This document shows, piece after piece, positions 1 to 64,000 of a DNA stretch of 64,000 nucleotides. Below the pieces are notes generated by a model. The model did not search any database. It saw only the letters and a list, made by a program, of their open reading frames with translations, and was not told where the DNA came from. A program made the translations under genes and the position numbers. Origin of the DNA: Sphyrna mokarran (taxonomy: Eukaryota); the NCBI GenBank assembly GCA_024679065.1, contig JAGIQG010000023.1:10416001-10480000 (forward strand). The letters are read 5' to 3'. How positions within the stretch are numbered: position 1 is the stretch's first letter; the number at the start of each line of letters is the position of its first letter.

Positions 1-329
1 GTTATTGCTGAGAGATTTTTTTTATATTAAACTTTTAAAGAAGAAAAAGAGAAATAAAATAATGTTCGCCACCTCAGGAAGTTCTGACTTGCTTTACAGC
101 CAGTGATGAAAATGTGATTGCCAAATTGCACATAGCAATTTCCCAGCAATAACTATGAAATGAGTTACCAGAATCAAGATTTTTTAAGTAATTGGGTTTG
201 GGAGAACACTTCTTGAAAAAGTGTGGTGGGTTTAGTTTTAATATTGACTTGGAAAGTGGGGCTTATTGTGCATTATTGCCAGGCAGGAGTAGGGGCTCAA
301 CTTTCTGGATTGTGATTTGTATTCAATTG

Positions 330-662
330 AAACCCTACAGTGCACAAGGAGGCCATTCAGCCCATTGAGTCTGCATCAACAACAATCCAATGTCAGGTCC
401 TATCCCCATAACTCCACGTATTTCCCCCACTAATTCCTCTACCCGATATATCCCGGGACACTAAGAGGCAATTTAGCATGGCCTATAAACCTAACCCCCA
501 CATCGTTAGAGTGTAGGAGGAAACTGAAGTGCTTGGAGGAAACCCATTCAGACAGGGGAGAACTTGCAAACTCCATGCAGATATGACCCAAGCCAGGAAT
601 CGAACCAAGTTCTCTGGAGCTATGAGGCAGCAGTGCTAACTGCTGTGCCATCATGCTGCCCA
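330..662 (-). mobile_element. HE1-type tRNA-derived V-SINE (CR1-like tail, type A)
   Basis: tRNA-like head (A box tggcacagcagttagc, B box ggttcgattcc), V-domain gtttgcaagttctcccc, tail ggcctcc..gcactgtaggg. Confidence 0.85.
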
Positions 663-1328
663 CACAAGCTTTCTGAGTCAGAGATGAGAGTGCCACTGAA
701 CCAAGGCTGATATCTTTAAACTATCATTCTTAATATCCTCTCCTCCGTCCTGTGTCATTGCTTTAGGTTAATCATTTGGTGCACAGCTAACTGCATAAAA
801 AAATTTGCAATTAAATTGCTATACAGATTATATTGCTTACAAAAAAGTTGTCTTCGGAGATAAAGGTATAAGTAGTTCAGCATTGCAATGATGTAGTAAA
901 ATGGGTCACATGCTTGAACCACAAACTTCCCGTTCAGAGTTGAAAGGATTGAGTCAAGAGGAAGCCTAGTTATAGAAGTTGTAAAACATTTTTATTTCCG
1001 TTCATCTGGTTACACTGAATGATTAATCAGTACACGTGCATCTCTGTAAGTGGACATATCTCAGACTCATGTCCAATGTGGTACAAATTTATGCTGGAAA
1101 TGGGGGGGGCGGGGTTGTTAGCTCTTTAGCTTTGCTGCTGTTTCAATGGCGTTTACACATCAAAGCTCATGTACTCTGCTCTGATCCTATGTACCAGAAA
1201 GTCCTTCAACTTCTCATTCATGCTCAAAATCTTACAGTCTGAGTGAACACTGCAGCAATTATCCACACATGTATTATCCTGGGCTTTACATAGTGTCTTT
1301 ATGTGCCCTGTCTGTGAACACAAGTCCT

Positions 1329-1455
1329 CACTCACCTGATGAAGGAGCTTGAGGGTCTGAAAGCTCGTGCTGCCAAATAAACCTGTTGGACTTTAACCTG
1401 GTGTTGTGAAACTTCTTACTATGCTTACCCCAGTCCAACACTGGCATCTCCACAT
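1329..1455 (+). mobile_element. Penelope-like terminal (pLTR) fragment with hammerhead core
   Basis: cacCTGATGAagg...GAAAgctcgtg followed by aaataaacctgttggactttaacctggtgttgtg...ccagtccaac...catctccacat. The same motif recurs at about 1730-1852, 11301-11478, 13791/14150-14230 and 46106-46299. Confidence 0.7.
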
Positions 1456-1861
1456 TATCCTTAACAGGTGTGAGACAGAAATCAGGCTGAATATCACTCA
1501 GGGCCAACAAAAAAACTTATGAAATGGACACACACATCTTTAAAGTTAAAGTTTATTTATTAGTCACAAGTAGGCTTACATTAACACTGCAAAGAAGTTA
1601 CTATGAAAATCCACTGGCACCTGCTTTAAGACTTGAATAGGTTAGATGTAAGGATTCGCATTCTAATCAGCAATCTGTGACTGTTTGTGCTGATATGTGT
1701 GCTATTGCAGACCAGAACACTGCATTTGCCTGACAAAGACCAAAGTCGAAAGCTCGCAGATTTACTATCAAATAAATCGGTTGGATTTAAAATAGGTGTT
1801 GCCAGATTCTTACTGAGTATACCTCAGTCCAACGCCAGCATCTCTACATCATGACCTGTTT

Positions 1862-2165
1862 GGGAGGCATGGTGGCACAGTGGTTAGCACTGCTGCCTCA
1901 CAATGCCAGAGACCCAGGTTCAATTTCAGGTCATTGTTTCATCTGGAGTTTGCACATTCTCCCACGTTTCTGTGTGTGTTTCCTCCGAGTGCTCCAGTTC
2001 CCTCCCACAGTCCAAAAGAGGTGGGGGTTAGATTGATTGGCCATGCAAAATTGACCCTAGTATCAGGGTAAATATGTGGGGTTGCAGGAGTGGGGCATGG
2101 ATCGGGTTGTTCTTGGTGCAGATCCGATGGGCTGAATGGCCTCTTTCTGCACTGTATGGATTCTG
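1862..2165 (+). mobile_element. HE1-type V-SINE (type A tail)
   Basis: Full head-body-tail. Abuts an oppositely oriented copy at about 2175-2365. Confidence 0.85.
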
Positions 2166-2864
2166 TGTGCAATGTTGGAGAATTTAACATGGCCAACGCA
2201 CCTAACCAGCACATCTTTCGGACTGTGGAAGGAAATCAGAGCACCCGGAGGAAACCCACGCAGACATATGGAGAACGTGCAAACTCCACATAGACAATGA
2301 CCCAAGCCGGGAATTGAAGCCAGGTCCTTGGCACTGTGAGGCAGCAGTGCGAACCACTATGCCGCTGTGCAGACCTTATGTGCTATCAGATATCAACCAA
2401 GTATTGTATGAGAGATGTCAGTAATATTGTTTCACTTGATAACCAGCTCTACCTCACCACCACCTCTCTCAATCAATACCCCCTGCCTCCCCCTCACCGC
2501 CATGTCTCAACACGGTCAATTTTCTTGAATAACACCCAGTGCTAAATAAACATGCACTTCCTCCCACTAAGTACTGGGACAAGCAAAGCTGGTGCTGTTA
2601 TTTTCTACCACATTTTCCATTCTTTTGCCACTAGCTCTATCTCATGCCACAGTGTCTATCTGAAGTGGAACCAGAAGTTCACAACCTGCATACTTGAAAC
2701 TAAGAAGAATGTGTGACCACAGGTCCATGCAATTACCCTTTTACAGCTCCACATATTTGCCCAACTCTGCCCCTGCTTCAGTTTATCTACTACTGAACAC
2801 TCATGTGTGCCTTTTCTGTGCCTATACTTGAGCATTTCCAATGCACCCCTAGCTGGCTCTACCC

Positions 2865-3760
2865 CCTGTAAAATTGACGACATCCAGAACTTGACTGACA
2901 TTGCCCTAACTTGAATAAAGTCCCATTTACCCATCACCCCTGTGCTCACCGACTTGTACTGGCTTAAGCAGCACATCAATTTTAATATTCTCATCTTGGC
3001 TGTAAAAACCCTACATGACACTGGGGGCAATTTTATGGCACTGTCCAAGTCAGACAAAAACCCCAATATGACGGCTAACTCCCACGAGAGGGCCACAATG
3101 GAAGTCACCCACTCTACCATCCCTCCCAACCTTCCCACTCCACCCCAATGGCAGCAACATAATCAGGTTCATGCTCTGTGTGGGCGTGAATCTAATTAAC
3201 AGGATTTTAAATAGATTTTAATATTCCAAAGCAGCTGAACACTGTTGCTTCTGGATTACCCAGGTTCCCCCTCCCTTACACCCAAAATGGCGTGGAATCA
3301 TGAGGGCTGCATCAGAGGCTCTGAGGTGAGTGTAGCCCCCAGGGGGTGAGGGAACTGCCTACGGCATCCTGGCAGTGCCAGTCTGGGGGGAAATACATCA
3401 GTTTTTAATCAGAACCTAGCACTTTGCCATTATTTGGTAAAATGCTGTCATTCATCTCCCCCTATCTTTGCATTCTCCTCCAACGCTCGAAGTCTGGCCT
3501 CTGGCGCATCTCTAGAATGGCTGAGCTTTTATGTGCTGAGGTTCTAAACCTTTGAATTCCCCCTGAACCTCTCTGCACATTGATCCATCTCTCCCCTCCC
3601 CTTTAAGATGCTCTTCATATCTCTCTCATTGACCAATCCTTTGATCATTTGTCCTGATGTTTCTTTATGTTGTTCAACGTCAAACATTGCTTGATAATTG
3701 CTCCTGTAAAGTGCCTTGGACTTTTAACTCTGTTCAAAATACTATCAAAAATTATATTGT
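2865..3760 (+). mobile_element. L2 LINE 3' fragment interrupted by an insertion (about 3020-3450)
   Basis: PITPVLTDLYWLKQHINFNILILAVKTLH resembles the L2 ORF2 C-terminal HITPVL..LHWL..RI.FKIL motif. L2-type tail near 3710-3760. Confidence 0.7.
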
Positions 3761-3774
3761 TGCTGGCAGTGTCT

Positions 3775-4130
3775 GACCGAGCATAGCATCACGGAGTCCT
3801 CACAAACTTTAAGTCAATGGAAATCCGGGGAAGACTCTACAATGGTCAGAGTCACGCCAAACGCAAAGGAAAATGGGCGTGATTGTTGGAGTTTAAAAAT
3901 CAGGGCATCGCTGTAGGAGTTCCTCAGGGTAGTGTCCGAGACCCAGCCATCTTCATTTCCTTCATCAATCACTTCCCTCCATCGTGAGGTCAGAAGTGGG
4001 ATGTTGATTAATGAGTCAGCACCATTCATAATTCCACAGATATTGAAGCAGTCATATAACAAGACCTGGACAATATTTGAATTTGGCTGATAAGTGAGAA
4101 ATAACATTCACACTATACTACACACTAAGT
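3775..4130 (+). mobile_element. CR1-clade LINE reverse transcriptase fragment (degenerate)
   Basis: ggagttcctcagggtagtgtc encodes the GVPQGSV RT motif; frameshifted. Confidence 0.75.
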
Positions 4131-4134
4131 AGAG

Positions 4135-4452
4135 CTCTTTGGCGGCACAATGGTTAGCACTGCTACCTCACAGCATCAGGGAACTGGATTCAATTCCCGG
4201 CTTAGGTCACTGTCTGTGTGGAGTTTACGCGTTCTCCTCATGACTCCATAGACTTCCTTTGGATACTCCGGTTTTCTCCCACAGTTCAAAGATGTGTGGG
4301 TTAAGTGGATTGGCTGTGATAAATTGCCCCTTAGTGTCAGGGAAACTAGCTAGGGTAAATGCATGGGGTGATGGTGATAGAGCCTCAGTGAAATTGTGGT
4401 TGGTGCAGATTCAATGGGTCAAATGGCCTTCTGCACTGCAGGATACAATGAT
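4135..4452 (+). mobile_element. HE1-type V-SINE (type A tail) inserted in CR1
   Basis: Consensus-like head, body and tail. Confidence 0.85.
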
Positions 4453-5764
4453 TTTACACAAGTACCAGGCAATTAACATCTCCAACAAGAAAATTTAACT
4501 ATTTTTTCCTGATAATCAACATCAACTCCATAGAACCATGGAAAGGTCACAATGTAGAAAGAGGCCATTCAGCCCATCATATCTGTGCTGGGCAAGAAAA
4601 AGGAGAAAAAGATACTTGTTGGCTTATTTAATCCCACTTTCTAACAACTAATCTAGCCTTGTGCAGGTCCAAGTACCTTTTAAATAAGTTGAGCTTTTCA
4701 ACATTAATCGCTAACTTTGCCAACTTTAAGGGCATTTAGATGATCAGTGGATAGGCATACGGATAACATTGGAATAGTTTAGCTTAGAGGGTCATTAGAT
4801 TGGTTCCACTGGTCGGTGCAACATCGAAGGCCGAAGGGCCTGTACTGTGCTGTAATGTTCTATGTTCTATGTTCTAACTTAGATTGTGAATCCCAGATGC
4901 CCAACACTCTGTGGGTGAAAAAGATTTTTGTCATATTTCCTTAATCATCTTAACTCTATGCTCTCTAGCAATCAAACCTTCCCCCATGGGAAACAAGTCT
5001 TTCCTGTCTACTCTCTCTAGATCCCTAATTTTGTTCACCAAAATTAGGTCACCCCATAGCCTGCTCTGTTCTAAGGAAAACAGCCCTACCTTAAAGGAAG
5101 CACAGTAGCACAGTGGGGATGTTTAGTAATGATTCAGCATGATTCACAATTCCACAGATACTGAAGCACTCATATAACAAGACTTGGACAATATTTGGCT
5201 TTGGCTGATAAGTGGGAAATAACATTTGCATTATAATACACACTAACTAGGGCTGTATGGCAGTACAGTGGTTAGCATTGCAGCCTCACAGCGCCAGAGA
5301 CTCTAGTTCGATTCCCAGCTTGGGTCACTGTCTGTGTAGAGTTAGTTTAGCATGGTAAATCAATCTAACCTGCACATCCTTGGATAGTGGGAGGAAACTG
5401 GAGCACCCAGAGGTAACTTAAGCAGACAAGGGGACACAGTCACCCAAGCCGGGAATCGAACCTGGGCCTTAGGCGCTATGCTAACCACTGTGCCACCGCG
5501 CTACTCCACGTCTGTTCCTGTGCTGTACTTTTCTTCTTCTTTGCTCTACGTATACGTTGAAAGTCAGGAATGTGGTGGAGTACTCTCCACTTGCCCAGAC
5601 CGCAGGTCTAACAGCACCCAAGAATTCAACGCCATCCAGGATAAAGCAACCCCCTCCTTAAGCACTTCAAACACCACCTTAGACATTCACTTCCTTCAAC
5701 CCCCACACACAGTGGTGACAGTGTGTACCAACCACAAGATCCAAAAGGAATAAAGAAGAAAAAA

Positions 5765-6190
5765 TAACTTGCATTTATATCATGCCTTTCATGAACTAAA
5801 GATACCCATGAGTGCAAATCTATTAAAGAATGATTTTTGCAAGGCAATCTCTGTTGCAATTTACAAACTGCAGCTGCCAGTTTTCACACAGTAAGAACAC
5901 ATACTCCTCAATGTGGAAATGAGACTGTTTGTATTAAGTGGTAGTGGTGACAAATATTGTCCAGGAAACCAAGAGAATTCCCCTTCCCTTCCTCAAATAA
6001 TGTTATGAGCTTCTTTACATCAACTAAGAGGTTAAACAGGGTGTCAGTTCTATCTGCCATCTGAATCACGGTGCCCCTGACCACACACACTTCCTGAGTA
6101 CTTTGCTAAAGGATGAGTGAATCATTAGATTATGTATGACTTGAATTTTATACTCAGAAGCATGAGTACAGTTTATCAACCATTTATATG
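5765..6190 (-). mobile_element. Deu-domain SINE (SacSINE1-like, L2-type tail)
   Basis: Reverse complement of a tail like aaggcatgatataaatgcaagt and a Deu-like core. Related copies at about 60-260, 12960-13270, 16010-16310, 21085-21380, 28140-28515 and 50430-50630. Confidence 0.6.
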
Positions 6191-7769
6191 AGTCATCTCT
6201 CACCCCTGCCCATTTGGACCATTCCTCATGTACCCTCATTTTATGACTAACTTTGTAATTTCCCATTTTTTCACTTCCTCCTTTTTTCATTTACTTTTGA
6301 CATTTTTCTCGACGTGATGGGTGATTCTCTGCTTTATTAGACAGCCATCCCATTCGCATAGCAAACTCTCATTTCAAAAGTGATCCCAATGTCCCAAGAA
6401 ATGGAAATCCCCCCTTGCTACACCGTCTTTCCAGATATGTGCATTTCCTCCGGGTGCTCCAGTTTCCTTCCACAAAGTGAAAGATGTGCTGGTTAGGTGC
6501 ATTGGCCATGTTAAATTCTCCCTCAGTGTATTCAAAGACACCAGAGTGTGTGGTGACTGGGGGATGTTCACAGTATATTCTTTGCTCTGTTAATGTAAGT
6601 CTTACTTGTGACAAACACAGAACAACAAAGAACAAAGTACAGCACAGGAACAGGCCCTTTGGCCCTTCAAGCCTGTGCTGATCATGATGTCCTAACTAAA
6701 CTAAAAATAAAATCTTCTGCCCTTGTTTGGGCCATATCCCCTATTCCCTCCCTAATCATGTATCCGTTCAGATGCCTCTTAAATGTTGCTGATGTGACTA
6801 CTTCCTCTGGCGGCGCATTCAGGCATCCACCAATCTTTGAGTGAAAATCTTCCTCCAGCCATCTCCCTTAAGTTTTCCTACTCTCGCCTTGAACCTGTGC
6901 CCCCTTGTAATTGACTGCCTGAGGCTAAAGGAGAATGCCGTTCTCCGAGCAATGCCCAGCACCGGAATCGGGGTGGGCGTGGCCGCAAAATTCTGACCGT
7001 GGTGCCTTAAAATTGACCCACGCATTTCCTACAGTGACTTCAACAAGTTCCCCACCTGAATGTACATTTTGAAAGGTGGGGAGTCCCTGAATGGAGATGT
7101 ACAAATGCAAGTCTATCTTTTCCTTTTTCTCACCTCATGTGTCTCAAAAAAAATCCCAAATCTAGCCCATAACAGCTTGCAGCCTTTTCCTGTTTCAATT
7201 TCCTTTATGTGCTGGAGGAGACCGAGTTATTCAACCGCACACACACAGCAGATGTGTGCAAAGAGGAAACATTTGAAACCAGTTCCGTCAACCACTTGGA
7301 AAATGTTCAGAGCTCAGCTCTCGAGCCAAACTGTCACCTCCTGAACAGCTGAAAACTAAATGGAGCAACTTCTATTGGCCAATCATGAAACGTACACTTA
7401 TGTGCTCATGTTTGCAAATGCAATGATGTTGATTAATAAGCCCCACCCTGCCCTTTGACCAGATATGACCAGTTCATACTGGTGAGCTCCCAATGTAAGG
7501 CACATCTGAGGTTATGCCAAACCTGGAACTAAGTACACAATTAGTGTAATGCCAGCAGGGCAACTTCTCTTCTCTGATCACCACCCCATTCACAGTTAGG
7601 CTTACATGGAATCATAGAATCTCTACAGTGCAGGAGGAGGCCACTCGGCCCATCCTGCTTCACCGATAACAACGTCATCCAGGCCCTATCTCCGTAACCC
7701 CACAAATTTATCCTGTTAATTTACCCTGAAACTTAGAAGCAATTTAGCATGGCCAATCAACCTACAAGA

Positions 7770-8050
7770 AGCACAGTGGTTAGCACAAATGCCTCACAGT
7801 GCTCGGGACCCGGATTCAATTCCCAGATTCTATATGGAGTTTTCATGTTCTTTCCGTGTTTGCGCGAGTTTCCTCAGGGTGGTCCGGTTTCCTCCCACAG
7901 TGCGAACGACTGGCTTATGTGCATTGGCCATGCTAAGTTCTCCCTCAATGTATCCTAGTAGATGTTGGAGTGTGGCGACTAGGGGATTGTCACAGTAGCT
8001 TCATTGCAGTGTTAATGTTAGCCTACGTGTGACATGAATTAATAAACTTT
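7770..8050 (+). mobile_element. V-SINE with type B tail nested in a minus-strand type A SINE (about 7607-8210)
   Basis: Tail gtggcgactaggggattgtcacagtagcttcattgcagtgttaatg...aataaacttt. Both flanks are halves of a reverse HE1. Confidence 0.8.
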
Positions 8051-8529
8051 GAACTGCACTTCTTTGGAGTGTAGGGGGAAAGTGAAGCACTCAGAGGAAA
8101 CGCATGCAGATGTGGAGAGAACGTGCAAACCCAGTTACCTCAGGCCGGAATTGAACCTGGGTCCCTGGTGCTGTGAGGTAGCAGCAATCCCCACTGTGCC
8201 ACTGTGCCATCTGTTTAAGCCTGTTTTCCAGTAGGTTTATAGTCCACTTTCCAGACATCACGACTCCTGTAAGCTATTCTCATTCTGGAATCACTATCAT
8301 TTAACATGCTTCATTTTAATGTTACCATTCTTTAATGAGAAGAAAAAACAGGAGTTGGGTTGGATTTCCTGACTGTTTGTGAAGCATTCCAATGAGAGGG
8401 TTGGAGAAGAATTGGCCTGAGTCTGGTTATCCAGTGTCTGAATCTGTGCTGGGAGCTCCCGTTACTCTCACAACTTCATTGATAGCAAGAGGGTGGAGCT
8501 GGCTAGGAGCAGAGCCACAGCAGAATTGA

Positions 8530-8870
8530 ATGGTACAGTGGTTGGCACTGCTGCTTCACAGTGCCAGAGACCTCGGTTCGATTCCCAGCTTGGGTCACTG
8601 TCTGTGTGGAGTTTTGCGCATTCTCCGTGTGTCTGCATGGGTTTCGTCTGGGTGCTCTGGTTTCCTGCTACAGTCCGAAAGATGTATTGGTTGTGTGCAT
8701 TGGCCATGCTAAATTAATGCTTATGTGCCAAGTTGTGTTGGTTAGGGAGCATTAGTAGTTATGAAGATTGGGCGAGGGGGTTGGTCTGTGTGTCGACCTG
8801 GGTAAGGTGCTGAGTCGGTGCAGATTTGAGAGGCCGAATAGCTTCCTTATGTACAGTAGGGATTCTATGA
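8530..8870 (+). mobile_element. HE1-type V-SINE (type A tail)
   Basis: Consensus-like sequence. Confidence 0.8.
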
Positions 8871-9400
8871 TCCTAGCTGCATGCATATTGTGTGCTAACC
8901 CCAACAATGTCTGTTCAGATCATTGCTGGAAGCCCCCTGATGACTCAATCCCAGCGCTGAACTCCAGGATATTAATCCAAGGAATTCCCCAGTTCAGGGA
9001 AATGTAACCCATGTTTCATAGTAACTATATTGACAACAGATAGTGAGTCAATTTTAGAAAATGCTTATGAACCTAACACTTACTGTGGAAACCTAGCAAC
9101 ACACAGGCATTCATGTATATCTCAGACCACAAGAGTTTGCACATTAAAAGGTGTTATTTTACACAAAATTAAAGCTTGGTTTTTGGGCTGATACTTCAAG
9201 AAAATTCACCACATCATCTCAGCAATGACTCGCAGACAACAAAAGTCACAGAAAAGCTGTGTCTCACATGTTTAATACATTTGCCTGCACCCGTTGAACC
9301 ACAAGCACTTTGTCTTTTTTTCTTGTCTGTACTTTGTTGTTGGAAGATTAAAATTAAATTCCAACAAGTCAGTTTCATCAACACAATTGAAACAGCTTGA

Positions 9401-9627
9401 TTTTAAAAAGTTTTTACTCCATTCTTAAAGTTACAAAGCCAAAGTGCAGAGCGGACCAGGCAAGACTTTAACCCGCGTCCTTGCTTGCTCCAAAAATCAA
9501 CTCAAATTAGACCCAATTCGTGGTCCCCACAAGAGAGACAACAAGATGTGAGCTGACAAGATAAGGCTTTACACCTGGTCTTGGGCTTAATCTGATGCTT
9601 GATCTTAGTCAAAAGCTGAGAAACGAT
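9401..9627 (-). mobile_element. U2 snRNA-headed short retro-element (SINEU-like), copy 1
   Basis: Minus strand begins ATCGTTTCTCAGCTTTTGACTAAGATCAAG (27/31 to U2 nt 1-31, U2 sequence from memory). It continues into a non-U2 body shared with the copies at 13842-14049 and 44324-44470. Confidence 0.65.
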
Positions 9628-9754
9628 TTAACAAATTAGTGCTTTAAAAATATACAATCTAGACACAACGGGCAGACATGCTGGCTAATTTCCACCTTAT
9701 AGTTGAGAAAGCCCACCAACACCTCTATTTCCTCAGAAGGTGAAAGAAATTTGG

Positions 9755-10050
9755 CATGTAGCACAGTGGTTAGCACTGCTGCTTCACAGCACCAGAGCCC
9801 TGGGTTCGATTCCTGGCTTGGGTCACTGTCTGTGTGAAGTTGCACGTTCTCCCTGCGTCTGCATGGGTTTCTTCTGGATATTTCGGTTTCCTCCCACGGT
9901 GTAAAAGACACACTGGTTGGGTGTATTGTCATGCTAAATTGCCCCTCAGTGTACCCGAACAGGTGTCGGAATGAGGTGACTAAGGGAATTTCACAGTAAT
10001 TGCAGTATTAATGTAAGCCTTACTTGTAACTAATAAATAAATTTTAACTT
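9755..10050 (+). mobile_element. V-SINE with type B tail
   Basis: HE1 head plus cagtgtacccgaacagg...taatgtaagccttacttgtaactaataaataaa. Confidence 0.8.
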
Positions 10051-11300
10051 TAGTTATGACATTACATTAATCCACTTTGCATTCTCAGGTCGAGTATTGA
10101 TGGATAAAACACCCCAGCGCCAATGATGCCCAGGCAGTAGGAATCCAACACTCCCATAGACTTCATGGACAAGAATCTCTGACGTGGGTCAGACTTACCT
10201 ACTTAACTTCCTGCAGTTTTTCCACCTTCCAATGGAAAGTCTGCTCAAACACGTATAGACCAGGGAGCAGTGCAGAAAATTGTCACAGAAGCCACACTCA
10301 AATTTCCACAGTATTATTTGTTGCTTTTTTCATAAGAGGTAGTTGTCACTGGGTAGATCAGCATTTATTACCCATCCCTAGTCGCCCTTGAGAAGGTGCT
10401 GGTGAGCTGCCTTCTTGAAACGCTGCAGTCCTGTGTTTATAGGTACTACTAGCACTATTAGAAGCAATTAGGAATGAGCAAAGGATTCTGGCCGAGCCAA
10501 CTACGGTCACATCCCATAAGCAAATAATAAAAAATAAAACTGTTTCAGCCACTCCAATTCTGGCCAGGCTGCAGTTGGTCAGCTTCAGAGCATTCTTCCA
10601 TGCTACCCAAACCATGACGATCTCCAGAGGTCAGAAAGTGAACACTTAGTGAAGTTTCTAGTGATGGACGGCACGCCAGCACCGTGGTTAGTGCTGCTGC
10701 CTCACAGCAACAGAGATCTGCGTTCGATTCCTGGGTTGGGTCACTGCCCGTGTGGAGTCTGCATGTTCACCCCGTGTCTGCGTGGATTCCCTCCAGGTAC
10801 TCCAATTTCCTCCCCAGTCCAAAAATGTGTAGGTTAAATGGATTGGCCATGCTAAATATATAGGGTTATGGGGATAGGACAGGGGTCTGGGGCATCGGTA
10901 AGATGCTCTTTCAGAGTGCAAACTTGATGGGTCGTAAAAGTCAAAGTCCAAAGTCCTTTTGGCTGCATTCAGTCATGATCAGTGTCTGAATCACATGTGC
11001 ATAGGAAATAGAAGCGGCAGTAGACTGCTCTGGCTTCCTCCCACAGCCCAAAGATGTGTGGGTCAGATTGATTGGCCGTGCTAAATTAATCCTCAATGTC
11101 AAGGGGATTAGTGGGGTAAATATGTAGGGTTATGGGGATAGGATCTGGATGGGTTTAATGTCAGTGCAGCCTCGATGGGCTGAATGGTCTCCTTCTGTAC
11201 TGTAGGGACTCTTTGCTTTCCATCTGCTCAATTAACTCATTCTCCTGTCCTTTGTCCACCCAAAACCAACCCCTTTCTGCAAGTATGTCCTCAGGAAAGT

Positions 11301-11478
11301 CATGATGTAGAGGTGCCAGCGTTGGACTGGGGTAAACACAGTAACAAGTCTCACAACACCAGGTTAAAGTCCAACAGGTTTATTTGGGTAGCAAAATCCA
11401 CTAGTTTTCAGAGCTAGTGGTGTTTGATACCAAATAAACCTGTTGAACTTTAACCTGGTGTTGTGAGACTTCTTACTC
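11301..11478. mobile_element. Fold-back (inverted) Penelope-derived element
   Basis: aagtctcacaacaccaggttaaagtccaacaggtttattt is followed by its reverse complement aaataaacctgttgaactttaacctggtgttgtgagactt. Confidence 0.75.
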
Positions 11479-11914
11479 AGGAAAGTCACCAGAGTTGGGC
11501 ACAGGGATGACAGGCCTTTTCACATTGTCCCAATGATGGTATTTTGTTTTGCCATCCCAGCTCTGTTCCATCCCATTTCGGGATGGGGAAATCTGGTCCC
11601 TGATGCCTGCAACTTCAGTTAAATGCAAAACTTTACATATCACTGTCAGCTCATGGTGTGCTACAGAAGATCCTGCATATGGTAAAGGTTCCCCTTTTAC
11701 ACTGCGACAACATTACTGTTATTACAAAAGCCTTGTTACTGAGGCCTAACTGGCTTTTTAATAACATATTGAATCATAATTACTGCTAAAAAAAAAACCT
11801 GTCTGGTCCTAGAAAGCAAATTATATTTTGTGTAAGGTCAAGTTTTTTTCTATTAGTATCAAGTTTTGAATTTGATTATTTTTAAAAGTTTGCTTATAAT
11901 ATTTCGGCTTCTAA

Positions 11915-12250
11915 TGTGGGACAGCACAGTGGTTAACAGCATCAGGGATCCAGGTTCCATTCTAGCCTTGGGTCACTGTTTATGTGGAGTTTCCACCTTC
12001 TCCCTGTGCCTGCGGGATTTCCTCCAGGTGCTCCCGGTTTCCTCCCACAGCTCAAAGAAGATGTGCGGCTTAGGTTAAATTGCCCCTTAATGTCCCAAGC
12101 TGGATAGGTTAGGGGAATTAACCATGCTAAATGCACAGTGTTTCAGGGATAGGGTGGGGGATGGAGCTTGGGTAAGAAGCTCTGTCGGAGAGCTGGTGCA
12201 GACTCAATGGGCCGAGTGGCCTCCTTCAGCATGTGGGCATTCTGTGACTC
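11915..12250 (+). mobile_element. HE1-type V-SINE (type A tail)
   Basis: Consensus-like sequence. Confidence 0.8.
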
Positions 12251-13841
12251 CCATGGTAACGTGTATGTAAAATCTGTAATAAGTGAAGGGAGGTCAGTTT
12301 TTTCCTGATTTGATGTGATTAGCCTCTTGCCCTGTTTGACTGCATCACTGTGACGGGAGACCAGGAGATCACAGGAATTTGATGATCTGATTTAAATGAA
12401 CTTCTGAAGAGGTGAAGTTCATGTTACCCGGATCAGCGGAGAGCTTTTCCCAGGGCCAGAAGTAACTCTCCAACAGCAGCAGGAAGCATCGCTTTGCACT
12501 GACTGCAAACTCCAACCCAACTTCCAGAGCACAGTATTTACAGCCTGTTCCCGGGGAGTGTGTCAAGATGTAAATATACAATAAACACAGCACAATGATG
12601 TGTGGAGTAATGAGTCACAGCCGGCTGCAGTGACACCCAGCAGCTAAAGACTTCAACTGCATTAGAAACACAAACATATTGATTTCTGGAAAGTCTCAGT
12701 GGATCCAATCATTATGTTTCTGGATTTCAATGGGAAATGTCCCATGTTACATTGACAGTCCCTACACCAGGCTGCATCTATATACATTTGAATTTGCACA
12801 TAAATCTTCCTCATTCTTTATATTTCAATTAAGTTCAGACTTTTGATGCATCTCCTCCGTGCCAGGCTGCATTTTTGACCTAACATCTGAACCAGCCTGT
12901 CCTCCACCTTCCCCCACGATCCTTCCCACACCCCGCTGGAGCAGGGCAAGCCCCACCGAAGTAGGTTGTATTGAGGAAGTAGTAGTATTGAGGAACTGCT
13001 GCACTGCTAGATAAGGCGACAAACTGAGGCCTATAGATTGCCACCTCAGGGGCACACCAGAGATCCCATGGCACTATCTCAAGGTAGGGCAGGGGAGTTC
13101 ATCCTCACTAATTCTTATTCTCAATCAACATCACTGAAATAAACAAGCTGGTCATTATCAGACTCCTCTGTGTGATCTTGCTGTGCACAGATAGGCCCCT
13201 GTATTTATCTATTCTAGCACTGATAGATTTTGACATTATTTCATTGGCTGTGTTGGGACGTCTCCATCAGCAGACCCTGCGCAGCAAGGAAACTATAAAC
13301 TTGGTGTACGAAGCATGGCAGCGAAATAGCGAGAGAGGTGATATGTCTGGGGTAATTTGAGAGAAAGGCTTACGGCAGAACATTCCCGATAGGAATTGAT
13401 AGGAAATCCTGCCCTGGGATTCCCGTGGCTTCACTGAGAAATCCCATGGTGGGGCTAGAAGATCCGGCCACCAGCTAATGACAGGAGCCTCCCCGCATGG
13501 GGACGCTAGAGAATCCTGCCCACAGTCTAGTCCAACAAGCTACTCAACTGCATCTAACTGTACCTCCTGAAAGTATCACAACAGCAACAAAGAGCTTCTC
13601 GCCAGTCTCAGCCCTTCCACACTCAGTCACACTGTTGGAGAGTTGGTAACTTTGTGCTGTTAATGGGGTGGCAAAGAGGGCACAAGGGTCTATTCACATC
13701 AGATAACCTGAATTCAGACCACCCCAGCCATGCCTGCGACCACCCAGTGGTCTCTGAGACACCTGCCATCATGTGATCAGAACTCCCAGTCACCTGACGA
13801 AGGAACCGCCTTTTCCGAAAACTTGAGGCTTTTTTAAAAAA

Positions 13842-14049
13842 TTTTTTTGAAACTTTATTCCAATCCAATCAAGTCAAATTAAATCCAATTCAGAGTCCCA
13901 ACAAGTTGAGACATTCCCGATCCAAGCTGACAAGACAGGGCTCTTACCACCTGCCTTGGGCTTGATCTACATGATCGAAGCTGATTGGAGTAGGAGTATC
14001 TCCTCCTCTAAGGCTGGAACTTATTTGCATCTTAGCCAAAAGGCTGAGA
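13842..14049 (-). mobile_element. U2 snRNA-headed short retro-element (SINEU-like), copy 2
   Basis: TCTCAGCCTTTTGGCTAAGAT (20/21 to U2 nt 7-27), shared body gatcaagcccaag...tgtcttgtcagct...gaattgg, then AATAAA and an A-rich end. Interrupts a Penelope fragment. Confidence 0.65.
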
Positions 14050-14549
14050 TGGGGGCTTGAAAAAATTGCTTCAAATGAAGGTGAAATATAACCTAATGAC
14101 TTCAACCAAGCACAGCATGTCAATATTACACTTGCTCTTAGCCTTGCTATAAATAAACTTGTTGATCTTTAAGCTGGTATTGATTTCTTTCTGTTTTACC
14201 CCAGTCCAATGCCAGCATCTCCACATCATGGCCATTGGGCCAGGTTTCCACTCATGGAGATCTATAATCTTTCTCACCGCTTTCACACTGCGTCCAAAGA
14301 CAAGAAGCTTGCGTGCGCTGAGAGTCAAACAGGCTGTGCATATCCAAATGCTGCTATAAATATGCTAATCGTCCCACACCCTTTCTGAGAGTGGTCTGGT
14401 CCATGCCAGTTGAAAGGGGAAGGGAAACTCACAAACTGTTTAGCATCAGACATGGAACAGATTTTTAGGCTCACACATTAGTGCCCAAGATGAGGTCAGA
14501 GTATTACCCCCCACCCCCTCACTGCCCCACAGTAATTCAGAAGTTTAGG

Positions 14550-14850
14550 CTTTAAGTTTATTTATTAGTGTCACAAATAAGGCTTACCATTAACACTGCA
14601 ATGAAATTTCTATGAAAATCTCCTAGCCGCTACACTCCGACACCTATTTGGGTACATTGAGGGAGAATTTAGTACGGCCAATGCAACTAACCAGCAGGCT
14701 TTCAGACTGCGGGAGGAAACCCAAACACCCAGAGGAAACCATGTAGACACGGGGAGAATGTGCAGACTCCACACAGACAGTGACCTAAGCCAGGAATCAA
14801 ACCCAGGTCCTTGGCACTGTATGGCAGTAATGCACTGTGCCACCCAGAGG
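14550..14850 (-). mobile_element. V-SINE with type B tail
   Basis: aagtttatttattagtgtcacaa...gacagtgacctaagccaggaatc. Confidence 0.8.
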
Positions 14851-15252
14851 GACCACAAAATCAAAATGATTACACACAGAATGAGATTATTTATTGCTCA
14901 GGAATTGCTGTGCCATTACAGGTGCAATCTTCCAGAGAAGGCGTGAATCTGAGTTCTGTGCAGTCTGACCTCTCAATGGAACGTAAAATATCTTACAGAA
15001 AGAGGAATCGGGCAATCCTTCCTGCTGTCCTCTCTGCTATAATAGGCTGTGGGAAGTATTCTATTTTTAAAATACATTGACGGAGCAGTTTCCCACACAG
15101 TCAAGTAATTCAGAGTGAAAGTAATGGAGAATTACCAGAGTGATGGAGGGAGGAGGGGCAACCCCAAGCATTGTGAAGCATATCTGCCCTCCAGAGGTAT
15201 AGTAGAGGAATTACACTTTGTGATTAGTGTGGACAGAAGCAGCAACTTATTG

Positions 15253-15942
15253 TAGAATCACTACAGTGCAGAAGGAGGCCATTTGGCCCACTGAGTTTAC
15301 ACCAATCCCCTCCAGGCCTAGTATATCCCCGTAACCCCACATTTACCCTGCTAATCTCTCTGACATTGAGGCGCAACTTACTCATGCCTAATCTCCCGAA
15401 CTTTCACATCTTTGCACACTAATGAGCAATTGACTATGACCAATTAACTTAATCCACTCACTGGCACAATGGTTAGCACTGCTCCTTCAGAGCACCAGGG
15501 ACCTGGGTTCGATTCCTGGTTTGTGTCACTGACTGTGTGAACTCTGCACATTCGACCCCTGTCTGCATGGGTTCCCCCAGGTGCTCAATTTCCTCCCACA
15601 GCTCAAAAATGTGTGGGTTAGGTGGTTTGGCAATGCCAAATTTTCCTTTAGTGTCAGGGAAAATTGCCTAATATAAATAAACAGTGTCATGGGGGGCAAG
15701 GCCTGGGTGGGATTGTGTTCAGTGGAGACTCAATGGACCAAATGGCTTCCTTCTGTACTGTAGGATTCTATAATTCTGTGATCTTTGGACTGTGAGAGGA
15801 AACCGGAGCATCCAGAGGAAACCCATGCAGATGCGGGGAGAACATGCAGACTCCACGCAGATAGTCACCCGAAGCCAGAATTGAACTTGGGGGTCCCTGT
15901 CGCTGTGAGGTAGCAGTGCTAACCATTGTGCCACCGTGCCAC
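15253..15942. mobile_element. Nested HE1 SINEs (plus copy about 15460-15780 inside a minus copy)
   Basis: The minus-strand tail (15253-15455) and head (15780-15942) are split by a full plus-strand copy. Confidence 0.8.
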
Positions 15943-16354
15943 GTGGTAGAGGTACATCAATTTCTATTTAAACCATCCCCCCCACTCTAAGAAATAAAGA
16001 AAGAAATAGGTGTAAGTATATATTACCTTACGCAACAGGCCATTCCAAAGTGTTTTTTAGCCAATAAAGTATTTTTGAAGAGTTGTTATTGCTGGAAACA
16101 CAGCAGCCAATTTATGCAGAGCAAGCTCGCTCCCACAGCAATGTGAAACCATGTCACCTGTTTTTCTGATGTTGATTGATGGAGTGGATGCTTACAAAAT
16201 CTTCCCTGCTCTTCTTCCAATCGAGAGACTTTGACATCCGCCTGAGAAGGCAAACAAGGCCTTAATTCATTGTCATATCTGAAAGATGGCACATCCAACT
16301 CTCCAGATTCTTACATGGGCTAAGAATCAATCTACCTCTGCCCTGAAAACATTT

Positions 16355-16700
16355 AGGGGCAGCACGATGGCACAGTGGTTAGCATTGCTGCCTAACAGCT
16401 CCAGGGACGTGGGTTCAATTCCGGCTCAGATCACTGTCTGTGTGGAGTTTGCACATTCTCCCTGTGTCTGTGTGGGTTTCCTCCAGGTGCTCCAGTTTCC
16501 TCCCATACTCCAAAGATGTGCAATTATGTTGATTGACCATGCAAAATTGTCCCTCAGCATCCTGGGATGTGTAGATTAGAGGGATTAGCTAGGGTAAATG
16601 TGTGGGGTTATGGGGATAGGGCATGGGGTGGCATTGTGCTCAGTGCAGACTTGATGGGCCAAATGGCCTACTTCTGCACTGTAGGATTTCTATGATTCTG
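16355..16700 (+). mobile_element. HE1-type V-SINE (type A tail)
   Basis: Near-consensus full-length copy. Confidence 0.85.
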
Positions 16701-17644
16701 TGACTCCACACCCACCACATTTTGAGGCAGAGTTCCAAAGTCACAAACCCTACCCTCTGCTGAGAGAAAGTAATTCTCCTCATCTTTGTCCTATCAGAAC
16801 AACTGGTAATTTTAAAACATTTCCTCCTAAGTTCTGGACTCAACCACAAGAGGGAAAATCCTTTCAACATTCTGGTGAGGCAAGGGAAAAGAAGGTTATT
16901 GGAGGTCAATGGGGAATGTGGAACTCAAAACACAATCAGATCAGCTGTGATCTTGTTGAATGGTGGAACAAGGGGCTCGAGGGGCTGAATGGCCTACTGC
17001 TCCTAATGCATGTGCTTATATGTTCAAAAGTGTTAAACAACAAACCAAAAACAGCAGCAATATTCTTTATCTCAGGAATGGCAAGTCCAAAACTTGGAAC
17101 TTCAGCATCTTATGGGATCCACAGAAGCATATCGGATCCTGTTTCTGAAAAGGATAATGACCAAGATTAAGGTGTTGGAGACGGGCACTTTGGTAATTAC
17201 TGAACAAACGTTGTCATAAAAAAGTGATTTATTTTGGGATCAAAGCTGAGAAATTCCCGTTGGAAGGTTATTGGATGAATACTATGACTAAACTACATAC
17301 AATTCTTTAATCAAAGTGTTAACCCATGTAAAATAAGTTGATCAATGTTTCTGGAACAGCAGACAAAGCTATTTGTCAATGAATTTTGCCAACATTAACT
17401 TCCAGAACCAAAAGGCTTTTCTGGTGCAGCAAGAAACCACCTCACTCCTCCCCCTGCCCCACCCCCCACAACAACACATTCCTGACACCACAACCCCCCC
17501 CCCCCCCCCACCCACCCCCCACCCCCACCAGTTCCCAGCCATCTCCTACCCAAAAAGAGTTCAGGCAAGCAATGTTTGTGTCTAAACATGATTACTTGGG
17601 AGAGTTTAACTTTTGAGCAGTTGGTTGCAAGTGCATATGATTAT

Positions 17645-18015
17645 GAGGCACAGAGGCACAGTGGTTAGCATTGCTGCCTCACAGTGCCAGGGATCTGGAT
17701 TCGATTCCCGGCTTGGGTCACTGTCTGTGCAGAGTCTGCATATTCTCCCCATGTCTGCATGGGTATCCTCAGGTGCTCTGGTTTCGTTCCACAGTCCGAA
17801 AGATGTGCTAGTTGGCCAAGCTAAATTCTCCCTCAGTTTACCTGAGCAGGCGCCAGAGTGTGACAACTAGGGGATTTTAAAAGAAGAAAGAAAATTACAG
17901 CACCGGAACAGACCCTTCAGCCCTCCGAGCCCACACTGATCATGCTGCCCGACATGGCCAAGAGTAACTTCATTGCAGTGTTAACGTGAGCCTGCTTGAT
18001 ACACTAATAAATAGA
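17645..18015 (+). mobile_element. V-SINE with type B tail, containing a short reverse CR1-tail insertion
   Basis: Head at 17645; tail split at about 17880-17960. Confidence 0.75.
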
Positions 18016-19074
18016 CATTAGAAAACAGGAAAGGAAGGGAGATGTGTTTTCTATATTCCACAAACTCATCATGTTGCAGCAGGTGAACCATCGACTGCCC
18101 CTCTCCTACCAAGCAAGGAGACAAACCAGGCTATGGGTCAATTGATTGAGGACGTTCATATGACCCTGGGATCAGGCATGAGGCAAGCAGAAGTTCCGAC
18201 CCAACAAACCACTGCCCCCTTGTGAAGCAGAAGAGGAGAATCTGCCCCGTGTCCTGCATTACAGCCAGTGTATGTTTCTATTCAATGAGTTCTGCTTATC
18301 CAACCTCTAGTCTTTATGTTCTCCCATTGCTGATTATTTTCGTAACAGGCAGTATTACTACCATAAAAGGACAGTAAATATCTCAGCATTAGACAGGATG
18401 AGGCTCAGGACTGCAAACGGCCTGGATAAAACTTTGCACTGACTGCAGATCATTAAATGTGGGACGGTGGCACAGTGGTTAGCACAGCTGCGTCACAGAG
18501 ACCTGGATTTGATTCCCTGATGGAGTCACGGTCTGTGTCGAGTTTGCACAATCTCCATGTCTGCGGGGGTTTCCTCCCAGAGATGTTAGCTGGATTGGCC
18601 GTGCTAAATTGCCCCTGAGTATCAGGGGGACTAGCTAGGATAAATGCATAGGGTTATGGGAATAAGGATTGTGGTCAGTGCAGTCTCGATGGGCTGAATG
18701 ACCTCCTTCAGCACTGTCGGATTCTCCGATTCTAAAGACTCAGAGAGATTCTCAGCTCTTTACATGAGATTGGAAAGATTGCCCTGTTGTTGTTAGCCCT
18801 TTCTGTCAAACAAATCCATGCTGGAGATTATCTTGGGTATAAATGACTGCGTCCCTTCACTTCCCCTTTTAAGCAATCAGTTCAGTTCAAACTTGCTTTT
18901 GCTGGTTGCATTAGGGTCGAATATAGTTTAGAAGAAGGAATTATTCTACTTGTTTACTTTGCTTTCTTTCTAAAGGGGTATGTCACATGATGTGAAAAGG
19001 GAAGTCTGTGGTGGATTTTTTTTTAACCCAGGCTCAATACTTGCAACAGATTGTGCTAAAATAAACGCCACAGC

Positions 19075-19595
19075 TTCAAGGGAGATTGTCCATGCTATAA
19101 AGGGAGTACAGCAAAGGTTTACCAGGCTGATTCCTGGGATGGCAGCTCTGTCACATGAGGGGAGATTAAGTTGGTTAGGATTATATTCATTTGGAGTTTA
19201 GGAGAGTGAGAGGGGATCTCATTGAATCTTATAAAATTCTAACAAGGTTAGACAGGGTAGATTCAGAAAGAATGATCCTAATGGAGGGAGAGCCTAGAAT
19301 TAGAGGTCGTAGTTTGAGGATAAGGAGTAAAACTTTTTAAACAGAGATGAGGAGAAAGTTATTCATCCAATGGATGGTGAATGTGTGGAATTCACTACCA
19401 CAGAAAGTAGTTGAGACCAAAATGTTGTCTGATTTCAAGAAAAAATTAGTTCTAGCTGTTGGGGCTAAAGGGATCAAGGGATATAGGGGGAAGGTGAGAC
19501 CAGGATATGAATTTGATGATCAGCCATCATCATAATGAACGGTGGGGCAGACTTGAAGGGCCGAATAGCCTATTACATCTATTTTCTATGTTTTT
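19075..19595 (+). mobile_element. CR1 (HER1-like) LINE 3' fragment
   Basis: VQQRFTRLIPGM..LS.E.RL..LGLYS and F.Q..VNVWNSLPQKVV motifs, plus a CR1 tail. Confidence 0.85.
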
Positions 19596-20514
19596 ATGAT
19601 CTTGCACTCCGAACTGTCCATTGTAGCAGTGTCAAAACTGATAACCTCATAGTCACCAGATAAAGGAGAACTGTATCCATCAGTGTGGACTCTGTCAGCC
19701 CAATCCAATGATTTAGCCTTTAATTTGTGAGGCCAACACACATGTAATGGACAGCCACTTGTGAGAGTAAAGTGGTACACTGGGTTTAGTGCCTTTAGGG
19801 AAGTATATTGTTACAGGGAACTAGACATGGCTCCATTAGCCCCAAATCTTGCCCGTTCTTATTATCTGCCATTGTATTGCCTGTTTTTCGTTTTTTTATT
19901 TGTTCATGGGAAAGCGGCTTCGTTGGCTGGACCAGCATTTATTGCCCATCCCTGAGAGTCAAACTCATTGCTTGGTTCTAAAGTCACGTGTAAACCAGAC
20001 CAGGTAAGGATGTCAGATTTCCTTCTCTGGAGAATATTAGCGAACCAGGTAGGTTTTTCTGATAATCAACAATGGTTTCATGGTCATCAGTAAATTCTTA
20101 ATTCCAGAATTTTTTTATTGAATTCAAATTCTACCATGTGCCATGGTGGGGATTGATCTCCAATCCCCAGAACATTCGCTGAGTTTTTTGATTAATAGTC
20201 TAGCAATAATACCATTGGACATTGCAATAGCACTATTTTGCTGTCAGCTCAATGACGCTAGACAATGGTTTCATGGTCACTATTAGATTATTGGCACATT
20301 GGATCTGGTAACATATCCATTGTATTTTTTGTCCAGCATCAGTACCAGGAGGTTAAATGCAAAACAATAGTACCATAATTAATAGAGTGTGTTTCTAATA
20401 CAAGATCCTGGTTATATGTATGTTCTTCTTACATTATTTGTCATTTGATCAATAATCGTACAGCTAACCTTTCTGAAAATATTATCTTCAGATGTTGAGA
20501 AAAGCTTATTAAAT

Positions 20515-20787
20515 AAAAGTTTATTTATTTGTCACAAGTAAGGCTTACATTGACATTGCAGTGAAGTTACTATGAAATTCCCCTAGTCACCATATTCTGG
20601 CACCTGTTTGGGTCAATGTACCTAACCTGCACATCTTTCAGACTGTGGGAGGAAACTGGAGCACCCGGATGGAACCCATGCAGACACGGGGAGAACGTGC
20701 AAACTCTACACAGACAGTGACCCAAGCAAGGAATTGAATATAGGTGCCATAAGAGATCAGTGCTAACCATTGTACCACCATGCTGCT
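20515..20787 (-). mobile_element. V-SINE with type B tail
   Basis: Consensus-like sequence. Confidence 0.8.
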
Positions 20788-21084
20788 TGTGATGTGAGAT
20801 CTAGTTTGGGTCTTTATTCAATGGCATCCTTGAAATACTAAATGGAAAAGTAAGGTATTTCCTACTGGGCAGCTTGATCTGATGTGTTCCATGTCTAGAA
20901 CTTATGGCCACACTCACACTGGGCTCATGCTCACAGAGCAGAGGAACGCAAGCCAATTGCCCTGTGCAGGGTTAGTTGGGTACTGTCACTGTCATTGCGA
21001 ACTTGCTTACAAGTTCATCAAGATGTCCCTAATATAACTTCCCTTTCAGAAAAGAATAAAAGTTTCTCACTATTTTCACTCACA

Positions 21085-21380
21085 TGGCATCATGTTCAAG
21101 GTCCTCCTCCAGGTTGAGCACAAAAATCAAGGCTGACCCTCCTGTACAGTACTGAGGGAGTGCTGCATTGTCAGGAGTGCTGTGGTTAGGAAGACAATGT
21201 GGCCTTACCTGACTGCTCAGGTAAAAGAAGAGAAGGGGAGTTATATCCAGTATCCTAGCCAATATTCACCCTCATTCACCACCACAAAAATCAGACTATT
21301 CTGACCATTTTCCTGTTACTGTTTGGGAGTTGAATTTGAGAGCAAGTTGGCTGTTAGATTTCTGATGTTACAGCAGCGAT
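21085..21380 (+). mobile_element. Deu-domain SINE (SacSINE1-like)
   Basis: tgagcacaaaaatcaaggctgac...cagtactgagggagtgctgcattgtc core. Confidence 0.65.
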
Positions 21381-22499
21381 GACAGTAGTTTTGAGTTTAT
21401 TTGTTAATGCAACATGTAGTCTTTCATTTATACTGCAATGAAGTTAACATCCCCTAGTTGCCACATTCCGGCGCTTGTTTGGGTACACTAAATTGGCCAA
21501 TTTTAGTACGGCCAATGCAAGTAACCAGCACATCTTTCGGACAATCGAAGGAAATCAGAGCACCCAGAGGAAACCCACACACACAGGAGAAAATACAGAC
21601 TCCGCACAGACAGTGACCCAAACTGGCGATCGAACCCAGATCTTTGGTGCTGTAAGGTAGCACTTGTCACTGTGCATTAATTACATTTCTTTCTCTATAT
21701 TTTGGCTGTTTTTTTTCTGACTTGTTTTGTATTGCTCACTGCATTGTGAAACTTCAGCTGCTTTTAGTGCTGGTTAAAAATTAAGCTTCTCCAAACAAAC
21801 TATTGCATTATAGTCCTCGAATGCAGAGCCATCGTGTTTTGAAATCTTTACTCTTCACTTAAAGGTCTTAAGACCATTTTCATTCCACTCTGACGTGTTG
21901 GCTCATTATATTTCCATCTATCAGATAGTATTCAATGTTAAACACTAGTATTTTGCACGTACCTTTTTATCACAGGAACAATTAGGGCAGTACAGATCAC
22001 AGGAAAGTACCGTGGCACAGTGGTTAGCACTGCTGCCTCACAGCAACAGGATCTGGGTTCATTTCCAGGTTTGGGTCATTGTCTGTGTGGAATGTGCACG
22101 TTCTTCCTGTGTTTGGGTCAGTTTCCTCTGGTGCTCCAATCTCACCCCACAGTCCAAAGGTTAGATGAATTGGTCATGATAAGTTCTCCCTCAGTGTATC
22201 CAAACAGGTGCTGGTGGCTAGGGAATTCTCACAATAACTTCATTGCAGTCTTTATGTAAGGCTACTTGTAATAAATAAACTTTACCTTTTAGCATATCTT
22301 CTTCTGCTAAGTATTAGATTTGCAACGTGATAGCTTTCTTATCGATTGTGAAGGAGCACTATTATTTAATAGAGCTTAACATTCCCTTGTTTTACTTCAC
22401 TCTCTGAATATAGATGTCTCTGGCAAGATCAGCAATTACTGAGTAGCCCTAATTGCCCTTGAGATGGTGGTGGCTGCATTACTCACTTCAAAAAGCAAT

Positions 22500-22820
22500 T
22501 GGGAGGTGATGGTTTAGTGGGATTATCATAAAACTATTAATCCAGAAACTCAGCAAATGTTCTGGGGACCCAGGTTCATATCTCGCCAGGGCAGATGATG
22601 GAAATAGAATTCAATTTAAAAAAATCTGGAATTAAGAATCTACTGATGACCATGAAACCATTGTCGATTGTCAAAAAAACTCATCTTGTTCACTTATGCC
22701 CTTTAGGGAAGGAAATCTGCCGTCCTTACCGGGTCAGGTCTACATGTGACTTCAGAGCCACAGCAATGTGTTTATCTCTCACTACATTCCAAAGGCAAGC
22801 AGGAATGGACAATCTCCCAT
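22500..22820 (+). mobile_element. Second tRNA-derived SINE family (gggaggtgatgg..agtgg head)
   Basis: A/B-box-like head and body ggaattaagaatctactgatgaccatgaaacc. Reverse copies at about 19900-20220 and 41530-41790. Confidence 0.6.
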
Positions 22821-22934
22821 GAATGAAGTGCCACTGTGCTGCCCATATGTGTTTCAGTGTCAAGATTTGCCTGACTACACCCCGGGAAGCACCTTGGAAC
22901 ATTTCACAATATTAAAAACACTAGGTTAAAGCAA

Positions 22935-23098
22935 GTAAAAACAGGGAATGCTGGAAAATCTCGACAGATCTGACAGCATCTGTGGAGAGAAAAAATAGAG
23001 CCAATTCTCTCTCTGCAGATGCTGTCAGACCTGCTGAGATTTTCCAGCATTCCCTGTTTTTGTTTCAGATTCCAGCATCTGCAGTATTTTGCTTTTAT
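22935..23098. mobile_element. Fold-back element, second family (probably Penelope-derived)
   Basis: aatgctggaaaatctc...tctgacagcatctgtggagaga paired with tctctctgcagatgctgtcaga...gagattttccagcatt. Related pieces at about 26800-27175, 42925-43180 and 50092-50200. Confidence 0.6.
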
Positions 23099-23554
23099 GG
23101 AAAAACAAACTGTTGCTTTCCTGCTATAAATTTGCGAAGGAATGACAACTATACTTCCTCGATTCCTTTTATTTCTGTTACAGGTTTGGCTGACACTGAT
23201 CTTTTCCTGAGACAACAACATACTGATACTTGAGTCAGCAATTTTAAAAAACATTTGGAATTTTACTTAAAGTTAAATTGGCTTCAATTTAAACCTAACC
23301 TGACGGATGTATGGCCGGAAAGAGAGGAAAAAAAAATCAACAACTTTTACTCTGAAGAATTTTCACTTTGATTACACTCAGTACACGATAAGACACACTT
23401 AACAGCGCTAGCATCTGACCTGCCCATTGTAGCAAAAACAATGTGAACATTTTTCGCCATCTCAAAAGAAAGTTAATGAACAGGTCTAAAGAAAATAGCA
23501 CACTATGGACATTGTTCAATACATATTTAGGAGGGGTATCAACTTAGCATATCA

Positions 23555-23870
23555 CAGTAGCACAGTGGTTAGCACTGCTGCTTCACAGCTCTAGGGTCCT
23601 GGGTTCGATTCCCAGCTCGGGTCACTGTCTGTGTGGAGTTTGCACATTCTCCTCATGTTTGTGTGGGTTTCCCCTGGATGCTCTGGTTTCCTTCCACAGT
23701 CCAAAGATGTGCAAGTTAGGTTGATTGGCCATGCTAAGAAACAGTGTTCATGGAAGTGTAGGTTCAAGGGATAAATGGGTATAATATGTGGTGGTAGGGC
23801 CTGGGTGGGATTGTGTTTGGCGCAAATTCGATGGGCCAAAGGACCTCTTTCTGCATTGTAGGATTCTATG
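23555..23870 (+). mobile_element. HE1-type V-SINE (type A tail)
   Basis: Consensus-like sequence. Confidence 0.85.
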
Positions 23871-25227
23871 AATTTTAGGCATAAGATAGTTGAATGAAAG
23901 CATGGTAACAAAGTACAAATAGAAGTGGCCATCAATATTAATGTAATCTTAGCTTCACAAAATCTACAATTTGCCCTTTGGAGCAAATGCCTGAATTTAA
24001 GAAATGATATAAAGTGTTGGTGTTACTATTTTATCCTTTACTCTTTCATAGCATGTGGGCATTGTTGATCAGGCCAACTTTTCTTGCCTATGCCTAATTG
24101 CCCTTGAGCTGAGTGGCTGTTGAATGTCAAGCTCATTGCTGTGGATCTGGAATCACGTGTAGGCCAGGCTGGGAAGGTCTAGGACCTGAAGCCATAGCCT
24201 CAGATTAAATGAACAACCCTTTAGAACTGAGATGAGGAGGAGGAATTTCTTCAGAGTGTAGTGAATCAGAGGAATTCATTGCCAGAGAAGGCCGTGGAGA
24301 CCAGGTCATTGAGTGCATTTAAGTGGTAAAGCACTCATGGGTTATGGGGAAAAAATGGGAGAATGGGGTTGGAAAAGATATCAGCCATGATTGAATGGCA
24401 CAGCAGATTCAATAGACTGAATTGCCTAATTCTGCTCTTATATCTTATAGAATTGTGGTAGATGGTAGTTTTCTTTCCTTAAAGTGTATTAATGAACAAA
24501 ATGGGTTTTTTAGAATGATCATAGTCATCATTTTTAATTTCTTTTGGTTAAATTTAAAATTCACCATCTTTCATGATGGGATTTGATTCATGTCATTAGC
24601 CTGGAATATTTATACCAGTAACATTACCCCAATATGCCACCATCTTCCCTACTGGCATCCATGCTTCTTAAAGCAGCTATACTTATTCTGGATCATATTA
24701 ACGTCCTTCGATATTTTGTTATTAAGCAGAATTTGTTTTTGTTCAATTAAGTGGGGGTGGCATGAAATGGTTAGCAGGGGAAGGCCTGGCTTTGATGCTC
24801 TTTTCGATAATCAGTGCAGACTTGATAGGTGGGATTTTATGCCTTCGCTCGTTCCGAAACCGTAAGATCTCGCCCAAGATCAATGGGCCTTTCCATTGAG
24901 CACCCCTCGCCTGTTCTGATTCCCGTGGGTGGGTGGACCGGTAAAATTCCAGCCAAAGAGTCCAAAAAGTCAAAGCCCAGGCGTTGTTTCCTTTGTGGCT
25001 GAGTTCAATCTTGATGAATGTCTGGATTGAGGTGACAAGGTGAAAATCTCTGAAATGAACCAGTGCTCTAACTCAGTGAACTTTCTGTGGGTTGATCAGA
25101 GGCTTTGAAAATTAGATGAATTGAGAGGTGGTAACTGACAGCTTGCTCAGCCAGATTGCTAGATTCTTTTCCAGTTGATGTTAAAATAATTCTCTGCCTG
25201 AAATGCCCAAAGATGCAATACTAAAAC

Positions 25228-25676
25228 TGTCAAGAGGTCAGAGGCTTGAGTTATAGGACATGACCCATTAATGGCTAATTGCAACTTAACAATCAGTTTC
25301 TATACTTGCAGCCAGGATTCCATTCCTTAGGAGTGAGAGGAGATGACTATGGGTTTTGTGATAGTTTTGAGATAGTTCCAGTTTAGAATCCAAACCATCT
25401 GCACTCCCTCTGCTTCCATTGATTGCAAGACTTATGTGCAATGAGGTATGAGATTTTATAAGTGGAATGAAGAATTATTTTGTTGTGGTAACTCAAGATG
25501 ACAACTCCCAGAACAAAGGGTCAGTCCTGGGATCATGTGATTTGTGGCAGCCATCTATGTTTGACTCAGCAGCAAGCCCATTGTTTTAAACATGGCAGCA
25601 CAATAAAGTTTTGAATTTATTTTCATGTCATATGGACCCCTCAGTGACTAATTTATTCACGAATTAGGTGTTGACA
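25228..25676 (+). mobile_element. Candidate solo LTR
   Basis: TGTCAA...TTGACA inverted termini, 449 bp, AATAAA about 70 bp before the end. No target-site duplication seen. Confidence 0.35.
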
Positions 25677-27227
25677 ATGGCAAGAATAACAATTTGCACT
25701 TATTTAAATCCTTTAATAGACTAAAACATTCCAAGCATTACAAAGGAAAGTGCCAAGCCACTTAGGAGATATTAATGACAAGTTGACTTATAATGACCAT
25801 TTGCCCATTCTAGCAATTAGCCTTAAGGTCAAGAGGAATGTTGCAAGCAACAGATCATTAAAGTTTGAAGCTAGGCTCCAGTGTGATTGGATTAAGGAGC
25901 AAAGGAACAACAGATGACAACAGAAACTTGGGTATTTCCTCTTCAAGCAATTTAGAAACCAAACGAAGTAAACTGGTCATATGCCCAATAAGCACTGTCT
26001 GTCAATCCCTGCATCAGATTAATTAGACCCGCTTTTGGACACCAAGGCACAATTAAATAAGAGTGACAAGCTGCAGATGCCTATAGCTCTTCCCTTGATA
26101 ACTCATTGGCAAAGTCAGGATGAATGTTGTTCAGCTGTAAGAGAGGTGGCAGCCCTCAAATAAGTCACGGAACGGGTAGGGTGAAGAGAAGGAGAGCGTG
26201 TGCATTGATAAACAGGGGGCCTCAGGAGGTCTGCCCCTTCTAGCTCAAGATGAAGTGGACATCATTCAATATCATTGAATCCGTGCACTGCAGAAGAAGC
26301 CTGCATCGACTTTCCAACAACAACCCCACCCAGGCCCTATCCCTCGTAACCCCAAGTTTTTACTCTGTCGATCCCCCAACCTATATATCGCTAAGGAGCA
26401 ATTTAGCATGGCCAATCTACCTAATCAGTACATCTTTGGAGTGTAGGAGGAAACGGGAGCACCCAGAGGAAACCCACACAGATACGGGGAGAGAGTGCAA
26501 ACTCCACACTGACAGTGATGGAGGCTGGTATTGAATCCGGGTCCCTGGTACTATGACTCAGCAGTGCTAACCACTGTGCCACCATGCCATCCCATTGGTC
26601 TAAGCCAAGTGTTCTGGATTATCTATGGCAGCTACAGATTGGCATATTGCCCAGCTAGCTATCAAAATCAATAATTTGGCATTCTTTTGACATTCGCATA
26701 TCAAACCCTTCCCTTCTCGAACAAAAACTCAAAAACTAGACACGCTTTGCCGGATACGCAGAAGCAGACAAAACAAATCCATTGAAACATTCAAAAAAGA
26801 GCAAAATAATTCAAACACATAGTTAGCAGGTCTGACAGCATCTGTGAAGAGAGGAATAGAGGCAATGGGCCAGATTAGGGCTGAGTTGACATGACTCGCA
26901 AACTCTTTAAAAATGCCAGGAGAATCCCAACTCTATGATTCCCAACCCCATTGCTGGAGGTGCCTTTTAAGACTGAGGGCTGGTTTAGATGGCAAACACA
27001 TACCCTGCACTCTCAGTGCTGTGGGACCTTGTCACGGTTAAAGACAGAATGGTCCTTGCTCCTTGCAGCCCCTCAACTCCCACACACTCCCTATGCCCCC
27101 ATCCAGGACACCTCTTGCTGAGTATTTCCTCCATTTTTAATTTTTGATTTCCAGCATCTACTGTTTTTTTTTTTTGCTGAGAGCAAAATAATTCATCTTG
27201 ACATTCGTCCTTCCCCATTCCTTAAAA

Positions 27228-27364
27228 TATACTTCCTGTGAACTTAAGATGAAATATTATCTTCTTGCTTTCTGCACATGACACAGAAATCTGAGTCAAG
27301 TGAAAAAGTAAGAGCAGTTCCACAACTTCCTCTGTGACAATTACTCATCCTTTAAAAGTAAGAT
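27228..27364 (+). promoter_or_regulatory. Putative proximal promoter of gene A (Ets, AP-1, PU.1-like sites)
   Basis: ACTTCCTG 27231-27238, TGAGTCA 27292-27298 and ACTTCCTCT 27325-27333, all within 140 bp of the ATG. Confidence 0.5.
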
Positions 27365-27404
27365 ATGGATTTTTCATTTCATTTTTTCGTGATCTCCTTT
27401 GCTG
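27365..27404 (+). CDS. Gene A (CD300/CMRF35/pIgR-like receptor) exon 1: signal peptide MDFSFHFFVISFA
   Basis: ATG in good Kozak context (gatATGg), 13 hydrophobic codons + 1 nt, strong donor GCTG|GTAAGT. Phase 1 matches the IgV exon at 38142. Same 40-nt length as the gene B leader. Confidence 0.75.
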
Positions 27405-27522
27405 GTAAGTAACAAACAATTAATGTGAATGTGCATAGTGAAGTGAGAATGGAGTGTGTTTGTGTAAGTTTTAAAAGAACATTAATTTGTAGCAGATTTT
27501 TCTTCTGGAATTCTTCTAGAAT

Positions 27523-28025
27523 TGGGTGGCATGGTGGCACAGTGCTTAGCACTGCTACCTCACAGTGCCAGGTACCTGGTTTCAATTCCAGCCTCGGGTC
27601 ACTGTCTATGTGGAGTGTGCACTTTTCTCCCCGTATTTGTGTGGGTTTCATTCAGGTTCTCTGATTTCCTCCCACACTCCAAAATGTGCAATTTGGGTGG
27701 GTTGGCCATGCTAAATTGCCTCTTAGTGTCCTCAGATGTGTTGGTTAAGTGGGTTGGCCATACTAAATTGCCTCTTAGTGTCCTCAGATGTGTTGGTTAG
27801 GTGAGTTGGCCATGCTAAATTGCCTCTTAGTATCCTCAGATGTGTTGGTTAGGTGGGTTGGCCATGCTAAATTGCCTCTTATTGTCCCAAAAGTTTAAAT
27901 GGATTAGCCATGGTGAATGTTTGGGTTTGCAGGGAAAGGCCTGAGTGAGATGCTCTGTCAGAGAGTCAGTTCAGACTTGATGGGCCAAATGGCATCCTTC
28001 TGCACTGCAGGGACTCTATGATTCT
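27523..28025 (+). mobile_element. HE1 SINE with an internal 52-bp tandem repeat (about 3.7 copies, 27697-27887)
   Basis: ttggccat recurs at 27702, 27754, 27806 and 27858. Confidence 0.85.
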
Positions 28026-28887
28026 AATTTATTGTCTCCTTCCTTAGTTTGTTAATTTTCCCTAATCAATTTTCCTTTAAGTCCAATTCCCGAGGTACAG
28101 GAACAGGAAAATCCAACACAGTGTGTCCCTCAGCTATGGCTCAGTGGAGGGACAGGTGGTTGTTGGGTTCAAACCCCACTCCAGGGACTTAAGCATGCGC
28201 AACATGGTAATGTTTCTGTTTAGTCATCAAGGATCAGACTTCCCAGCTGGAATTCTGGGGTGGACGAGGCTCACTGGAGAGCATTCTCCATTGTCCTCGG
28301 GTGGAATCTTACACTCCGACAGATGAGGCGGTAGAATTCCAGCACCCATCTCCCCGACCAGCTGCATGTGAAAGATTTCGCAGATTTGCTGAGCGTATAT
28401 TGTCTGTTCTATTTGTTCTTTAGACCAAACTGTGACTACACTTTCAGCGTATGAGTTGGCTGCAAAGGATTCAGAGGGTCACAAAAGCTGCTGTGAGGAT
28501 GCAAGTCTTTCATTTCAGTGCACCTGTCTTGTATATTTTATATAAATATTTGCTCAAATAACTGAAGCCTATGAATTTCTGCAGATACTCTCGGGGAGGG
28601 CAAACTCCCATTCTTGTCATAATGACTTTTACCTGAACACTCTGTATACTCTGCAGCCTCACAGTGCAAGAGTATAAAAAACCTAAACGGCATTGTTAAA
28701 AAAACAAAGTAATGAAGACAGTGATCTCTGCTGAGCCTAGAAATGGATGGAATCATGAGGGACTGTCAATCTTGGCTCTGGTTTAAAAGTCTTGGCCTGA
28801 ATATTTCACTAGGCAGGCATGCACACTTCGTGGACCAGAAGCAGGCATGAAACGCATTCCTGGCAATGGTGGACCCTGGATTATTTT

Positions 28888-29222
28888 AGAAGTTTATTTA
28901 TTAGTGTCACAAGTACGCTTATATTAACAGTGCAATTAAGTTACATTAGTATTGCAATGAAGTTACATTAATATTGCGGTGAAGTTACTGTGAAAATCCC
29001 TTAGTCTCCTGTACCTGTTCGGGTACACTGAGGGAGAATTTGGCATGGCCAATCCACCTAACCAGGACGTCTTTCAGACTGTGGGGAGAAACGGGAGCAT
29101 CCAGAGGAAACCCACGCAGTCACAGGAAGAACGTGCAGTCTCCGCATAGACAGTCATCCAAGCCAGGAATTGAACCCAGGTCCCTGGCGCTGTGGGACAG
29201 CAGTGCTAACAACTGTGGCACA
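28888..29222 (-). mobile_element. V-SINE with type B tail (tail has a triplicated 22-bp unit)
   Basis: Consensus-like; atta..a.tgc..t.aagttac repeated three times. Confidence 0.8.
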
Positions 29223-29957
29223 CATTGGGTGTCTCTCTGTGCATGTTTCTCCTCGTGTCTATGTGGGTTCTCTAGGCTGGCCAATTAATAGCCGTTTCTG
29301 GTGTGAAGAACATTCTGGAAGAGGCTGAGTGCTACCAGGAGGGTGGGTTCCAAGGAAAGCAAGAGCGCGGGCTGGCATTTCCAATGTGCCTCTTCTGGGG
29401 CAATGGCTGCTATGGAGCTGTCTCAAGGAGTGCGCCCCCCATGAAAAATAAATATGTGTTAAAACTATGCCACTTGTATCTGGGCAACACGATCACCCAC
29501 AGAACTCAATTCCTGGATGCATTTATTCATTTTATATGACCCCTGACCTTTTCATCCTACCCTGGGTCAAGGGTGCTAATTGGCCCACTTGACTGGCTAA
29601 AATCCTTGTTATAGAATTATAGAATGCCTCTATAGCAAAAGGAGGCCATTCAGTCCATCGAGTCAGTTACTGATTAATTATTCCAATTGGCAAAGGCACG
29701 ATGCCATCAGGAAACACCTTCTGGTGCAATTCTGATGTGTTTCCAGGCCAGATAGTGCCTGAAATTTAAACCTAAAATTCTGGCCATGAGAATAGGTGGG
29801 AAAGAAAATTGCTGGTGTGTGAAAAGTTGTTCGTGCTTCAATCATTCATTATTTTACAATTACTGCAGCACAGAAACAATCAGAGGCCTTTTCATCTTTG
29901 AACTATTCTGCCTCGGAATGCTATTGAGGCCCCCCGTTGCTAAGTCTATCCAAGTAT

Positions 29958-30765
29958 TAACAAAGAACAAAGAAAAATACAGCACAGGAACAGGCCCTTC
30001 GGCCCTCCAAGCCTGCATCAGTCATGATGCCCTAACTAAACTAAAAAAAAACCTTCTGCTCTCACTCATTCCGTATCCTTCTATTCCCTCCCTATTGGAG
30101 TCAATGGGATCAAAGGTTATAGGGAAAAAGCAGGATTAGGCTATTGTGTTGGACGATCAGCCATGATTTAGAGAAGATAGAAGCAGGGAAGTTGCTTCGA
30201 CTGGGCAGGTGAAACTAGAACTAGGGGGCATGGCCTCAAAATAAAGGGGAAGCAGATTTAGGACTGAGTTGAGGATGAACTTCTTCACACAAAAGGTTGT
30301 GAATCTGAGGAATTCCCTGCCCAGTGAAGCAGTTGAGGCTATCTCATTGAATGTTTTTAAAGCAAGGGTAGATACGTTTTTGAACAGCAAAGGAATTAAG
30401 GGCTATGGTGAGCGGGTGGGTGAGTGGAACTGAGTCTGCAAAAAGATCACTCATGATCTTATTGAATGGCAGAGCAGGCTGGAGGGGTCAGATGGCCTAC
30501 TCCTGCTCCTAGTTCTTATGTTCTTATGTAATGAATGGCGGAGCAGGCTCAAAGGGCCAAATAGCCTCCTCCTGCTCCTATCTTCAATGTTTCTACGTTA
30601 CTTATGTACCCATCCACATGCTTCTTAAATGTTCCTAATGTGCCTGCTTCCATCACTTCCTCCGGCAGCGTGTTTCAAGCTCCCACCACTGCCTGTGTGA
30701 AAAACATCCTCCGCACATCTCCCTTAAACTTTTCCCCTCTCACCTTGAGCCTGTACCCAATTGAG
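29958..30765. mobile_element. Three-level nest of CR1 3' fragments
   Basis: Minus CR1 tail (29958-30095 and 30603-30765) contains a plus CR1 tail (30096-30167 and 30528-30600), which contains another plus CR1 (30168-30527). Confidence 0.7.
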
Positions 30766-32049
30766 ATTGAGATTGACAGATTCCCGGGCATTAAGCGAAT
30801 CTGGGAATACAGGGATAGTTTGGGACATTGGAGTTGAGGTAGATTATTCAGGATTTTATTGAAGGATGCAGTCTCAAGGGGCTGTATTGCCTTCTCCAGC
30901 TTCTATTTCTTATGTTACGTCCTTAGAGTATATTAAAAGGTCAACTCAGCAGTTTGTTCTTTATCTCCCCTCAAGTTCCCTATCATACTTAGCATGGGGA
31001 TGTGAAATCTGGCTGTCCCCTTCCTCCCTCCCTGCCCAGTGATACGTCTATAACTGAGGCCAGCCTTCCACTCTTATCAGGAGTAAATCCCATGTGCAGG
31101 GACATGTCTGGAATATTGAGTACAGTACCAGTCACCTAAGCATTAAGAAGTATTTAGATGTGCATTTGCAATGCCAAGGAGTGCAAGGTTACCCATAGAA
31201 ATCCATAGAATCCCTACAGTACAGAAGGAAGCCATTTGGTCCATCGAATCTACCCCAACCACTATCCCACCCAGACCTCATTCTCACATCCCCACATATT
31301 TACCCTACCAATCACTCTGATAATAGGGTCAATTTGGCATGGCCAATCAACATAACCCGCACATCTTTGGATTGTGGGAGGAAACAAGAACAATCTGGAG
31401 GAAACCCAGGCAGACACAGGGAGAACTTGCCAACTCCACACTGACAATGACCAAAGCCAGGAGTCGAATCTGGGTTCCTGGTGCTGTGAGGCAACAGTGC
31501 TAACCAAGCTGCCACAGTGTCGCCCTAGTAAAAGTAAAGTTTTTTATTAGTCACAAGAAAGGCTTACATTAACACTGCAATGAAGTTACTGTGCAATTCC
31601 CCTAGTTGCCACCGTCTGGTGCCTGTTTGCGTCAATGCAACTAACGAGCACGTCTTTCAGAATGTGGGAGGAAACAGAGTGCCTGGAGGAAACCCACGCA
31701 GACACTGGGAGAACATGCAAACTCCAGACAGCCAGTGAACCAAGCCAGGAATCAAACTGGGTCCGTGGCACTGTGAGACAGCAGTGCTAACCATTGTGCC
31801 ACAGACCCGTCCGCGTGGATCAAGTGCTAGAAAATGGGATTAAAATAGTTGGGTGGTTTGTCCTTGGCCATTTTCTGCACTGTAGATTTCTATGACTTGA
31901 TGATTTACAGCCACAATCCTCTCAAGATTGGAAAATCCTGCCTGAGGTCAATGGATCTTTATGTAGTCCGTGTCTTGCCCACTAAAATTTCCTTGACAGG
32001 GAGGAAGAAGAATTCTGCCCTATGACTCTGTGACCTCATTAATGAATGC

Positions 32050-32520
32050 ATTGGAAGTAATTTGGAGAAGATTTACCATACTAAAACCTGGAATGAGCAC
32101 ATTGTATCATGAAGAAAGCTGGAGAAGCTAGGCTTGTATCCACTAGAGTTTAAAAGAGTAAGAGGCAACTTGATAGAAATAAATCAGATCCTGAGGGGTA
32201 TTGACTGGGGAGATGTGGGGAGGGTTTTATTCTTGTCAAAGAATCTAGAGCCAGGGTCACCATTTAAAAATAAGGGGAGATATGAGTTTTCTCTCACAGA
32301 AATGTGAGTCTTTCGAACTCTCTTCCTGAAAAGGCAACAAAAGCAGGATCCTTGAATATCTGTAAGCCAGAAGTGGATAGATTACTGATACACAAGGAGG
32401 TTGGAGGGTAAAAGGTTATGGGGATCAACAGGAAGCAGGTTTGTGGTAACTGTCAAATCAGCCAGGATCTCATGAAATAGAGTAGCAGGCTCAAGGGGCT
32501 GAATGGCCTACTCCTGCTGT
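32050..32520 (+). mobile_element. CR1 LINE 3' fragment
   Basis: Degenerate RFT.L.PG..KLGLY.LE motif and CR1 tail. Confidence 0.75.
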
Positions 32521-32544
32521 TTGCTCACATGTGCATAAGTTCAT

Positions 32545-32663
32545 GGGCAGAATTCTCCAATCACGCTCCAATCTAAAAGCCTGAAATTCCCCTCCGACTG
32601 TCAATGGGATGTCACCCGCCCGTCAAAATTCCCATGGTGGACAGGATGGGAGAATTCCGGCCC
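32545..32663. mobile_element. Short MITE-like element with GGGC/GCCC terminal inverted repeats
   Basis: gggcagaattctcc...ggagaattccggccc. Similar roughly 120-bp elements at about 24826-24955, 31890-32020 and 59500-59622. Confidence 0.55.
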
Positions 32664-33357
32664 ATATGTATGTGGAGAGTTGGCGGGCAATCTGATTGGC
32701 TGCCAGCTCTGTAGTCCCAGCATGCCATGAGACAGGAGCAGCTCAGACTACAACCGGCCCTCAAGATGAGGGTGAGTTTAAAGAGGAGTCCAGGGATTTG
32801 GGGAAGGATAGGTGCAAGGCTCCAGAAGGGAGGAGGAGTGGAGGAGAGGGGGCTATCATGTTAGAAAGGCCAGGGGGAGAGGCTTAAAAATGAGGGAGGA
32901 ATAGTCATCTTAGTGGCAGTGCCCCTGATGAGCACAGTGGAACTCCCCTCCTCCCCACCACCCCAAAAAGGTACAGAGTTAGCTGCCTCAGCTGCCCTGG
33001 AGGTCCAAACCTTGTGGTGGAGGTGGGGTGACTAAGGCACTTAAGTGGTCATTAATTGTCCATATAAGGCAGCAGGGCAAATGTGTTTCCTGATGCCTCA
33101 CCACTCCCTACTGCACCCCCGCTGTAGGACAGGGTCAATCAGGGGTGGGCACGATGGTTGTCAAAAAAGGTGGCCATTTGCTTTATTTAGCCTGCAGCCC
33201 TTTAATATTTTATTCATTCCTGGGGCATGAGTGTTGCTGGCTAGGTCAACATTTATTGTCCATCCCTAGTTGCCCTTGAGAAGGTGGTGCTGAGCTGCCT
33301 GCTTGAAAATCTGTAGTTTGACACATAATGCCGAGACTTCGTAGCGATTAATACAAC

Positions 33358-33688
33358 TGGGGTGGCACGGGGGCACAGTGGTGAGCACTGCTGCCTCACA
33401 GTGCCAGGGACCTGAGTTCGATTCCTGGCCTCAGGTCCCTGTCTGTGCAGAGTCTGCATGCTCTCCCCATATCTGCATGGGTTCCTTCCGGGTGCTCTGG
33501 TTTCCTCCCTTAATGCGAAGATATGCAAGTTAGGTGATTGACCATGCTAAATTGACCCTAGTGTAATGGGATTAGTAGGATAAATATATTGTGCTCGGGG
33601 AATAGAGCATGGATGGGATTGTGGTTGGTGCAGACTCAATGGGCCAAATGGCCTCCTTCTGCACTGTGGGGATTCTATGATTCTATGA
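33358..33688 (+). mobile_element. HE1-type V-SINE (left arm of an inverted duplication)
   Basis: Shares diagnostic changes and its 5' flank with the copy at 34610-34918. Confidence 0.85.
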
Positions 33689-34609
33689 ACTGAGTGGTTT
33701 GCTCAGCCATTTCAGAGGGCAGCTCTGAGTCAGCCACATTGCCGTGGTTCTGCAGTCAGAACACTTTGAATGCACAAGTGGTGGGGGGAGGCAGTAATAT
33801 CCACCCAAGAAATCACCAAAATAGTTTTGAAAGCCTGACCCTGTTTTGCTAATCAAGTGCTGATCTTGCGGCCGTGGGTTTAAAGAAACTGCTTCCCCCT
33901 CATTCAGATTTACCGATAAGAGTCAGGTGGAGCCGCAGAAGAAATCAGCACATTACAGCAAATTGCTCATCCTGTTTGAGGTTTCAGTCAAACCAACAAA
34001 CAAAACTACTGCCTACACCCGACACCACATCAACTGCAGCGGAAAACCACAGTACTTGTATCGTCAGGTCCTGTGTTACTCAGCCTGTTGTATAATCGAG
34101 CAGTGTGGGTCTTCCACTCCAGGCAGTGTCCCTGTTATTTGCTGTGTCACTTGAAGCAGGCCTGTGAGGCACCATCCTGAACTGGATGAATTTAACCCAC
34201 AGCGAGTGCAAATTGGATAAGGTACCATCGAAACACAGAAGATAAGAGCAGGGAGGAGGCCATTTGGCCCTTTGAGCCTGCTCCACCATTCATCATAATC
34301 ATAGCTAATTGTTCAACTCAATAGCCTAATTCTGCTTTTCCCCCCCATAACCTTTCATCCCATTCACCGCAAGTGCCACATCTAACACCCTTTGAATACA
34401 TTCAATGTTTTGGCATCAACTACTTCATGAATTCCACAGGCTCACCACTTTCTGGGTGGAGAAATGTCTTCTCATCTCCATCCTAAATAGTCTGTCTTGA
34501 ATCCTCAGACTGGGGGGGGAAGTGAGATACCCACAGGGGTGCAGTTTTCCTTATTGTTTGGCTCAGACAGTGTGTACTAGTGTGGTCTGCTTTTCTTGCC
34601 ATATTATAG

Positions 34610-34918
34610 AATATTAGAATCCCTACAGTGCAGAAGGAGGCCATTCGGCCCATTGAGTTTGCACCAACCACAATCCCACCCAGCCCCTATCCCCATAGTC
34701 CCACTTATTTATCCAGCTAATCTCTCTGACATTAAGGAGCAATTTAGAGTGGCCAATCAACGTAATCCGCACATTTTTGGATGGTGAGAGGAAACCTACA
34801 TGGACACGGGGAGAATGTGCAAACTCCACACAGACAGTGACCCAAGCCAGGAATCGAACCTGGGTCCCTGGCACTGTAAGGCAGCAGTGCTCACCACTGT
34901 GCCCCCATGCCACCCCAG
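34610..34918 (-). mobile_element. HE1-type V-SINE (right arm of an inverted duplication)
   Basis: Shares diagnostic changes and its 5' flank with the copy at 33358-33688. Confidence 0.85.
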
Positions 34919-37900
34919 CTGTATTAATCACTACAAAGTCTCGGCATTGTGGGTCAAATACTGAAGAAGAAAAGAATCCTTGAGGTGCACCACACCATCA
35001 CACTGGTGGATGGGACGTGAAAAAGCCAGCAAGGGCAGGTTTCCAGAGATTTTAAAAAGGATGCTCAATCTCCAGTTAAAAAAAAAGGAACCCTCACCCC
35101 CACACACAGAGACCCCACCCCCACTATGCACAAAGAGACTCCCCCACATGCAATGGGTAAGTTCCCACTTCCTCCCCCCCCGCACCCCAACACCACCCAT
35201 GGGAACCCTCCCACCTTCACAGACTGGGGAATCACACCCTATAAGGACACTGGGAAGCCTGCTCCCTATGGAGACTCCCAGAGGAATCTCCCTTTCCCCT
35301 ATCTGGGTACTGCCCCCCGACATCCTGACACTGCCCCCATGGTAAACAGAGGTACAAAATTCTAGACTGTGGAAAGAGGTCATTTGGTCCATCATGTCTG
35401 CACCAGCTCTCCAAACTAGCATCATGACTTAGTGTCATTCCCCTGCCTTGCCCCTGACCCCATACCCTTGCACATTGTTTCCATACCAATAATCATCCAA
35501 TGCCCTCTTGCATGCCTCGATTGAATCTGTCTCCACCACATTTCCAGGCAGTGTATTTCCAGACCCAAACCACTCATTGCGTGGATACGTTTTTGTCACA
35601 GCACACTTGTTTCTTTTGCAAATCCCTTTCAGTCTCTGCCCTTTCATTCTTTAACCGGCAGGAACAGTTTCTCACCGTCTACTTTGCCAGCCCCAGCCCC
35701 CTCATGATTTTGAACATCTCTATCAAAGCTCCTCTTAGCCTTCTTCTCTGTAAGGAGAATAGTCCCAATCTCTCCAATGACTCTGAGGTCTAGTTAGTGT
35801 CTTGCGTAAGTTCAGCATTACCTTGCTCTTGTACTCTATGCTTCTATTAATAAAGCCCGGAATACAATTGCTTTTCTTTTCACTAACTGCTCTTTAGGAT
35901 TCTCCTTCTTCGCGTACTGTGTCTTAACAGGACATTGGTGACCAGGGGTTCCATTGGATTCCTTGATTCTCCTTCAGGCTAAAGTGTTTTGCCATTATCT
36001 TCTTGCAGAATGGCCACCTGTCAGCTTTCCTACTTTTGTTGCCTTATCTCACGTATGTTGGAGGAATTTACCGTCTGTTAACTAATCTGTTTGGCCATGA
36101 TCTGAATTTTGCTTTCATGTCCTAGAGTGGGACTTGAACCCAAAGTTCCTGGCCTAGAGATAGGGATGCTAATCACTGCAACTAGACCATCTTCTCCCTT
36201 TAAGATCAGATTATTGAAATCGGTAGAATGAGGAAAGATTGTGAGTGAGTAAGAAAAATAAATGCCTGGTTGGACATTGCCAATAAGGATGCCCACTCTC
36301 AGAGTAATGGTCTCCCCTTGATATTCCATCCCTTATTACACTAGAATCAGAAGGTTGAATTTTATTTCAGAGGCAAATGCCCCATGACCCGGGCTGAAAG
36401 TGAGAGGTGAACCTGATTGGCTATAGCCAATTAAATGGCCACCACTGGGGCTGTTATCCATAGTAACCCCACAAAAACTGAGGCCAAACCTGGAAATTAG
36501 CAGCTCTGATGCCTCAACAGCGTCATTAGTGGCAGTGGCCATTAATGGGGCTGCACCTGGAGGATGAGGGCATATCGATGGCCATGCACAAAGACAGGAA
36601 AATGATGCCTGGGTGTGCCAATATCAGGCTGGCACGCAGACCCCAACAGGATCAGTGGGAGTGGGAGGGGGGAGTTCACAGAGAGGAGACAACACCCCTG
36701 CTACTGGGTGGAGAAGGCTCATGGAGTTTCCAAAAAGCTGTCCCCAGAAGACAACAGGAGACTACCAGATTGCTCTGGACTATCTCCTCTCATTTCAGCA
36801 TTCTATCCCTGGACACTAATAAAATGTCTATGGAGGACATTGGATATTAAGTAGCTGAACCGGGCTCCCAGTTGACATTGCATGTGCCAACCTTTCTGCC
36901 ACTGACAAAATGGACTTTTGGTGTCAAGGGGTATGGGGAGAGAGTATGGCACAGAAATAGAGAATCAATCATGATCACACTGAATGATGGAGCAGGCTAC
37001 AGGGGCCGAAAGACTTAATCATGTGTACATCCATGTTTTTATAATCATCAGGTATAGGTCCAACAACATCATGTGCCATTTTGCCAGCCTCCTTGCCTCC
37101 CAGCACATTGTCAAAGGAGGATAAAATTCTAACCGTAGTATAGCCACAGAAGAAGGCCAACCAGCTGGCTATATTTTACTGATCTGAGTGCAGGGATCCA
37201 GATAGAAAGATCTCCAATTACAGATTAGCATGGTAGCACTACTGCCTCACAGTGCCACAGATCTGGTTTCCATTCCTAACTCGGGTCACTGTTTGTGTGT
37301 GGAGTTTGCACATTCTCCCCATGCCTGCATGGGTTTCCTCCAGATGCTCTGGTTTCCTTCCACAGTCCAAAGATGTGCTGGTTAGATGGATTGGTCATGC
37401 TAAATTGCCCCTTAGTATGGGGGGGCTAGTTAGTGTAAATAGTGTCAAGAGATAAGGCTTGGGAGGGATTCTAGTCGGTGCAGGCTCAATGGGCCAAATA
37501 GCCCAATTCTGCACCGTAAGATTCTATATTTCTATTAGCGAAAGTGGTTCCATGAGGTAAACTGTGAGCCATAGGAACTTCAAGAAACAATACTTTAGAC
37601 TCTGCTCATTGAGAATTTGAACAATGAGAGTGCGACACAGATACAATAATGATTTTAAAATTTAAACTTTTTTTATTAGTGACACAAGTAGGCTGACATT
37701 AATACTGCAATAAGTTACTGTAAAAACTCTGTAGTCATCAACTCCAGCACGGAGAGAGAATTTAGCATGGCCAATGCACCTAACCTTCCTGGACTGTGGG
37801 AAGGAACTGGAGCAAAACCCGCACAGCCACAGGGAGAATGTGTAAGCTCTACACAGTCAGTGACCCAAACCGGGAATCGAACCCCAGACCCTGGCTTGGT

Positions 37901-38141
37901 GAGGCAGCAATGCTGATTGCTGTGCCACCGTGCTGCATTGTGAACTGTCTTTATTTCAGACTAGTATTAATTTCTGAAGATGAAAAATCCAAAAGTCCTT
38001 CAGACTGCATCATCAGAGTGATCAAAATGAAGGTGTCTGTTTAGGAGTCTTACCGCACATTTTCAAAAATATTCTTTACCTTATTAAACTGTTAAGTTGA
38101 TTTGTGTTTTCTTGTACTTGCTGTACTTTCACACTGTACAG

Positions 38142-38474
38142 TTACTTGCGCTGCATCGAATGGATGGGATATTGTAAATGGAACAGTGGGACAATCAGTC
38201 CATATCAAGTGTCAATATGACAAACATTACAGCAATTATCAAAAGTACTGGTGCAAAGGTGATGACCAGGAAGACTGTGCTATTATAGTGCGAACCAACG
38301 GCCCAAAGAAGACAAGTACTGATGGGAGAATCACCACAGTCACTGACAATAAAACAGGAGAATTTACAGTCACAATGGAACAGTTAACACAGAGCGATGA
38401 GGGCTTGTACTGGTGTGGAATTGAAAGATTGTTAGGGGATCTCCTAAGCCCCGTGGAAATTAAAATCAACAAAG
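38142..38474 (+). CDS. Gene A exon 2: Ig V-set domain, CD300/pIgR/TREM-like
   Basis: Acceptor ...cactgtacAG, donor AAAG|GTAGGA, phase 1-1. Translation (V)TCAASNGWDIVNGTVGQSVHIKCQYDKHYSNYQKYWCKGDDQEDC...DGRIT...FTVTMEQLTQSDEGLYWCGIERLLGDLLSPVEIKINK has the B/F cysteines, C-strand Trp, DxGxYWC and the extra KYWC-x7-C disulfide typical of CD300 and pIgR domain 1. Confidence 0.95.
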
Positions 38475-38709
38475 GTAGGATCTGCATGATTTTATTAATT
38501 GTGTGCATCTGTATAGTTTTATATTGCTTTCAGTATAATTTAGGATTTGTTTTTCAACATTTCCAAAATGATTTTCAGTGGGAAGTTAGGGTAGAAGAAC
38601 TTTGTGATGGGCCCAGGAAGGCAAGTTAATACCCTCCACCAGCTCATGAAAGAAAACTTGTCGGTCGCTTGGCCTTAGGTTTTTTCCTTGCCACTGGTTC
38701 AATCCTAGT

Positions 38710-39200
38710 CATAGAATCATAGAGTCATAGAGGTTTACAGCATGGAAATAGGGCTTTGGCCCAACTTCTCCATGCCGCCCTTTCTTTTTTAAAAACCTAA
38801 AGCTAATCCCAATTGCGCACATTTGGCCCATATCTCTCTATACCCATCATACCCATGTAACCATCTAAATGCTCATTAAAAGATAAAATTGTATCTGCCT
38901 CTCCTATTACTTCTGGCAGCTTGTTCCAGATACCCACCACCCTCTCTGTGAACAAATTTCCTCTGAAAAGTGTCCTCTGGACACTTTTATATCTCTCCCC
39001 TCTCACCTTAAACCTATGCCCACTAGTTTTAGACTCCACTACTTTTGGGAAAAAATATTGGCTGTCTAACTGATCTGGCTCATTACTTTATAGACATCTA
39101 TAAAATCACCCCTCAGCCTCCTGTGCTCCAGAGAAAAGAGTCCCAGTCTATCCAACCTCTTCTTATAACTCAATCCAACAAGTTCCGATGCATCCTCGTA
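38710..39200 (-). mobile_element. CR1 LINE 3' fragment in gene A intron 2
   Basis: LSYKKRLDRLGLFSLEHRRLRGDFIDVYKVM and FTERVVGIWNKLPE motifs on the minus strand. Confidence 0.85.
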
Positions 39201-39829
39201 AATTCCTCCAACGTAAGAACTTAAGTGGACATCAATTACCCACCAAAGGGCCATAGTTGACCCATAAGCACTAACACTACCCTACCATTGAAAAAATTGC
39301 ACTGGGAGCAGGGGTGGGCAGTGTTGTAATATGTCTTTAATGGGCAGCAGCCCATAGAAGGGAAATGTGTTATGGAATCTAGTCTTTCCTGACTTGCCAC
39401 AACGGATTCCATGACAGATGTGATACGTCAGCCAAACACCCTTTCACTTAGGAGGAAGCAGAAGATCCTACCATTGGGCAGGGCCAGGCAACTACGGTCT
39501 TAGTTTCACTTTTCCCTCTGAGCAGAGCACAGAACATGTGTCTGATATCCTCAAGTTTTCTACTTCTGTCCAAATATTCTCACGTGTCTAGTCTCAATAA
39601 ATGAACCTACAATGTGTTTAAACAATCCCTTATGAATGATCAGTGCCTGTATCATTATAACAACATAGCAGATATGGAGGCGGTATGTATATCCCCTTTG
39701 CATTGAAGATACCATTCCTCCCACCCACTATCCCCAACCGTCACACCCGCTGGTAAGTGAGCATTAAATTCAACATAAGATGTATAAATTTAGTACTAAT
39801 ATACCCATGTAATTTTTCATGTTTTTAAA

Positions 39830-40152
39830 TCACGGTGGCACAGTGGTTAGCACTGCTGCCTCATAGCACCAAGAACCTGGATTCAATTCTGGCCTTGGGT
39901 CACTGTCTGTGTGGAGTTTGCATGTTTTCCCTGTGTCTGTGTGGGTTTCCTCCAGGTGCTCTGGTATCCTCCCATAATCCAAAGATGTGCGGGTTAGGTT
40001 GATTGGCCATGCTAAATTGATCCTAGTGTCAGAGGAATTAACAGGATAAATGTGTGGGATTACAGGAATAGGGCCTGAGTGGGATTGTGGTCAGTGCAGA
40101 CTTGATGGACCAAGTGGCATTCTTCTGCACCATAGGGATTCTATCATGCTAT
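39830..40152 (+). mobile_element. HE1-type V-SINE (type A tail)
   Basis: Near-consensus sequence. Confidence 0.85.
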
Positions 40153-40246
40153 GAAATTGCAAATTTATCTATGATGATTTAGTCAGATATGTAGTGTAAC
40201 TTGGCAGTGCAATCTAATAACGATGATGTTATATAATTTTTAACAG

Positions 40247-40295
40247 GTCCCAAAGCACTTCTTGCAATCTCTTCATCTGACAAGGAAATTCAAAG
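40247..40295 (+). CDS. Gene A exon 3: short stalk (G)PKALLAISSSDKEIQ(R)
   Basis: tttttaacAG acceptor, CAAAG|GTAAAT donor, 49 nt, phase 1-2, open frame. Resembles the gene B stalk exon (PK...DKE..R). Confidence 0.85.
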
Positions 40296-40839
40296 GTAAA
40301 TGTCATGTCTGTTTAAAAAGGCCCAATCTGAACAATTATTCTGTCTCTACGCAATTGTGACCACACTAAAGAAAGAACACCAAGGAGATTGATGAGGATA
40401 TTGCCAGGACTGAAGAATGTGCAAACATGAAGAAAGATTGGGTAGGCCGGGATTGTTTCCCTGGGAACAAAGGAGGCAAAGTGAAGATCCAACTGAGACG
40501 TATATAGTTTTGAGGAGCCGGATAGATGAAAAGGATTTATTTCCTTTAACAGGAAGGTCAAAAAATAAGAGGGCATTGATTTAAAGTAATTAGTAGAATT
40601 ACTAAAGCGGAAGTAATGGATGACTGTGGGATGAATTGACCACTTGGAAGGATGGTAGAGGCAGAAACTTTCACTGCATCTAAAAAAATACTTGGAAATG
40701 GATGTGACATGGCCTAGCTTACAGGGGTATGGACCAAGAATTGGAAGGTGGCTTTAGTCTGAAAACTCATTTTTTGGGCAGGCACAGACATGCCGGGCTG
40801 AATGGCGTCCTTCTATTCCACTTTTCTGTGTAAAAATTG

Positions 40840-41167
40840 TGTAATATCCCATTCACTGTGTTATGAGAATACAATGACTTCAATCAGGCCATTGAAGTTG
40901 GCCTATTGGAATACAAGCTACCTGATGAAGGGCCCCTAAGCGAATTTGATTTTGTTTATTTGGTTGGATGCAAAAAAGATGTCCCTGATTAAGGGCCAAA
41001 TTGATGGGCTGATCAAGGAGCCTCTTGCTTTGTATTTAACCAGGTGTGTCAGTTCTTCAGAGTGCTCTGCAGGTAGACTGCTAACTGAAAGCACACTGTA
41101 TGCCGTTGTCAGACTTTTAAATAAAGGAATTTTAGTCAAGGACTTCTGCCTCTGAAGATTCATTATG
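40840..41167 (+). mobile_element. Candidate solo LTR
   Basis: Starts TGTAATAT, with a TATA-like tatttaa and AATAAA near the 3' end. The end dinucleotide is degenerate. Confidence 0.35.
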
Positions 41168-41944
41168 GAGAGATATTGAATTGTTTTTCCAGCAGGGAGT
41201 AGGCTGCTTTGAGAGTAGGATTTAAATATGGTGAGTCAAATGCAACTTGGGTACAACTAAAAGCAGATATTTGTGCCTATGCAATGATGTTAAATGTGCA
41301 ATATTGAACTGGCATTCAGTTCTACATCTCTCCTGCTGTAGTTAATGGAAATACAAGTCAGGAGAGATGGCACTATCAGTTGGCTGCCTCTTGCATTCTA
41401 ATGCCAAGTAGTTAAAATCCAACCCAGACCCAGAAATGTTGTTACACTTTTGTCATTCTTTAACCACCAAAATCTACAAACTATTGCATGTCGAAGAATT
41501 TCCAGATCACTTATTTTTTTTCTCTTCTGTGGGGTGTGATCATCACTGGCAAGCCCAGCATTTGTTGTCCACCCCTAATTATCCTTGGACCAGGTCAGTT
41601 CAGAGGGCAGTTAGGGGTCAACCACATTGCTGTGGATCTGGACTCACAGGAAGGCTAGACTGGTAAGGATGAGATTTCCTTCCTAAATGATAATAGTGAA
41701 CCAATTCTTTTTTTCTAGGCATCACTAATTTGTTTCATGATCACTACTGCTAAGATTAGCTTTCAATTCCAGAATTTATTAATTGAACTGTGATTCCTTC
41801 CTTCATTTTACCAATGATCAAAGGTAGGCTGATTGATCAGGTTGGATTTGTCCTGCTTTTTGTGTACAGGAAATATCTGGGCAATTTTCCACATGACTGG
41901 GTAGATGTCAGTGTTGTAGCTGTACTAGAACAGCTTGACAAGGC

Positions 41945-42430
41945 AATTTTGGTTTGATTTATTATTGTCAGACGTATTTGTATACAGTGAAAAGTATTGT
42001 TTCTTGTGCGCTTACAGATGAGGTGTACTGTTCATAGAGAAAAAAAGGAAAGTGCAGAATGTAGTATTAGTTGTAGCTAAGGTGTAGAGAAAGGTCAACT
42101 TAATGAAAGGTCCATTCAAAAGTCTGATGGCAACAGGGAAGAAGCTATTTTTGAGTCAGTTGGTACATGATCTCAGACTTTTGTATCTTTTTCCTGACAG
42201 AAGAAGGTGAAAGAGAGAACGTCTGGGGTCCTTAATTATGCCGGCTGCTTTTCTGAGGCAGCGGCAAGTGTAGGTAGTGTCAGTGAGTGGAAGGCTGGTT
42301 TGTGTGATGGATTGGATTACATTTACAACCCTTGTCTTTTGGTCTTGGGCAGAGTTAGAGTCATACCAAGCTGTAATACAACCAGAAAGAATGCTTTCTA
42401 TGGTGCATCTGCAGAATTTGGTGAGAGTTG
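41945..42430 (-). mobile_element. Rex1/Babar LINE 3' fragment
   Basis: Reverse complement matches the 48250-48880 element (IESILSGCITAWY motif, aaatcaaa-type tail). Confidence 0.75.
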
Positions 42431-43407
42431 GAGGGAATTCTGAAGCAGTACTACTGCTGAAATATTGTCAGGATTCATTTTCTTTGCAGTATTCAGTGCC
42501 CTCAGTCTTTTCTTGGAATAATGTGGAGTGAATCGAATTGATTGAAGACTGACATCTGAGATGCTGGAGACCTCCAGAGGAAACTGATATGGATCTTTCA
42601 TTCAGCACTTCTGGTTGAAGATTACAACAAATGTTTCAGCCTTATCTTTTTGGTGCTCCCAGTATTAAGGTTGAGGATATGAGAGTCCTCCAGTGCATTG
42701 TTTAATTGTCCACCATCATTCACGGCTAGATGTAGCAGGGCTGCAGAGCTTAAATCTGATCCATGGCTTAGCTTTGTCTATTGCTGGCTGCTTATGTTGT
42801 TTGGAATGTGAGCAGTCCTGTTTGGTAGCTTCACCAGGTCAGCAGTTCATTTTTAGGTATATCTAGTGTTTCTCCTGGCATGTCCTGTTGCACTGAACCT
42901 CTTATTGATCTGTCTGCTAAGTGAAATAGTTCTGTCAACATCTGTGGAGAGAAGGGACAGGATTTTCCAGCCAGAACATTGAGATTGTCTTGACTGCGCC
43001 AGCTGGATTTTTGGCTGAGCAACCAAGTTCCCTGCGGCAATGGGTTCAGCATGATAAAGCCAGAAAATCCTGGCCAAGATAACCCTTCAGTTCTGATGCA
43101 GAGTTTGCATCTGAGATGTTGCAATCAGTTGCTCTTTCCATCACTGCTGACTGACCTGTTTCCACAGCTTCTGTTCTTGCATCATCATCTTTGCAGAAGG
43201 AGATCGTCAGAAGCTGATTTTTTTTTTCTCATTACATTACCATATCTAGTGAGAAAAGGGAACTGGGTATTTGCCATTTCATTGCCCCCTTGGCACTCGA
43301 TACTTTCCATGCACTTAGATAATGGATAAACTATCACAGATCAAAGTGAGTGCAGTTCAACAATTTACCACATGGCCCAGAAGCAGCAAAGACCACTATT
43401 CCACTAG

Positions 43408-43685
43408 TAGCACAGTGGTTAGCACTGCTACCTCAAAGCGCCAGAGACCTGAGTTTGATTCCTGTCTTGGGTCACTGTCTGTGTGGTATCTGCACATTCT
43501 CCCTTTGCCTATATGGGTTCCCTCCCACAGTCTGAAAGACGTGCTGGTTCGGTGCATTGATCATGCTAAATTCTCCCTCAGTGTACCCCAACAGGTGCAG
43601 GAGAGTGTGGCCTCTAGAGGATTTTCACAGTAACTTCATTGCAGTGTTAATATAAGCCTACCTGTGACTCTAATAACTTTAACTT
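43408..43685 (+). mobile_element. V-SINE with type B tail, about 90 bp upstream of the TM exon
   Basis: Consensus-like sequence. Confidence 0.8.
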
Positions 43686-43775
43686 GGGTGTAACCAAATA
43701 ATTCACATATCAAAGTTAACTCCATGAATTCAGGAACCTATTTTGATGACACCATTTTGCCTCTTATCTTCATAG

Positions 43776-43875
43776 GCAGAAGAATTACCTGTACCATTTC
43801 ATATGGAGTGTTTTACGTTGGATTTTCTTCGCCATTCTGCTGCTTTGGGCCATTTTAGTCAAACTGAAAATGTAA
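43776..43875 (+). CDS. Gene A exon 4: transmembrane exon (R)QKNYLYHFIWSVLRWIFFAILLLWAILVKLKM*
   Basis: cttatcttcatAG acceptor, phase 2 matches the stalk exon. About 21 hydrophobic residues with one intramembrane Arg. TAA at 43873-43875, then a donor CCG|GTAAGT at 43881. Confidence 0.88.
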
Positions 43876-45319
43876 AACCGGTAAGTTATTTTGTGCATTT
43901 AGGCACAAACTATTTACAAAAGTTGTTTATAATCTGCTCATTATAAATACTTGAGGAAGGATAGCAGGATAAGAACAAAATGGCCAGCATTTTACAGCCT
44001 GCCCCACTTGATGGATCCAACTAAACTATAAAATTATGAAAGGCATAGATAGAGTTGACACAGAGTGGTAGATGTCTAGAATGTGCTGCCTGAGTTGGTG
44101 GTGAAAGCAGGTACGACAGGAGTGTTTAAGGATTTTTAGATAAGCATATGAATATGCAAGGAATAGAGGAATTTCTATAGGAGGAAACCAGAACTCAGAG
44201 GAAACCCACGTAGATATCAGGAGAACATGCAAACTTCATGTAGTCACCCAAAGCCAGAACTGAACCTGGGTCCCTGGCACTGAGGCAGTAGTGTTAACCA
44301 CTGTGCCACCATTGCCACTCTGGGATCAAGCCCAGGAAGGGGTGCAGTGACTCATCCTGTCAGTTTGGATCTTATTGGATTGAGCCCAAGATGAGATGCA
44401 AAGTCTTGTTTATCGCACAAGTGTAGGTGAGGGGGAACCATGATTTTACTTAATTTGAATTGGCTTTTCTGATTAGAAATCAAATACTGAAGGACCTCTA
44501 TCAGCTGCTTTGCTGGGGGTTTCTGAATTTGACTATGTGTGCAGATATTTCCAGGGTTTTGCAAAATATGCTGAGGAAACCAAGCAAGGGGACTTTGAGA
44601 GGGCTGAACGAGTGACAGGCTAGAAATCCTTTAAATGCTAAGATCTATCACCTGTTTTCTTGTCTATGTGAAAGCCTTTTATATATGGGTCTGTCCTGTT
44701 TTCACTGTTCTAGTGGGTCCTGTGCATCTCCAGAGTGTGTGGCCTCCTTTGAGGAGTCTTCATCCTCTTCCCGCATCACATCCAATGGGATGCTTAAAGG
44801 TTTTCTGGGAGATGGAAGACATGAATTAGAGCTGTCAAATAAAGTGTTAAATCATCAATGTGTGTGTTTTCATATTTGAGTGGCCATTGAGACCAAGTTA
44901 ACTTAAATAAGTTTTGGATGGAGTATGACTGATTGTTAATTCTGTCATTGTGTATCTGAAGACTTCCAGATCTCCAGATGATCTGACACATTGACACTCA
45001 GCTTATCGCCAGTGAGTCCTTGCCAGAATCTCAGTGTGCAGGTTGTGTGAGGGTCACGTCCAGTTTTCTGCCACTCCCTGGGATTCTGTGATAGCCTCTT
45101 CCTTTCAGGAAAATCTAAGTGATCTCTCAGTGTGAAAAATAGAATATGCGAGAACACAAAGCCATTTGTGGATCATGATGACATTGAATTAAGATGAGGG
45201 TGAGATTCAGTGATGAATGGGAAGGTGAGGAGATGTGTAGACAGAGGGGTGGGTAGGCTTGAAAAGGCAGAGTAAGGAAGGTTGGGATAAGGTGTAGATC
45301 AGGATATACTTGAATGTCA

Positions 45320-45470
45320 CTCACCTTCCTGGTCTGCCTTGATCATTAAGCCACTCGCAGCAGAAGGAAGGTCCTGGTTCTGTTCACCACCTCAGCGATT
45401 TTCAACCACACCTCTACACCAGTCTTCCTCCTCCCATCAGCAAGTAACAGAAACTCACTCCCATCTCGGG
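45320..45470 (-). mobile_element. Degenerate PIF/Harbinger Myb/SANT-like ORF remnant
   Basis: Minus strand reads DGRRKTGVEVWLKIAEVVNRTRT, followed by a degenerate segment and a GT donor (gaag|gtgag). Confidence 0.45.
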
Positions 45471-46105
45471 CTAATTGTTGACAACTTGGGAAGTCAGATG
45501 ATAGTATCATCGTTGCTTTGAGAATTTACTGACAGGTTTCTGAAACCTCCTGACACACAGCTGAGTCCTACTGTCCTAACTATGCACTTTGACCCAGTTT
45601 CAATAGAGTAGTGCCACGATAGGATTACTTAATATGATACTCAGAGAAGGAAGGAAAGGTCCTCATAGGCCAGCAAGTTAGTTTCTATCTTTGATAAACA
45701 TAGAAAAAAGTATTGACAATTTGTGATTTGTGTTACATTTAAAACTGATTCTTTCTTTCTCTTAATACATTTTCTTAATTGGGCAGCAAGGTGGCACAGT
45801 GATTAACACTGCTGCCTCACAGTGCCAGGGATACAGGTTCAATTCCTGGCTTGGATCACCATCAGTGCAGAGTCTGCACATTCTCCCAGTGTCTCTGTGG
45901 ATTTCCTCCCACGCCCGAAAAAAGTTGCTGGTTAGGTGCTAAATTCTCATTCAGTGCATCCAAACAGGGACTGGAGTGTGGCAACTAGGGGATTTCCACA
46001 GTAACTTCATTGCAATGTTAATGTAAGCCTACTTGTGACACTCACAAATGAGTTTTAAACTATAATTTCAATATTCCTTTTAATCAACTGCGTTATAACA
46101 AAAGT

Positions 46106-46299
46106 CATGATGTGGAGATACCGGCATTGGACTGGGGTAAACACAGTAAGAAGTCTCACAACATCAGGTTAAAGTCCAACCAGTTTATTTGATAGTAAAT
46201 CCATAAGCTTTCGCAAATGCTGTTCCTTCGTCAGGTGTGTGGAAAGTTTACTATCAAATGAACTGGTTGGACTTTAACCTGGTGTTGTGAGACTTCTTG
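46106..46299. mobile_element. Fold-back Penelope-derived element with hammerhead core on the minus strand
   Basis: Same inverted arms as 11301-11478. The loop contains the reverse complement of cacCTGACGAaggaacagcatttgcGAAAgcttatg. Confidence 0.75.
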
Positions 46300-46859
46300 C
46301 TGTTATAACAAAGGCACAGATTTACTCTGATCCTAAAATTGTTGTGATGTTTGAAACATCCTTTGTTTCTCATTTCCAGGGTAATGGAATCTGTTACATG
46401 GCCATAACATCAACACCTACAATGGAGAATTTCAGTCAATCAAACAGCAAAGCTATCTTCACGCTGCCATTATTCACATGTGTGGTGTGGACTGCCTGAG
46501 GAATATTATGAAATAACCCTGCTATGTTCTTTCAAACCCATTCATTCTCTTTGAGGGTCACAATGACACAATGTAGGGTAAATATTGCAAATAGGTACAA
46601 GTTAACGCTACTAATTTCCTCCCACAGATGAAAGATGTGTTGGTTAGGTGGATTGGCTGTGATAAATTAACCCTAGTGTCAGGGGGATTAGCAGGGCAAA
46701 TATGAGGGGTTATGGGAACAGGGCCTGGGTGGGATTGTGGTCAGTACAGATTCTGAATGGCCTCTTTCTGCACTGTAGGAATTCTGTGATGTTATGAAAC
46801 CCTGTGGAATTTCACACAATGTACATCTGACAATATTTTCTGATTTTGTGCTTTGCCAG

Positions 46860-47180
46860 CAAGCTTCTGCAACTGGGAAAGCCTTAGTGGGAATTCAGGC
46901 ACAATCCCTCAATTATTTAAAGTAACCATCAGAAAAACTGTGTGCTTGCAGGATATGTACACTATCGGTGTACCCTCCAAGTGGATGAGACGCTTTGCCG
47001 GATATGTGCGCACTTAAGAATTGCTTCAGAAGAATGAATTGATCCTTTTTTTGTGCTCTGTAACTGTTGATATTGTAACATTGTCCTCAAAATCAATTAT
47101 ATTATTCTGCCTAATATTTATTTGCCTCTTAGTATCGAGTTAATTGCTTCTCAATAAATTTATATCTGATCACTGCTCAA
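46860..47180 (+). other. Candidate 3' UTR terminal exon of gene A
   Basis: Pyrimidine-rich acceptor tgattttgtgctttgccAG (46859), unique AT-rich sequence, AATAAA at 47153-47158. An alternative acceptor ttgtttctcatttccAG lies at 46379. Confidence 0.4.
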
Positions 47181-48249
47181 AAAAACATGTTTTAAGTGAT
47201 TTGAAATGGTCAGTTGCATAATTTATTTTAACTTATTTCTATTTCTTTATTGGTGGCACTGCTGTCTCACAGCGCCAGGGGCCCGGGATCAATTCTCGGT
47301 TTGGGTCACTATCTGTGCAGAATCTGCACGTTCTCCCCACGTCTGCATGAGTTTCTTCCCACAGACTGAAAGAAGTGCTGGTTAGGTGCATCGGCCATGC
47401 AAACTTCTCCCTCAGTGTACCTGGACAGGTGCCGGAGTATGGCGACCAGGAGATTTTCACAGCAACGTCATTCCAGTGTTAAGGCAAGCTGTCTTGTGGC
47501 ACAGCCAAATAACTTTGAAACTTATTGCCTGTTTCTTTAATAAAATTATTGCAGGTGAAGAAATTATCTGTTTGTCAAGCCACACAATGACCAAGTTGCA
47601 CAGCAAAATCGTGAACAACAACACTATCCCTCATGTGGTCACCTGTCCCTGACTGTTCAGTCACTCCAATAAACACATTCACCTTTTGTCATTATTAACA
47701 ACCTTCATGCCTTATTGGCACCATTAATACTCTGCTTTGCCTTAAGTCCATGACCTTGGTCAATATTTCCTTTGCCCCGAACTATTCCTGTTGTTTAAGG
47801 TGCCACAATGGCTCAATGGTTAGCGCTACTGCCTCACAGCACCAGTAAAATCTACAAACTTTCCTCGTGCTTGCTGAAGCAGAAGGTTATCTTTAGAATT
47901 CTCTGCTCATTGAAGCAGTGGAGGCTATTTCGTTAAATGTGTTTAAGTCACAGATAGACTTTTGATCATTAAGGGTTATGGGGAGCAGGTGGGTAAATGG
48001 AATTGAACCACATTAGATCGGTCATGACTTTATTGAATAGCGGGGCAGGCTCGAGGGGCTAAATGACCTACTCCTGCTCCTATTTCTTATGTTAATTTTC
48101 TGCATTTCATGTATAAAAACATCCAAGTCTCACTGAACACCAATATTTAATACCTTGTCGCTAGTCAAAAAATATACATTTTTTCTATTCTTCTTACCAA
48201 AAAGGATAATTTCACATTTCTCCACATTATCCACCATTTGCTACCATCC

Positions 48250-48880
48250 AACGGTCGAGAGCTTCAAGGTGCCCAGATCAATAACAACCTATCCGGTTCC
48301 CAAATGCCAACACTATAGTTAGGAAAGCCCACCAATACCTCTACTTTCGCAGAAGGAAATTTGACATGTCAGTTATAACTTTCACCAACCTTTATAGACA
48401 AACCATAAAAAGCATTCTTTCTGGTTGTATCACAGTTTGGTATGGCTCCCGCTCTACCCAAGACTACAAGGTACCACAAAAGGTCATGAATGTAGCCCAA
48501 TCTTTTATGCTAACTAACCTCCCATTGACTCTGTCTACACTTCCCACTGCCTCGGCAAAGCAACCAGCATAATTAAGGAACGCATACACTCCAGACATTC
48601 TCTCTTCCACTTTCTTCCTTCAGGAAAAAGATACAATAGTCTGAGGACATATATCAACCAACTCAAGATCAGCTTCTTCCCTTCTGCCATCAGACTTTTG
48701 AATGGACCTATTTTGTATTAAATTGATCTTTCTCTACACCCTAACCATGACTGTAACATTACATTCTGCACTCTCTCATTTGCTTCTCTATGCACGGTAT
48801 GTTTTGTCTGCATAGCATGCAAGAAACAATGCTTTTCACTGCATTCTAATCCACGTGACAATAACAAATCAAATCAAATC
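48250..48880 (+). mobile_element. Rex1/Babar LINE 3' fragment
   Basis: KAHQYLYF..TNLYRQTIKSILSGCITVWYG matches the Rex1 ORF C-terminus; (aaatc)n tail. Confidence 0.8.
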
Positions 48881-50989
48881 AGCGCTTTGCATTGGTGCCT
48901 CACACACCAAGGGCCTGTATTCAGTTCTGGCTTCAGGTAATCGTCTCTGGTGTCTGCACATTCTCCCCATGTCTGTGTGGGTTTCCTCCAGGTATTCTGG
49001 TTTCTTTCCACAGTCCAAAGATGTGCAGGTTAAGTTAATTGGCTATGCTAAATTGACCTTAGTGTCAGGGGGATTGGCAGAGTAAGTATGTAGAATTATG
49101 GGAATAGGACCTGGTGAGATTGTGGTCAGTGTAAACTCAATGGGCCAAATGGCCTCCTTCTGCACTGTAATGATTCTGTGATCCAGGTGACACCATCTAG
49201 TAAAGGCACCCAAGTTGCAAATGATTCCCAGTTGATTCCAAGACTCCATTTTCTGTCCTTTTACAAATCCCCTCTTCATGAGAATATATAACCGAACACT
49301 ACAAATAACCAGATGCAAATGTGTTGGGTATGATATTGCATTAGAAGTGGTGAAACAGCTGAAACTGAGACTAATGGGGCTGAGGGAGATGTTACAAAAC
49401 CTAAGAACAAGTGACGGTTGGCTCATGGGGGAGGGGAAGGGAGCAGCTTTGCATAGGAGCAAAAAATGTAAGGGACATTTATAAAAAGGTTAAGGTGGAA
49501 GAGAAAGGTCACAATTTAAAGCTGTTGAACTTAATGTTGAATCCCGAGGGCTGCACACCCATCAAGGGTCAGAAACTTCCAGCCCTGGTCTCAGCAATGC
49601 TAATGATGAACCTATTATCAATTGTTAAAAAAAAAGCATTTATTTCACTATTGCCGACTAGGGAAGGAAATCTGCCATCCTTACCTAGTCAGACCTCCAA
49701 GTGACTCCAGATTCACAGCAATGTAGTTGACTCATAAATGCCCTCTGAGAGGGTCCAGCAAGTTACTGAGTTCAAGGGCAGTTAGAAATGCATCGCCTTG
49801 CCAGGGATGCCCACATCACACAGATAAAATTTTAAAAATCATTATACTTTTCATGGATTAAGAAAGGTTTCCAGATTTTCTGATCCAATGGAATCAAAAA
49901 TTTGTTGGGACTCGGACATTGGAACCGTTTCCAGGTCCAAACCCCACTCCAAGCAATGTGTTGCTTGGAAGGCCACTTTGTGGCCAGGGACAGCTCTCAC
50001 TGACCAATTAAGGAAGGCAAATGGGGGGTTCCCCACGCTGGAGGGCCAATAGGGGTCCCTTCGGCAGTGACAGAGTGACATAAAGATATACGAATGCTGG
50101 AATCTGAAACAAAAACAGAAAATGCTGGAACATCTCAACAGGTTTGACAGCTCCACAGGTATTGTCAGACCGGCTGAGGTTTTCCAGCATTTTCTATTTT
50201 TGAGGGGGAGAGTGACAGCCTGATAGGGAGAGGGAGGATACCTTAAGATGTGGGCACCCTCTCTGGAGTTTCAAAGTGATCCAATAAAAACTGTCCTCCA
50301 TCTGCTGACTTGATTTGTCTGGCTTTGGATAAGATGAGGTAATAAACCGATGCAATCTCACAAAACCTCCATCTTCAGCCTAATGACCAATGTTGATTTT
50401 AAAGGATCAACATTATTTAGGATCCCAGAAATAACTCCTTTCCTCTTCCTTGAAATAATGTGTTGAGATCCACCTGGAGGGCAGCGTGGGATTTCTTGTC
50501 GCACGCATCCCATAAAAAGGCAGCACGTCCCACAGTGCTACATGGGAGTGTCAGCCTCGCTTTCTGCCCTTAGATCCTGGACTGGTACCAGAGCTTTTTG
50601 ACTCCAATGTGAGGACACAATGACTGAGTCGCAGCACGTGTGATTTTGTTTTCTGAAAACTCCAATCAAGAGTATCGAAATTGCGCCTGATCAGGAATTT
50701 GGACAAATTATCCCAAGCAGGAAAATGGCGAGAAGCAAATGAACTGGATCACAAAGCACATCTTATGTACAGAATTTGAATGATTTAATAGAGATTGCAA
50801 AAGCTGTACAGTTTTAACACTGCTTGCAGCAGTTATTCTGTTCCCAACAATTAAACAGTTGATCCAATTCTTCAAACAACACTAAGCGAACAATTAGACT
50901 TTTATATAGCAGCAGAGTGTTGTACCATGAATGCAGTGGTACTTATTTATTCAAACTAGACATGCTGTAAGGTCTGAGGGTGTCACAAC

Positions 50990-51145
50990 TGAAAACTGTC
51001 CTTTCTATTCTCAGTTTTTGCTGTGGTTGTGATCTCACAAGAGCTAAAGGGAAGGAAATGACTGGTTAGATGGTGCAGTGCAGAAACAGGACCACTGAAG
51101 TAAAGATCTGTGTCCGGAAAAGTGGAGCTGTAAAACGTCAAAACA
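50990..51145 (+). promoter_or_regulatory. Putative proximal promoter/5' UTR of gene B
   Basis: RUNX-type TGTGGTT 51022-51028 and purine-rich GGAA (Ets-like) motifs in unique sequence directly upstream of the leader ATG. Confidence 0.4.
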
Positions 51146-51185
51146 ATGGGTTCTATCCTTTTTCTGTCCGTTGCTTTCCTATCAG
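51146..51185 (+). CDS. Gene B (CD300/CMRF35/pIgR-like receptor) exon 1: signal peptide MGSILFLSVAFLS
   Basis: aaaacaATGg Kozak context, 40 nt hydrophobic leader, donor TCAG|GTAAGG, phase 1. Confidence 0.85.
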
Positions 51186-51214
51186 GTAAGGAAGTATTTA
51201 AAAAGATGTTATTG

Positions 51215-51705
51215 CGCAGGAGGGGGTACAGAGGAGCTGCTGCCTGGGTTGAAAGATTTAAATTATGAAGAGAGATTGGGTAGGCTTGGGCCGTTTTCAT
51301 TGGAGCAAAGAAGGGGGCGACCGATCGAGGTGTAGAAGACTGTGAGGGTTGTTGACAGAGTGGATATGGAGCAGCTTTTGCCCTTAATTGAAGAGTCAGT
51401 CATGAGGGGACAGAGGTTCAAGATGAGGGGCAGGAGGATTAGGGGGAAATGTGAGGAAAAGCTTCTACACCCAGAGAGCGGTGATGGTCTGGAATGTGCT
51501 GCCTGGGAGGGTGGTAGATGTGGTTTGCCCTCACATCCTTTAAAAAGTACCTGGATAAGCACTTGGCACATCATAATATCCAGGGCTTTGGGCCAAGTGC
51601 TGACAGATGGGATTAGTTGGGAGTTCAGGTGTTTCTAACGTGTCGGTGCTGACTCGATGGGCCGAAGAGCCTTTTCTTCACAGTATAATTCTATGGTTCT
51701 ATGTT
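51215..51705 (+). mobile_element. CR1 LINE 3' fragment at the start of gene B intron 1
   Basis: NYEERL..LG.FSLEQRR and VDRVDMEQLLP..RGQRFK motifs, plus a CR1 tail. Confidence 0.85.
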
Positions 51706-54319
51706 CTCCTTGGGATTGTTGAAAACATTAAGAATATATAGTTGCGTTAGTCGAGCCCGAAATGAAAACCTTGCGATATTAAGTCAGCTATTGAGAAATA
51801 TCCTTCTGCGTTGCAAAGTTTTGTTATTTTTTGAGATCAGCATTAATTGTCTTTAGGGAAAGGGAATTTTAAAAAATATATCTCCTATTTCACAAAATAA
51901 ATAATACAGCTCAATCTCATTTTAACAAACTTTAACCACCTGATCGAACAATCATTTCCGTTAGTTTTGATTGGTGTGAAGCTAGAAGTTCAGACTTGGA
52001 TGGAGAGAATTTTATGATCAGACAAGATTATTTTTCTGAAGTTGTAATAATGGGATTTTATACCTCCAGCTCAACAACCCTCTTTAAGTATACCGACTTG
52101 TTCAGTTCATCATTCTGGTTATTCATAAAATTTTACTTCGTAAATCAGTTGGATCATATAATGAGTTAGTGTCCAAATACAGTAATTTTCTTAACCTCAG
52201 TGTATTTGCAAAATGGGTGAGAATATTGAAAGTGAATAAGATATTATATTGTAATCATTTGTTTTGAAATCTTTTGAATGCCATGTTCCCTGTGACTTCC
52301 ACAAATGCCAAAGCAAAGCAGGGCAAAGTTTTTAAACCTAAAGGGCAGCACGGTGGCACAGTGGTTAGTACCATGGTCAATGGTTCAATTCCCGCCTTGG
52401 GTCACTGTCTGTGAGGAGTTTAGACATTCTCCCCGTGGCTGTGTGTGTTTCCTCTGGATGTTCCACTTTCATCCCACAGTCAAAAGATGTGCTGGTTAGG
52501 TTGATTGGCCATACAATATTAACCCTAGCGTCAGGGTAAATTAATGGGGTAAATATGTAGTGTTACAGGAATAGGGCCTAGGTGGGATTGTGGTCAGTGC
52601 AAGCTCAATGGGCTGAATGGTCTCCTTCTGCACTGTAGAGACTCTAAGAGCTGTCAAAAATATTTCTAAAGTTTATAGTTTATGACCGTTTATTTAAACT
52701 TTATGAAAGTTTATAGGTCAGTCTATGAGCAGTCAAAAATATTTGTAAAGTTATAGTTTTTAATCGATTTTAATAATGTTGAGATTTTAACCAACGGGCA
52801 ACGTAGTGACAAAATCTGACCAAGTGAGAAATTCCTGTCTTTGGAGATTGTACAAACATGTCACCATGTATATAAACTGAGTAACACAGTCTGATAATCA
52901 TTGATTTACAAGAAAATTTCAACCCCTTATGAGTTAAATAAGCAGAATCGTACAACTCATCAGTGAAACCATTGCGTGACTCAAACTATAGTTCCGACTG
53001 ATTTATTTTAAAATCTGTTTTTAAGTAATGAAATATTTGCTCAACTGATGCAAAGTTCTCGTTGTTTATATTCTGCACCATTGAGATACACTCAACACCA
53101 CCAACAAATAGAGGAAGCCATTTTGCCTCCATTCCAGCCTACTACCTGATTGGGGGGGGGGGACATTCCCCCATCTCCCAACCCCCTCCCGTCACTTTCC
53201 AGTGTGGTATTCCAAGACCTCTGCCAAAAATTGAATTCTGATAATTACGTCAAAGAACACCCCCCCACCACCACCACTCCCTGCACTGGATGGTTTGCAC
53301 TGCCATATTTTACTGCCCACCCACATAAACCAGCTGGGAAGCCCCGTGGACCAGTAGATATGAGATGCAATTGTGGCCTTAAGAGAATGGCACACACATA
53401 CATTGTGTCTTCACAATACTTTCTCTATTATTCTTGGCTCTTCCACTGACATCTAAGGGTAAGTGGGATCAATTCTACTGTGTAAAGGATATAAAACATT
53501 GTTTATAAAGTTTATTTATTAGAGGAACAAGTGGACTTATGTTAACACTGCAATGAATTTACTATGAAAATCCTCTAGTCGCCACATTCCGGCGCCTGTA
53601 CAGGGGGAGAATTTAGCCTGGCCAACACACTTGACCAGCACATTTTTCAGACTGTGAGTAAACTGGAGTACCCAGAGGAAACCCACACAGACAATGTGCA
53701 ACTCCACACAGACAGTGACCCAAGCTAGGAATTGAACCCGGGTCCCTGGTGCTGTGAATAATGCTAAGCACTAGAGACTCTCCCATCGACCAACAACATG
53801 CCACCTTCACCACTACAAAACCAGCATTGGGAGTTCAGAAAATCCCAGAGCTAATGTCTATAATACCACAGAGAAAAAAACAAATGGAAACTACCCCAGA
53901 GACATCATCAATGTGCATCGTAAAGATAACACAGGAAATATCATAGTATCGTAGAATTTCTGCAGTGCAGAAAGAGATCATTTAGCCCATTACATCTACC
54001 CTGACTCTCCAACAGAGCATTTTACCCAGGCCCACCTCTGCCATATCCCTGTAACCGTGCACATTTACCTGATTAATACCCATCACCTACTTGTCCTCAG
54101 ACACAACTCGGCATGGCCAATCCATCAAACCTGCACACCTTTGGGAAGAAAGTCACACAGACATAGGGAGAATGTACAAAATTCACACAGTCACCCAAGG
54201 CTGGAATTGAACCCGGATCCACGGCGTTGTGAAGCGGCAATGCTAACCACTGTGCCACCATGCTGCCCCATCAAGAGGCTTTGTCGGAAATGTGTAGAGG
54301 TAAAGTTAAGGTGTCAGAG

Positions 54320-54490
54320 ATAGTGTACAAACCTCCAAACAACCCATCAACTCAACCGTTGGAGCAGCACCTGTCCCACATGTGGCAGAGTCTACAGATC
54401 ACACACTGGACTTAACAGCCATCAGAAACCCATGGAGCTAAAGTGGAAGCAAGTCATCCTCAATCCAGTGGGACTGCCTGAGAAAGTAGA
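54320..54490 (+). mobile_element. RTE-clade LINE 3' end
   Basis: TCPTCGRVYRSHTGLNSHQ zinc-knuckle-like C-terminus, then caagtcatcctc...gggactgcct tail. Confidence 0.65.
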
Positions 54491-55219
54491 GATAATACGC
54501 CATTCTCTGGAGCTCCTGCAAACTACTCAGATTGCACCTTCTCACAGGCCATGTTAGCCTGTGACAGTACATTCACCAGCCAGTATTACAGTCATTATTA
54601 TACCAACTTCTGACTCCAACATGGATGTGAAGTCATAATTAACCACATCAACATCTCACTTCTTGTTTGTTGAACTCAATAAGAGGAACTCTGAGAACGT
54701 TTAAGAAGGAACAAACCATTTTGCAAAATACCACCACAATGTTCTAGACCACAGCCAGCAAAGTCTCCCAGATGCACTTCCCCACAAAAACTGTAAAAAT
54801 GCACTAAATCTTTGTGGTCTCATTTCTCCTCACTCCTTCCACTTCAACCCTCAGGTCTGTTCTCTCACAAAGTCAGGTCAATCATTCTGAATCTGTCTCT
54901 GCTCCTTCCCTCCCATCAAATTCTGCTTCCACTATATTAGCTCCAGTCCCTTCTTCACTGCAAGATGGCTTTAATCCTGTTCTCCTATTTGTCTGAAGTC
55001 TTATGTCCTGCTACAATGTACCTTCTCACCCATCTCTCAGCTGGATAAAGTGCAATGTAACAGACTCATCAGCAATTTTATTTAAGTTTATTTATTAGTG
55101 TCACTAGTAGGCTTAACACTGTGGTGAAGTTAGTGTGAAAATCCCCTAGTCACCACACTCCAGTGTCTGCTCGGGTGCACTGAGGAAGAATTTAGCCAAA
55201 CCAATGTACACTGGCAGCA

Positions 55220-57200
55220 TAAATAGCGAGTATTAGGGAACAGGGTGGTGGTAAACAATTAAAGGAACATGATTTTCCATGACTTTTCCATAATTTTCTA
55301 AGTTATTTAATGAATCAGAGGAAGGTATATAGTGGAGTTCCCCAGCAGTCAATATTAATTCACTACATTTTTAAATTTTATATTAATGGCCCAGATTTAG
55401 TTGCAACAGGCACAATTTCAACTGTTGCAGATAGACACAAAATTTGGATGCATTGTAAACTGTGAGGAGGATGGTGATAGACATCAATAAGACAGGGCTG
55501 TTGTGGTGGAACAGGCAAGCAAGTGACAAATGAAATTTAAGGCAGAAAATTGGGAAGTGATTCATTTTCAGAAGAATAAAGAGAGACAATGTAAAATAAA
55601 GAATTCAGTTCAAAAGATAATGCAGGAACTGAAGGCACTGTTGCTAAATTTGCAGATAGTACAAAAATTTGTAGAGGAACAGGTCATATTGATGATGCAG
55701 GGGGAGCTGCAGAAGGACTTGGACAGGCTAGGAGAGTGGGCAAAGAAGTGTCAGATGGAATACGATGTGGAAAAATGTGAGGTTACGCACTTTGGAAGAT
55801 GGAATGGAGCCATAGACTATTTTCTAAGTTAGGAAATGCTGAGAAAATCAGAATCACAAAGGGAATTGGGAGTCATTGTTAAGATTCTCTTTAGGTTAAT
55901 GTGCAGGCTCAGTCGGCAATTAGAAAGACAAATGCAATGTTAGTATTCATGTCGAAAAGGCTAGAACACAAGAACAGGGATGTACTTCTGAGACTGTATA
56001 AGTTTTGATCACACCCTATTTGAAGTATAGCGAGCAGTTTTGGGCCCTGTGTTAGAAGGATATGCTGTCCTTGGGAAGGGTCCAGAGAAGGTTCACAAGA
56101 ATGACCCTGGAATGAAGGGCTTGCTGCATGAGGAATGGTTGAGGACTCTGGATCTGTAATCATTGGAATTTAGAAGGTTGAGGAGGGATCTTATTGAAAC
56201 CTATAGATATTGTGAGGCCTGGATAGAGTGGACATGGAGAAGATGTTTCCACTAGGAGGAAAAACTAGAACCAGAGGGCACAACTCAGGCTAAAGAGACA
56301 ATCCTTTAAAACGGAGATGAGGAGGAATTTCTTCAACCAAAGAGTGTGAATCTGTGGAACCCTTTGCAAAAGAAGGCTATGGAGGCTAAGTCATTGAGTG
56401 TCTTGAAGTTAGATAGGTTCTTTATTAATAAGGGAATCAGGGGTTATGAGGAAAAAGCAGGAGAATAGGGATGAGAAAAATATCAGCCATGATTGAATGG
56501 CAGAGTAGAAGCGATGGACTGAGTGGCTTAATTCTGCTCCCATGTCTTATGGTCATATGGTCTTACAGGAACATGGTACCTGGGAGTAAATGAGCACAAA
56601 TCATGTGACAATGTTGAATGAGGAAACGGTTGAAAGGCTACATTGGATCCTTATCTCTTTAATTCCAGGTATAATGTATCACGGCGAGAAGATTATGGTC
56701 AACCTCTGGGAAATGTTGGTGCAGCCTCAATTCAAGCCCAACTCTGGGAGCCAAACTTTGGAAAGGATAGGAAGGTGCTGGAAAGAATGCAGAAAACATT
56801 TACAAGAATATTCCCAGGAATTAGCGACTTCAGTAGCATAGATAAATTGGAGAAGGTTCTGCATAGAGGGGATTGAGAAAAGGTGATCAAAATCATGAGG
56901 GGTCTCGACAGAGCAAAAATGGAAAAATTGAGCCTATTGGTGCAAATGTTGATGAATAGTTGAATGAGATGTTGTGAACCATGTTTATGCAGTGAGTGTT
57001 AGGATCTAGGCTGTACCAGTTGATAGCTGGCGGAAATATATTCAATCATAGTTTCCAAAAGGAAATTGGGTAATTATCTCATAAGAAAAACATTACAGGA
57101 CTGTGAGGTCAGCATGGAGGCAGAGGACTAGCTGAGTTGCTCTCTCACAGAGGAGCCAGAATTGTCATGATGGGCTGAATGGAATCCTCCTGTGCTGCAA
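55220..57200 (+). mobile_element. Nested CR1 LINE fragments (older RT fragment interrupted by a younger copy at about 55630-56565)
   Basis: LQKDLDRLGEWAKKCQMEYDVEKCEVTHFG and other ORF2 motifs, with many stops and frameshifts. Confidence 0.85.
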
Positions 57201-57529
57201 TTATTCAGCATGCCTCACACCAGAAGTCCAATGTTACAGAAGAGTGATGCAAAAGATTTGGAGCATAAGGCAGACAAACTCACTCGAATTTGAGAATATT
57301 AGATATTTTGCTCCCAGCTGTGCTTTTCAAAATTAAATGGGAGCAATTGGGATCTGTGTGAAGGAAATCAGTTGTCCTCACAGATCTGTGCCACATTTAG
57401 CACTCGCACCAATACATTTGACAGTACTCTCAATACTGCTGCACAACCATGAACCTTCCACCTTTAACTTCAGAACTAAACTCTATCTTCTCATCACTTC
57501 CTCCATACCTTCTCTGCTCCTGTACATTA

Positions 57530-58035
57530 GGGGCAGCACAGCAGCACAGTGGTTAGCACTGCTGCCTCACAGCACCATGGACCTGTGTTCGATTCCAGGC
57601 TTGGATCACTGTCTATGCAGAGTTCACACATTCTCTCTGTGCCTGCATGGGTTTCCTCCAGGAGCTCCAGCTTCCTCCACAACCTCTGAAAGCCTGAAAG
57701 ACATGCTGCTTAGGTGCTAAATTCTCCCTCAGTGTACCCAAACAGGCGCCAGTGTGTGGCGACTAGGGGATTTTCACACTAACCTAATTGCAGTGTTAAT
57801 GTAAGACTACTTACAAAATCATAGAATCATAGAATCCTACAATGCAGAAGAGGTCCTTCGGCCAACTGAGTCTGCACCAAACACAATCCCACCCAGGCTC
57901 TACCCCTATATCCCTATATATTTATCCACTACTCCCTCTAACTATGCATTTCAGGACAGTAAGGGGCAATTTCTTAGCATGACCAATCAACCTAACCTAC
58001 TTGTGACACTAATAAATAAACTTTAAATTTAAACT
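57530..58035 (+). mobile_element. V-SINE type B with a reverse type A tail inserted into its tail
   Basis: Insertion at about 57815-57995 flanked by repeated ctactt. Confidence 0.75.
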
Positions 58036-58462
58036 TTATCCGAATCTCAAACAAAATATGTTCACTATTAGAACACCTGGCCTCCCACTTCCGTCTAAAT
58101 TTATATCTCCAGTTTCGGTCTCACTCCTGCATCCTGGACCAGTTCCTCCATGTACACATATTAGGCATGTTTGCCACCTGTTTTAACTTCCACAGGTTCA
58201 GAAAATGACTTTGGATCATAGTGCAAATTCTACCCCCAGACATCCCAACCAGGACTCTATCCCCAGTTCCTCCGAAATCCACAGCAACGTGGAATGTTAC
58301 AGTAGGCCTCTCCCCATCCCTGTCTGGCATCTTCTGCCTGACCCAAATCCCCTTTGTCAAACTAGTGCTTACTTTTTGTTGCATCTTTGTTATTAAAAAT
58401 GTGGAAGAAACAAACTCGGTAAAGTGCTATCAATCAGGTGTCTAAAGCTGAAGCAAGTGCGT

Positions 58463-58738
58463 GCACAGTGGTTAGCACTGCTGCCCCGCAGAGCCAGGGG
58501 CCCAAGCTCGATTCTGACCTGGGGTGACTGTCTGTGTGGAGTCTGCACTGTCTCCCCATGTCTGCATGGGTTTCCTCCCACAATCCAAAGCTGTACAGGT
58601 TAGGTGGATTGGCCAAGGTGGATGTGTGGAGTTATGGAGACAAAGCTGGGGATAGGCCTGGGTAAGATACTCTGTCGGAGAGTCGGTGCAGACTCAACGG
58701 GCCGAATGGCTTCCTTCTGGGCTGTGGGGATTTTATGA
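58463..58738 (+). mobile_element. HE1-type V-SINE (type A tail)
   Basis: Near-consensus sequence. Confidence 0.85.
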
Positions 58739-58972
58739 ACAGCGCAGTCAGTGAATAAACACCAATGAGATAAACAAGAGAGTTCCAGAAAGGACAATGA
58801 AACAGCCAATCAGAGAGGAAGAAAGAGTGGAAAACCAACAAAACACCAGAGAAGGTTCCAGAAAGTGAAAACGAGTGGAACACTCAGAGAGAAGGGAACG
58901 TTAATCTTCTTACATTTCTCTGAAGTGTAAAATTATTGTACTTTAAAATCTATGATATTGTCACACTTACAG

Positions 58973-59308
58973 TTACGTACGCCTCAATAACTGGGCCAAG
59001 TGAAAAGGTTGCGACAGTGGGAGGATCAGTCCAATTCAAGTGCCGGTTTGACACATCTTACCACGATTATCAGAAATACTGGTGCAGAGGCTTTTACCGG
59101 AGGACCTGTACTGTTTTAGCACAAACCCAAAACCATGAGATGAAAAGCCACGATGGCAGAATAAAAATTCGAGCTAACAATGCAAAAGGAGAACTTATAG
59201 TTGATATGGAGCGAATAACGCTAAACGATAAGGGTTGGTACTGGTGTGGAATAGAGAGACCTCACATTCTGGATCTACTAAGTTCCACAGAACTTAAAGT
59301 AAATCAAG
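58973..59308 (+). CDS. Gene B exon 2: Ig V-set domain, CD300/pIgR-like
   Basis: cacttacAG acceptor, CAAG|GTAGGG donor, phase 1-1. Translation (V)TYASITGPSEKVATVGGSVQFKCRFDTSYHDYQKYWCRGFYRRTC...DGRIKI...DKGWYWCGIERPHILDLLSSTELKVNQ. About 45% identical to the gene A domain by hand alignment. Confidence 0.95.
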
Positions 59309-59752
59309 GTAGGGCATAAATACATGTTTATTCGTGTGTGCATATTTAGTGATATATTTATATTATACAACAGATTGATATAATTTAATGTAGACTTATT
59401 TATACATTTTTCAAAATCTCTATGATCCTGGTTTCTCAGTCCAATGTTAAAATGTTAAAAAATAAGGACAAAACCACGGCGGGGGGGGGGGGGGGGGGGT
59501 GTGTTCTCCCATCCCACCCACAACAGGAATTGTAGTGGGCAGGGGGGACCACACAAATGTCCATTGACCTGGGATGGGATTCTCTGGTTTTGGGGCAAAA
59601 CAAGGCGAGAAAATCCCACCCCATATGCTTTGATCATTCTACCTAATGCCGAATTTCCATGAGTAATCGCTGCAAATGTATCTTGATTGGTGAATCTATA
59701 ACATGAGGATAGCAAGTAATCAAATGATATTTTTATACTTCATTTTGAATAG

Positions 59753-59789
59753 CTCCAAAGCCATTTGCAAAAGACAAGGAAAGACTAAG
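59753..59789 (+). CDS. Gene B exon 3: short stalk (A)PKPFAKDKERL(R/S)
   Basis: cattttgaatAG acceptor, CTAAG|GTAAGT donor, 37 nt, phase 1-2, paralogous to the gene A stalk. Confidence 0.85.
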
Positions 59790-61554
59790 GTAAGTGACAA
59801 AGGCATTTGAACTGACCTACTTTGAGCATTTTTTAAAATATGACTGCGCAAATGTACTAATCAGAAATATTCTCGCAGCATTTGTAAGTTTTTTTAATGA
59901 GATGTGGGCATCGTTGGTTAGGCCAGCATTTATTACCCATCGCTAATTGCCCTTGAGAAGGTGGTGGTGAGCTGTACTCATGAATTGATGCAATCCATGT
60001 TGTGTAGGTACATCCACAGTGCTCTTAGGGAGGAAGTAAAGACGGAATGGCAAAATAGTTCCACATGGTGCCAGGGTGCCAGAGGGCGGGTCGATGGGGA
60101 AGGGGGGCAATGCCCAGCTGCTCCCCTCACCACCTAGGGGCTAAATTCACCTCTGAGCCCCCAATCTGGTCATTCTTGGAAACCAGTAGTGATTCCTGTT
60201 AGTTTGATGTCAATCCGGCAGAGGCAATGCTATGGGGATGACAAAAAACTTTTCTGTCAATTTAAATGTATTTAAAATGATGAGAATTAGGTTCATGTCT
60301 TCATGCCTGATTACATTGCTGATGACAGGGATGGGGGGAAGATCTCTTAGCCATTCTGGCCCTCTTGCAAGAGTTAGTGGCCATGACAGGAGGTGCTCCC
60401 TGGTTTTCATGTTAAATAATTCTCCTGATGAAGTGACTGTGCTGGGGAATTGCATCCTCGTACACTGAGGCCAACTTCCTATCTCACCAATTCCATCTGC
60501 CCCCAGCAACCATTGGTGACCTAACTTAACCGAATGGTCAACAAATGCTGAATTATGGATGGAATAGACTAAGACCACTCAAACCCAAACCTTCTGAGTA
60601 TGATTTTAATTGTATTCCTTCCAGGGATATGAATGTTGCTGGCTAGCACAGTATTTGTTGCCCAATCCTAACTGCCCTTGTGAAGGTATTGGTGTTGGGG
60701 GGGGACATGGAATGATGAACAACCTTCTTGAATCACTGCAATATATGTGGTGTAGGTATATGCACAATGCCAGGCTCTAGATCCAGTGGCAATGAAGGAA
60801 TGACGATATGTTTCCAAGTTAGGATGGCATTTGGCTAGGGGGCAGGGGGCTTTCATATGGTGGTTTTCCCATGCATCTACTATTCTTGACCTTCTAGGTG
60901 GTAGTGGTCACAGGATTGGAAGTTGCTGTCACAGGATCATTGGTGATTTCTCTGTGAGGTATCTTGTAGGTGGTACACACTGATGGCACTTACATGGGTG
61001 AATGTTTAAGGTGGTGAATGGGGTGCCAATCAAGCGGGTTGCCTTGCCCTAAATGTATCAAGTTCCTCAAATATTGTGGATTTGTACCTTGTAGTTGATG
61101 GACAGACAGTTACTCACCTCTGCATTCCCAACCACTAGTTTACTCTTGCAACTGCAATATTTATGTGACTGGTCCAGTTCAGTCTCTGGATTTTGAGAGT
61201 GTTTATAGTTGATAGTATACAAGTAAAAAAGATCATCTTTCAATTACTTTGAGTTGGATTCAAGGACAGTTTCATAAATTAAAACACATTTTTCTTTCAT
61301 GCATTCTCCCAGTCCTGTACGTTGATTGACACAACGTCTTCACAGGAGCATTATCAAGCAAAATTTGGCTTTGTTATAAGCAAATATTTGGCCAAAAGAA
61401 GTATCTTAAAGGGGTAAAGGGAGGTAGAGAGGCAGAGATATGTATGGAGGGAATTCCGGAGCTTGGGACATAGACAGCCCATAGTCACCAGTGAGGGAGA
61501 AATTAAAATGAGGCCAGATTCTTAGAAATGCAGACATCTCAGATGGTTCAAAGA

Positions 61555-62000
61555 ATCATAGAATCTCTATATGCAGAAGGAGGCCATTTAGCCCATCAAG
61601 TCTGCACTGACTCTCCGAAAGAGTATCTCACCCAGGCCCACCCCTGCCCTAACCCCACATTCATGCGCATTTGCCATGACCAACCCACCTAACCTACACA
61701 TCTTGGGACATTAAGGGACAATTTAGCATGGCCAATCCGCCTAACCTAACACATCTTGGGACATTAAGGGACAATTTAGCATGGCCAATCCACCTAACCT
61801 ACAAATCTTGGGACATTAAGGGATAATTTAGCATGGCCAATTACCAAATCTACATATCTTTGCATTGCGGGAGGAAACTGGAGCACCTGGAGGAAACCAG
61901 GGAGAACATGCAAACTTCACACAGACAGCTACCTGAGCTGGAAATCAAACCCTGACACTGTATGGCAGCAGTGGCAACCATTATGACGCTGTGCCACCCT
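61555..62000 (-). mobile_element. HE1 SINE with an internal tandem repeat of about 52 bp (three copies)
   Basis: atcttgggacattaaggga.aatttagcatggccaat repeated three times at 61700-61842. Confidence 0.85.
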
Positions 62001-63331
62001 TGTAGAGTTTGAGGAGATATTGAAACATCGAGACAGAAGGTCAAGAGGAGATTTGAAAACAAGGATGAAAATTGAAAGAGAGAACAGAAAAAAAAATTAA
62101 ATGGCAGAATTGAATTTTTGGGAAATGTAAGTGTTAGTTTATTTTTGCTACACGTTTAACTGATAGCTTTAGGGAAAGGGAACATTCGTACCACACTTTG
62201 CGTGTAGTATTTTGCACACCAACTACATTTCTGTAATAAATAAATGTTCTCCCAAAACCACATGTAATAGTCACTATAACTCTGCTTAACCGCACTTCAT
62301 CACAGTTTGCAATGGTGAGACCATTTTGTGGGATACATGTTGATTTCTCTGCATTTCAGTGTCATCCAACATTTCTGTAACGGGTACTATCCTCTGTATG
62401 ACTGAGGAGTGAGCATGTGCGAGTCAGACTCTATCTAAGTGACAAAGTAATAAACTCTTAATTGTTTTGTGGATGTTAAAGGAAGACAGTGTTGGGGTTT
62501 GCTCACTATTTCTCCAAGTTAATTAAAGACGGTGCAGTCAATACTGGTTAGGTGGATTGGCGATGCTAAATTGACCCTAGTGTCAGGGAGATCAGCAGGC
62601 TAAACGTGTGGGGGTTACGGGAATAGGGCCTGGCTGGGATTGTGGTTGGTACAGACTCAATGATCCGAGTGGCCTCCTTCTGTGCTGTGGGGATTCAATA
62701 ATTCTATGATGATACACTCTCAGTTTTCATGGTATGTCTGTGATGGGAGTACTGAACTTAAGAACATAGAAATTGCTAGAAAAGAAAGGAATGAGTGAAA
62801 CCAAACCAGTTTGCTTGGCATCACACGATATAATGATAGTAGAGTTGTTGATTATTAGAATCATAGAATCCCTACAGTGCAGAAGAGGCCATTCAGCCCA
62901 TTGAGCCTGCACTGATGACAATCTCACACAGGCCCCATCCCCGTAACCCCACAAATCCTCTTGATTCTAAGGAGCAATTTAGCATAGCCAGTCCACCTAA
63001 CCACACATCTTTGGACTGTGGGAGGAAACCAAAGCATCCGGAAGAAACCCATGTGGCCACATGGAGAATGTTGAAACTCCACACAGACAGTCACTCAAGG
63101 CCAGAATTAAACCCAGATCCCTGGGGCTATGAAGCAACAGTATTAACCACCGAAATCATAGCCAATAATTGTAATCAATCTCTATCATACGGATGACAAC
63201 AGGCATGCTGTGGAGAAAATCTCCAGTGGAAAAATCTCTAGAGGAAAAAGCATGTTGTGTGTTATTTATATTGCATTTTTTTCCAAATTCTAACCATTTG
63301 CATAACGTTGTACAGTTTTGTGCTTACAAAC

Positions 63332-63597
63332 TGGCACAATGATTAGCACTGCTGCCTCACAGTGTCAGGGACCCAGGTTCAGGTCACTGTCTGTGTGGAG
63401 TTTTCATGTTCTCCCCGTGTCTACATGGGTTTCATCCAGGTGCTCTGGTTTCCCGCACAGTCCAAAAGATGTGCTGGTTAGGTGCATTGGCCTCAGCTTA
63501 CCCAAACAGGAATGTGGCAACTATGGGATTTTCACAGTAACTTCATTGCAGTGTTAATGAAAACTACCTGGGACACTAATAAATAAACTTTAAACTT
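63332..63597 (+). mobile_element. V-SINE with type B tail
   Basis: Consensus-like, ending ctaataaataaactttaaactt. Confidence 0.8.
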
Positions 63598-64000
63598 AAT
63601 TTTATGATCATTTACTTCTTAGAATTTTCACATGCCGCGATGTTAGGAAGCACGATTATATTACAGTCAACACCAAAATTACAGTTATTCCCATTACATT
63701 AATATTCACAACCAAAATTATGCTAGGAATACAAATTTCTTTCACTCAATCAGTGGCTTCCTAGACCCTAAATTCTGTAATTTCTACACTAACACTTTCC
63801 ATCTCTTTAAAACTCTCCTAAGTTGCTGTTACCTGAGCAGTTGGTTGCCTATCCTGAGGTCTCATGATTTGACTCACCAATTTGTAAAATTGGTCTGATA
63901 ATATGCCTGGGAAAGGACTTTAATAGTTTTATGATATTAAAAGTGCTATGTAAATTCAAATCATTGTTCTTATGTTTGTCAAGTTGTATAAAGCATTTAG

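Follow-up and report, generated by a model that had tools for sequence, protein, structure and literature searches.

The 64,000-nucleotide stretch of the Sphyrna mokarran genome analysed here (hereafter the window) contains, on its minus strand from position 9627 down to about 9401, a member of a repeat family of about 220 nucleotides, family A, that is built almost wholly from remodelled U2 snRNA. By its structure, as the SINEU elements are described, rather than by any sequence match, family A is likely to be of the SINEU kind. Judging from sequence comparisons, it is probably a SINEU-type retroposon that a Keno-like LINE of the Tx1 type has mobilised and that was transcribed from master copies residing in U2 genes.

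The U2 head described in the first-pass annotation is borne out. With the genome's own U2 genes (the array on contig C949) as the reference, the first 30 bases of the element on the minus strand align with U2 nucleotides 1–31, from nucleotide 1 onwards, with 27 of 31 columns identical. Behind U2 1–31 follow a spacer of ~23 nt, a diverged copy of U2 from nucleotide ~31 to 155, a tail of ~23 nt and an A/T run:

9598..9627, minus strand: U2 snRNA head, nucleotides 1–31 with one base missing; 27/31 identity; head in 27/30 family copies
9575..9597, minus strand: spacer of ~23 nt, an insertion relative to U2 that repeats the motif of U2 nucleotides 23–31
9544..9593, minus strand: family hairpin formed from the spacer and U2 nucleotides ~31–64, laid out as an outer 9-bp stem, a 1x3 internal loop and an inner stem; decayed in the window copy
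9438..9574, minus strand: diverged U2 body, nucleotides ~31–155; branch-point motif lost, stem IIb kept, stem-loop IV missing
9490-9498, minus strand: Sm-site region within the diverged body; the stem-loop III region remains too
9415..9437, minus strand: short family tail, conserved in family A, with weak similarity to the Tx1 LINE at its 3' end
9401..9414, minus strand: A/T-rich terminal run, from sequence and alignment

The spacer weakly resembles the start of the Tx1 5' UTR (local alignment, p 0.015).

The sequence behind the head had been taken for a non-U2 body, a view that has to be abandoned. The Rfam U2 model gives a weak match at 9409–9627 (26.4 bits, E 0.27, below the gathering threshold) that extends beyond the head across the whole stretch, and we therefore aligned the body directly with U2. 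From nucleotide 32 to its end, the element agrees with U2 nucleotides 32–169 in 90 of 155 columns, which corresponds to z 10.4 relative to 1000 dinucleotide-shuffled sequences. A consensus built from 30 copies reaches 102 of 155 columns over the same region (z 16.7); clear likeness stops near nucleotide 155. Family copies are ~85% like their own consensus, which is only 66% like U2. The branch-point motif is found in none of 30 copies and a canonical Sm site in four of 30, while stem IIb pairs alike in U2, family A and its sister family B with different bases in each. Features of a functional U2 gene or variant are missing from the element, which has neither promoter nor stem-loop IV and an Rfam score of 26.4 as against 46 bits, and no near-identical copy occurs among the scored matches in the genome, the best of which reaches 83%. 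Nor is this a SINE of the classical Pol III type: no tRNA, 5S or 7SL match was obtained, the head is U2, and the family consensus contains internal runs of 4–5 T. An origin of the tail from the 3' end of U2 was tried and rejected (p 0.70).

The insertion at the head-body junction contributes to a fold that recurs in the sister family. Consensus sequences of the family A unit and of the two family B units (B1 and B2) are predicted to form the same 50-nt hairpin (z -4.4, -5.2 and -5.0, respectively); a hairpin of this form is not present in U2. Across 36 units, 84.8% of cells pair and seven inner-stem pairs change on both sides; because the outer stem served to select the units and a few subfamily events underlie the double changes, the count of double-change cells (58 versus 29 in shuffled data, with 0 of 500 shuffles as high and slid controls at 4–13) is to be read with that selection in mind. 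The two measures based on numbers of pairs or of pair types do not rise above the shuffled data (439 and 490 of 500). The whole-element fold of the window copy is no better than that of shuffled sequences (z -0.34).

A genome search returned 3,163 family A candidates, 40 of which were scored to give 42 matches on many contigs; apart from the window copy itself, these are 73–83% alike. In an alignment of 30 loci (the family profile has 218 nt), the copies have common 5' and 3' boundaries within unrelated flanks, the fixed 3' end being followed by an A/T-rich run, and their identity to the consensus is 81–90% (mean 85.7), corresponding to a divergence of ~15%. The head is reproducibly attached to the body, a point on which the first-pass reading had been made to depend: 27 of 30 copies that had been selected on overall similarity have it, and an exact 28-place pattern spanning head and spacer occurs 61 times (control 0). 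All 30 loci fetched with this pattern contain the body (mean identity 84.4%), 26 of them reaching position 130 and 21 the tail. This genome-wide structure supports the first of the two options originally offered, an snRNA-derived SINE family.

The high copy number that had been suspected is confirmed as well. A sample of 93 stretches of 10 kb, taken at round coordinates on large contigs and hence not strictly random (929.9 kb), contained nine A-type copies and one B copy, with no match in reversed controls, which extrapolates to about 27,000 A-type copies (Poisson range 12,000–51,000), although heads vary among those sampled; the exact subtype of the window copy would number some 3,000–6,000 by arithmetic from the 61 pattern matches. 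Co-occurrence with target-site duplications differs between two sets of copies. Such duplications were seen in 4 of 25 loci of a first family A set versus 11 of 600 mismatched pairs, but a second set gave 1 of 21 versus 1 of 420, which is no excess, and none is clear at the window copy (score 5). Flanks of 60 copies share nothing that would indicate a single common target. At five loci (L027, L029, L282, L160 and L170), copies of A or of B lie head to tail in tandem.

Contigs of three organisms hold family A elements with the same boundaries. Contigs that carry the orthologous 3' flank of the window copy (about 10% different) extend 8–20 bases into its tail, so this insertion is likely to be shared with other organisms and old. 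Family A as a whole is old and probably inactive in this genome.

The profile search of the window detected three related loci (9411–9622, 13857–14144 and 44323–44468), with no matches in reversed control DNA. The three related copies reported earlier are thus real, but they represent three structural types rather than one. Besides the family A element these are:

13857..14144, minus strand: full copy of family B, ~305 nt (B profile positions 18–304, E 1e-84; aligned with 30 B copies)
44323..44468, plus strand: headless variant with two hairpin-like units (profile E 1.2e-9 and 1.3e-5)

Family B, with 2,583 candidates in the genome, consists of U2 1–36/39, a segment of ~70 nt, a second U2 head, two hairpin units that are homologous to the hairpin region of family A, and an A tail whose A runs are purer than those of family A. 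Target-site duplications accompany 9 of 30 copies versus 36 of 870 mismatched pairs. The ~70-nt segment (14040–14110 in the window) has no Rfam match; an identity with U4 or U4atac, which it seemed to resemble, was rejected as Rfam returned no such match. The tail of family B does not significantly resemble Tx1 (p 0.79).

Other repeats surround these elements. A tRNA-SINE-like copy lies at 9758–10050, 130 nt upstream of the family A element and in the opposite direction, and a tRNA-SINE-like repeat, which we take to be V-SINE/HE1, is very dense in the window, with 47 matches in 64 kb. Two long inverted-repeat elements (11345–11470 and 22917–23076) with weak matches to miRNA families are probably MITE-like repeats.

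A candidate partner LINE was recognised beside the U2 array, where one U2 gene is cut by the 3' end of a LINE, after which U2 continues with nucleotides 43–191. This LINE has 1,830 candidates in the genome. In a near-complete copy, ORF1 contains ZCCHC3-type domains and pieces of ORF2 show the Pfam domains RVT_1 (E 3.8e-7) and zf-RVT (E 0.0017), and in ORF1 at L201:4108-4683 both ZCCHC3 RNA-binding domains score above the Pfam cut-off; four of six LINE frames, two from the endonuclease region among them, gave no Pfam match. From the order of its domains, its motifs and its target, the LINE appears to be of the Tx1 type, and it is called Keno-like for its target site and not from an RT tree. A reading frame that stays open for 1,067 codons or more adjoins a Tx1 copy at L202:3-3203.

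The LINE has U2 sequence at its 5' end in common with family A. Pieces of U2 occur at 14 of 22 Tx1 5' ends that reach the 5' UTR, compared with 4 of 3,534 random windows. Three Tx1 5' ends (L215, L226 and L229) have a U1-like head followed by U2 35–53 before the 5' UTR; the U1 motif is present in 3 of 22, and the Rfam U1 model matches one of four loci (L229, E 0.0085). Identity of the body with a Keno or Utopia terminus, the outcome that the first-pass annotation had set against its own reading, is not what was found. Family A sequence beyond profile position 63 is absent from all 25 Tx1 5'-end loci (the instance at L219 is a neighbouring sister copy) and the body is absent from Tx1 3' ends. 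Such an identity was also rejected on the grounds that the element is non-coding and that none of 60 ordinary copies is followed by U2 39–66 after its tail, which further indicates that targeting of U2 by family A is rare. The second original option, a derivative of a U2-targeting element, therefore stands for the head, the target and perhaps the tail, which are common to family A and Tx1, and fails for the body, which is no Tx1 terminus.

Likeness between the family A tail and the LINE end depends on how it is assessed (p 0.09–0.19 unanchored, 0.048 and 0.007 when anchored post hoc), and matches to the tail alone revealed no better partner LINE in 1.03 Mb. Of 30 Tx1 3' ends, five lead straight into a family B head, and a B copy is present at 7 of the 30 loci; unlike B, family A has no copy that adjoins a Tx1 tail directly upstream (0 of 30, second set). 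Only one of the 30 best Tx1 3'-end matches is followed by U2, so that the LINE is mostly dispersed and its targeting appears to be loose.

Where U2 is hit, the junction is the same for LINE and SINE. A search for five A running into U2 nucleotides 39–55 gave 11 matches (control 0), and all 11 junctions are preceded either by a Tx1 3' end (four) or by a B-type element (seven). According to excerpts of PMC4640811, Keno (Tx1 clade, APE endonuclease) and Utopia (RLE) target U2, and their 3' flanks start at U2 nucleotide 39. For family A, presence at this site rests on one strong locus, L178, where the tail is followed by U2 39–53. L178 is one of two matches to a tail-U2 pattern; the other, L179, proved not to be a family A copy. 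At L308 the tail is followed by U2 39–48, a single match that could be due to chance (~0.1 expected, by estimate).

Two further loci connect these insertions with a U2 promoter. L051 comprises the U2 promoter and 5' flank, U2 1–36, a family B element, U2 40–191 and the 3' flank, and at L177 the promoter precedes a U2 head, behind which stand a B-like start and a Tx1-like LINE fragment. The true U2 array (G000:C949:17326000-17395000, with L031-L034, L051 and L055) has four genes in an 8.3-kb unit. Its unit spacer holds a Tx1 3' fragment, and the decayed units that follow the array have been hit by a B element and a Tx1-type LINE. Elsewhere, tandem Tx1 3' fragments are separated by U2 nucleotides 39–56 (L180, L181, L183 and L190), a probable target duplication of 17–18 bp. 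Dispersed promoter-less U2 pseudogenes (L037-L042, L044 and L047) each retain ~35 nt of U2 3' flank, as would be expected had unprocessed U2 transcripts served as their templates.

In family A itself, U2 likeness fades at nucleotide 1 and nothing upstream is common to the copies; 11 of 57 copies start at U2 nucleotide 1, and no common 5' extensions were found. No U2 promoter lies upstream of family A at 60 loci (59 distinct), and two promoter searches, which returned seven and two loci, recovered no family A copy. The Pol III promoter of 7SL is internal, whereas U2 lacks an internal promoter (PMC4494074, in excerpt), so that a promoter must come from outside. A promoter-bearing type of locus was found for family B, and from its sequence we infer that family A may borrow a promoter likewise.

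We propose that the endonuclease and reverse transcriptase of Tx1 would cut U2 genes at nucleotides 38/39 and insert LINE or SINE RNA there. A copy within a U2 gene could then be transcribed from the external U2 promoter into an RNA that starts at U2 nucleotide 1. Retroposition of such RNA, mostly at unrelated sites, would scatter copies that have a U2 head but no promoter, and further heads could be gained in repeated rounds. The hairpin may have been selected in master RNAs, perhaps for binding by the reverse transcriptase or ORF1 protein or for stability, and loss of the branch-point motif would keep the master RNA out of splicing. This scheme in full, with promoter-less SINEs whose masters are placed at U2 nucleotide 39 by a Keno-like LINE, are driven by the U2 Pol II promoter and gain a head in each round, is a tentative one, to which we would grant slightly less than an even chance of being correct.

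Other histories would account for parts of these observations. Heads that start at nucleotide 1 would also be given by template switching onto mature U2 RNA, a process proposed by Kojima (PMC4494074, in excerpt). It is unlikely that a single diverged U2-like snRNA gene, with its own promoter and a cellular role, gave rise to the copies as its retropseudogenes, much as the Alu monomer was derived from 7SL. The colinearity of the body with U2 up to nucleotide ~155 and the start of copies at nucleotide 1 would fit such a gene, as would the stem IIb pairing that is kept despite base changes and the remaining Sm-site and stem-loop III regions, but the branch-point motif (0/30), the canonical Sm site (4/30) and stem-loop IV have been lost, no near-identical or promoter-bearing copy was found (best matches 83%), and the several structural variants and the two-headed sister fit a mobile lineage better.

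Derivation of family A by internal deletion from a U2-targeting Tx1, which would have left a non-autonomous element with the 5' and 3' ends of the LINE and the U2 sequence carried along, appears quite unlikely. Tx1 5' ends do have the U2 head in common with family A and, next to it, a similar stretch of ~15 nt, with a short hairpin possible (p 0.015), and the anchored likeness of the tails (p 0.007–0.048) points the same way. However, ~125 of the 220 nt are diverged U2, which is absent beyond position 63 from the 25 Tx1 5'-end loci, and beyond these two short motifs the element contains neither UTR nor coding sequence of Tx1. That the copies are just independent retrocopies of U2, or chimeras each formed once by template switching, with no family behind them, is extremely improbable. 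Ordinary U2 pseudogenes are indeed common in this genome (48 scored matches), yet the copies are ~85% like a consensus that is itself 66% like U2, and the recurrence of the same head-spacer junction exactly 61 times, with diagnostic changes in common, refutes this explanation. We thus continue to prefer a SINEU-type retroposon mobilised by a Keno-like Tx1.

If the preferred reading is correct, masters embedded in U2 genes would answer how SINEU are transcribed, for which a locus of the L051 type, a sister copy within a promoter-bearing U2 gene, provides a concrete test case. Pairs of SINEU and Keno elements would then be recurrent or ancient in jawed vertebrates rather than a crocodilian oddity. 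Old insertions common to several genomes might be of use as markers in phylogeny, and in genomes of this kind the count of U2 genes will be inflated by thousands of fragments that resemble U2.

We found no literature on U2-derived SINEs in sharks; the search covered sources other than subscription journals, Repbase Reports and Dfam, and family A may already be catalogued in Repbase or Dfam. Excerpts of PMC4640811, PMC4758252, PMC8869645, PMC5381603 and PMC6887750 mention no such elements in cartilaginous fish. SINEU were described from crocodilians, none being found outside them and their transcription being left open, in the excerpts of PMC4494074 on which all comparisons with SINEU made here are based. 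Within the literature searched, as far as these excerpts go, such elements are in print for crocodilians only; family A lies outside that group and is larger than the crocodilian families (~27,000 copies versus ~1,600 for SINEU-3 and ~7,700 for SINEU-1).

The closest counterpart of family A is SINEU-3, which likewise has a U2 head of ~32 nt, a U2-derived middle, a short unique 3' part and an A tail. SINEU-3, however, arose by an internal deletion of U2, whereas family A has an internal insertion, a body diverged by 34% and a new hairpin. Family B resembles SINEU-1 in the repeated 5' addition of U2 heads and in its partial duplications. Tandem copies and internal oligo-T runs are common to the crocodilian families and those described here, and divergence is similar (crocodilian SINEU identity 83–92%). 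The Tx1 LINEs that are partners of SINEU carry U1 or U2 heads, as does Tx1 here, and a U1 piece is likewise present in the crocodilian Tx1-Mar. The target common to SINE and LINE is U2 nucleotide 39 in this genome, where most copies are untargeted, and Mariner-N4_AMi in crocodilian SINEU. The density of the SINE-like repeat in the window (47 matches per 64 kb) also contrasts with the low SINE content of crocodilians.

Keno and Utopia, as portrayed in excerpts of PMC4640811, agree with Tx1 of this genome in the 3' junction at U2 nucleotide 39 and in tandem insertions with U2 39–56 between them; family A differs from both in being short and non-coding. Family A is comparable to the Alu monomers FAM and FLAM (PMC4494074, in excerpt) in that it derives almost entirely from a single small RNA that was remodelled and whose fold was selected.

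Follow-up and report, generated by a model that had tools for sequence, protein, structure and literature searches.

Two neighbouring genes of Sphyrna mokarran, A and B, are confirmed by their sequence as real and intact, and we consider it likely that they are sister genes of the MDIR type encoding an old activating/inhibitory receptor pair of shark leukocytes. Both are read from the forward strand of the window, the whole stretch of 64,000 nucleotides that was analysed. Gene A begins with a signal-peptide exon at 27365..27404 (40 nt, phase 1; ATG and a GTAAGT donor), which fits the N-terminus of the Mustelus protein P0003. It is followed by the IgV exon at 38142..38474 (333 nt; Pfam V-set, E 5.5e-17), a stalk exon with splice sites at 40247..40295 (49 nt, phase 1-2) that is kept in P0003-P0005, and a transmembrane exon at 43776..43880, whose coding part (43776-43875) holds a W-x-x-L-R-W motif with Arg155 and ends in a TAA at 43873-43875. 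Splice-site inspection places another GTAAGT donor 5 nt past this stop, where it probably opens an intron of the 3' UTR. Gene B has a signal-peptide exon at 51146..51185 (40 nt, phase 1; fitting the N-termini of P0006-P0009), an IgV exon at 58973..59308 (336 nt; Pfam V-set, E 5.5e-15; both cysteine pairs) and a stalk exon with splice sites at 59753..59789 (37 nt, phase 1-2; fitting the stalks of its orthologues), before its third intron (59790..64000 and onward) leaves the window at its end. Its remaining exons were located in the flanking DNA by tblastn with the Pristis orthologue and a splice check: a neutral transmembrane exon of 101 nt at 10480458-10480558 of contig C805, a tail exon of 56 nt at 10486383-10486438 and a terminal ITIM/ITSM exon at 10488284-10488476, at distances of 0.5, 6.4 and 8.3 kb past the end of the window, again on the forward strand. 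The original prediction ascribed an identical architecture to the two genes; this holds through the stalk and fails after it, as B has three further coding exons outside the window. The five exon junctions it named all carry AG acceptors and GT donors in phases that give open frames, and an NCBI model made independently for Mustelus asterias agrees in length and C-terminus with the 173-residue product it assembled by hand for gene A.

Both domains belong, as predicted, to the CD300/pIgR/TREM group. Each lies above the cut-off for the Pfam V-set family (PF07686), each contains the KYWC-x7-C and YWCGIE motifs, and mammalian CD300LF is the best single-domain match in sequence and fold, the next best relatives being pIgR, NKp44, TREM and FCMR. 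The four-cysteine pattern of such V domains occurs twice in the six frames of the window and never in 100 base shuffles, and two of the ten stop-to-stop open reading frames of at least 130 residues are Ig exons, namely those of A and B. In gene A, the cysteine pair C37-C105 is joined by an extra pair, C51-C59; this second pair (Cx6-9C after the Trp of the C strand) reads WC-x7-C in both genes and in every aligned orthologue, and we infer that it is closed by a disulfide bond. A structure model of the A domain has a pLDDT of 91 and the strand order of a V-type domain, and Foldseek places CD300lf at the top (TM 0.86, 34% identity), with all 37 matches listed being CD300, TREM, NKp44 or pIgR entries. 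For the B domain, the best single-domain match in a PDB search was CLM-1/CD300lf. The A domain has two N-glycosylation sequons and an acidic loop between the extra cysteines, while B has no sequon and a basic loop.

What would set the two receptors apart in function lies behind the stalk. The predicted product of gene A consists of one double-disulfide IgV domain, a transmembrane helix with Arg155 and a tail of four residues. This tail-less helix with its arginine and the W-x-x-L-R-W motif is found in all three orthologues (Mustelus, Heterodontus, Heptranchias). A search for an overlooked long tail, by tblastn with the B-type protein of Pristis over the whole region, found nothing matching a tail in the interval from A to B, and a hydrophobic scan there returned just the exon of A itself and candidates that by eye looked repeat-derived. 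Arg155 lies near the outer membrane face, where it could be structural.

In the pairing that we favour, the product of gene A would not signal alone; Arg155 would pair with an acidic residue of an ITAM adaptor, and Syk would be triggered. The adaptor is most likely of the FcR-gamma type, because of the position of the arginine in the outer portion of the helix, a rule that comes from FcaRI, NKp46 and LILRA. One report describes a short tail, a charged helix and an ITAM adaptor as the standard design of stimulatory receptors, and also the catfish receptor LITR 2.6b, whose adaptor binding did not need the charged residue (PMC4810170). By this precedent, the partner of gene A cannot be told from the charged residue alone. 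An ITAM profile search of the genome for the adaptor gave no match anywhere, with its controls likewise silent.

It is unlikely, in our view, that the product of gene A acts without signalling, as a decoy, in adhesion or in ligand capture, with an arginine that merely holds the helix in place at the surface of the membrane. Such a role would suit a tail that is near nil even beside other Arg-type members of the cluster, whose transmembrane exon splices onward in frame, and it would suit a domain only 45% identical to that of B. Against it, the motif around the arginine recurs: among the 21 transmembrane exons listed for the cluster, seven have W-x-x-[LIFV]-R-W, one more is 96% DNA-identical to these, in one the Arg is replaced by Cys, and the other 12 are of the neutral type, none of which, including that of B, carries the motif. 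Skate and sturgeon proteins have it as well.

Gene B would supply the opposing half of the activating/inhibitory pair. Its predicted product of 254 residues has a neutral transmembrane helix and three tail tyrosines, among them an ITIM (VTYATV) and an ITSM (TEYTTV), through which SHP-1/SHP-2 could be recruited to damp activation. All six B-orthologue sequences (five species) retain the ITIM as well as the terminal tyrosine motif, and the middle tyrosine is absent in the Rhincodon orthologue. An ITIM-bearing partner had been suspected in the flanking DNA; since the ITIM/ITSM exon of B lies just beyond the window, B itself is the predicted partner. CD300 and TREM receptors bind lipid or cell-surface cues of self or damage, and our best guess for A and B is a conserved cue of this kind rather than antibody. 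The opposite charge of their loops suggests that the ligands overlap rather than being identical.

The trees place A and B as sister paralogues, and other sharks have a one-to-one orthologue of each. The A+B clade has a support of 100/99 in a tree of 82 rows, with 98/89 for the A clade and 100/97 for the B clade, and of 90/99 in a tree of 47 rows. The larger tree was drawn from 128 domains, from which 24 of the 26 nearly identical domains of an array were removed along with 22 rows that were redundant or divergent; both trees were built without TREM, FCMR, TMIGD3 or MDIR sequences. T-cell-receptor-like V segments (identified by eye) matched on contig C994 served just as the outgroup. The orthologues of A are the NCBI predictions 'CMRF35-like molecule 2/7' XP_078098259.1, XP_067913491.1 and XP_067863719.1 (domain identity 60-84%), and those of B are the 'CMRF35-like molecule 1' proteins of Pristis, Rhincodon and Carcharodon (59-96%). 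These predictions share the length and layout of A or B; their names are automatic, and the Mustelus and Stegostoma models fuse B with the next gene. No batoid orthologue of A was present among four candidates. The two domains are identical at 49 of 110 positions (45%), which is low for a pair with one common ligand. Tetrapod CD300 domains form a clade of their own (98/95) apart from A/B in the 82-row tree but not firmly in the 47-row tree; with only 110 columns, the backbone is open in both. The 'pIgR-like' domains of little skate cluster in the 82-row tree with other members of the shark cluster.

The trees also bear on whether A and B are receptors for antibody (IgM), the shark forerunners of pIgR/FCAMR/FCMR, which we hold to be very improbable. 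The domains are clearly similar to those of pIgR, and matches to IL10, SARG, YOD1 and PFKFB, which are the neighbours of human PIGR, lie on the same contig as the cluster. Yet per domain CD300LF scores 70.8 bits against 37-44 bits for pIgR D1, gene A aligns with a two-residue gap against the longer CDR1 of pIgR D1, and neither tree places A/B within the pIgR/FCAMR-type D1 clade (95/96 for this clade in the 47-row tree). Moreover, the IL10/SARG block is 5.6-6.3 Mb from the cluster, with IL10 itself at 5.6 Mb, and the place beside IL10 is occupied by another, lone IgV gene (C805:16.41-16.42 Mb), which has the IL10 cluster on one side and ATP5F1 on the other. As A/B do not group with domain 1 of pIgR/FCAMR, they are less informative on where pIgR came from than the original prediction implied. 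We give hardly any credence to the idea that A and B are decayed genes or that hand assembly produced them, even with the stop of A 5 nt upstream of an intact splice donor: the frames are open, the domain of A is confidently modelled, and a recent nonsense change is ruled out by orthologues from three distant shark lineages that end at the same position.

A and B sit among 62 related Ig exons across about 720 kb, a cluster that also has genes with many Ig domains and several tyrosine-motif tail exons. Together with the Arg-type and neutral transmembrane exons and the shark orthologues, this bears out the paired-receptor cluster that had been proposed. Its direct neighbours, G-alpha t/i, AHCYL, GST and AMPD genes, correspond to human 1p13.3. 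The human CD300 locus at 17q25 is flanked by NHERF1 and RPL38; the shark cluster has different flanking genes from mammalian CD300, and matches to EBP50_C (EBP50/NHERF) were on contigs C783 and C749.

The mammalian CD300/CMRF35 receptors resemble A/B in having two disulfides and paired activating and ITIM-bearing members, while activating CD300s mostly use Lys for DAP12, in contrast to the Arg-Trp motif of gene A. The domain type is also that of pIgR/FCAMR/FCMR and TREM/NKp44 (the 'double-disulfide Ig superfamily' of Flowers et al. 2021, PMID 34411303). A further likeness is to the modular domain immune-type receptors (MDIR) of clearnose skate, which are attributed to Cannon et al. (2006, PMID 16738934). 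They are described as a multigene family that has both activating and inhibitory forms and is akin to CD300, TREM and pIgR (PMC3031540); by this description, the shark cluster matches the mixture of both forms in a cartilaginous fish, with CD300/TREM/pIgR-like V domains and with genes of many Ig domains. No protein named MDIR was among 30 proteins looked up. A literature search, with most subscription papers outside its coverage, found no paper on genes A or B and no text using 'ddIgSF'. This kind of cluster is known from skate MDIRs, and the orthologues of both genes were already named by NCBI. New are the members A and B, and since the cluster type is known and the orthologues are annotated, finding them adds little by itself. 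More notable are the lone IgV gene next to IL10 and the age of the A/B pair, which gives studies of adaptors and ligands a clean, long-conserved system.

Among living animals with antibodies, sharks are the oldest, which is why the origins of CD300, TREM and Ig-transport receptors can be read from their clusters of innate receptors. Flowers et al. (2021) are reported to have placed the domains of this type from cartilaginous fish in a single cluster, with linkage to the region of human pIgR. This is presumably the cluster found here, although here its direct neighbours are 1p13.3 genes and the IL10/SARG block is megabases away on the same contig. TREM neighbours, too, lie elsewhere on the contig. 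It is tempting to join these observations in one reading, which as a whole we offer only tentatively: A and B have been a fixed pair, one-to-one through shark evolution (roughly 250 million years), in a cluster of otherwise fast turnover; the contig keeps an ancestral chromosome that joined the neighbourhoods of TREM, PIGR/FCAMR and TMIGD3; and PIGR/FCAMR/FCMR and TMIGD3 have their positional ancestor in the lone IgV gene by IL10 rather than in the big cluster. If true, the constancy of A/B amid fast turnover would suggest that their ligand is conserved, a cue of self or damage. As a candidate for the ancestor of pIgR/FCAMR, the lone IgV gene is better than A/B.

The exon coordinates originally predicted for genes A and B, two neighbouring same-strand single-IgV receptor genes of the CD300/TREM/pIgR type, are borne out: every internal boundary carries AG/GT, and the splice phases give open frames. 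Gene A comprises exons of 40, 333 and 49 nt followed by a transmembrane exon that starts at window position 43776 and ends in a TAA stop (43873-75), encoding 173 aa. Past this stop by 5 nt lies an intact GTAAGT donor (window 43876-43886), which probably marks a 3' UTR intron. Gene B starts 7 kb downstream of the last coding exon of gene A, and its first three exons (40, 336 and 37 nt) likewise show splice sites and open phases. The window holds two matches to a four-cysteine V-domain pattern that none of 100 shuffles produced. We conclude that both gene models are real and that the initial reading of them is correct.

With the Pristis orthologue as a probe, the 3' part of gene B was located in the DNA beyond the window, where its remaining exons lie just outside: one encodes a neutral transmembrane segment, another is 56 nt long and the third is terminal. 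The predicted spliced product has 254 aa and a tail with VTYATV, TYDNV and TEYTTV, the first of which is an ITIM and the last an ITSM. The original prediction had looked to the flanks for ITIM-bearing partners; once the exons beyond the window were joined, gene B itself turned out to carry the predicted motifs. Its neutral helix and tail tyrosine motifs therefore mark B as the inhibitory-type partner, while gene A, which lacks a tail, carries a basic residue in the outer portion of its helix. Following the standard receptor design described in PMC4810170, gene A would signal via an ITAM adaptor and gene B via SHP phosphatases. Because fish, according to the same text, depart at times from the mammalian rule of adaptor choice, FcR-gamma is only a best guess for the adaptor of gene A.

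Both Ig exons are V-set in Pfam, and the best single-domain PDB match of each is CD300LF/CLM-1, with E values of 9e-19 (A) and 7.5e-19 (B), followed by CD300A/C, pIgR domains, NKp44, TREM2 and FCMR. A structure model of gene A (pLDDT 91) has CD300lf as its best fold match (TM 0.86, 34% identity), and all fold matches among the 37 listed belong to the CD300/TREM/NKp44/pIgR group. In the ESM Atlas, the Mustelus orthologue of A falls with 'pIgR-like' and 'CMRF35-like' clusters (0.92-0.93). Between the extra cysteines, A has an acidic loop and B a basic one. The Cx7C motif is common to CD300/TREM/pIgR-type families and no proof of orthology, as the bioRxiv NILT paper (10.1101/2022.04.21.489081) states. 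The trees resolve A and B as a sister pair and leave the deeper nodes open, so that kinship to CD300, pIgR or TREM is not fixed. Judged on the tree, CDR1 and position, a role as Ig-Fc receptors is unlikely.

Three of four candidate gene A orthologues passed (Mustelus, 173 aa; Heterodontus, 174; Heptranchias, 175); all three are named CMRF35-like and share WS[VI]LRW and a tail-less end. Orthologues of gene B were found in Pristis, Rhincodon, Carcharodon, Pristiophorus and Mustelus, with B-type domains also in Stegostoma and Scyliorhinus. A and B are identical at 49 of 110 residues and form a clade in both an 82-row tree (100/99; subclades A 98/89, B 100/97) and a 47-row tree (90/99). This places the duplication before galeomorph and squalomorph sharks split. 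A is the faster-changing gene here, with a domain identity to Mustelus of 92/109 versus 105/110 for B; at such values the DNA probably comes from a shark related closely to Mustelus. The NCBI models P0006 (Mustelus) and P0024 (Stegostoma) fuse gene B with the next gene downstream, a two-domain gene (10503635-10521463 on C805, the contig whose positions 10416001-10480000 make up the window), so that the modelled protein has two transmembrane helices. Probably this is a fused annotation or a read-through transcript.

The paired-receptor cluster and flanking paralogues that had been proposed are present, as many Ig exons and both Arg-type and neutral transmembrane exons surround A and B. A genome search placed 60 of 62 matches within 9.95-10.67 Mb of C805, and an iterative search of the DNA of this region gave 62 Ig exons, two of them with stops; a 100-N run (C805:10219157-10219256) interrupts the cluster, and domain counts may therefore fall short. 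Queries with a turtle CD300 domain and a rabbit pIgR D1 domain had 57/64 and 52/59 of their matches there. Among the 21 transmembrane exons listed, seven carry W-x-x-[LIFV]-R-W, an eighth has almost the same DNA sequence, a ninth carries Cys instead of Arg and the other 12 are of neutral type, a count that is a lower bound; several tail exons have tyrosine motifs. Little-skate and sturgeon proteins share the Arg-Trp motif. In 26 of the 62 domains the extra pair has lost its first Cys, leaving one Cys unpaired. Two minus-strand tandem arrays of 10 and 14 Ig exons (C805:10054305-10081970 and 10160687-10196772) probably encode giant multi-domain receptors; a search of the cluster DNA for a transmembrane exon for the 14-domain array found none. 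Near-identical Ig exons at C805:10537340-10570900 feed two genes, one of Arg type with its transmembrane exon at 10545094 and one neutral and tyrosine-tailed with its transmembrane exon near 10565700. These would be a recent activating/inhibitory pair, in contrast to the old A/B pair.

To its left, the cluster is bordered by a G-alpha-t-like and a G-alpha-i-like gene, to its right by AHCYL, GST and AMP deaminase genes; the best PDB names are AHCYL1 (by a thin margin over AHCYL2), AMPD2 and, for the G-alpha-t exon, gustducin. With putative paralogue assignments, this set matches the human 1p13.3 run GNAI3-GNAT2-AMPD2-GSTM-AHCYL1, on to ATP5F1 and TMIGD3, in Table 1 of PMC9394163. C805 also carries matches to FOXP (1.5 Mb), NFYA (8.27 Mb), the IL10 family (16.27 Mb), ATP5F1 (16.43 Mb) and SARG, YOD1 and PFKFB (16.98-17.06 Mb), genes that neighbour TREM and PIGR in human; EBP50/NHERF matches sit on other contigs.

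On the minus strand of C805, a lone single-IgV gene (16409819-16420021; L173:4692-5021 and L167:9819-9926 in our stretch labels) lies at 16.41-16.42 Mb, flanked by IL10/IL20-like genes, the IL20-like exons called by eye without a Pfam match, and by ATP5F1/WDR77-like exons. Its domain lacks the first canonical Cys and carries Cys where the C-strand Trp would be, and its predicted transmembrane exon contains a Lys. In the ESM Atlas, an FCAMR-like and a CMRF35-like cluster tie for its top match (0.92). Its position would be the meeting point of the human PIGR/FCAMR and TMIGD3 neighbourhoods. Around SARG/YOD1/PFKFB, a search of C805 16.90-17.09 Mb turned up no domain of this sort.

Flowers 2021 is said to report the cluster that contains A and B. 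That work is cited in PMC9321927 and PMC10801876, which serve as general background. Clearnose skate's MDIRs (modular domain immune-type receptors) are described in PMC3031540 as multigene activating and inhibitory receptors akin to CD300, TREM and pIgR. A and B add members to this already known, MDIR-like kind of receptor, and what remains of value is the conservation of the A/B pair, together with the lone IgV gene next to IL10. On another contig, C994, T-cell-receptor-like V segments with identical translations occur in two copies 100 kb apart (5613783-5620184 and 5713729-5720131), either because they were recently duplicated or because the assembly holds them twice.

Follow-up and report, generated by a model that had tools for sequence, protein, structure and literature searches.

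What kind of receptor ends four residues after its transmembrane (TM) segment, as one does in this hammerhead shark sequence, and through which partner could it signal? The exon in question lies in the window, by which we mean the whole 64,000 nt stretch of DNA that was analyzed. Its forward frame from position 43777 translates to QKNYLYHFIWSVLRWIFFAILLLWAILVKLKM and closes with a TAA stop codon at 43873–43875. The TM segment contains an Arg, Arg155 in the gene model below, set in the motif W-x-x-x-R-W (hereafter the anchor), and there is no Tyr downstream of Arg155 in the exon.

From splice sites and homology we conclude that the TM exon is the last coding exon of a predicted, intact four-exon gene for a CD300/pIgR-like (MDIR-type) receptor of 173 aa (Table 1). 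Leader, V, stalk and TM exons join in phases 1, 1 and 2 to give a single open frame. The leader exon has a GTAAGT donor at 27405, and a pyrimidine-rich AG acceptor lies directly 5′ of the TM exon. Splicing was deduced from the splice sites together with orthologous gene models. Three shark orthologues were found, from Mustelus (149/173 residues identical, 86%), Heterodontus (118/172, 69%) and Heptranchias (108/173, 62%). They are the RefSeq models XP_078098259.1, XP_067913491.1 and XP_067863719.1, which describe the same four-part protein as the hammerhead gene under purely automatic names (“CMRF35-like molecule 2/7”); the literature searched gave no description of their function. All three finish at the same residue, as KLKM or KLKI, with a short end that is tyrosine-free. 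Thus, the stop codon in the TM exon is not an assembly error, and the first-pass annotation, which had read a TM segment followed by only KLKM and a stop and no Tyr motif, is borne out by the reading frame, the codons and the orthologue ends. As the donor consensus at 43881 stands only 5 nt past the stop, an intron in the 3′ UTR appears likely from the sequence. In the paralogues the donor sits a few codons further on, inside the coding sequence.

Table 1. Features of the receptor gene and its sister gene (window positions).
Feature	Position	Strand	Evidence
Leader exon, ATG + 13 codons, phase-1 donor	27365..27404	+	tblastn with Mustelus orthologue as query, 12/13 identical
V-set Ig exon, CD300/pIgR type	38142..38474	+	Pfam V-set, E 1.7e-16
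Stalk exon, 49 nt, phase 1 to 2	40247..40295	+	Splice sites, match to Mustelus orthologue
TM exon, W-x-x-x-R-W anchor + 4-residue tail + stop + 5 nt 3′ UTR	43776..43880	+	Sequence, splice sites, orthologues
Arg155 codon, CGT	43816..43818	+	Arg in 22/22 related protein segments
Stop codon, TAA	43873..43875	+	Same end residue in three shark orthologues
Splice-donor consensus GTAAGT, 5 nt past stop	43881..43886	+	Sequence only
Sister gene, leader exon	51146..51185	+	Sequence match
Sister gene, V exon	58973..59308	+	V-set, tree
Sister gene, stalk exon	59753..59789	+	Sequence

The class of the ectodomain was read from its single V domain, for which a protein search gave five proteins from nine candidates. 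Its PDB sequence matches were to pIgR and CMRF35-like proteins. A structure model of the domain (pLDDT 85) was compared with known folds using Foldseek, and the best seven matches were all CD300lf (TMq 0.83–0.86, E about 1e-9 to 1e-10), followed by CD300a, TREM2, CD300c and NKp44, with TREM2 and NKp44 close behind. The V domain has four Cys (C37, C51, C59 and C105, numbered on the 173-aa model), which include a second disulfide and are invariant in 14/14 aligned rows, three of them mammalian CD300. The CD300-type ectodomain that had been proposed from the bare letters is therefore upheld by Pfam V-set, by the PDB sequence matches and by Foldseek. With the TM region as query, a homology search recovered the query alone (1/1 candidate), the TM exon had no match in the PDB, and nothing usable was found among the matches of an atlas search.

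Directly downstream lies a sister gene whose neutral TM exon and ITIM tail fall just outside the window, at C805:10480456 and C805:10488284. Its tail carries the ITIMs VTYATV and TEYTTV, and the V domains of the two neighbors are 45–47% identical. We placed both in a tree of 70 V domains (19 of 61 genomic ones and those of 26 selected proteins) over 105 columns, in which the deep forks are unresolved. The receptor V domain grouped with those of the Arg receptors of Mustelus, Heterodontus, Heptranchias and Narcine (98/96), and the sister with ITIM receptors of Pristis, Stegostoma and skate type (99/96). Together with a Callorhinchus-linked pair these two clades form one clade of 12 rows (98/97), whose inner order is unresolved. 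Mammalian CD300 V domains form a separate clade (100/98) in the same 105-column tree with its unresolved deep forks. Judging from these sequence groupings, we conclude that the receptor and its sister are a putative activating/inhibitory pair older than the split of sharks and rays. Each appears here as a single copy, unlike the expanded groups nearby. A two-domain receptor with a neutral TM segment directly follows the ITIM sister (G000:C805:10503661-10514664, + strand); a Stegostoma protein model (P0016) joins the sister and this two-domain gene, probably through an annotation fusion.

In the 860 kb around the window on C805 we counted 61 V exons. Nine TM exons are of the anchor class, seven of them intact with Arg, one with Cys in its place and one with a stop codon. 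A further nine are neutral and none of these carries W-x-x-x-R-W; the neutral exons were chosen by eye from 34 candidates and by homology, and the TM census is perhaps incomplete. The 860 kb contain seven instances of W-x-x-[LIVFM]-R-W with a hydrophobic 12-mer after it, compared to a mean of 0.25 and a maximum of 2 in 20 Markov simulations, which shows that the anchor is not a chance motif. All seven occurrences sit downstream of a V exon on the same strand, and CpG codons encode the Arg in 7/7 intact genomic copies.

Several other features of the cluster deserve mention. The Cys-for-Arg copy (TGT; G000:C805:9965821-9965946, − strand, L101 region) is an otherwise open paralogous anchor exon and offers a natural control for the role of the Arg. 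The copy at G000:C805:10123066-10123212 (+ strand, L081) has a stop codon, in frame, where the Trp following the Arg would be, with a truncated V exon upstream at 10116869, and is likely a pseudogene. On the − strand, nearly identical V exons spaced at ∼2.5 kb form two arrays, of 8 and 13 members, at G000:C805:10054000-10076000 and 10160000-10193000. In most of these V exons the Cys expected behind the KYW motif is absent, the sequence reading KYWS or KFWS, and no same-strand TM exon was found near either array. They could be parts of secreted receptors or of very long ones with many domains, or represent recent duplications. Finally, multi-domain genes appear in duplicate in G000:C805:10589000-10670000 (+ strand), where the two anchor exons, at 10606684 and 10636562, show 100% identity along 146 nt. 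Either this segment was duplicated recently, or the assembly contains it twice.

In order to follow the anchor into other species we carried out a profile search, in which 3543 proteins reached E ≤ 0.001; the best 150 of the 3543 were examined, 28 of them with species names. Among these listed matches 12 of 149 new proteins carry the anchor, in 14 segments scoring at least 8 bits. In the 180 proteins collected overall, 22 segments in 20 proteins reached at least 8 bits and all 22 read W-x-x-x-R-W. Thirteen named species carry the anchor among the matches listed: the sharks Mustelus, Heterodontus, Heptranchias, Hemiscyllium and Carcharodon, the rays and skates Narcine, Hemitrygon, Leucoraja, Mobula, Rhinoraja and Hypanus, and the bony fishes Latimeria and Acipenser. 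The V domain of one carrier (P0054) groups with a Callorhinchus V domain (100/100). W(−4), R and W(+1) stand in 23/23 distinct anchors, whereas positions −3 to −1 are only 35–57% conserved. This invariance count is partly circular, as Arg-bearing exons went into the profile, though the Cys copy still scored 35.5 bits with it. F(+4) and L(+7) are conserved in 78% and 91%, respectively, and share the helix face of the Arg. The retention of W(−4), F(+4) and L(+7) on this face suggests a helix–helix contact. At a comparable position the four teleost relatives named among the matches listed carry either Arg or Lys, and none of them has the full pair of Trp.

The presence of the anchor in cartilaginous fish, coelacanth and sturgeon implies, if a single origin is assumed, that it likely predates the split between cartilaginous and bony fishes. 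The first-pass annotation had left open an ancestral or a lineage-specific signaling combination; the carriers among rays, coelacanth and sturgeon speak for the former and against the latter.

The receptor has the hallmarks of receptors coupled to Fc-gamma or CD3-zeta, namely a TM Arg and a short tail without a Tyr motif. GPVI, the activating LILRs and NKp46 carry such a TM Arg. In the best hydrophobic window of 21 residues Arg155 occupies position 7, and the first cytoplasmic Lys follows 15 residues later. The genome contains two matches to Pfam TCR_zetazeta, of which L113 (C446:11045007, FCER1G-like) is nearest to FcR-gamma and L112 (G000:C335:17364945, CD247-like) nearest to CD3-zeta; both TM exons have kept the Cys and the Asp. 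In the shark adaptors the Asp occupies position 6 and the first basic residue on the cytoplasmic side comes 16 residues after it, and the depths of receptor Arg and adaptor Asp therefore agree within one residue. Feng et al. (2006; PMC1440944) described that partners of Fc-gamma with a basic residue use an Arg in the N-terminal segment (position 3 in Fc-alpha-RI, with the Fc-gamma Asp at 6), and that DAP12 partners have their basic residue at positions 7–12. The earlier statement that a TM Arg marks Fc-gamma partners is in agreement with the preference of Arg for Fc-gamma in mammals (PMC1440944). Its companion, that this Arg is specially N-proximal, found no support: position 7 is deeper than position 3 of Fc-alpha-RI, falls on the edge of the DAP12 range, and matches the depth of the Lys or Glu of mammalian CD300 (positions 6–9, 16–19 residues from the edge, in 4/4 proteins examined). 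Thus, it is the Arg side chain that favors Fc-gamma or zeta, while depth separates no adaptors.

Based on these sequence features, we consider the receptor to be probably activating, with its Arg pairing with the Asp pair of FcR-gamma or CD3-zeta. Arg155 would meet the Asp pair of the adaptor dimer and the complex would assemble in the ER through this Arg-Asp-Asp site, so that surface expression of the receptor would depend on the adaptor. Ligand binding would then lead to ITAM/Syk signaling via the adaptor, and the ITIM sister would oppose the activating receptor. A complex prediction with the receptor helix and two FcR-gamma helices scored 0.06, the mark being 0.34, and was weighed neither for nor against the pairing. 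In catfish, the Lys-bearing IpLITR 2.6b binds FcR-gamma and not DAP12, and changing its Lys to Ala or Arg has no effect (PMC4810170), which shows that the choice of adaptor in fish does not necessarily follow from the charged residue.

An activating receptor could also use its Arg to pair with DAP12 or DAP10, in the way of the CD300b Lys at the same depth. This is rather unlikely in our judgment. The depth register is shared with the mammalian CD300 Lys, position 7 falls inside the DAP12 range, and NKG2D–DAP10 and Ly49–DAP12 do use Arg (PMC1440944). Moreover, mouse CD300b uses both DAP12 and DAP10 (PMC7247439), and in fish, including bowfin, NITRs and DICPs have been classed as activating by their TM Arg and connected with Dap12 (bioRxiv 2021.06.11.448072). 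However, human type I DAP12 partners all have Lys, a Lys-to-Arg swap lowers KIR–DAP12 assembly to 15%, and the Arg-using DAP partners just named are type II proteins (PMC1440944). In most relatives, furthermore, the Arg lies 18–22 residues from the cytoplasmic edge (15/22 segments), which fits an Fc-gamma site in the outer third of the membrane. Pfam searches of the genome for DAP10 and ITAM found nothing, but the ITAM search also missed the FcR-gamma- and CD3-zeta-like adaptors that are present, and the two outcomes therefore say nothing on the presence of DAP12 or DAP10.

We regard it as quite unlikely that W-x-x-x-R-W makes no salt bridge with an adaptor at all. It would then serve as an interface anchor, an ER quality-control signal or a receptor–receptor contact, with an adaptor bound by other residues, or the protein would be a non-signaling decoy or co-receptor for the ITIM sister. 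An Arg flanked by Trp near the outer edge could snorkel, the basic residue of catfish IpLITR 2.6b is dispensable as described above, human CD300c E191V retains FcR-gamma binding (PMC12447643), and the cluster contains its Cys-for-Arg variant. Against such a role speak the Arg found in all 22 segments, whether of shark, coelacanth or sturgeon, its retention in CpG codons, and the nine neutral TM exons of the cluster that do without the motif. No swap to Lys was seen in the motif class, and a purely physical anchor should tolerate one.

That the short tail is an artefact or a minor isoform, the mRNA reaching an ITIM tail via the 43881 donor or another TM exon, is highly improbable, since against a strong donor beside an A-run and an acceptor-like sequence near 46380, behind which a different frame encodes an ITIM-like hexamer, stand the three shark orthologues ending at the same residue, a ray and another relative ending within a residue or two, a longer Narcine isoform whose 26 extra residues contain no Tyr, the 20 ITIM-like hexamers in 15,018 downstream codons, which make a single one a chance event, and ITIM-tail queries that matched the sister gene alone in the 40 kb downstream. 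A frameshift into an ITIM through the exon-like stretch near 46380 was ruled out by the orthologue ends and the ITIM-tail queries.

If the Arg does couple the receptor to Fc-gamma or zeta, Arg-based recruitment of these adaptors in the receptor family dates to the jawed-vertebrate ancestor, and the gene would allow one to ask cleanly whether Arg already went with Fc-gamma and Lys with DAP12 in that ancestor, as the mammalian rule has it. A presumed activating/inhibitory pair that has stayed stable while the cluster around it changes fast is in addition a good handle on a conserved ligand. More tentatively, and with considerable doubt, W-x-x-x-R-W could be the original activating Fc-gamma/zeta-binding module of the CD300/pIgR-like family of jawed vertebrates, with Lys or Glu at the same depth replacing the Arg later in mammalian CD300s and some teleost relatives, and with the gene and its ITIM neighbor maintained as a one-to-one pair since before the shark/ray split. 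The literature searched, to which most subscription papers were closed, gave no account of the motif or of the receptor gene, and the available part of PMC6795676 contains nothing on this receptor family. The invariant anchor across jawed fishes and the stable pair may be unreported.

The system itself is not of a new kind, as both the skate MDIRs and CD300-like receptors that couple to adaptors have been described. Short-tailed mammalian CD300s use DAP12, FcR-gamma or DAP10, and CD300h and mouse CD300f bind FcR-gamma (PMC7247439), as does CD300c through Glu191 (PMC12447643). The combination of a CD300 ectodomain with FcR-gamma is therefore already known in mammals. With the activating mammalian members (CD300b, c, d, e and h) the shark receptor shares the single V domain, the second disulfide, the short tail and a charged TM residue at the same depth, and its place beside an ITIM receptor resembles the CD300a/CD300c pair (PMC12447643). 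It differs in having Arg between Trp, whereas 4/4 mammalian proteins examined have Lys or Glu. Receptors of the Fc-alpha-RI type resemble it in their type I helix, an Arg in the outer half and the lack of a tail motif, and differ in the position of the Arg (3, compared to 7 in the shark). Their ectodomains are of the C2-type class and they belong to the leukocyte receptor complex. According to a 2006 abstract, MDIR1 is said to have a positively charged TM residue. The MDIRs of skate and zebrafish are multigene families of activating and inhibitory members related to CD300, TREM and pIgR (PMC3031540), the accessions of MDIR2–4 being ABC86796, ABC86797 and ABC86799; a little-skate query returned 29 matches, none of them named MDIR. 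Like the skate MDIRs, the hammerhead genes form a large cluster in a cartilaginous fish, here with 61 V exons and both Arg-anchor and neutral TM exons. What sets the hammerhead receptor apart from the MDIRs is that it has a single V domain and occurs in one copy, and that its orthologues have been kept stably in sharks and rays.
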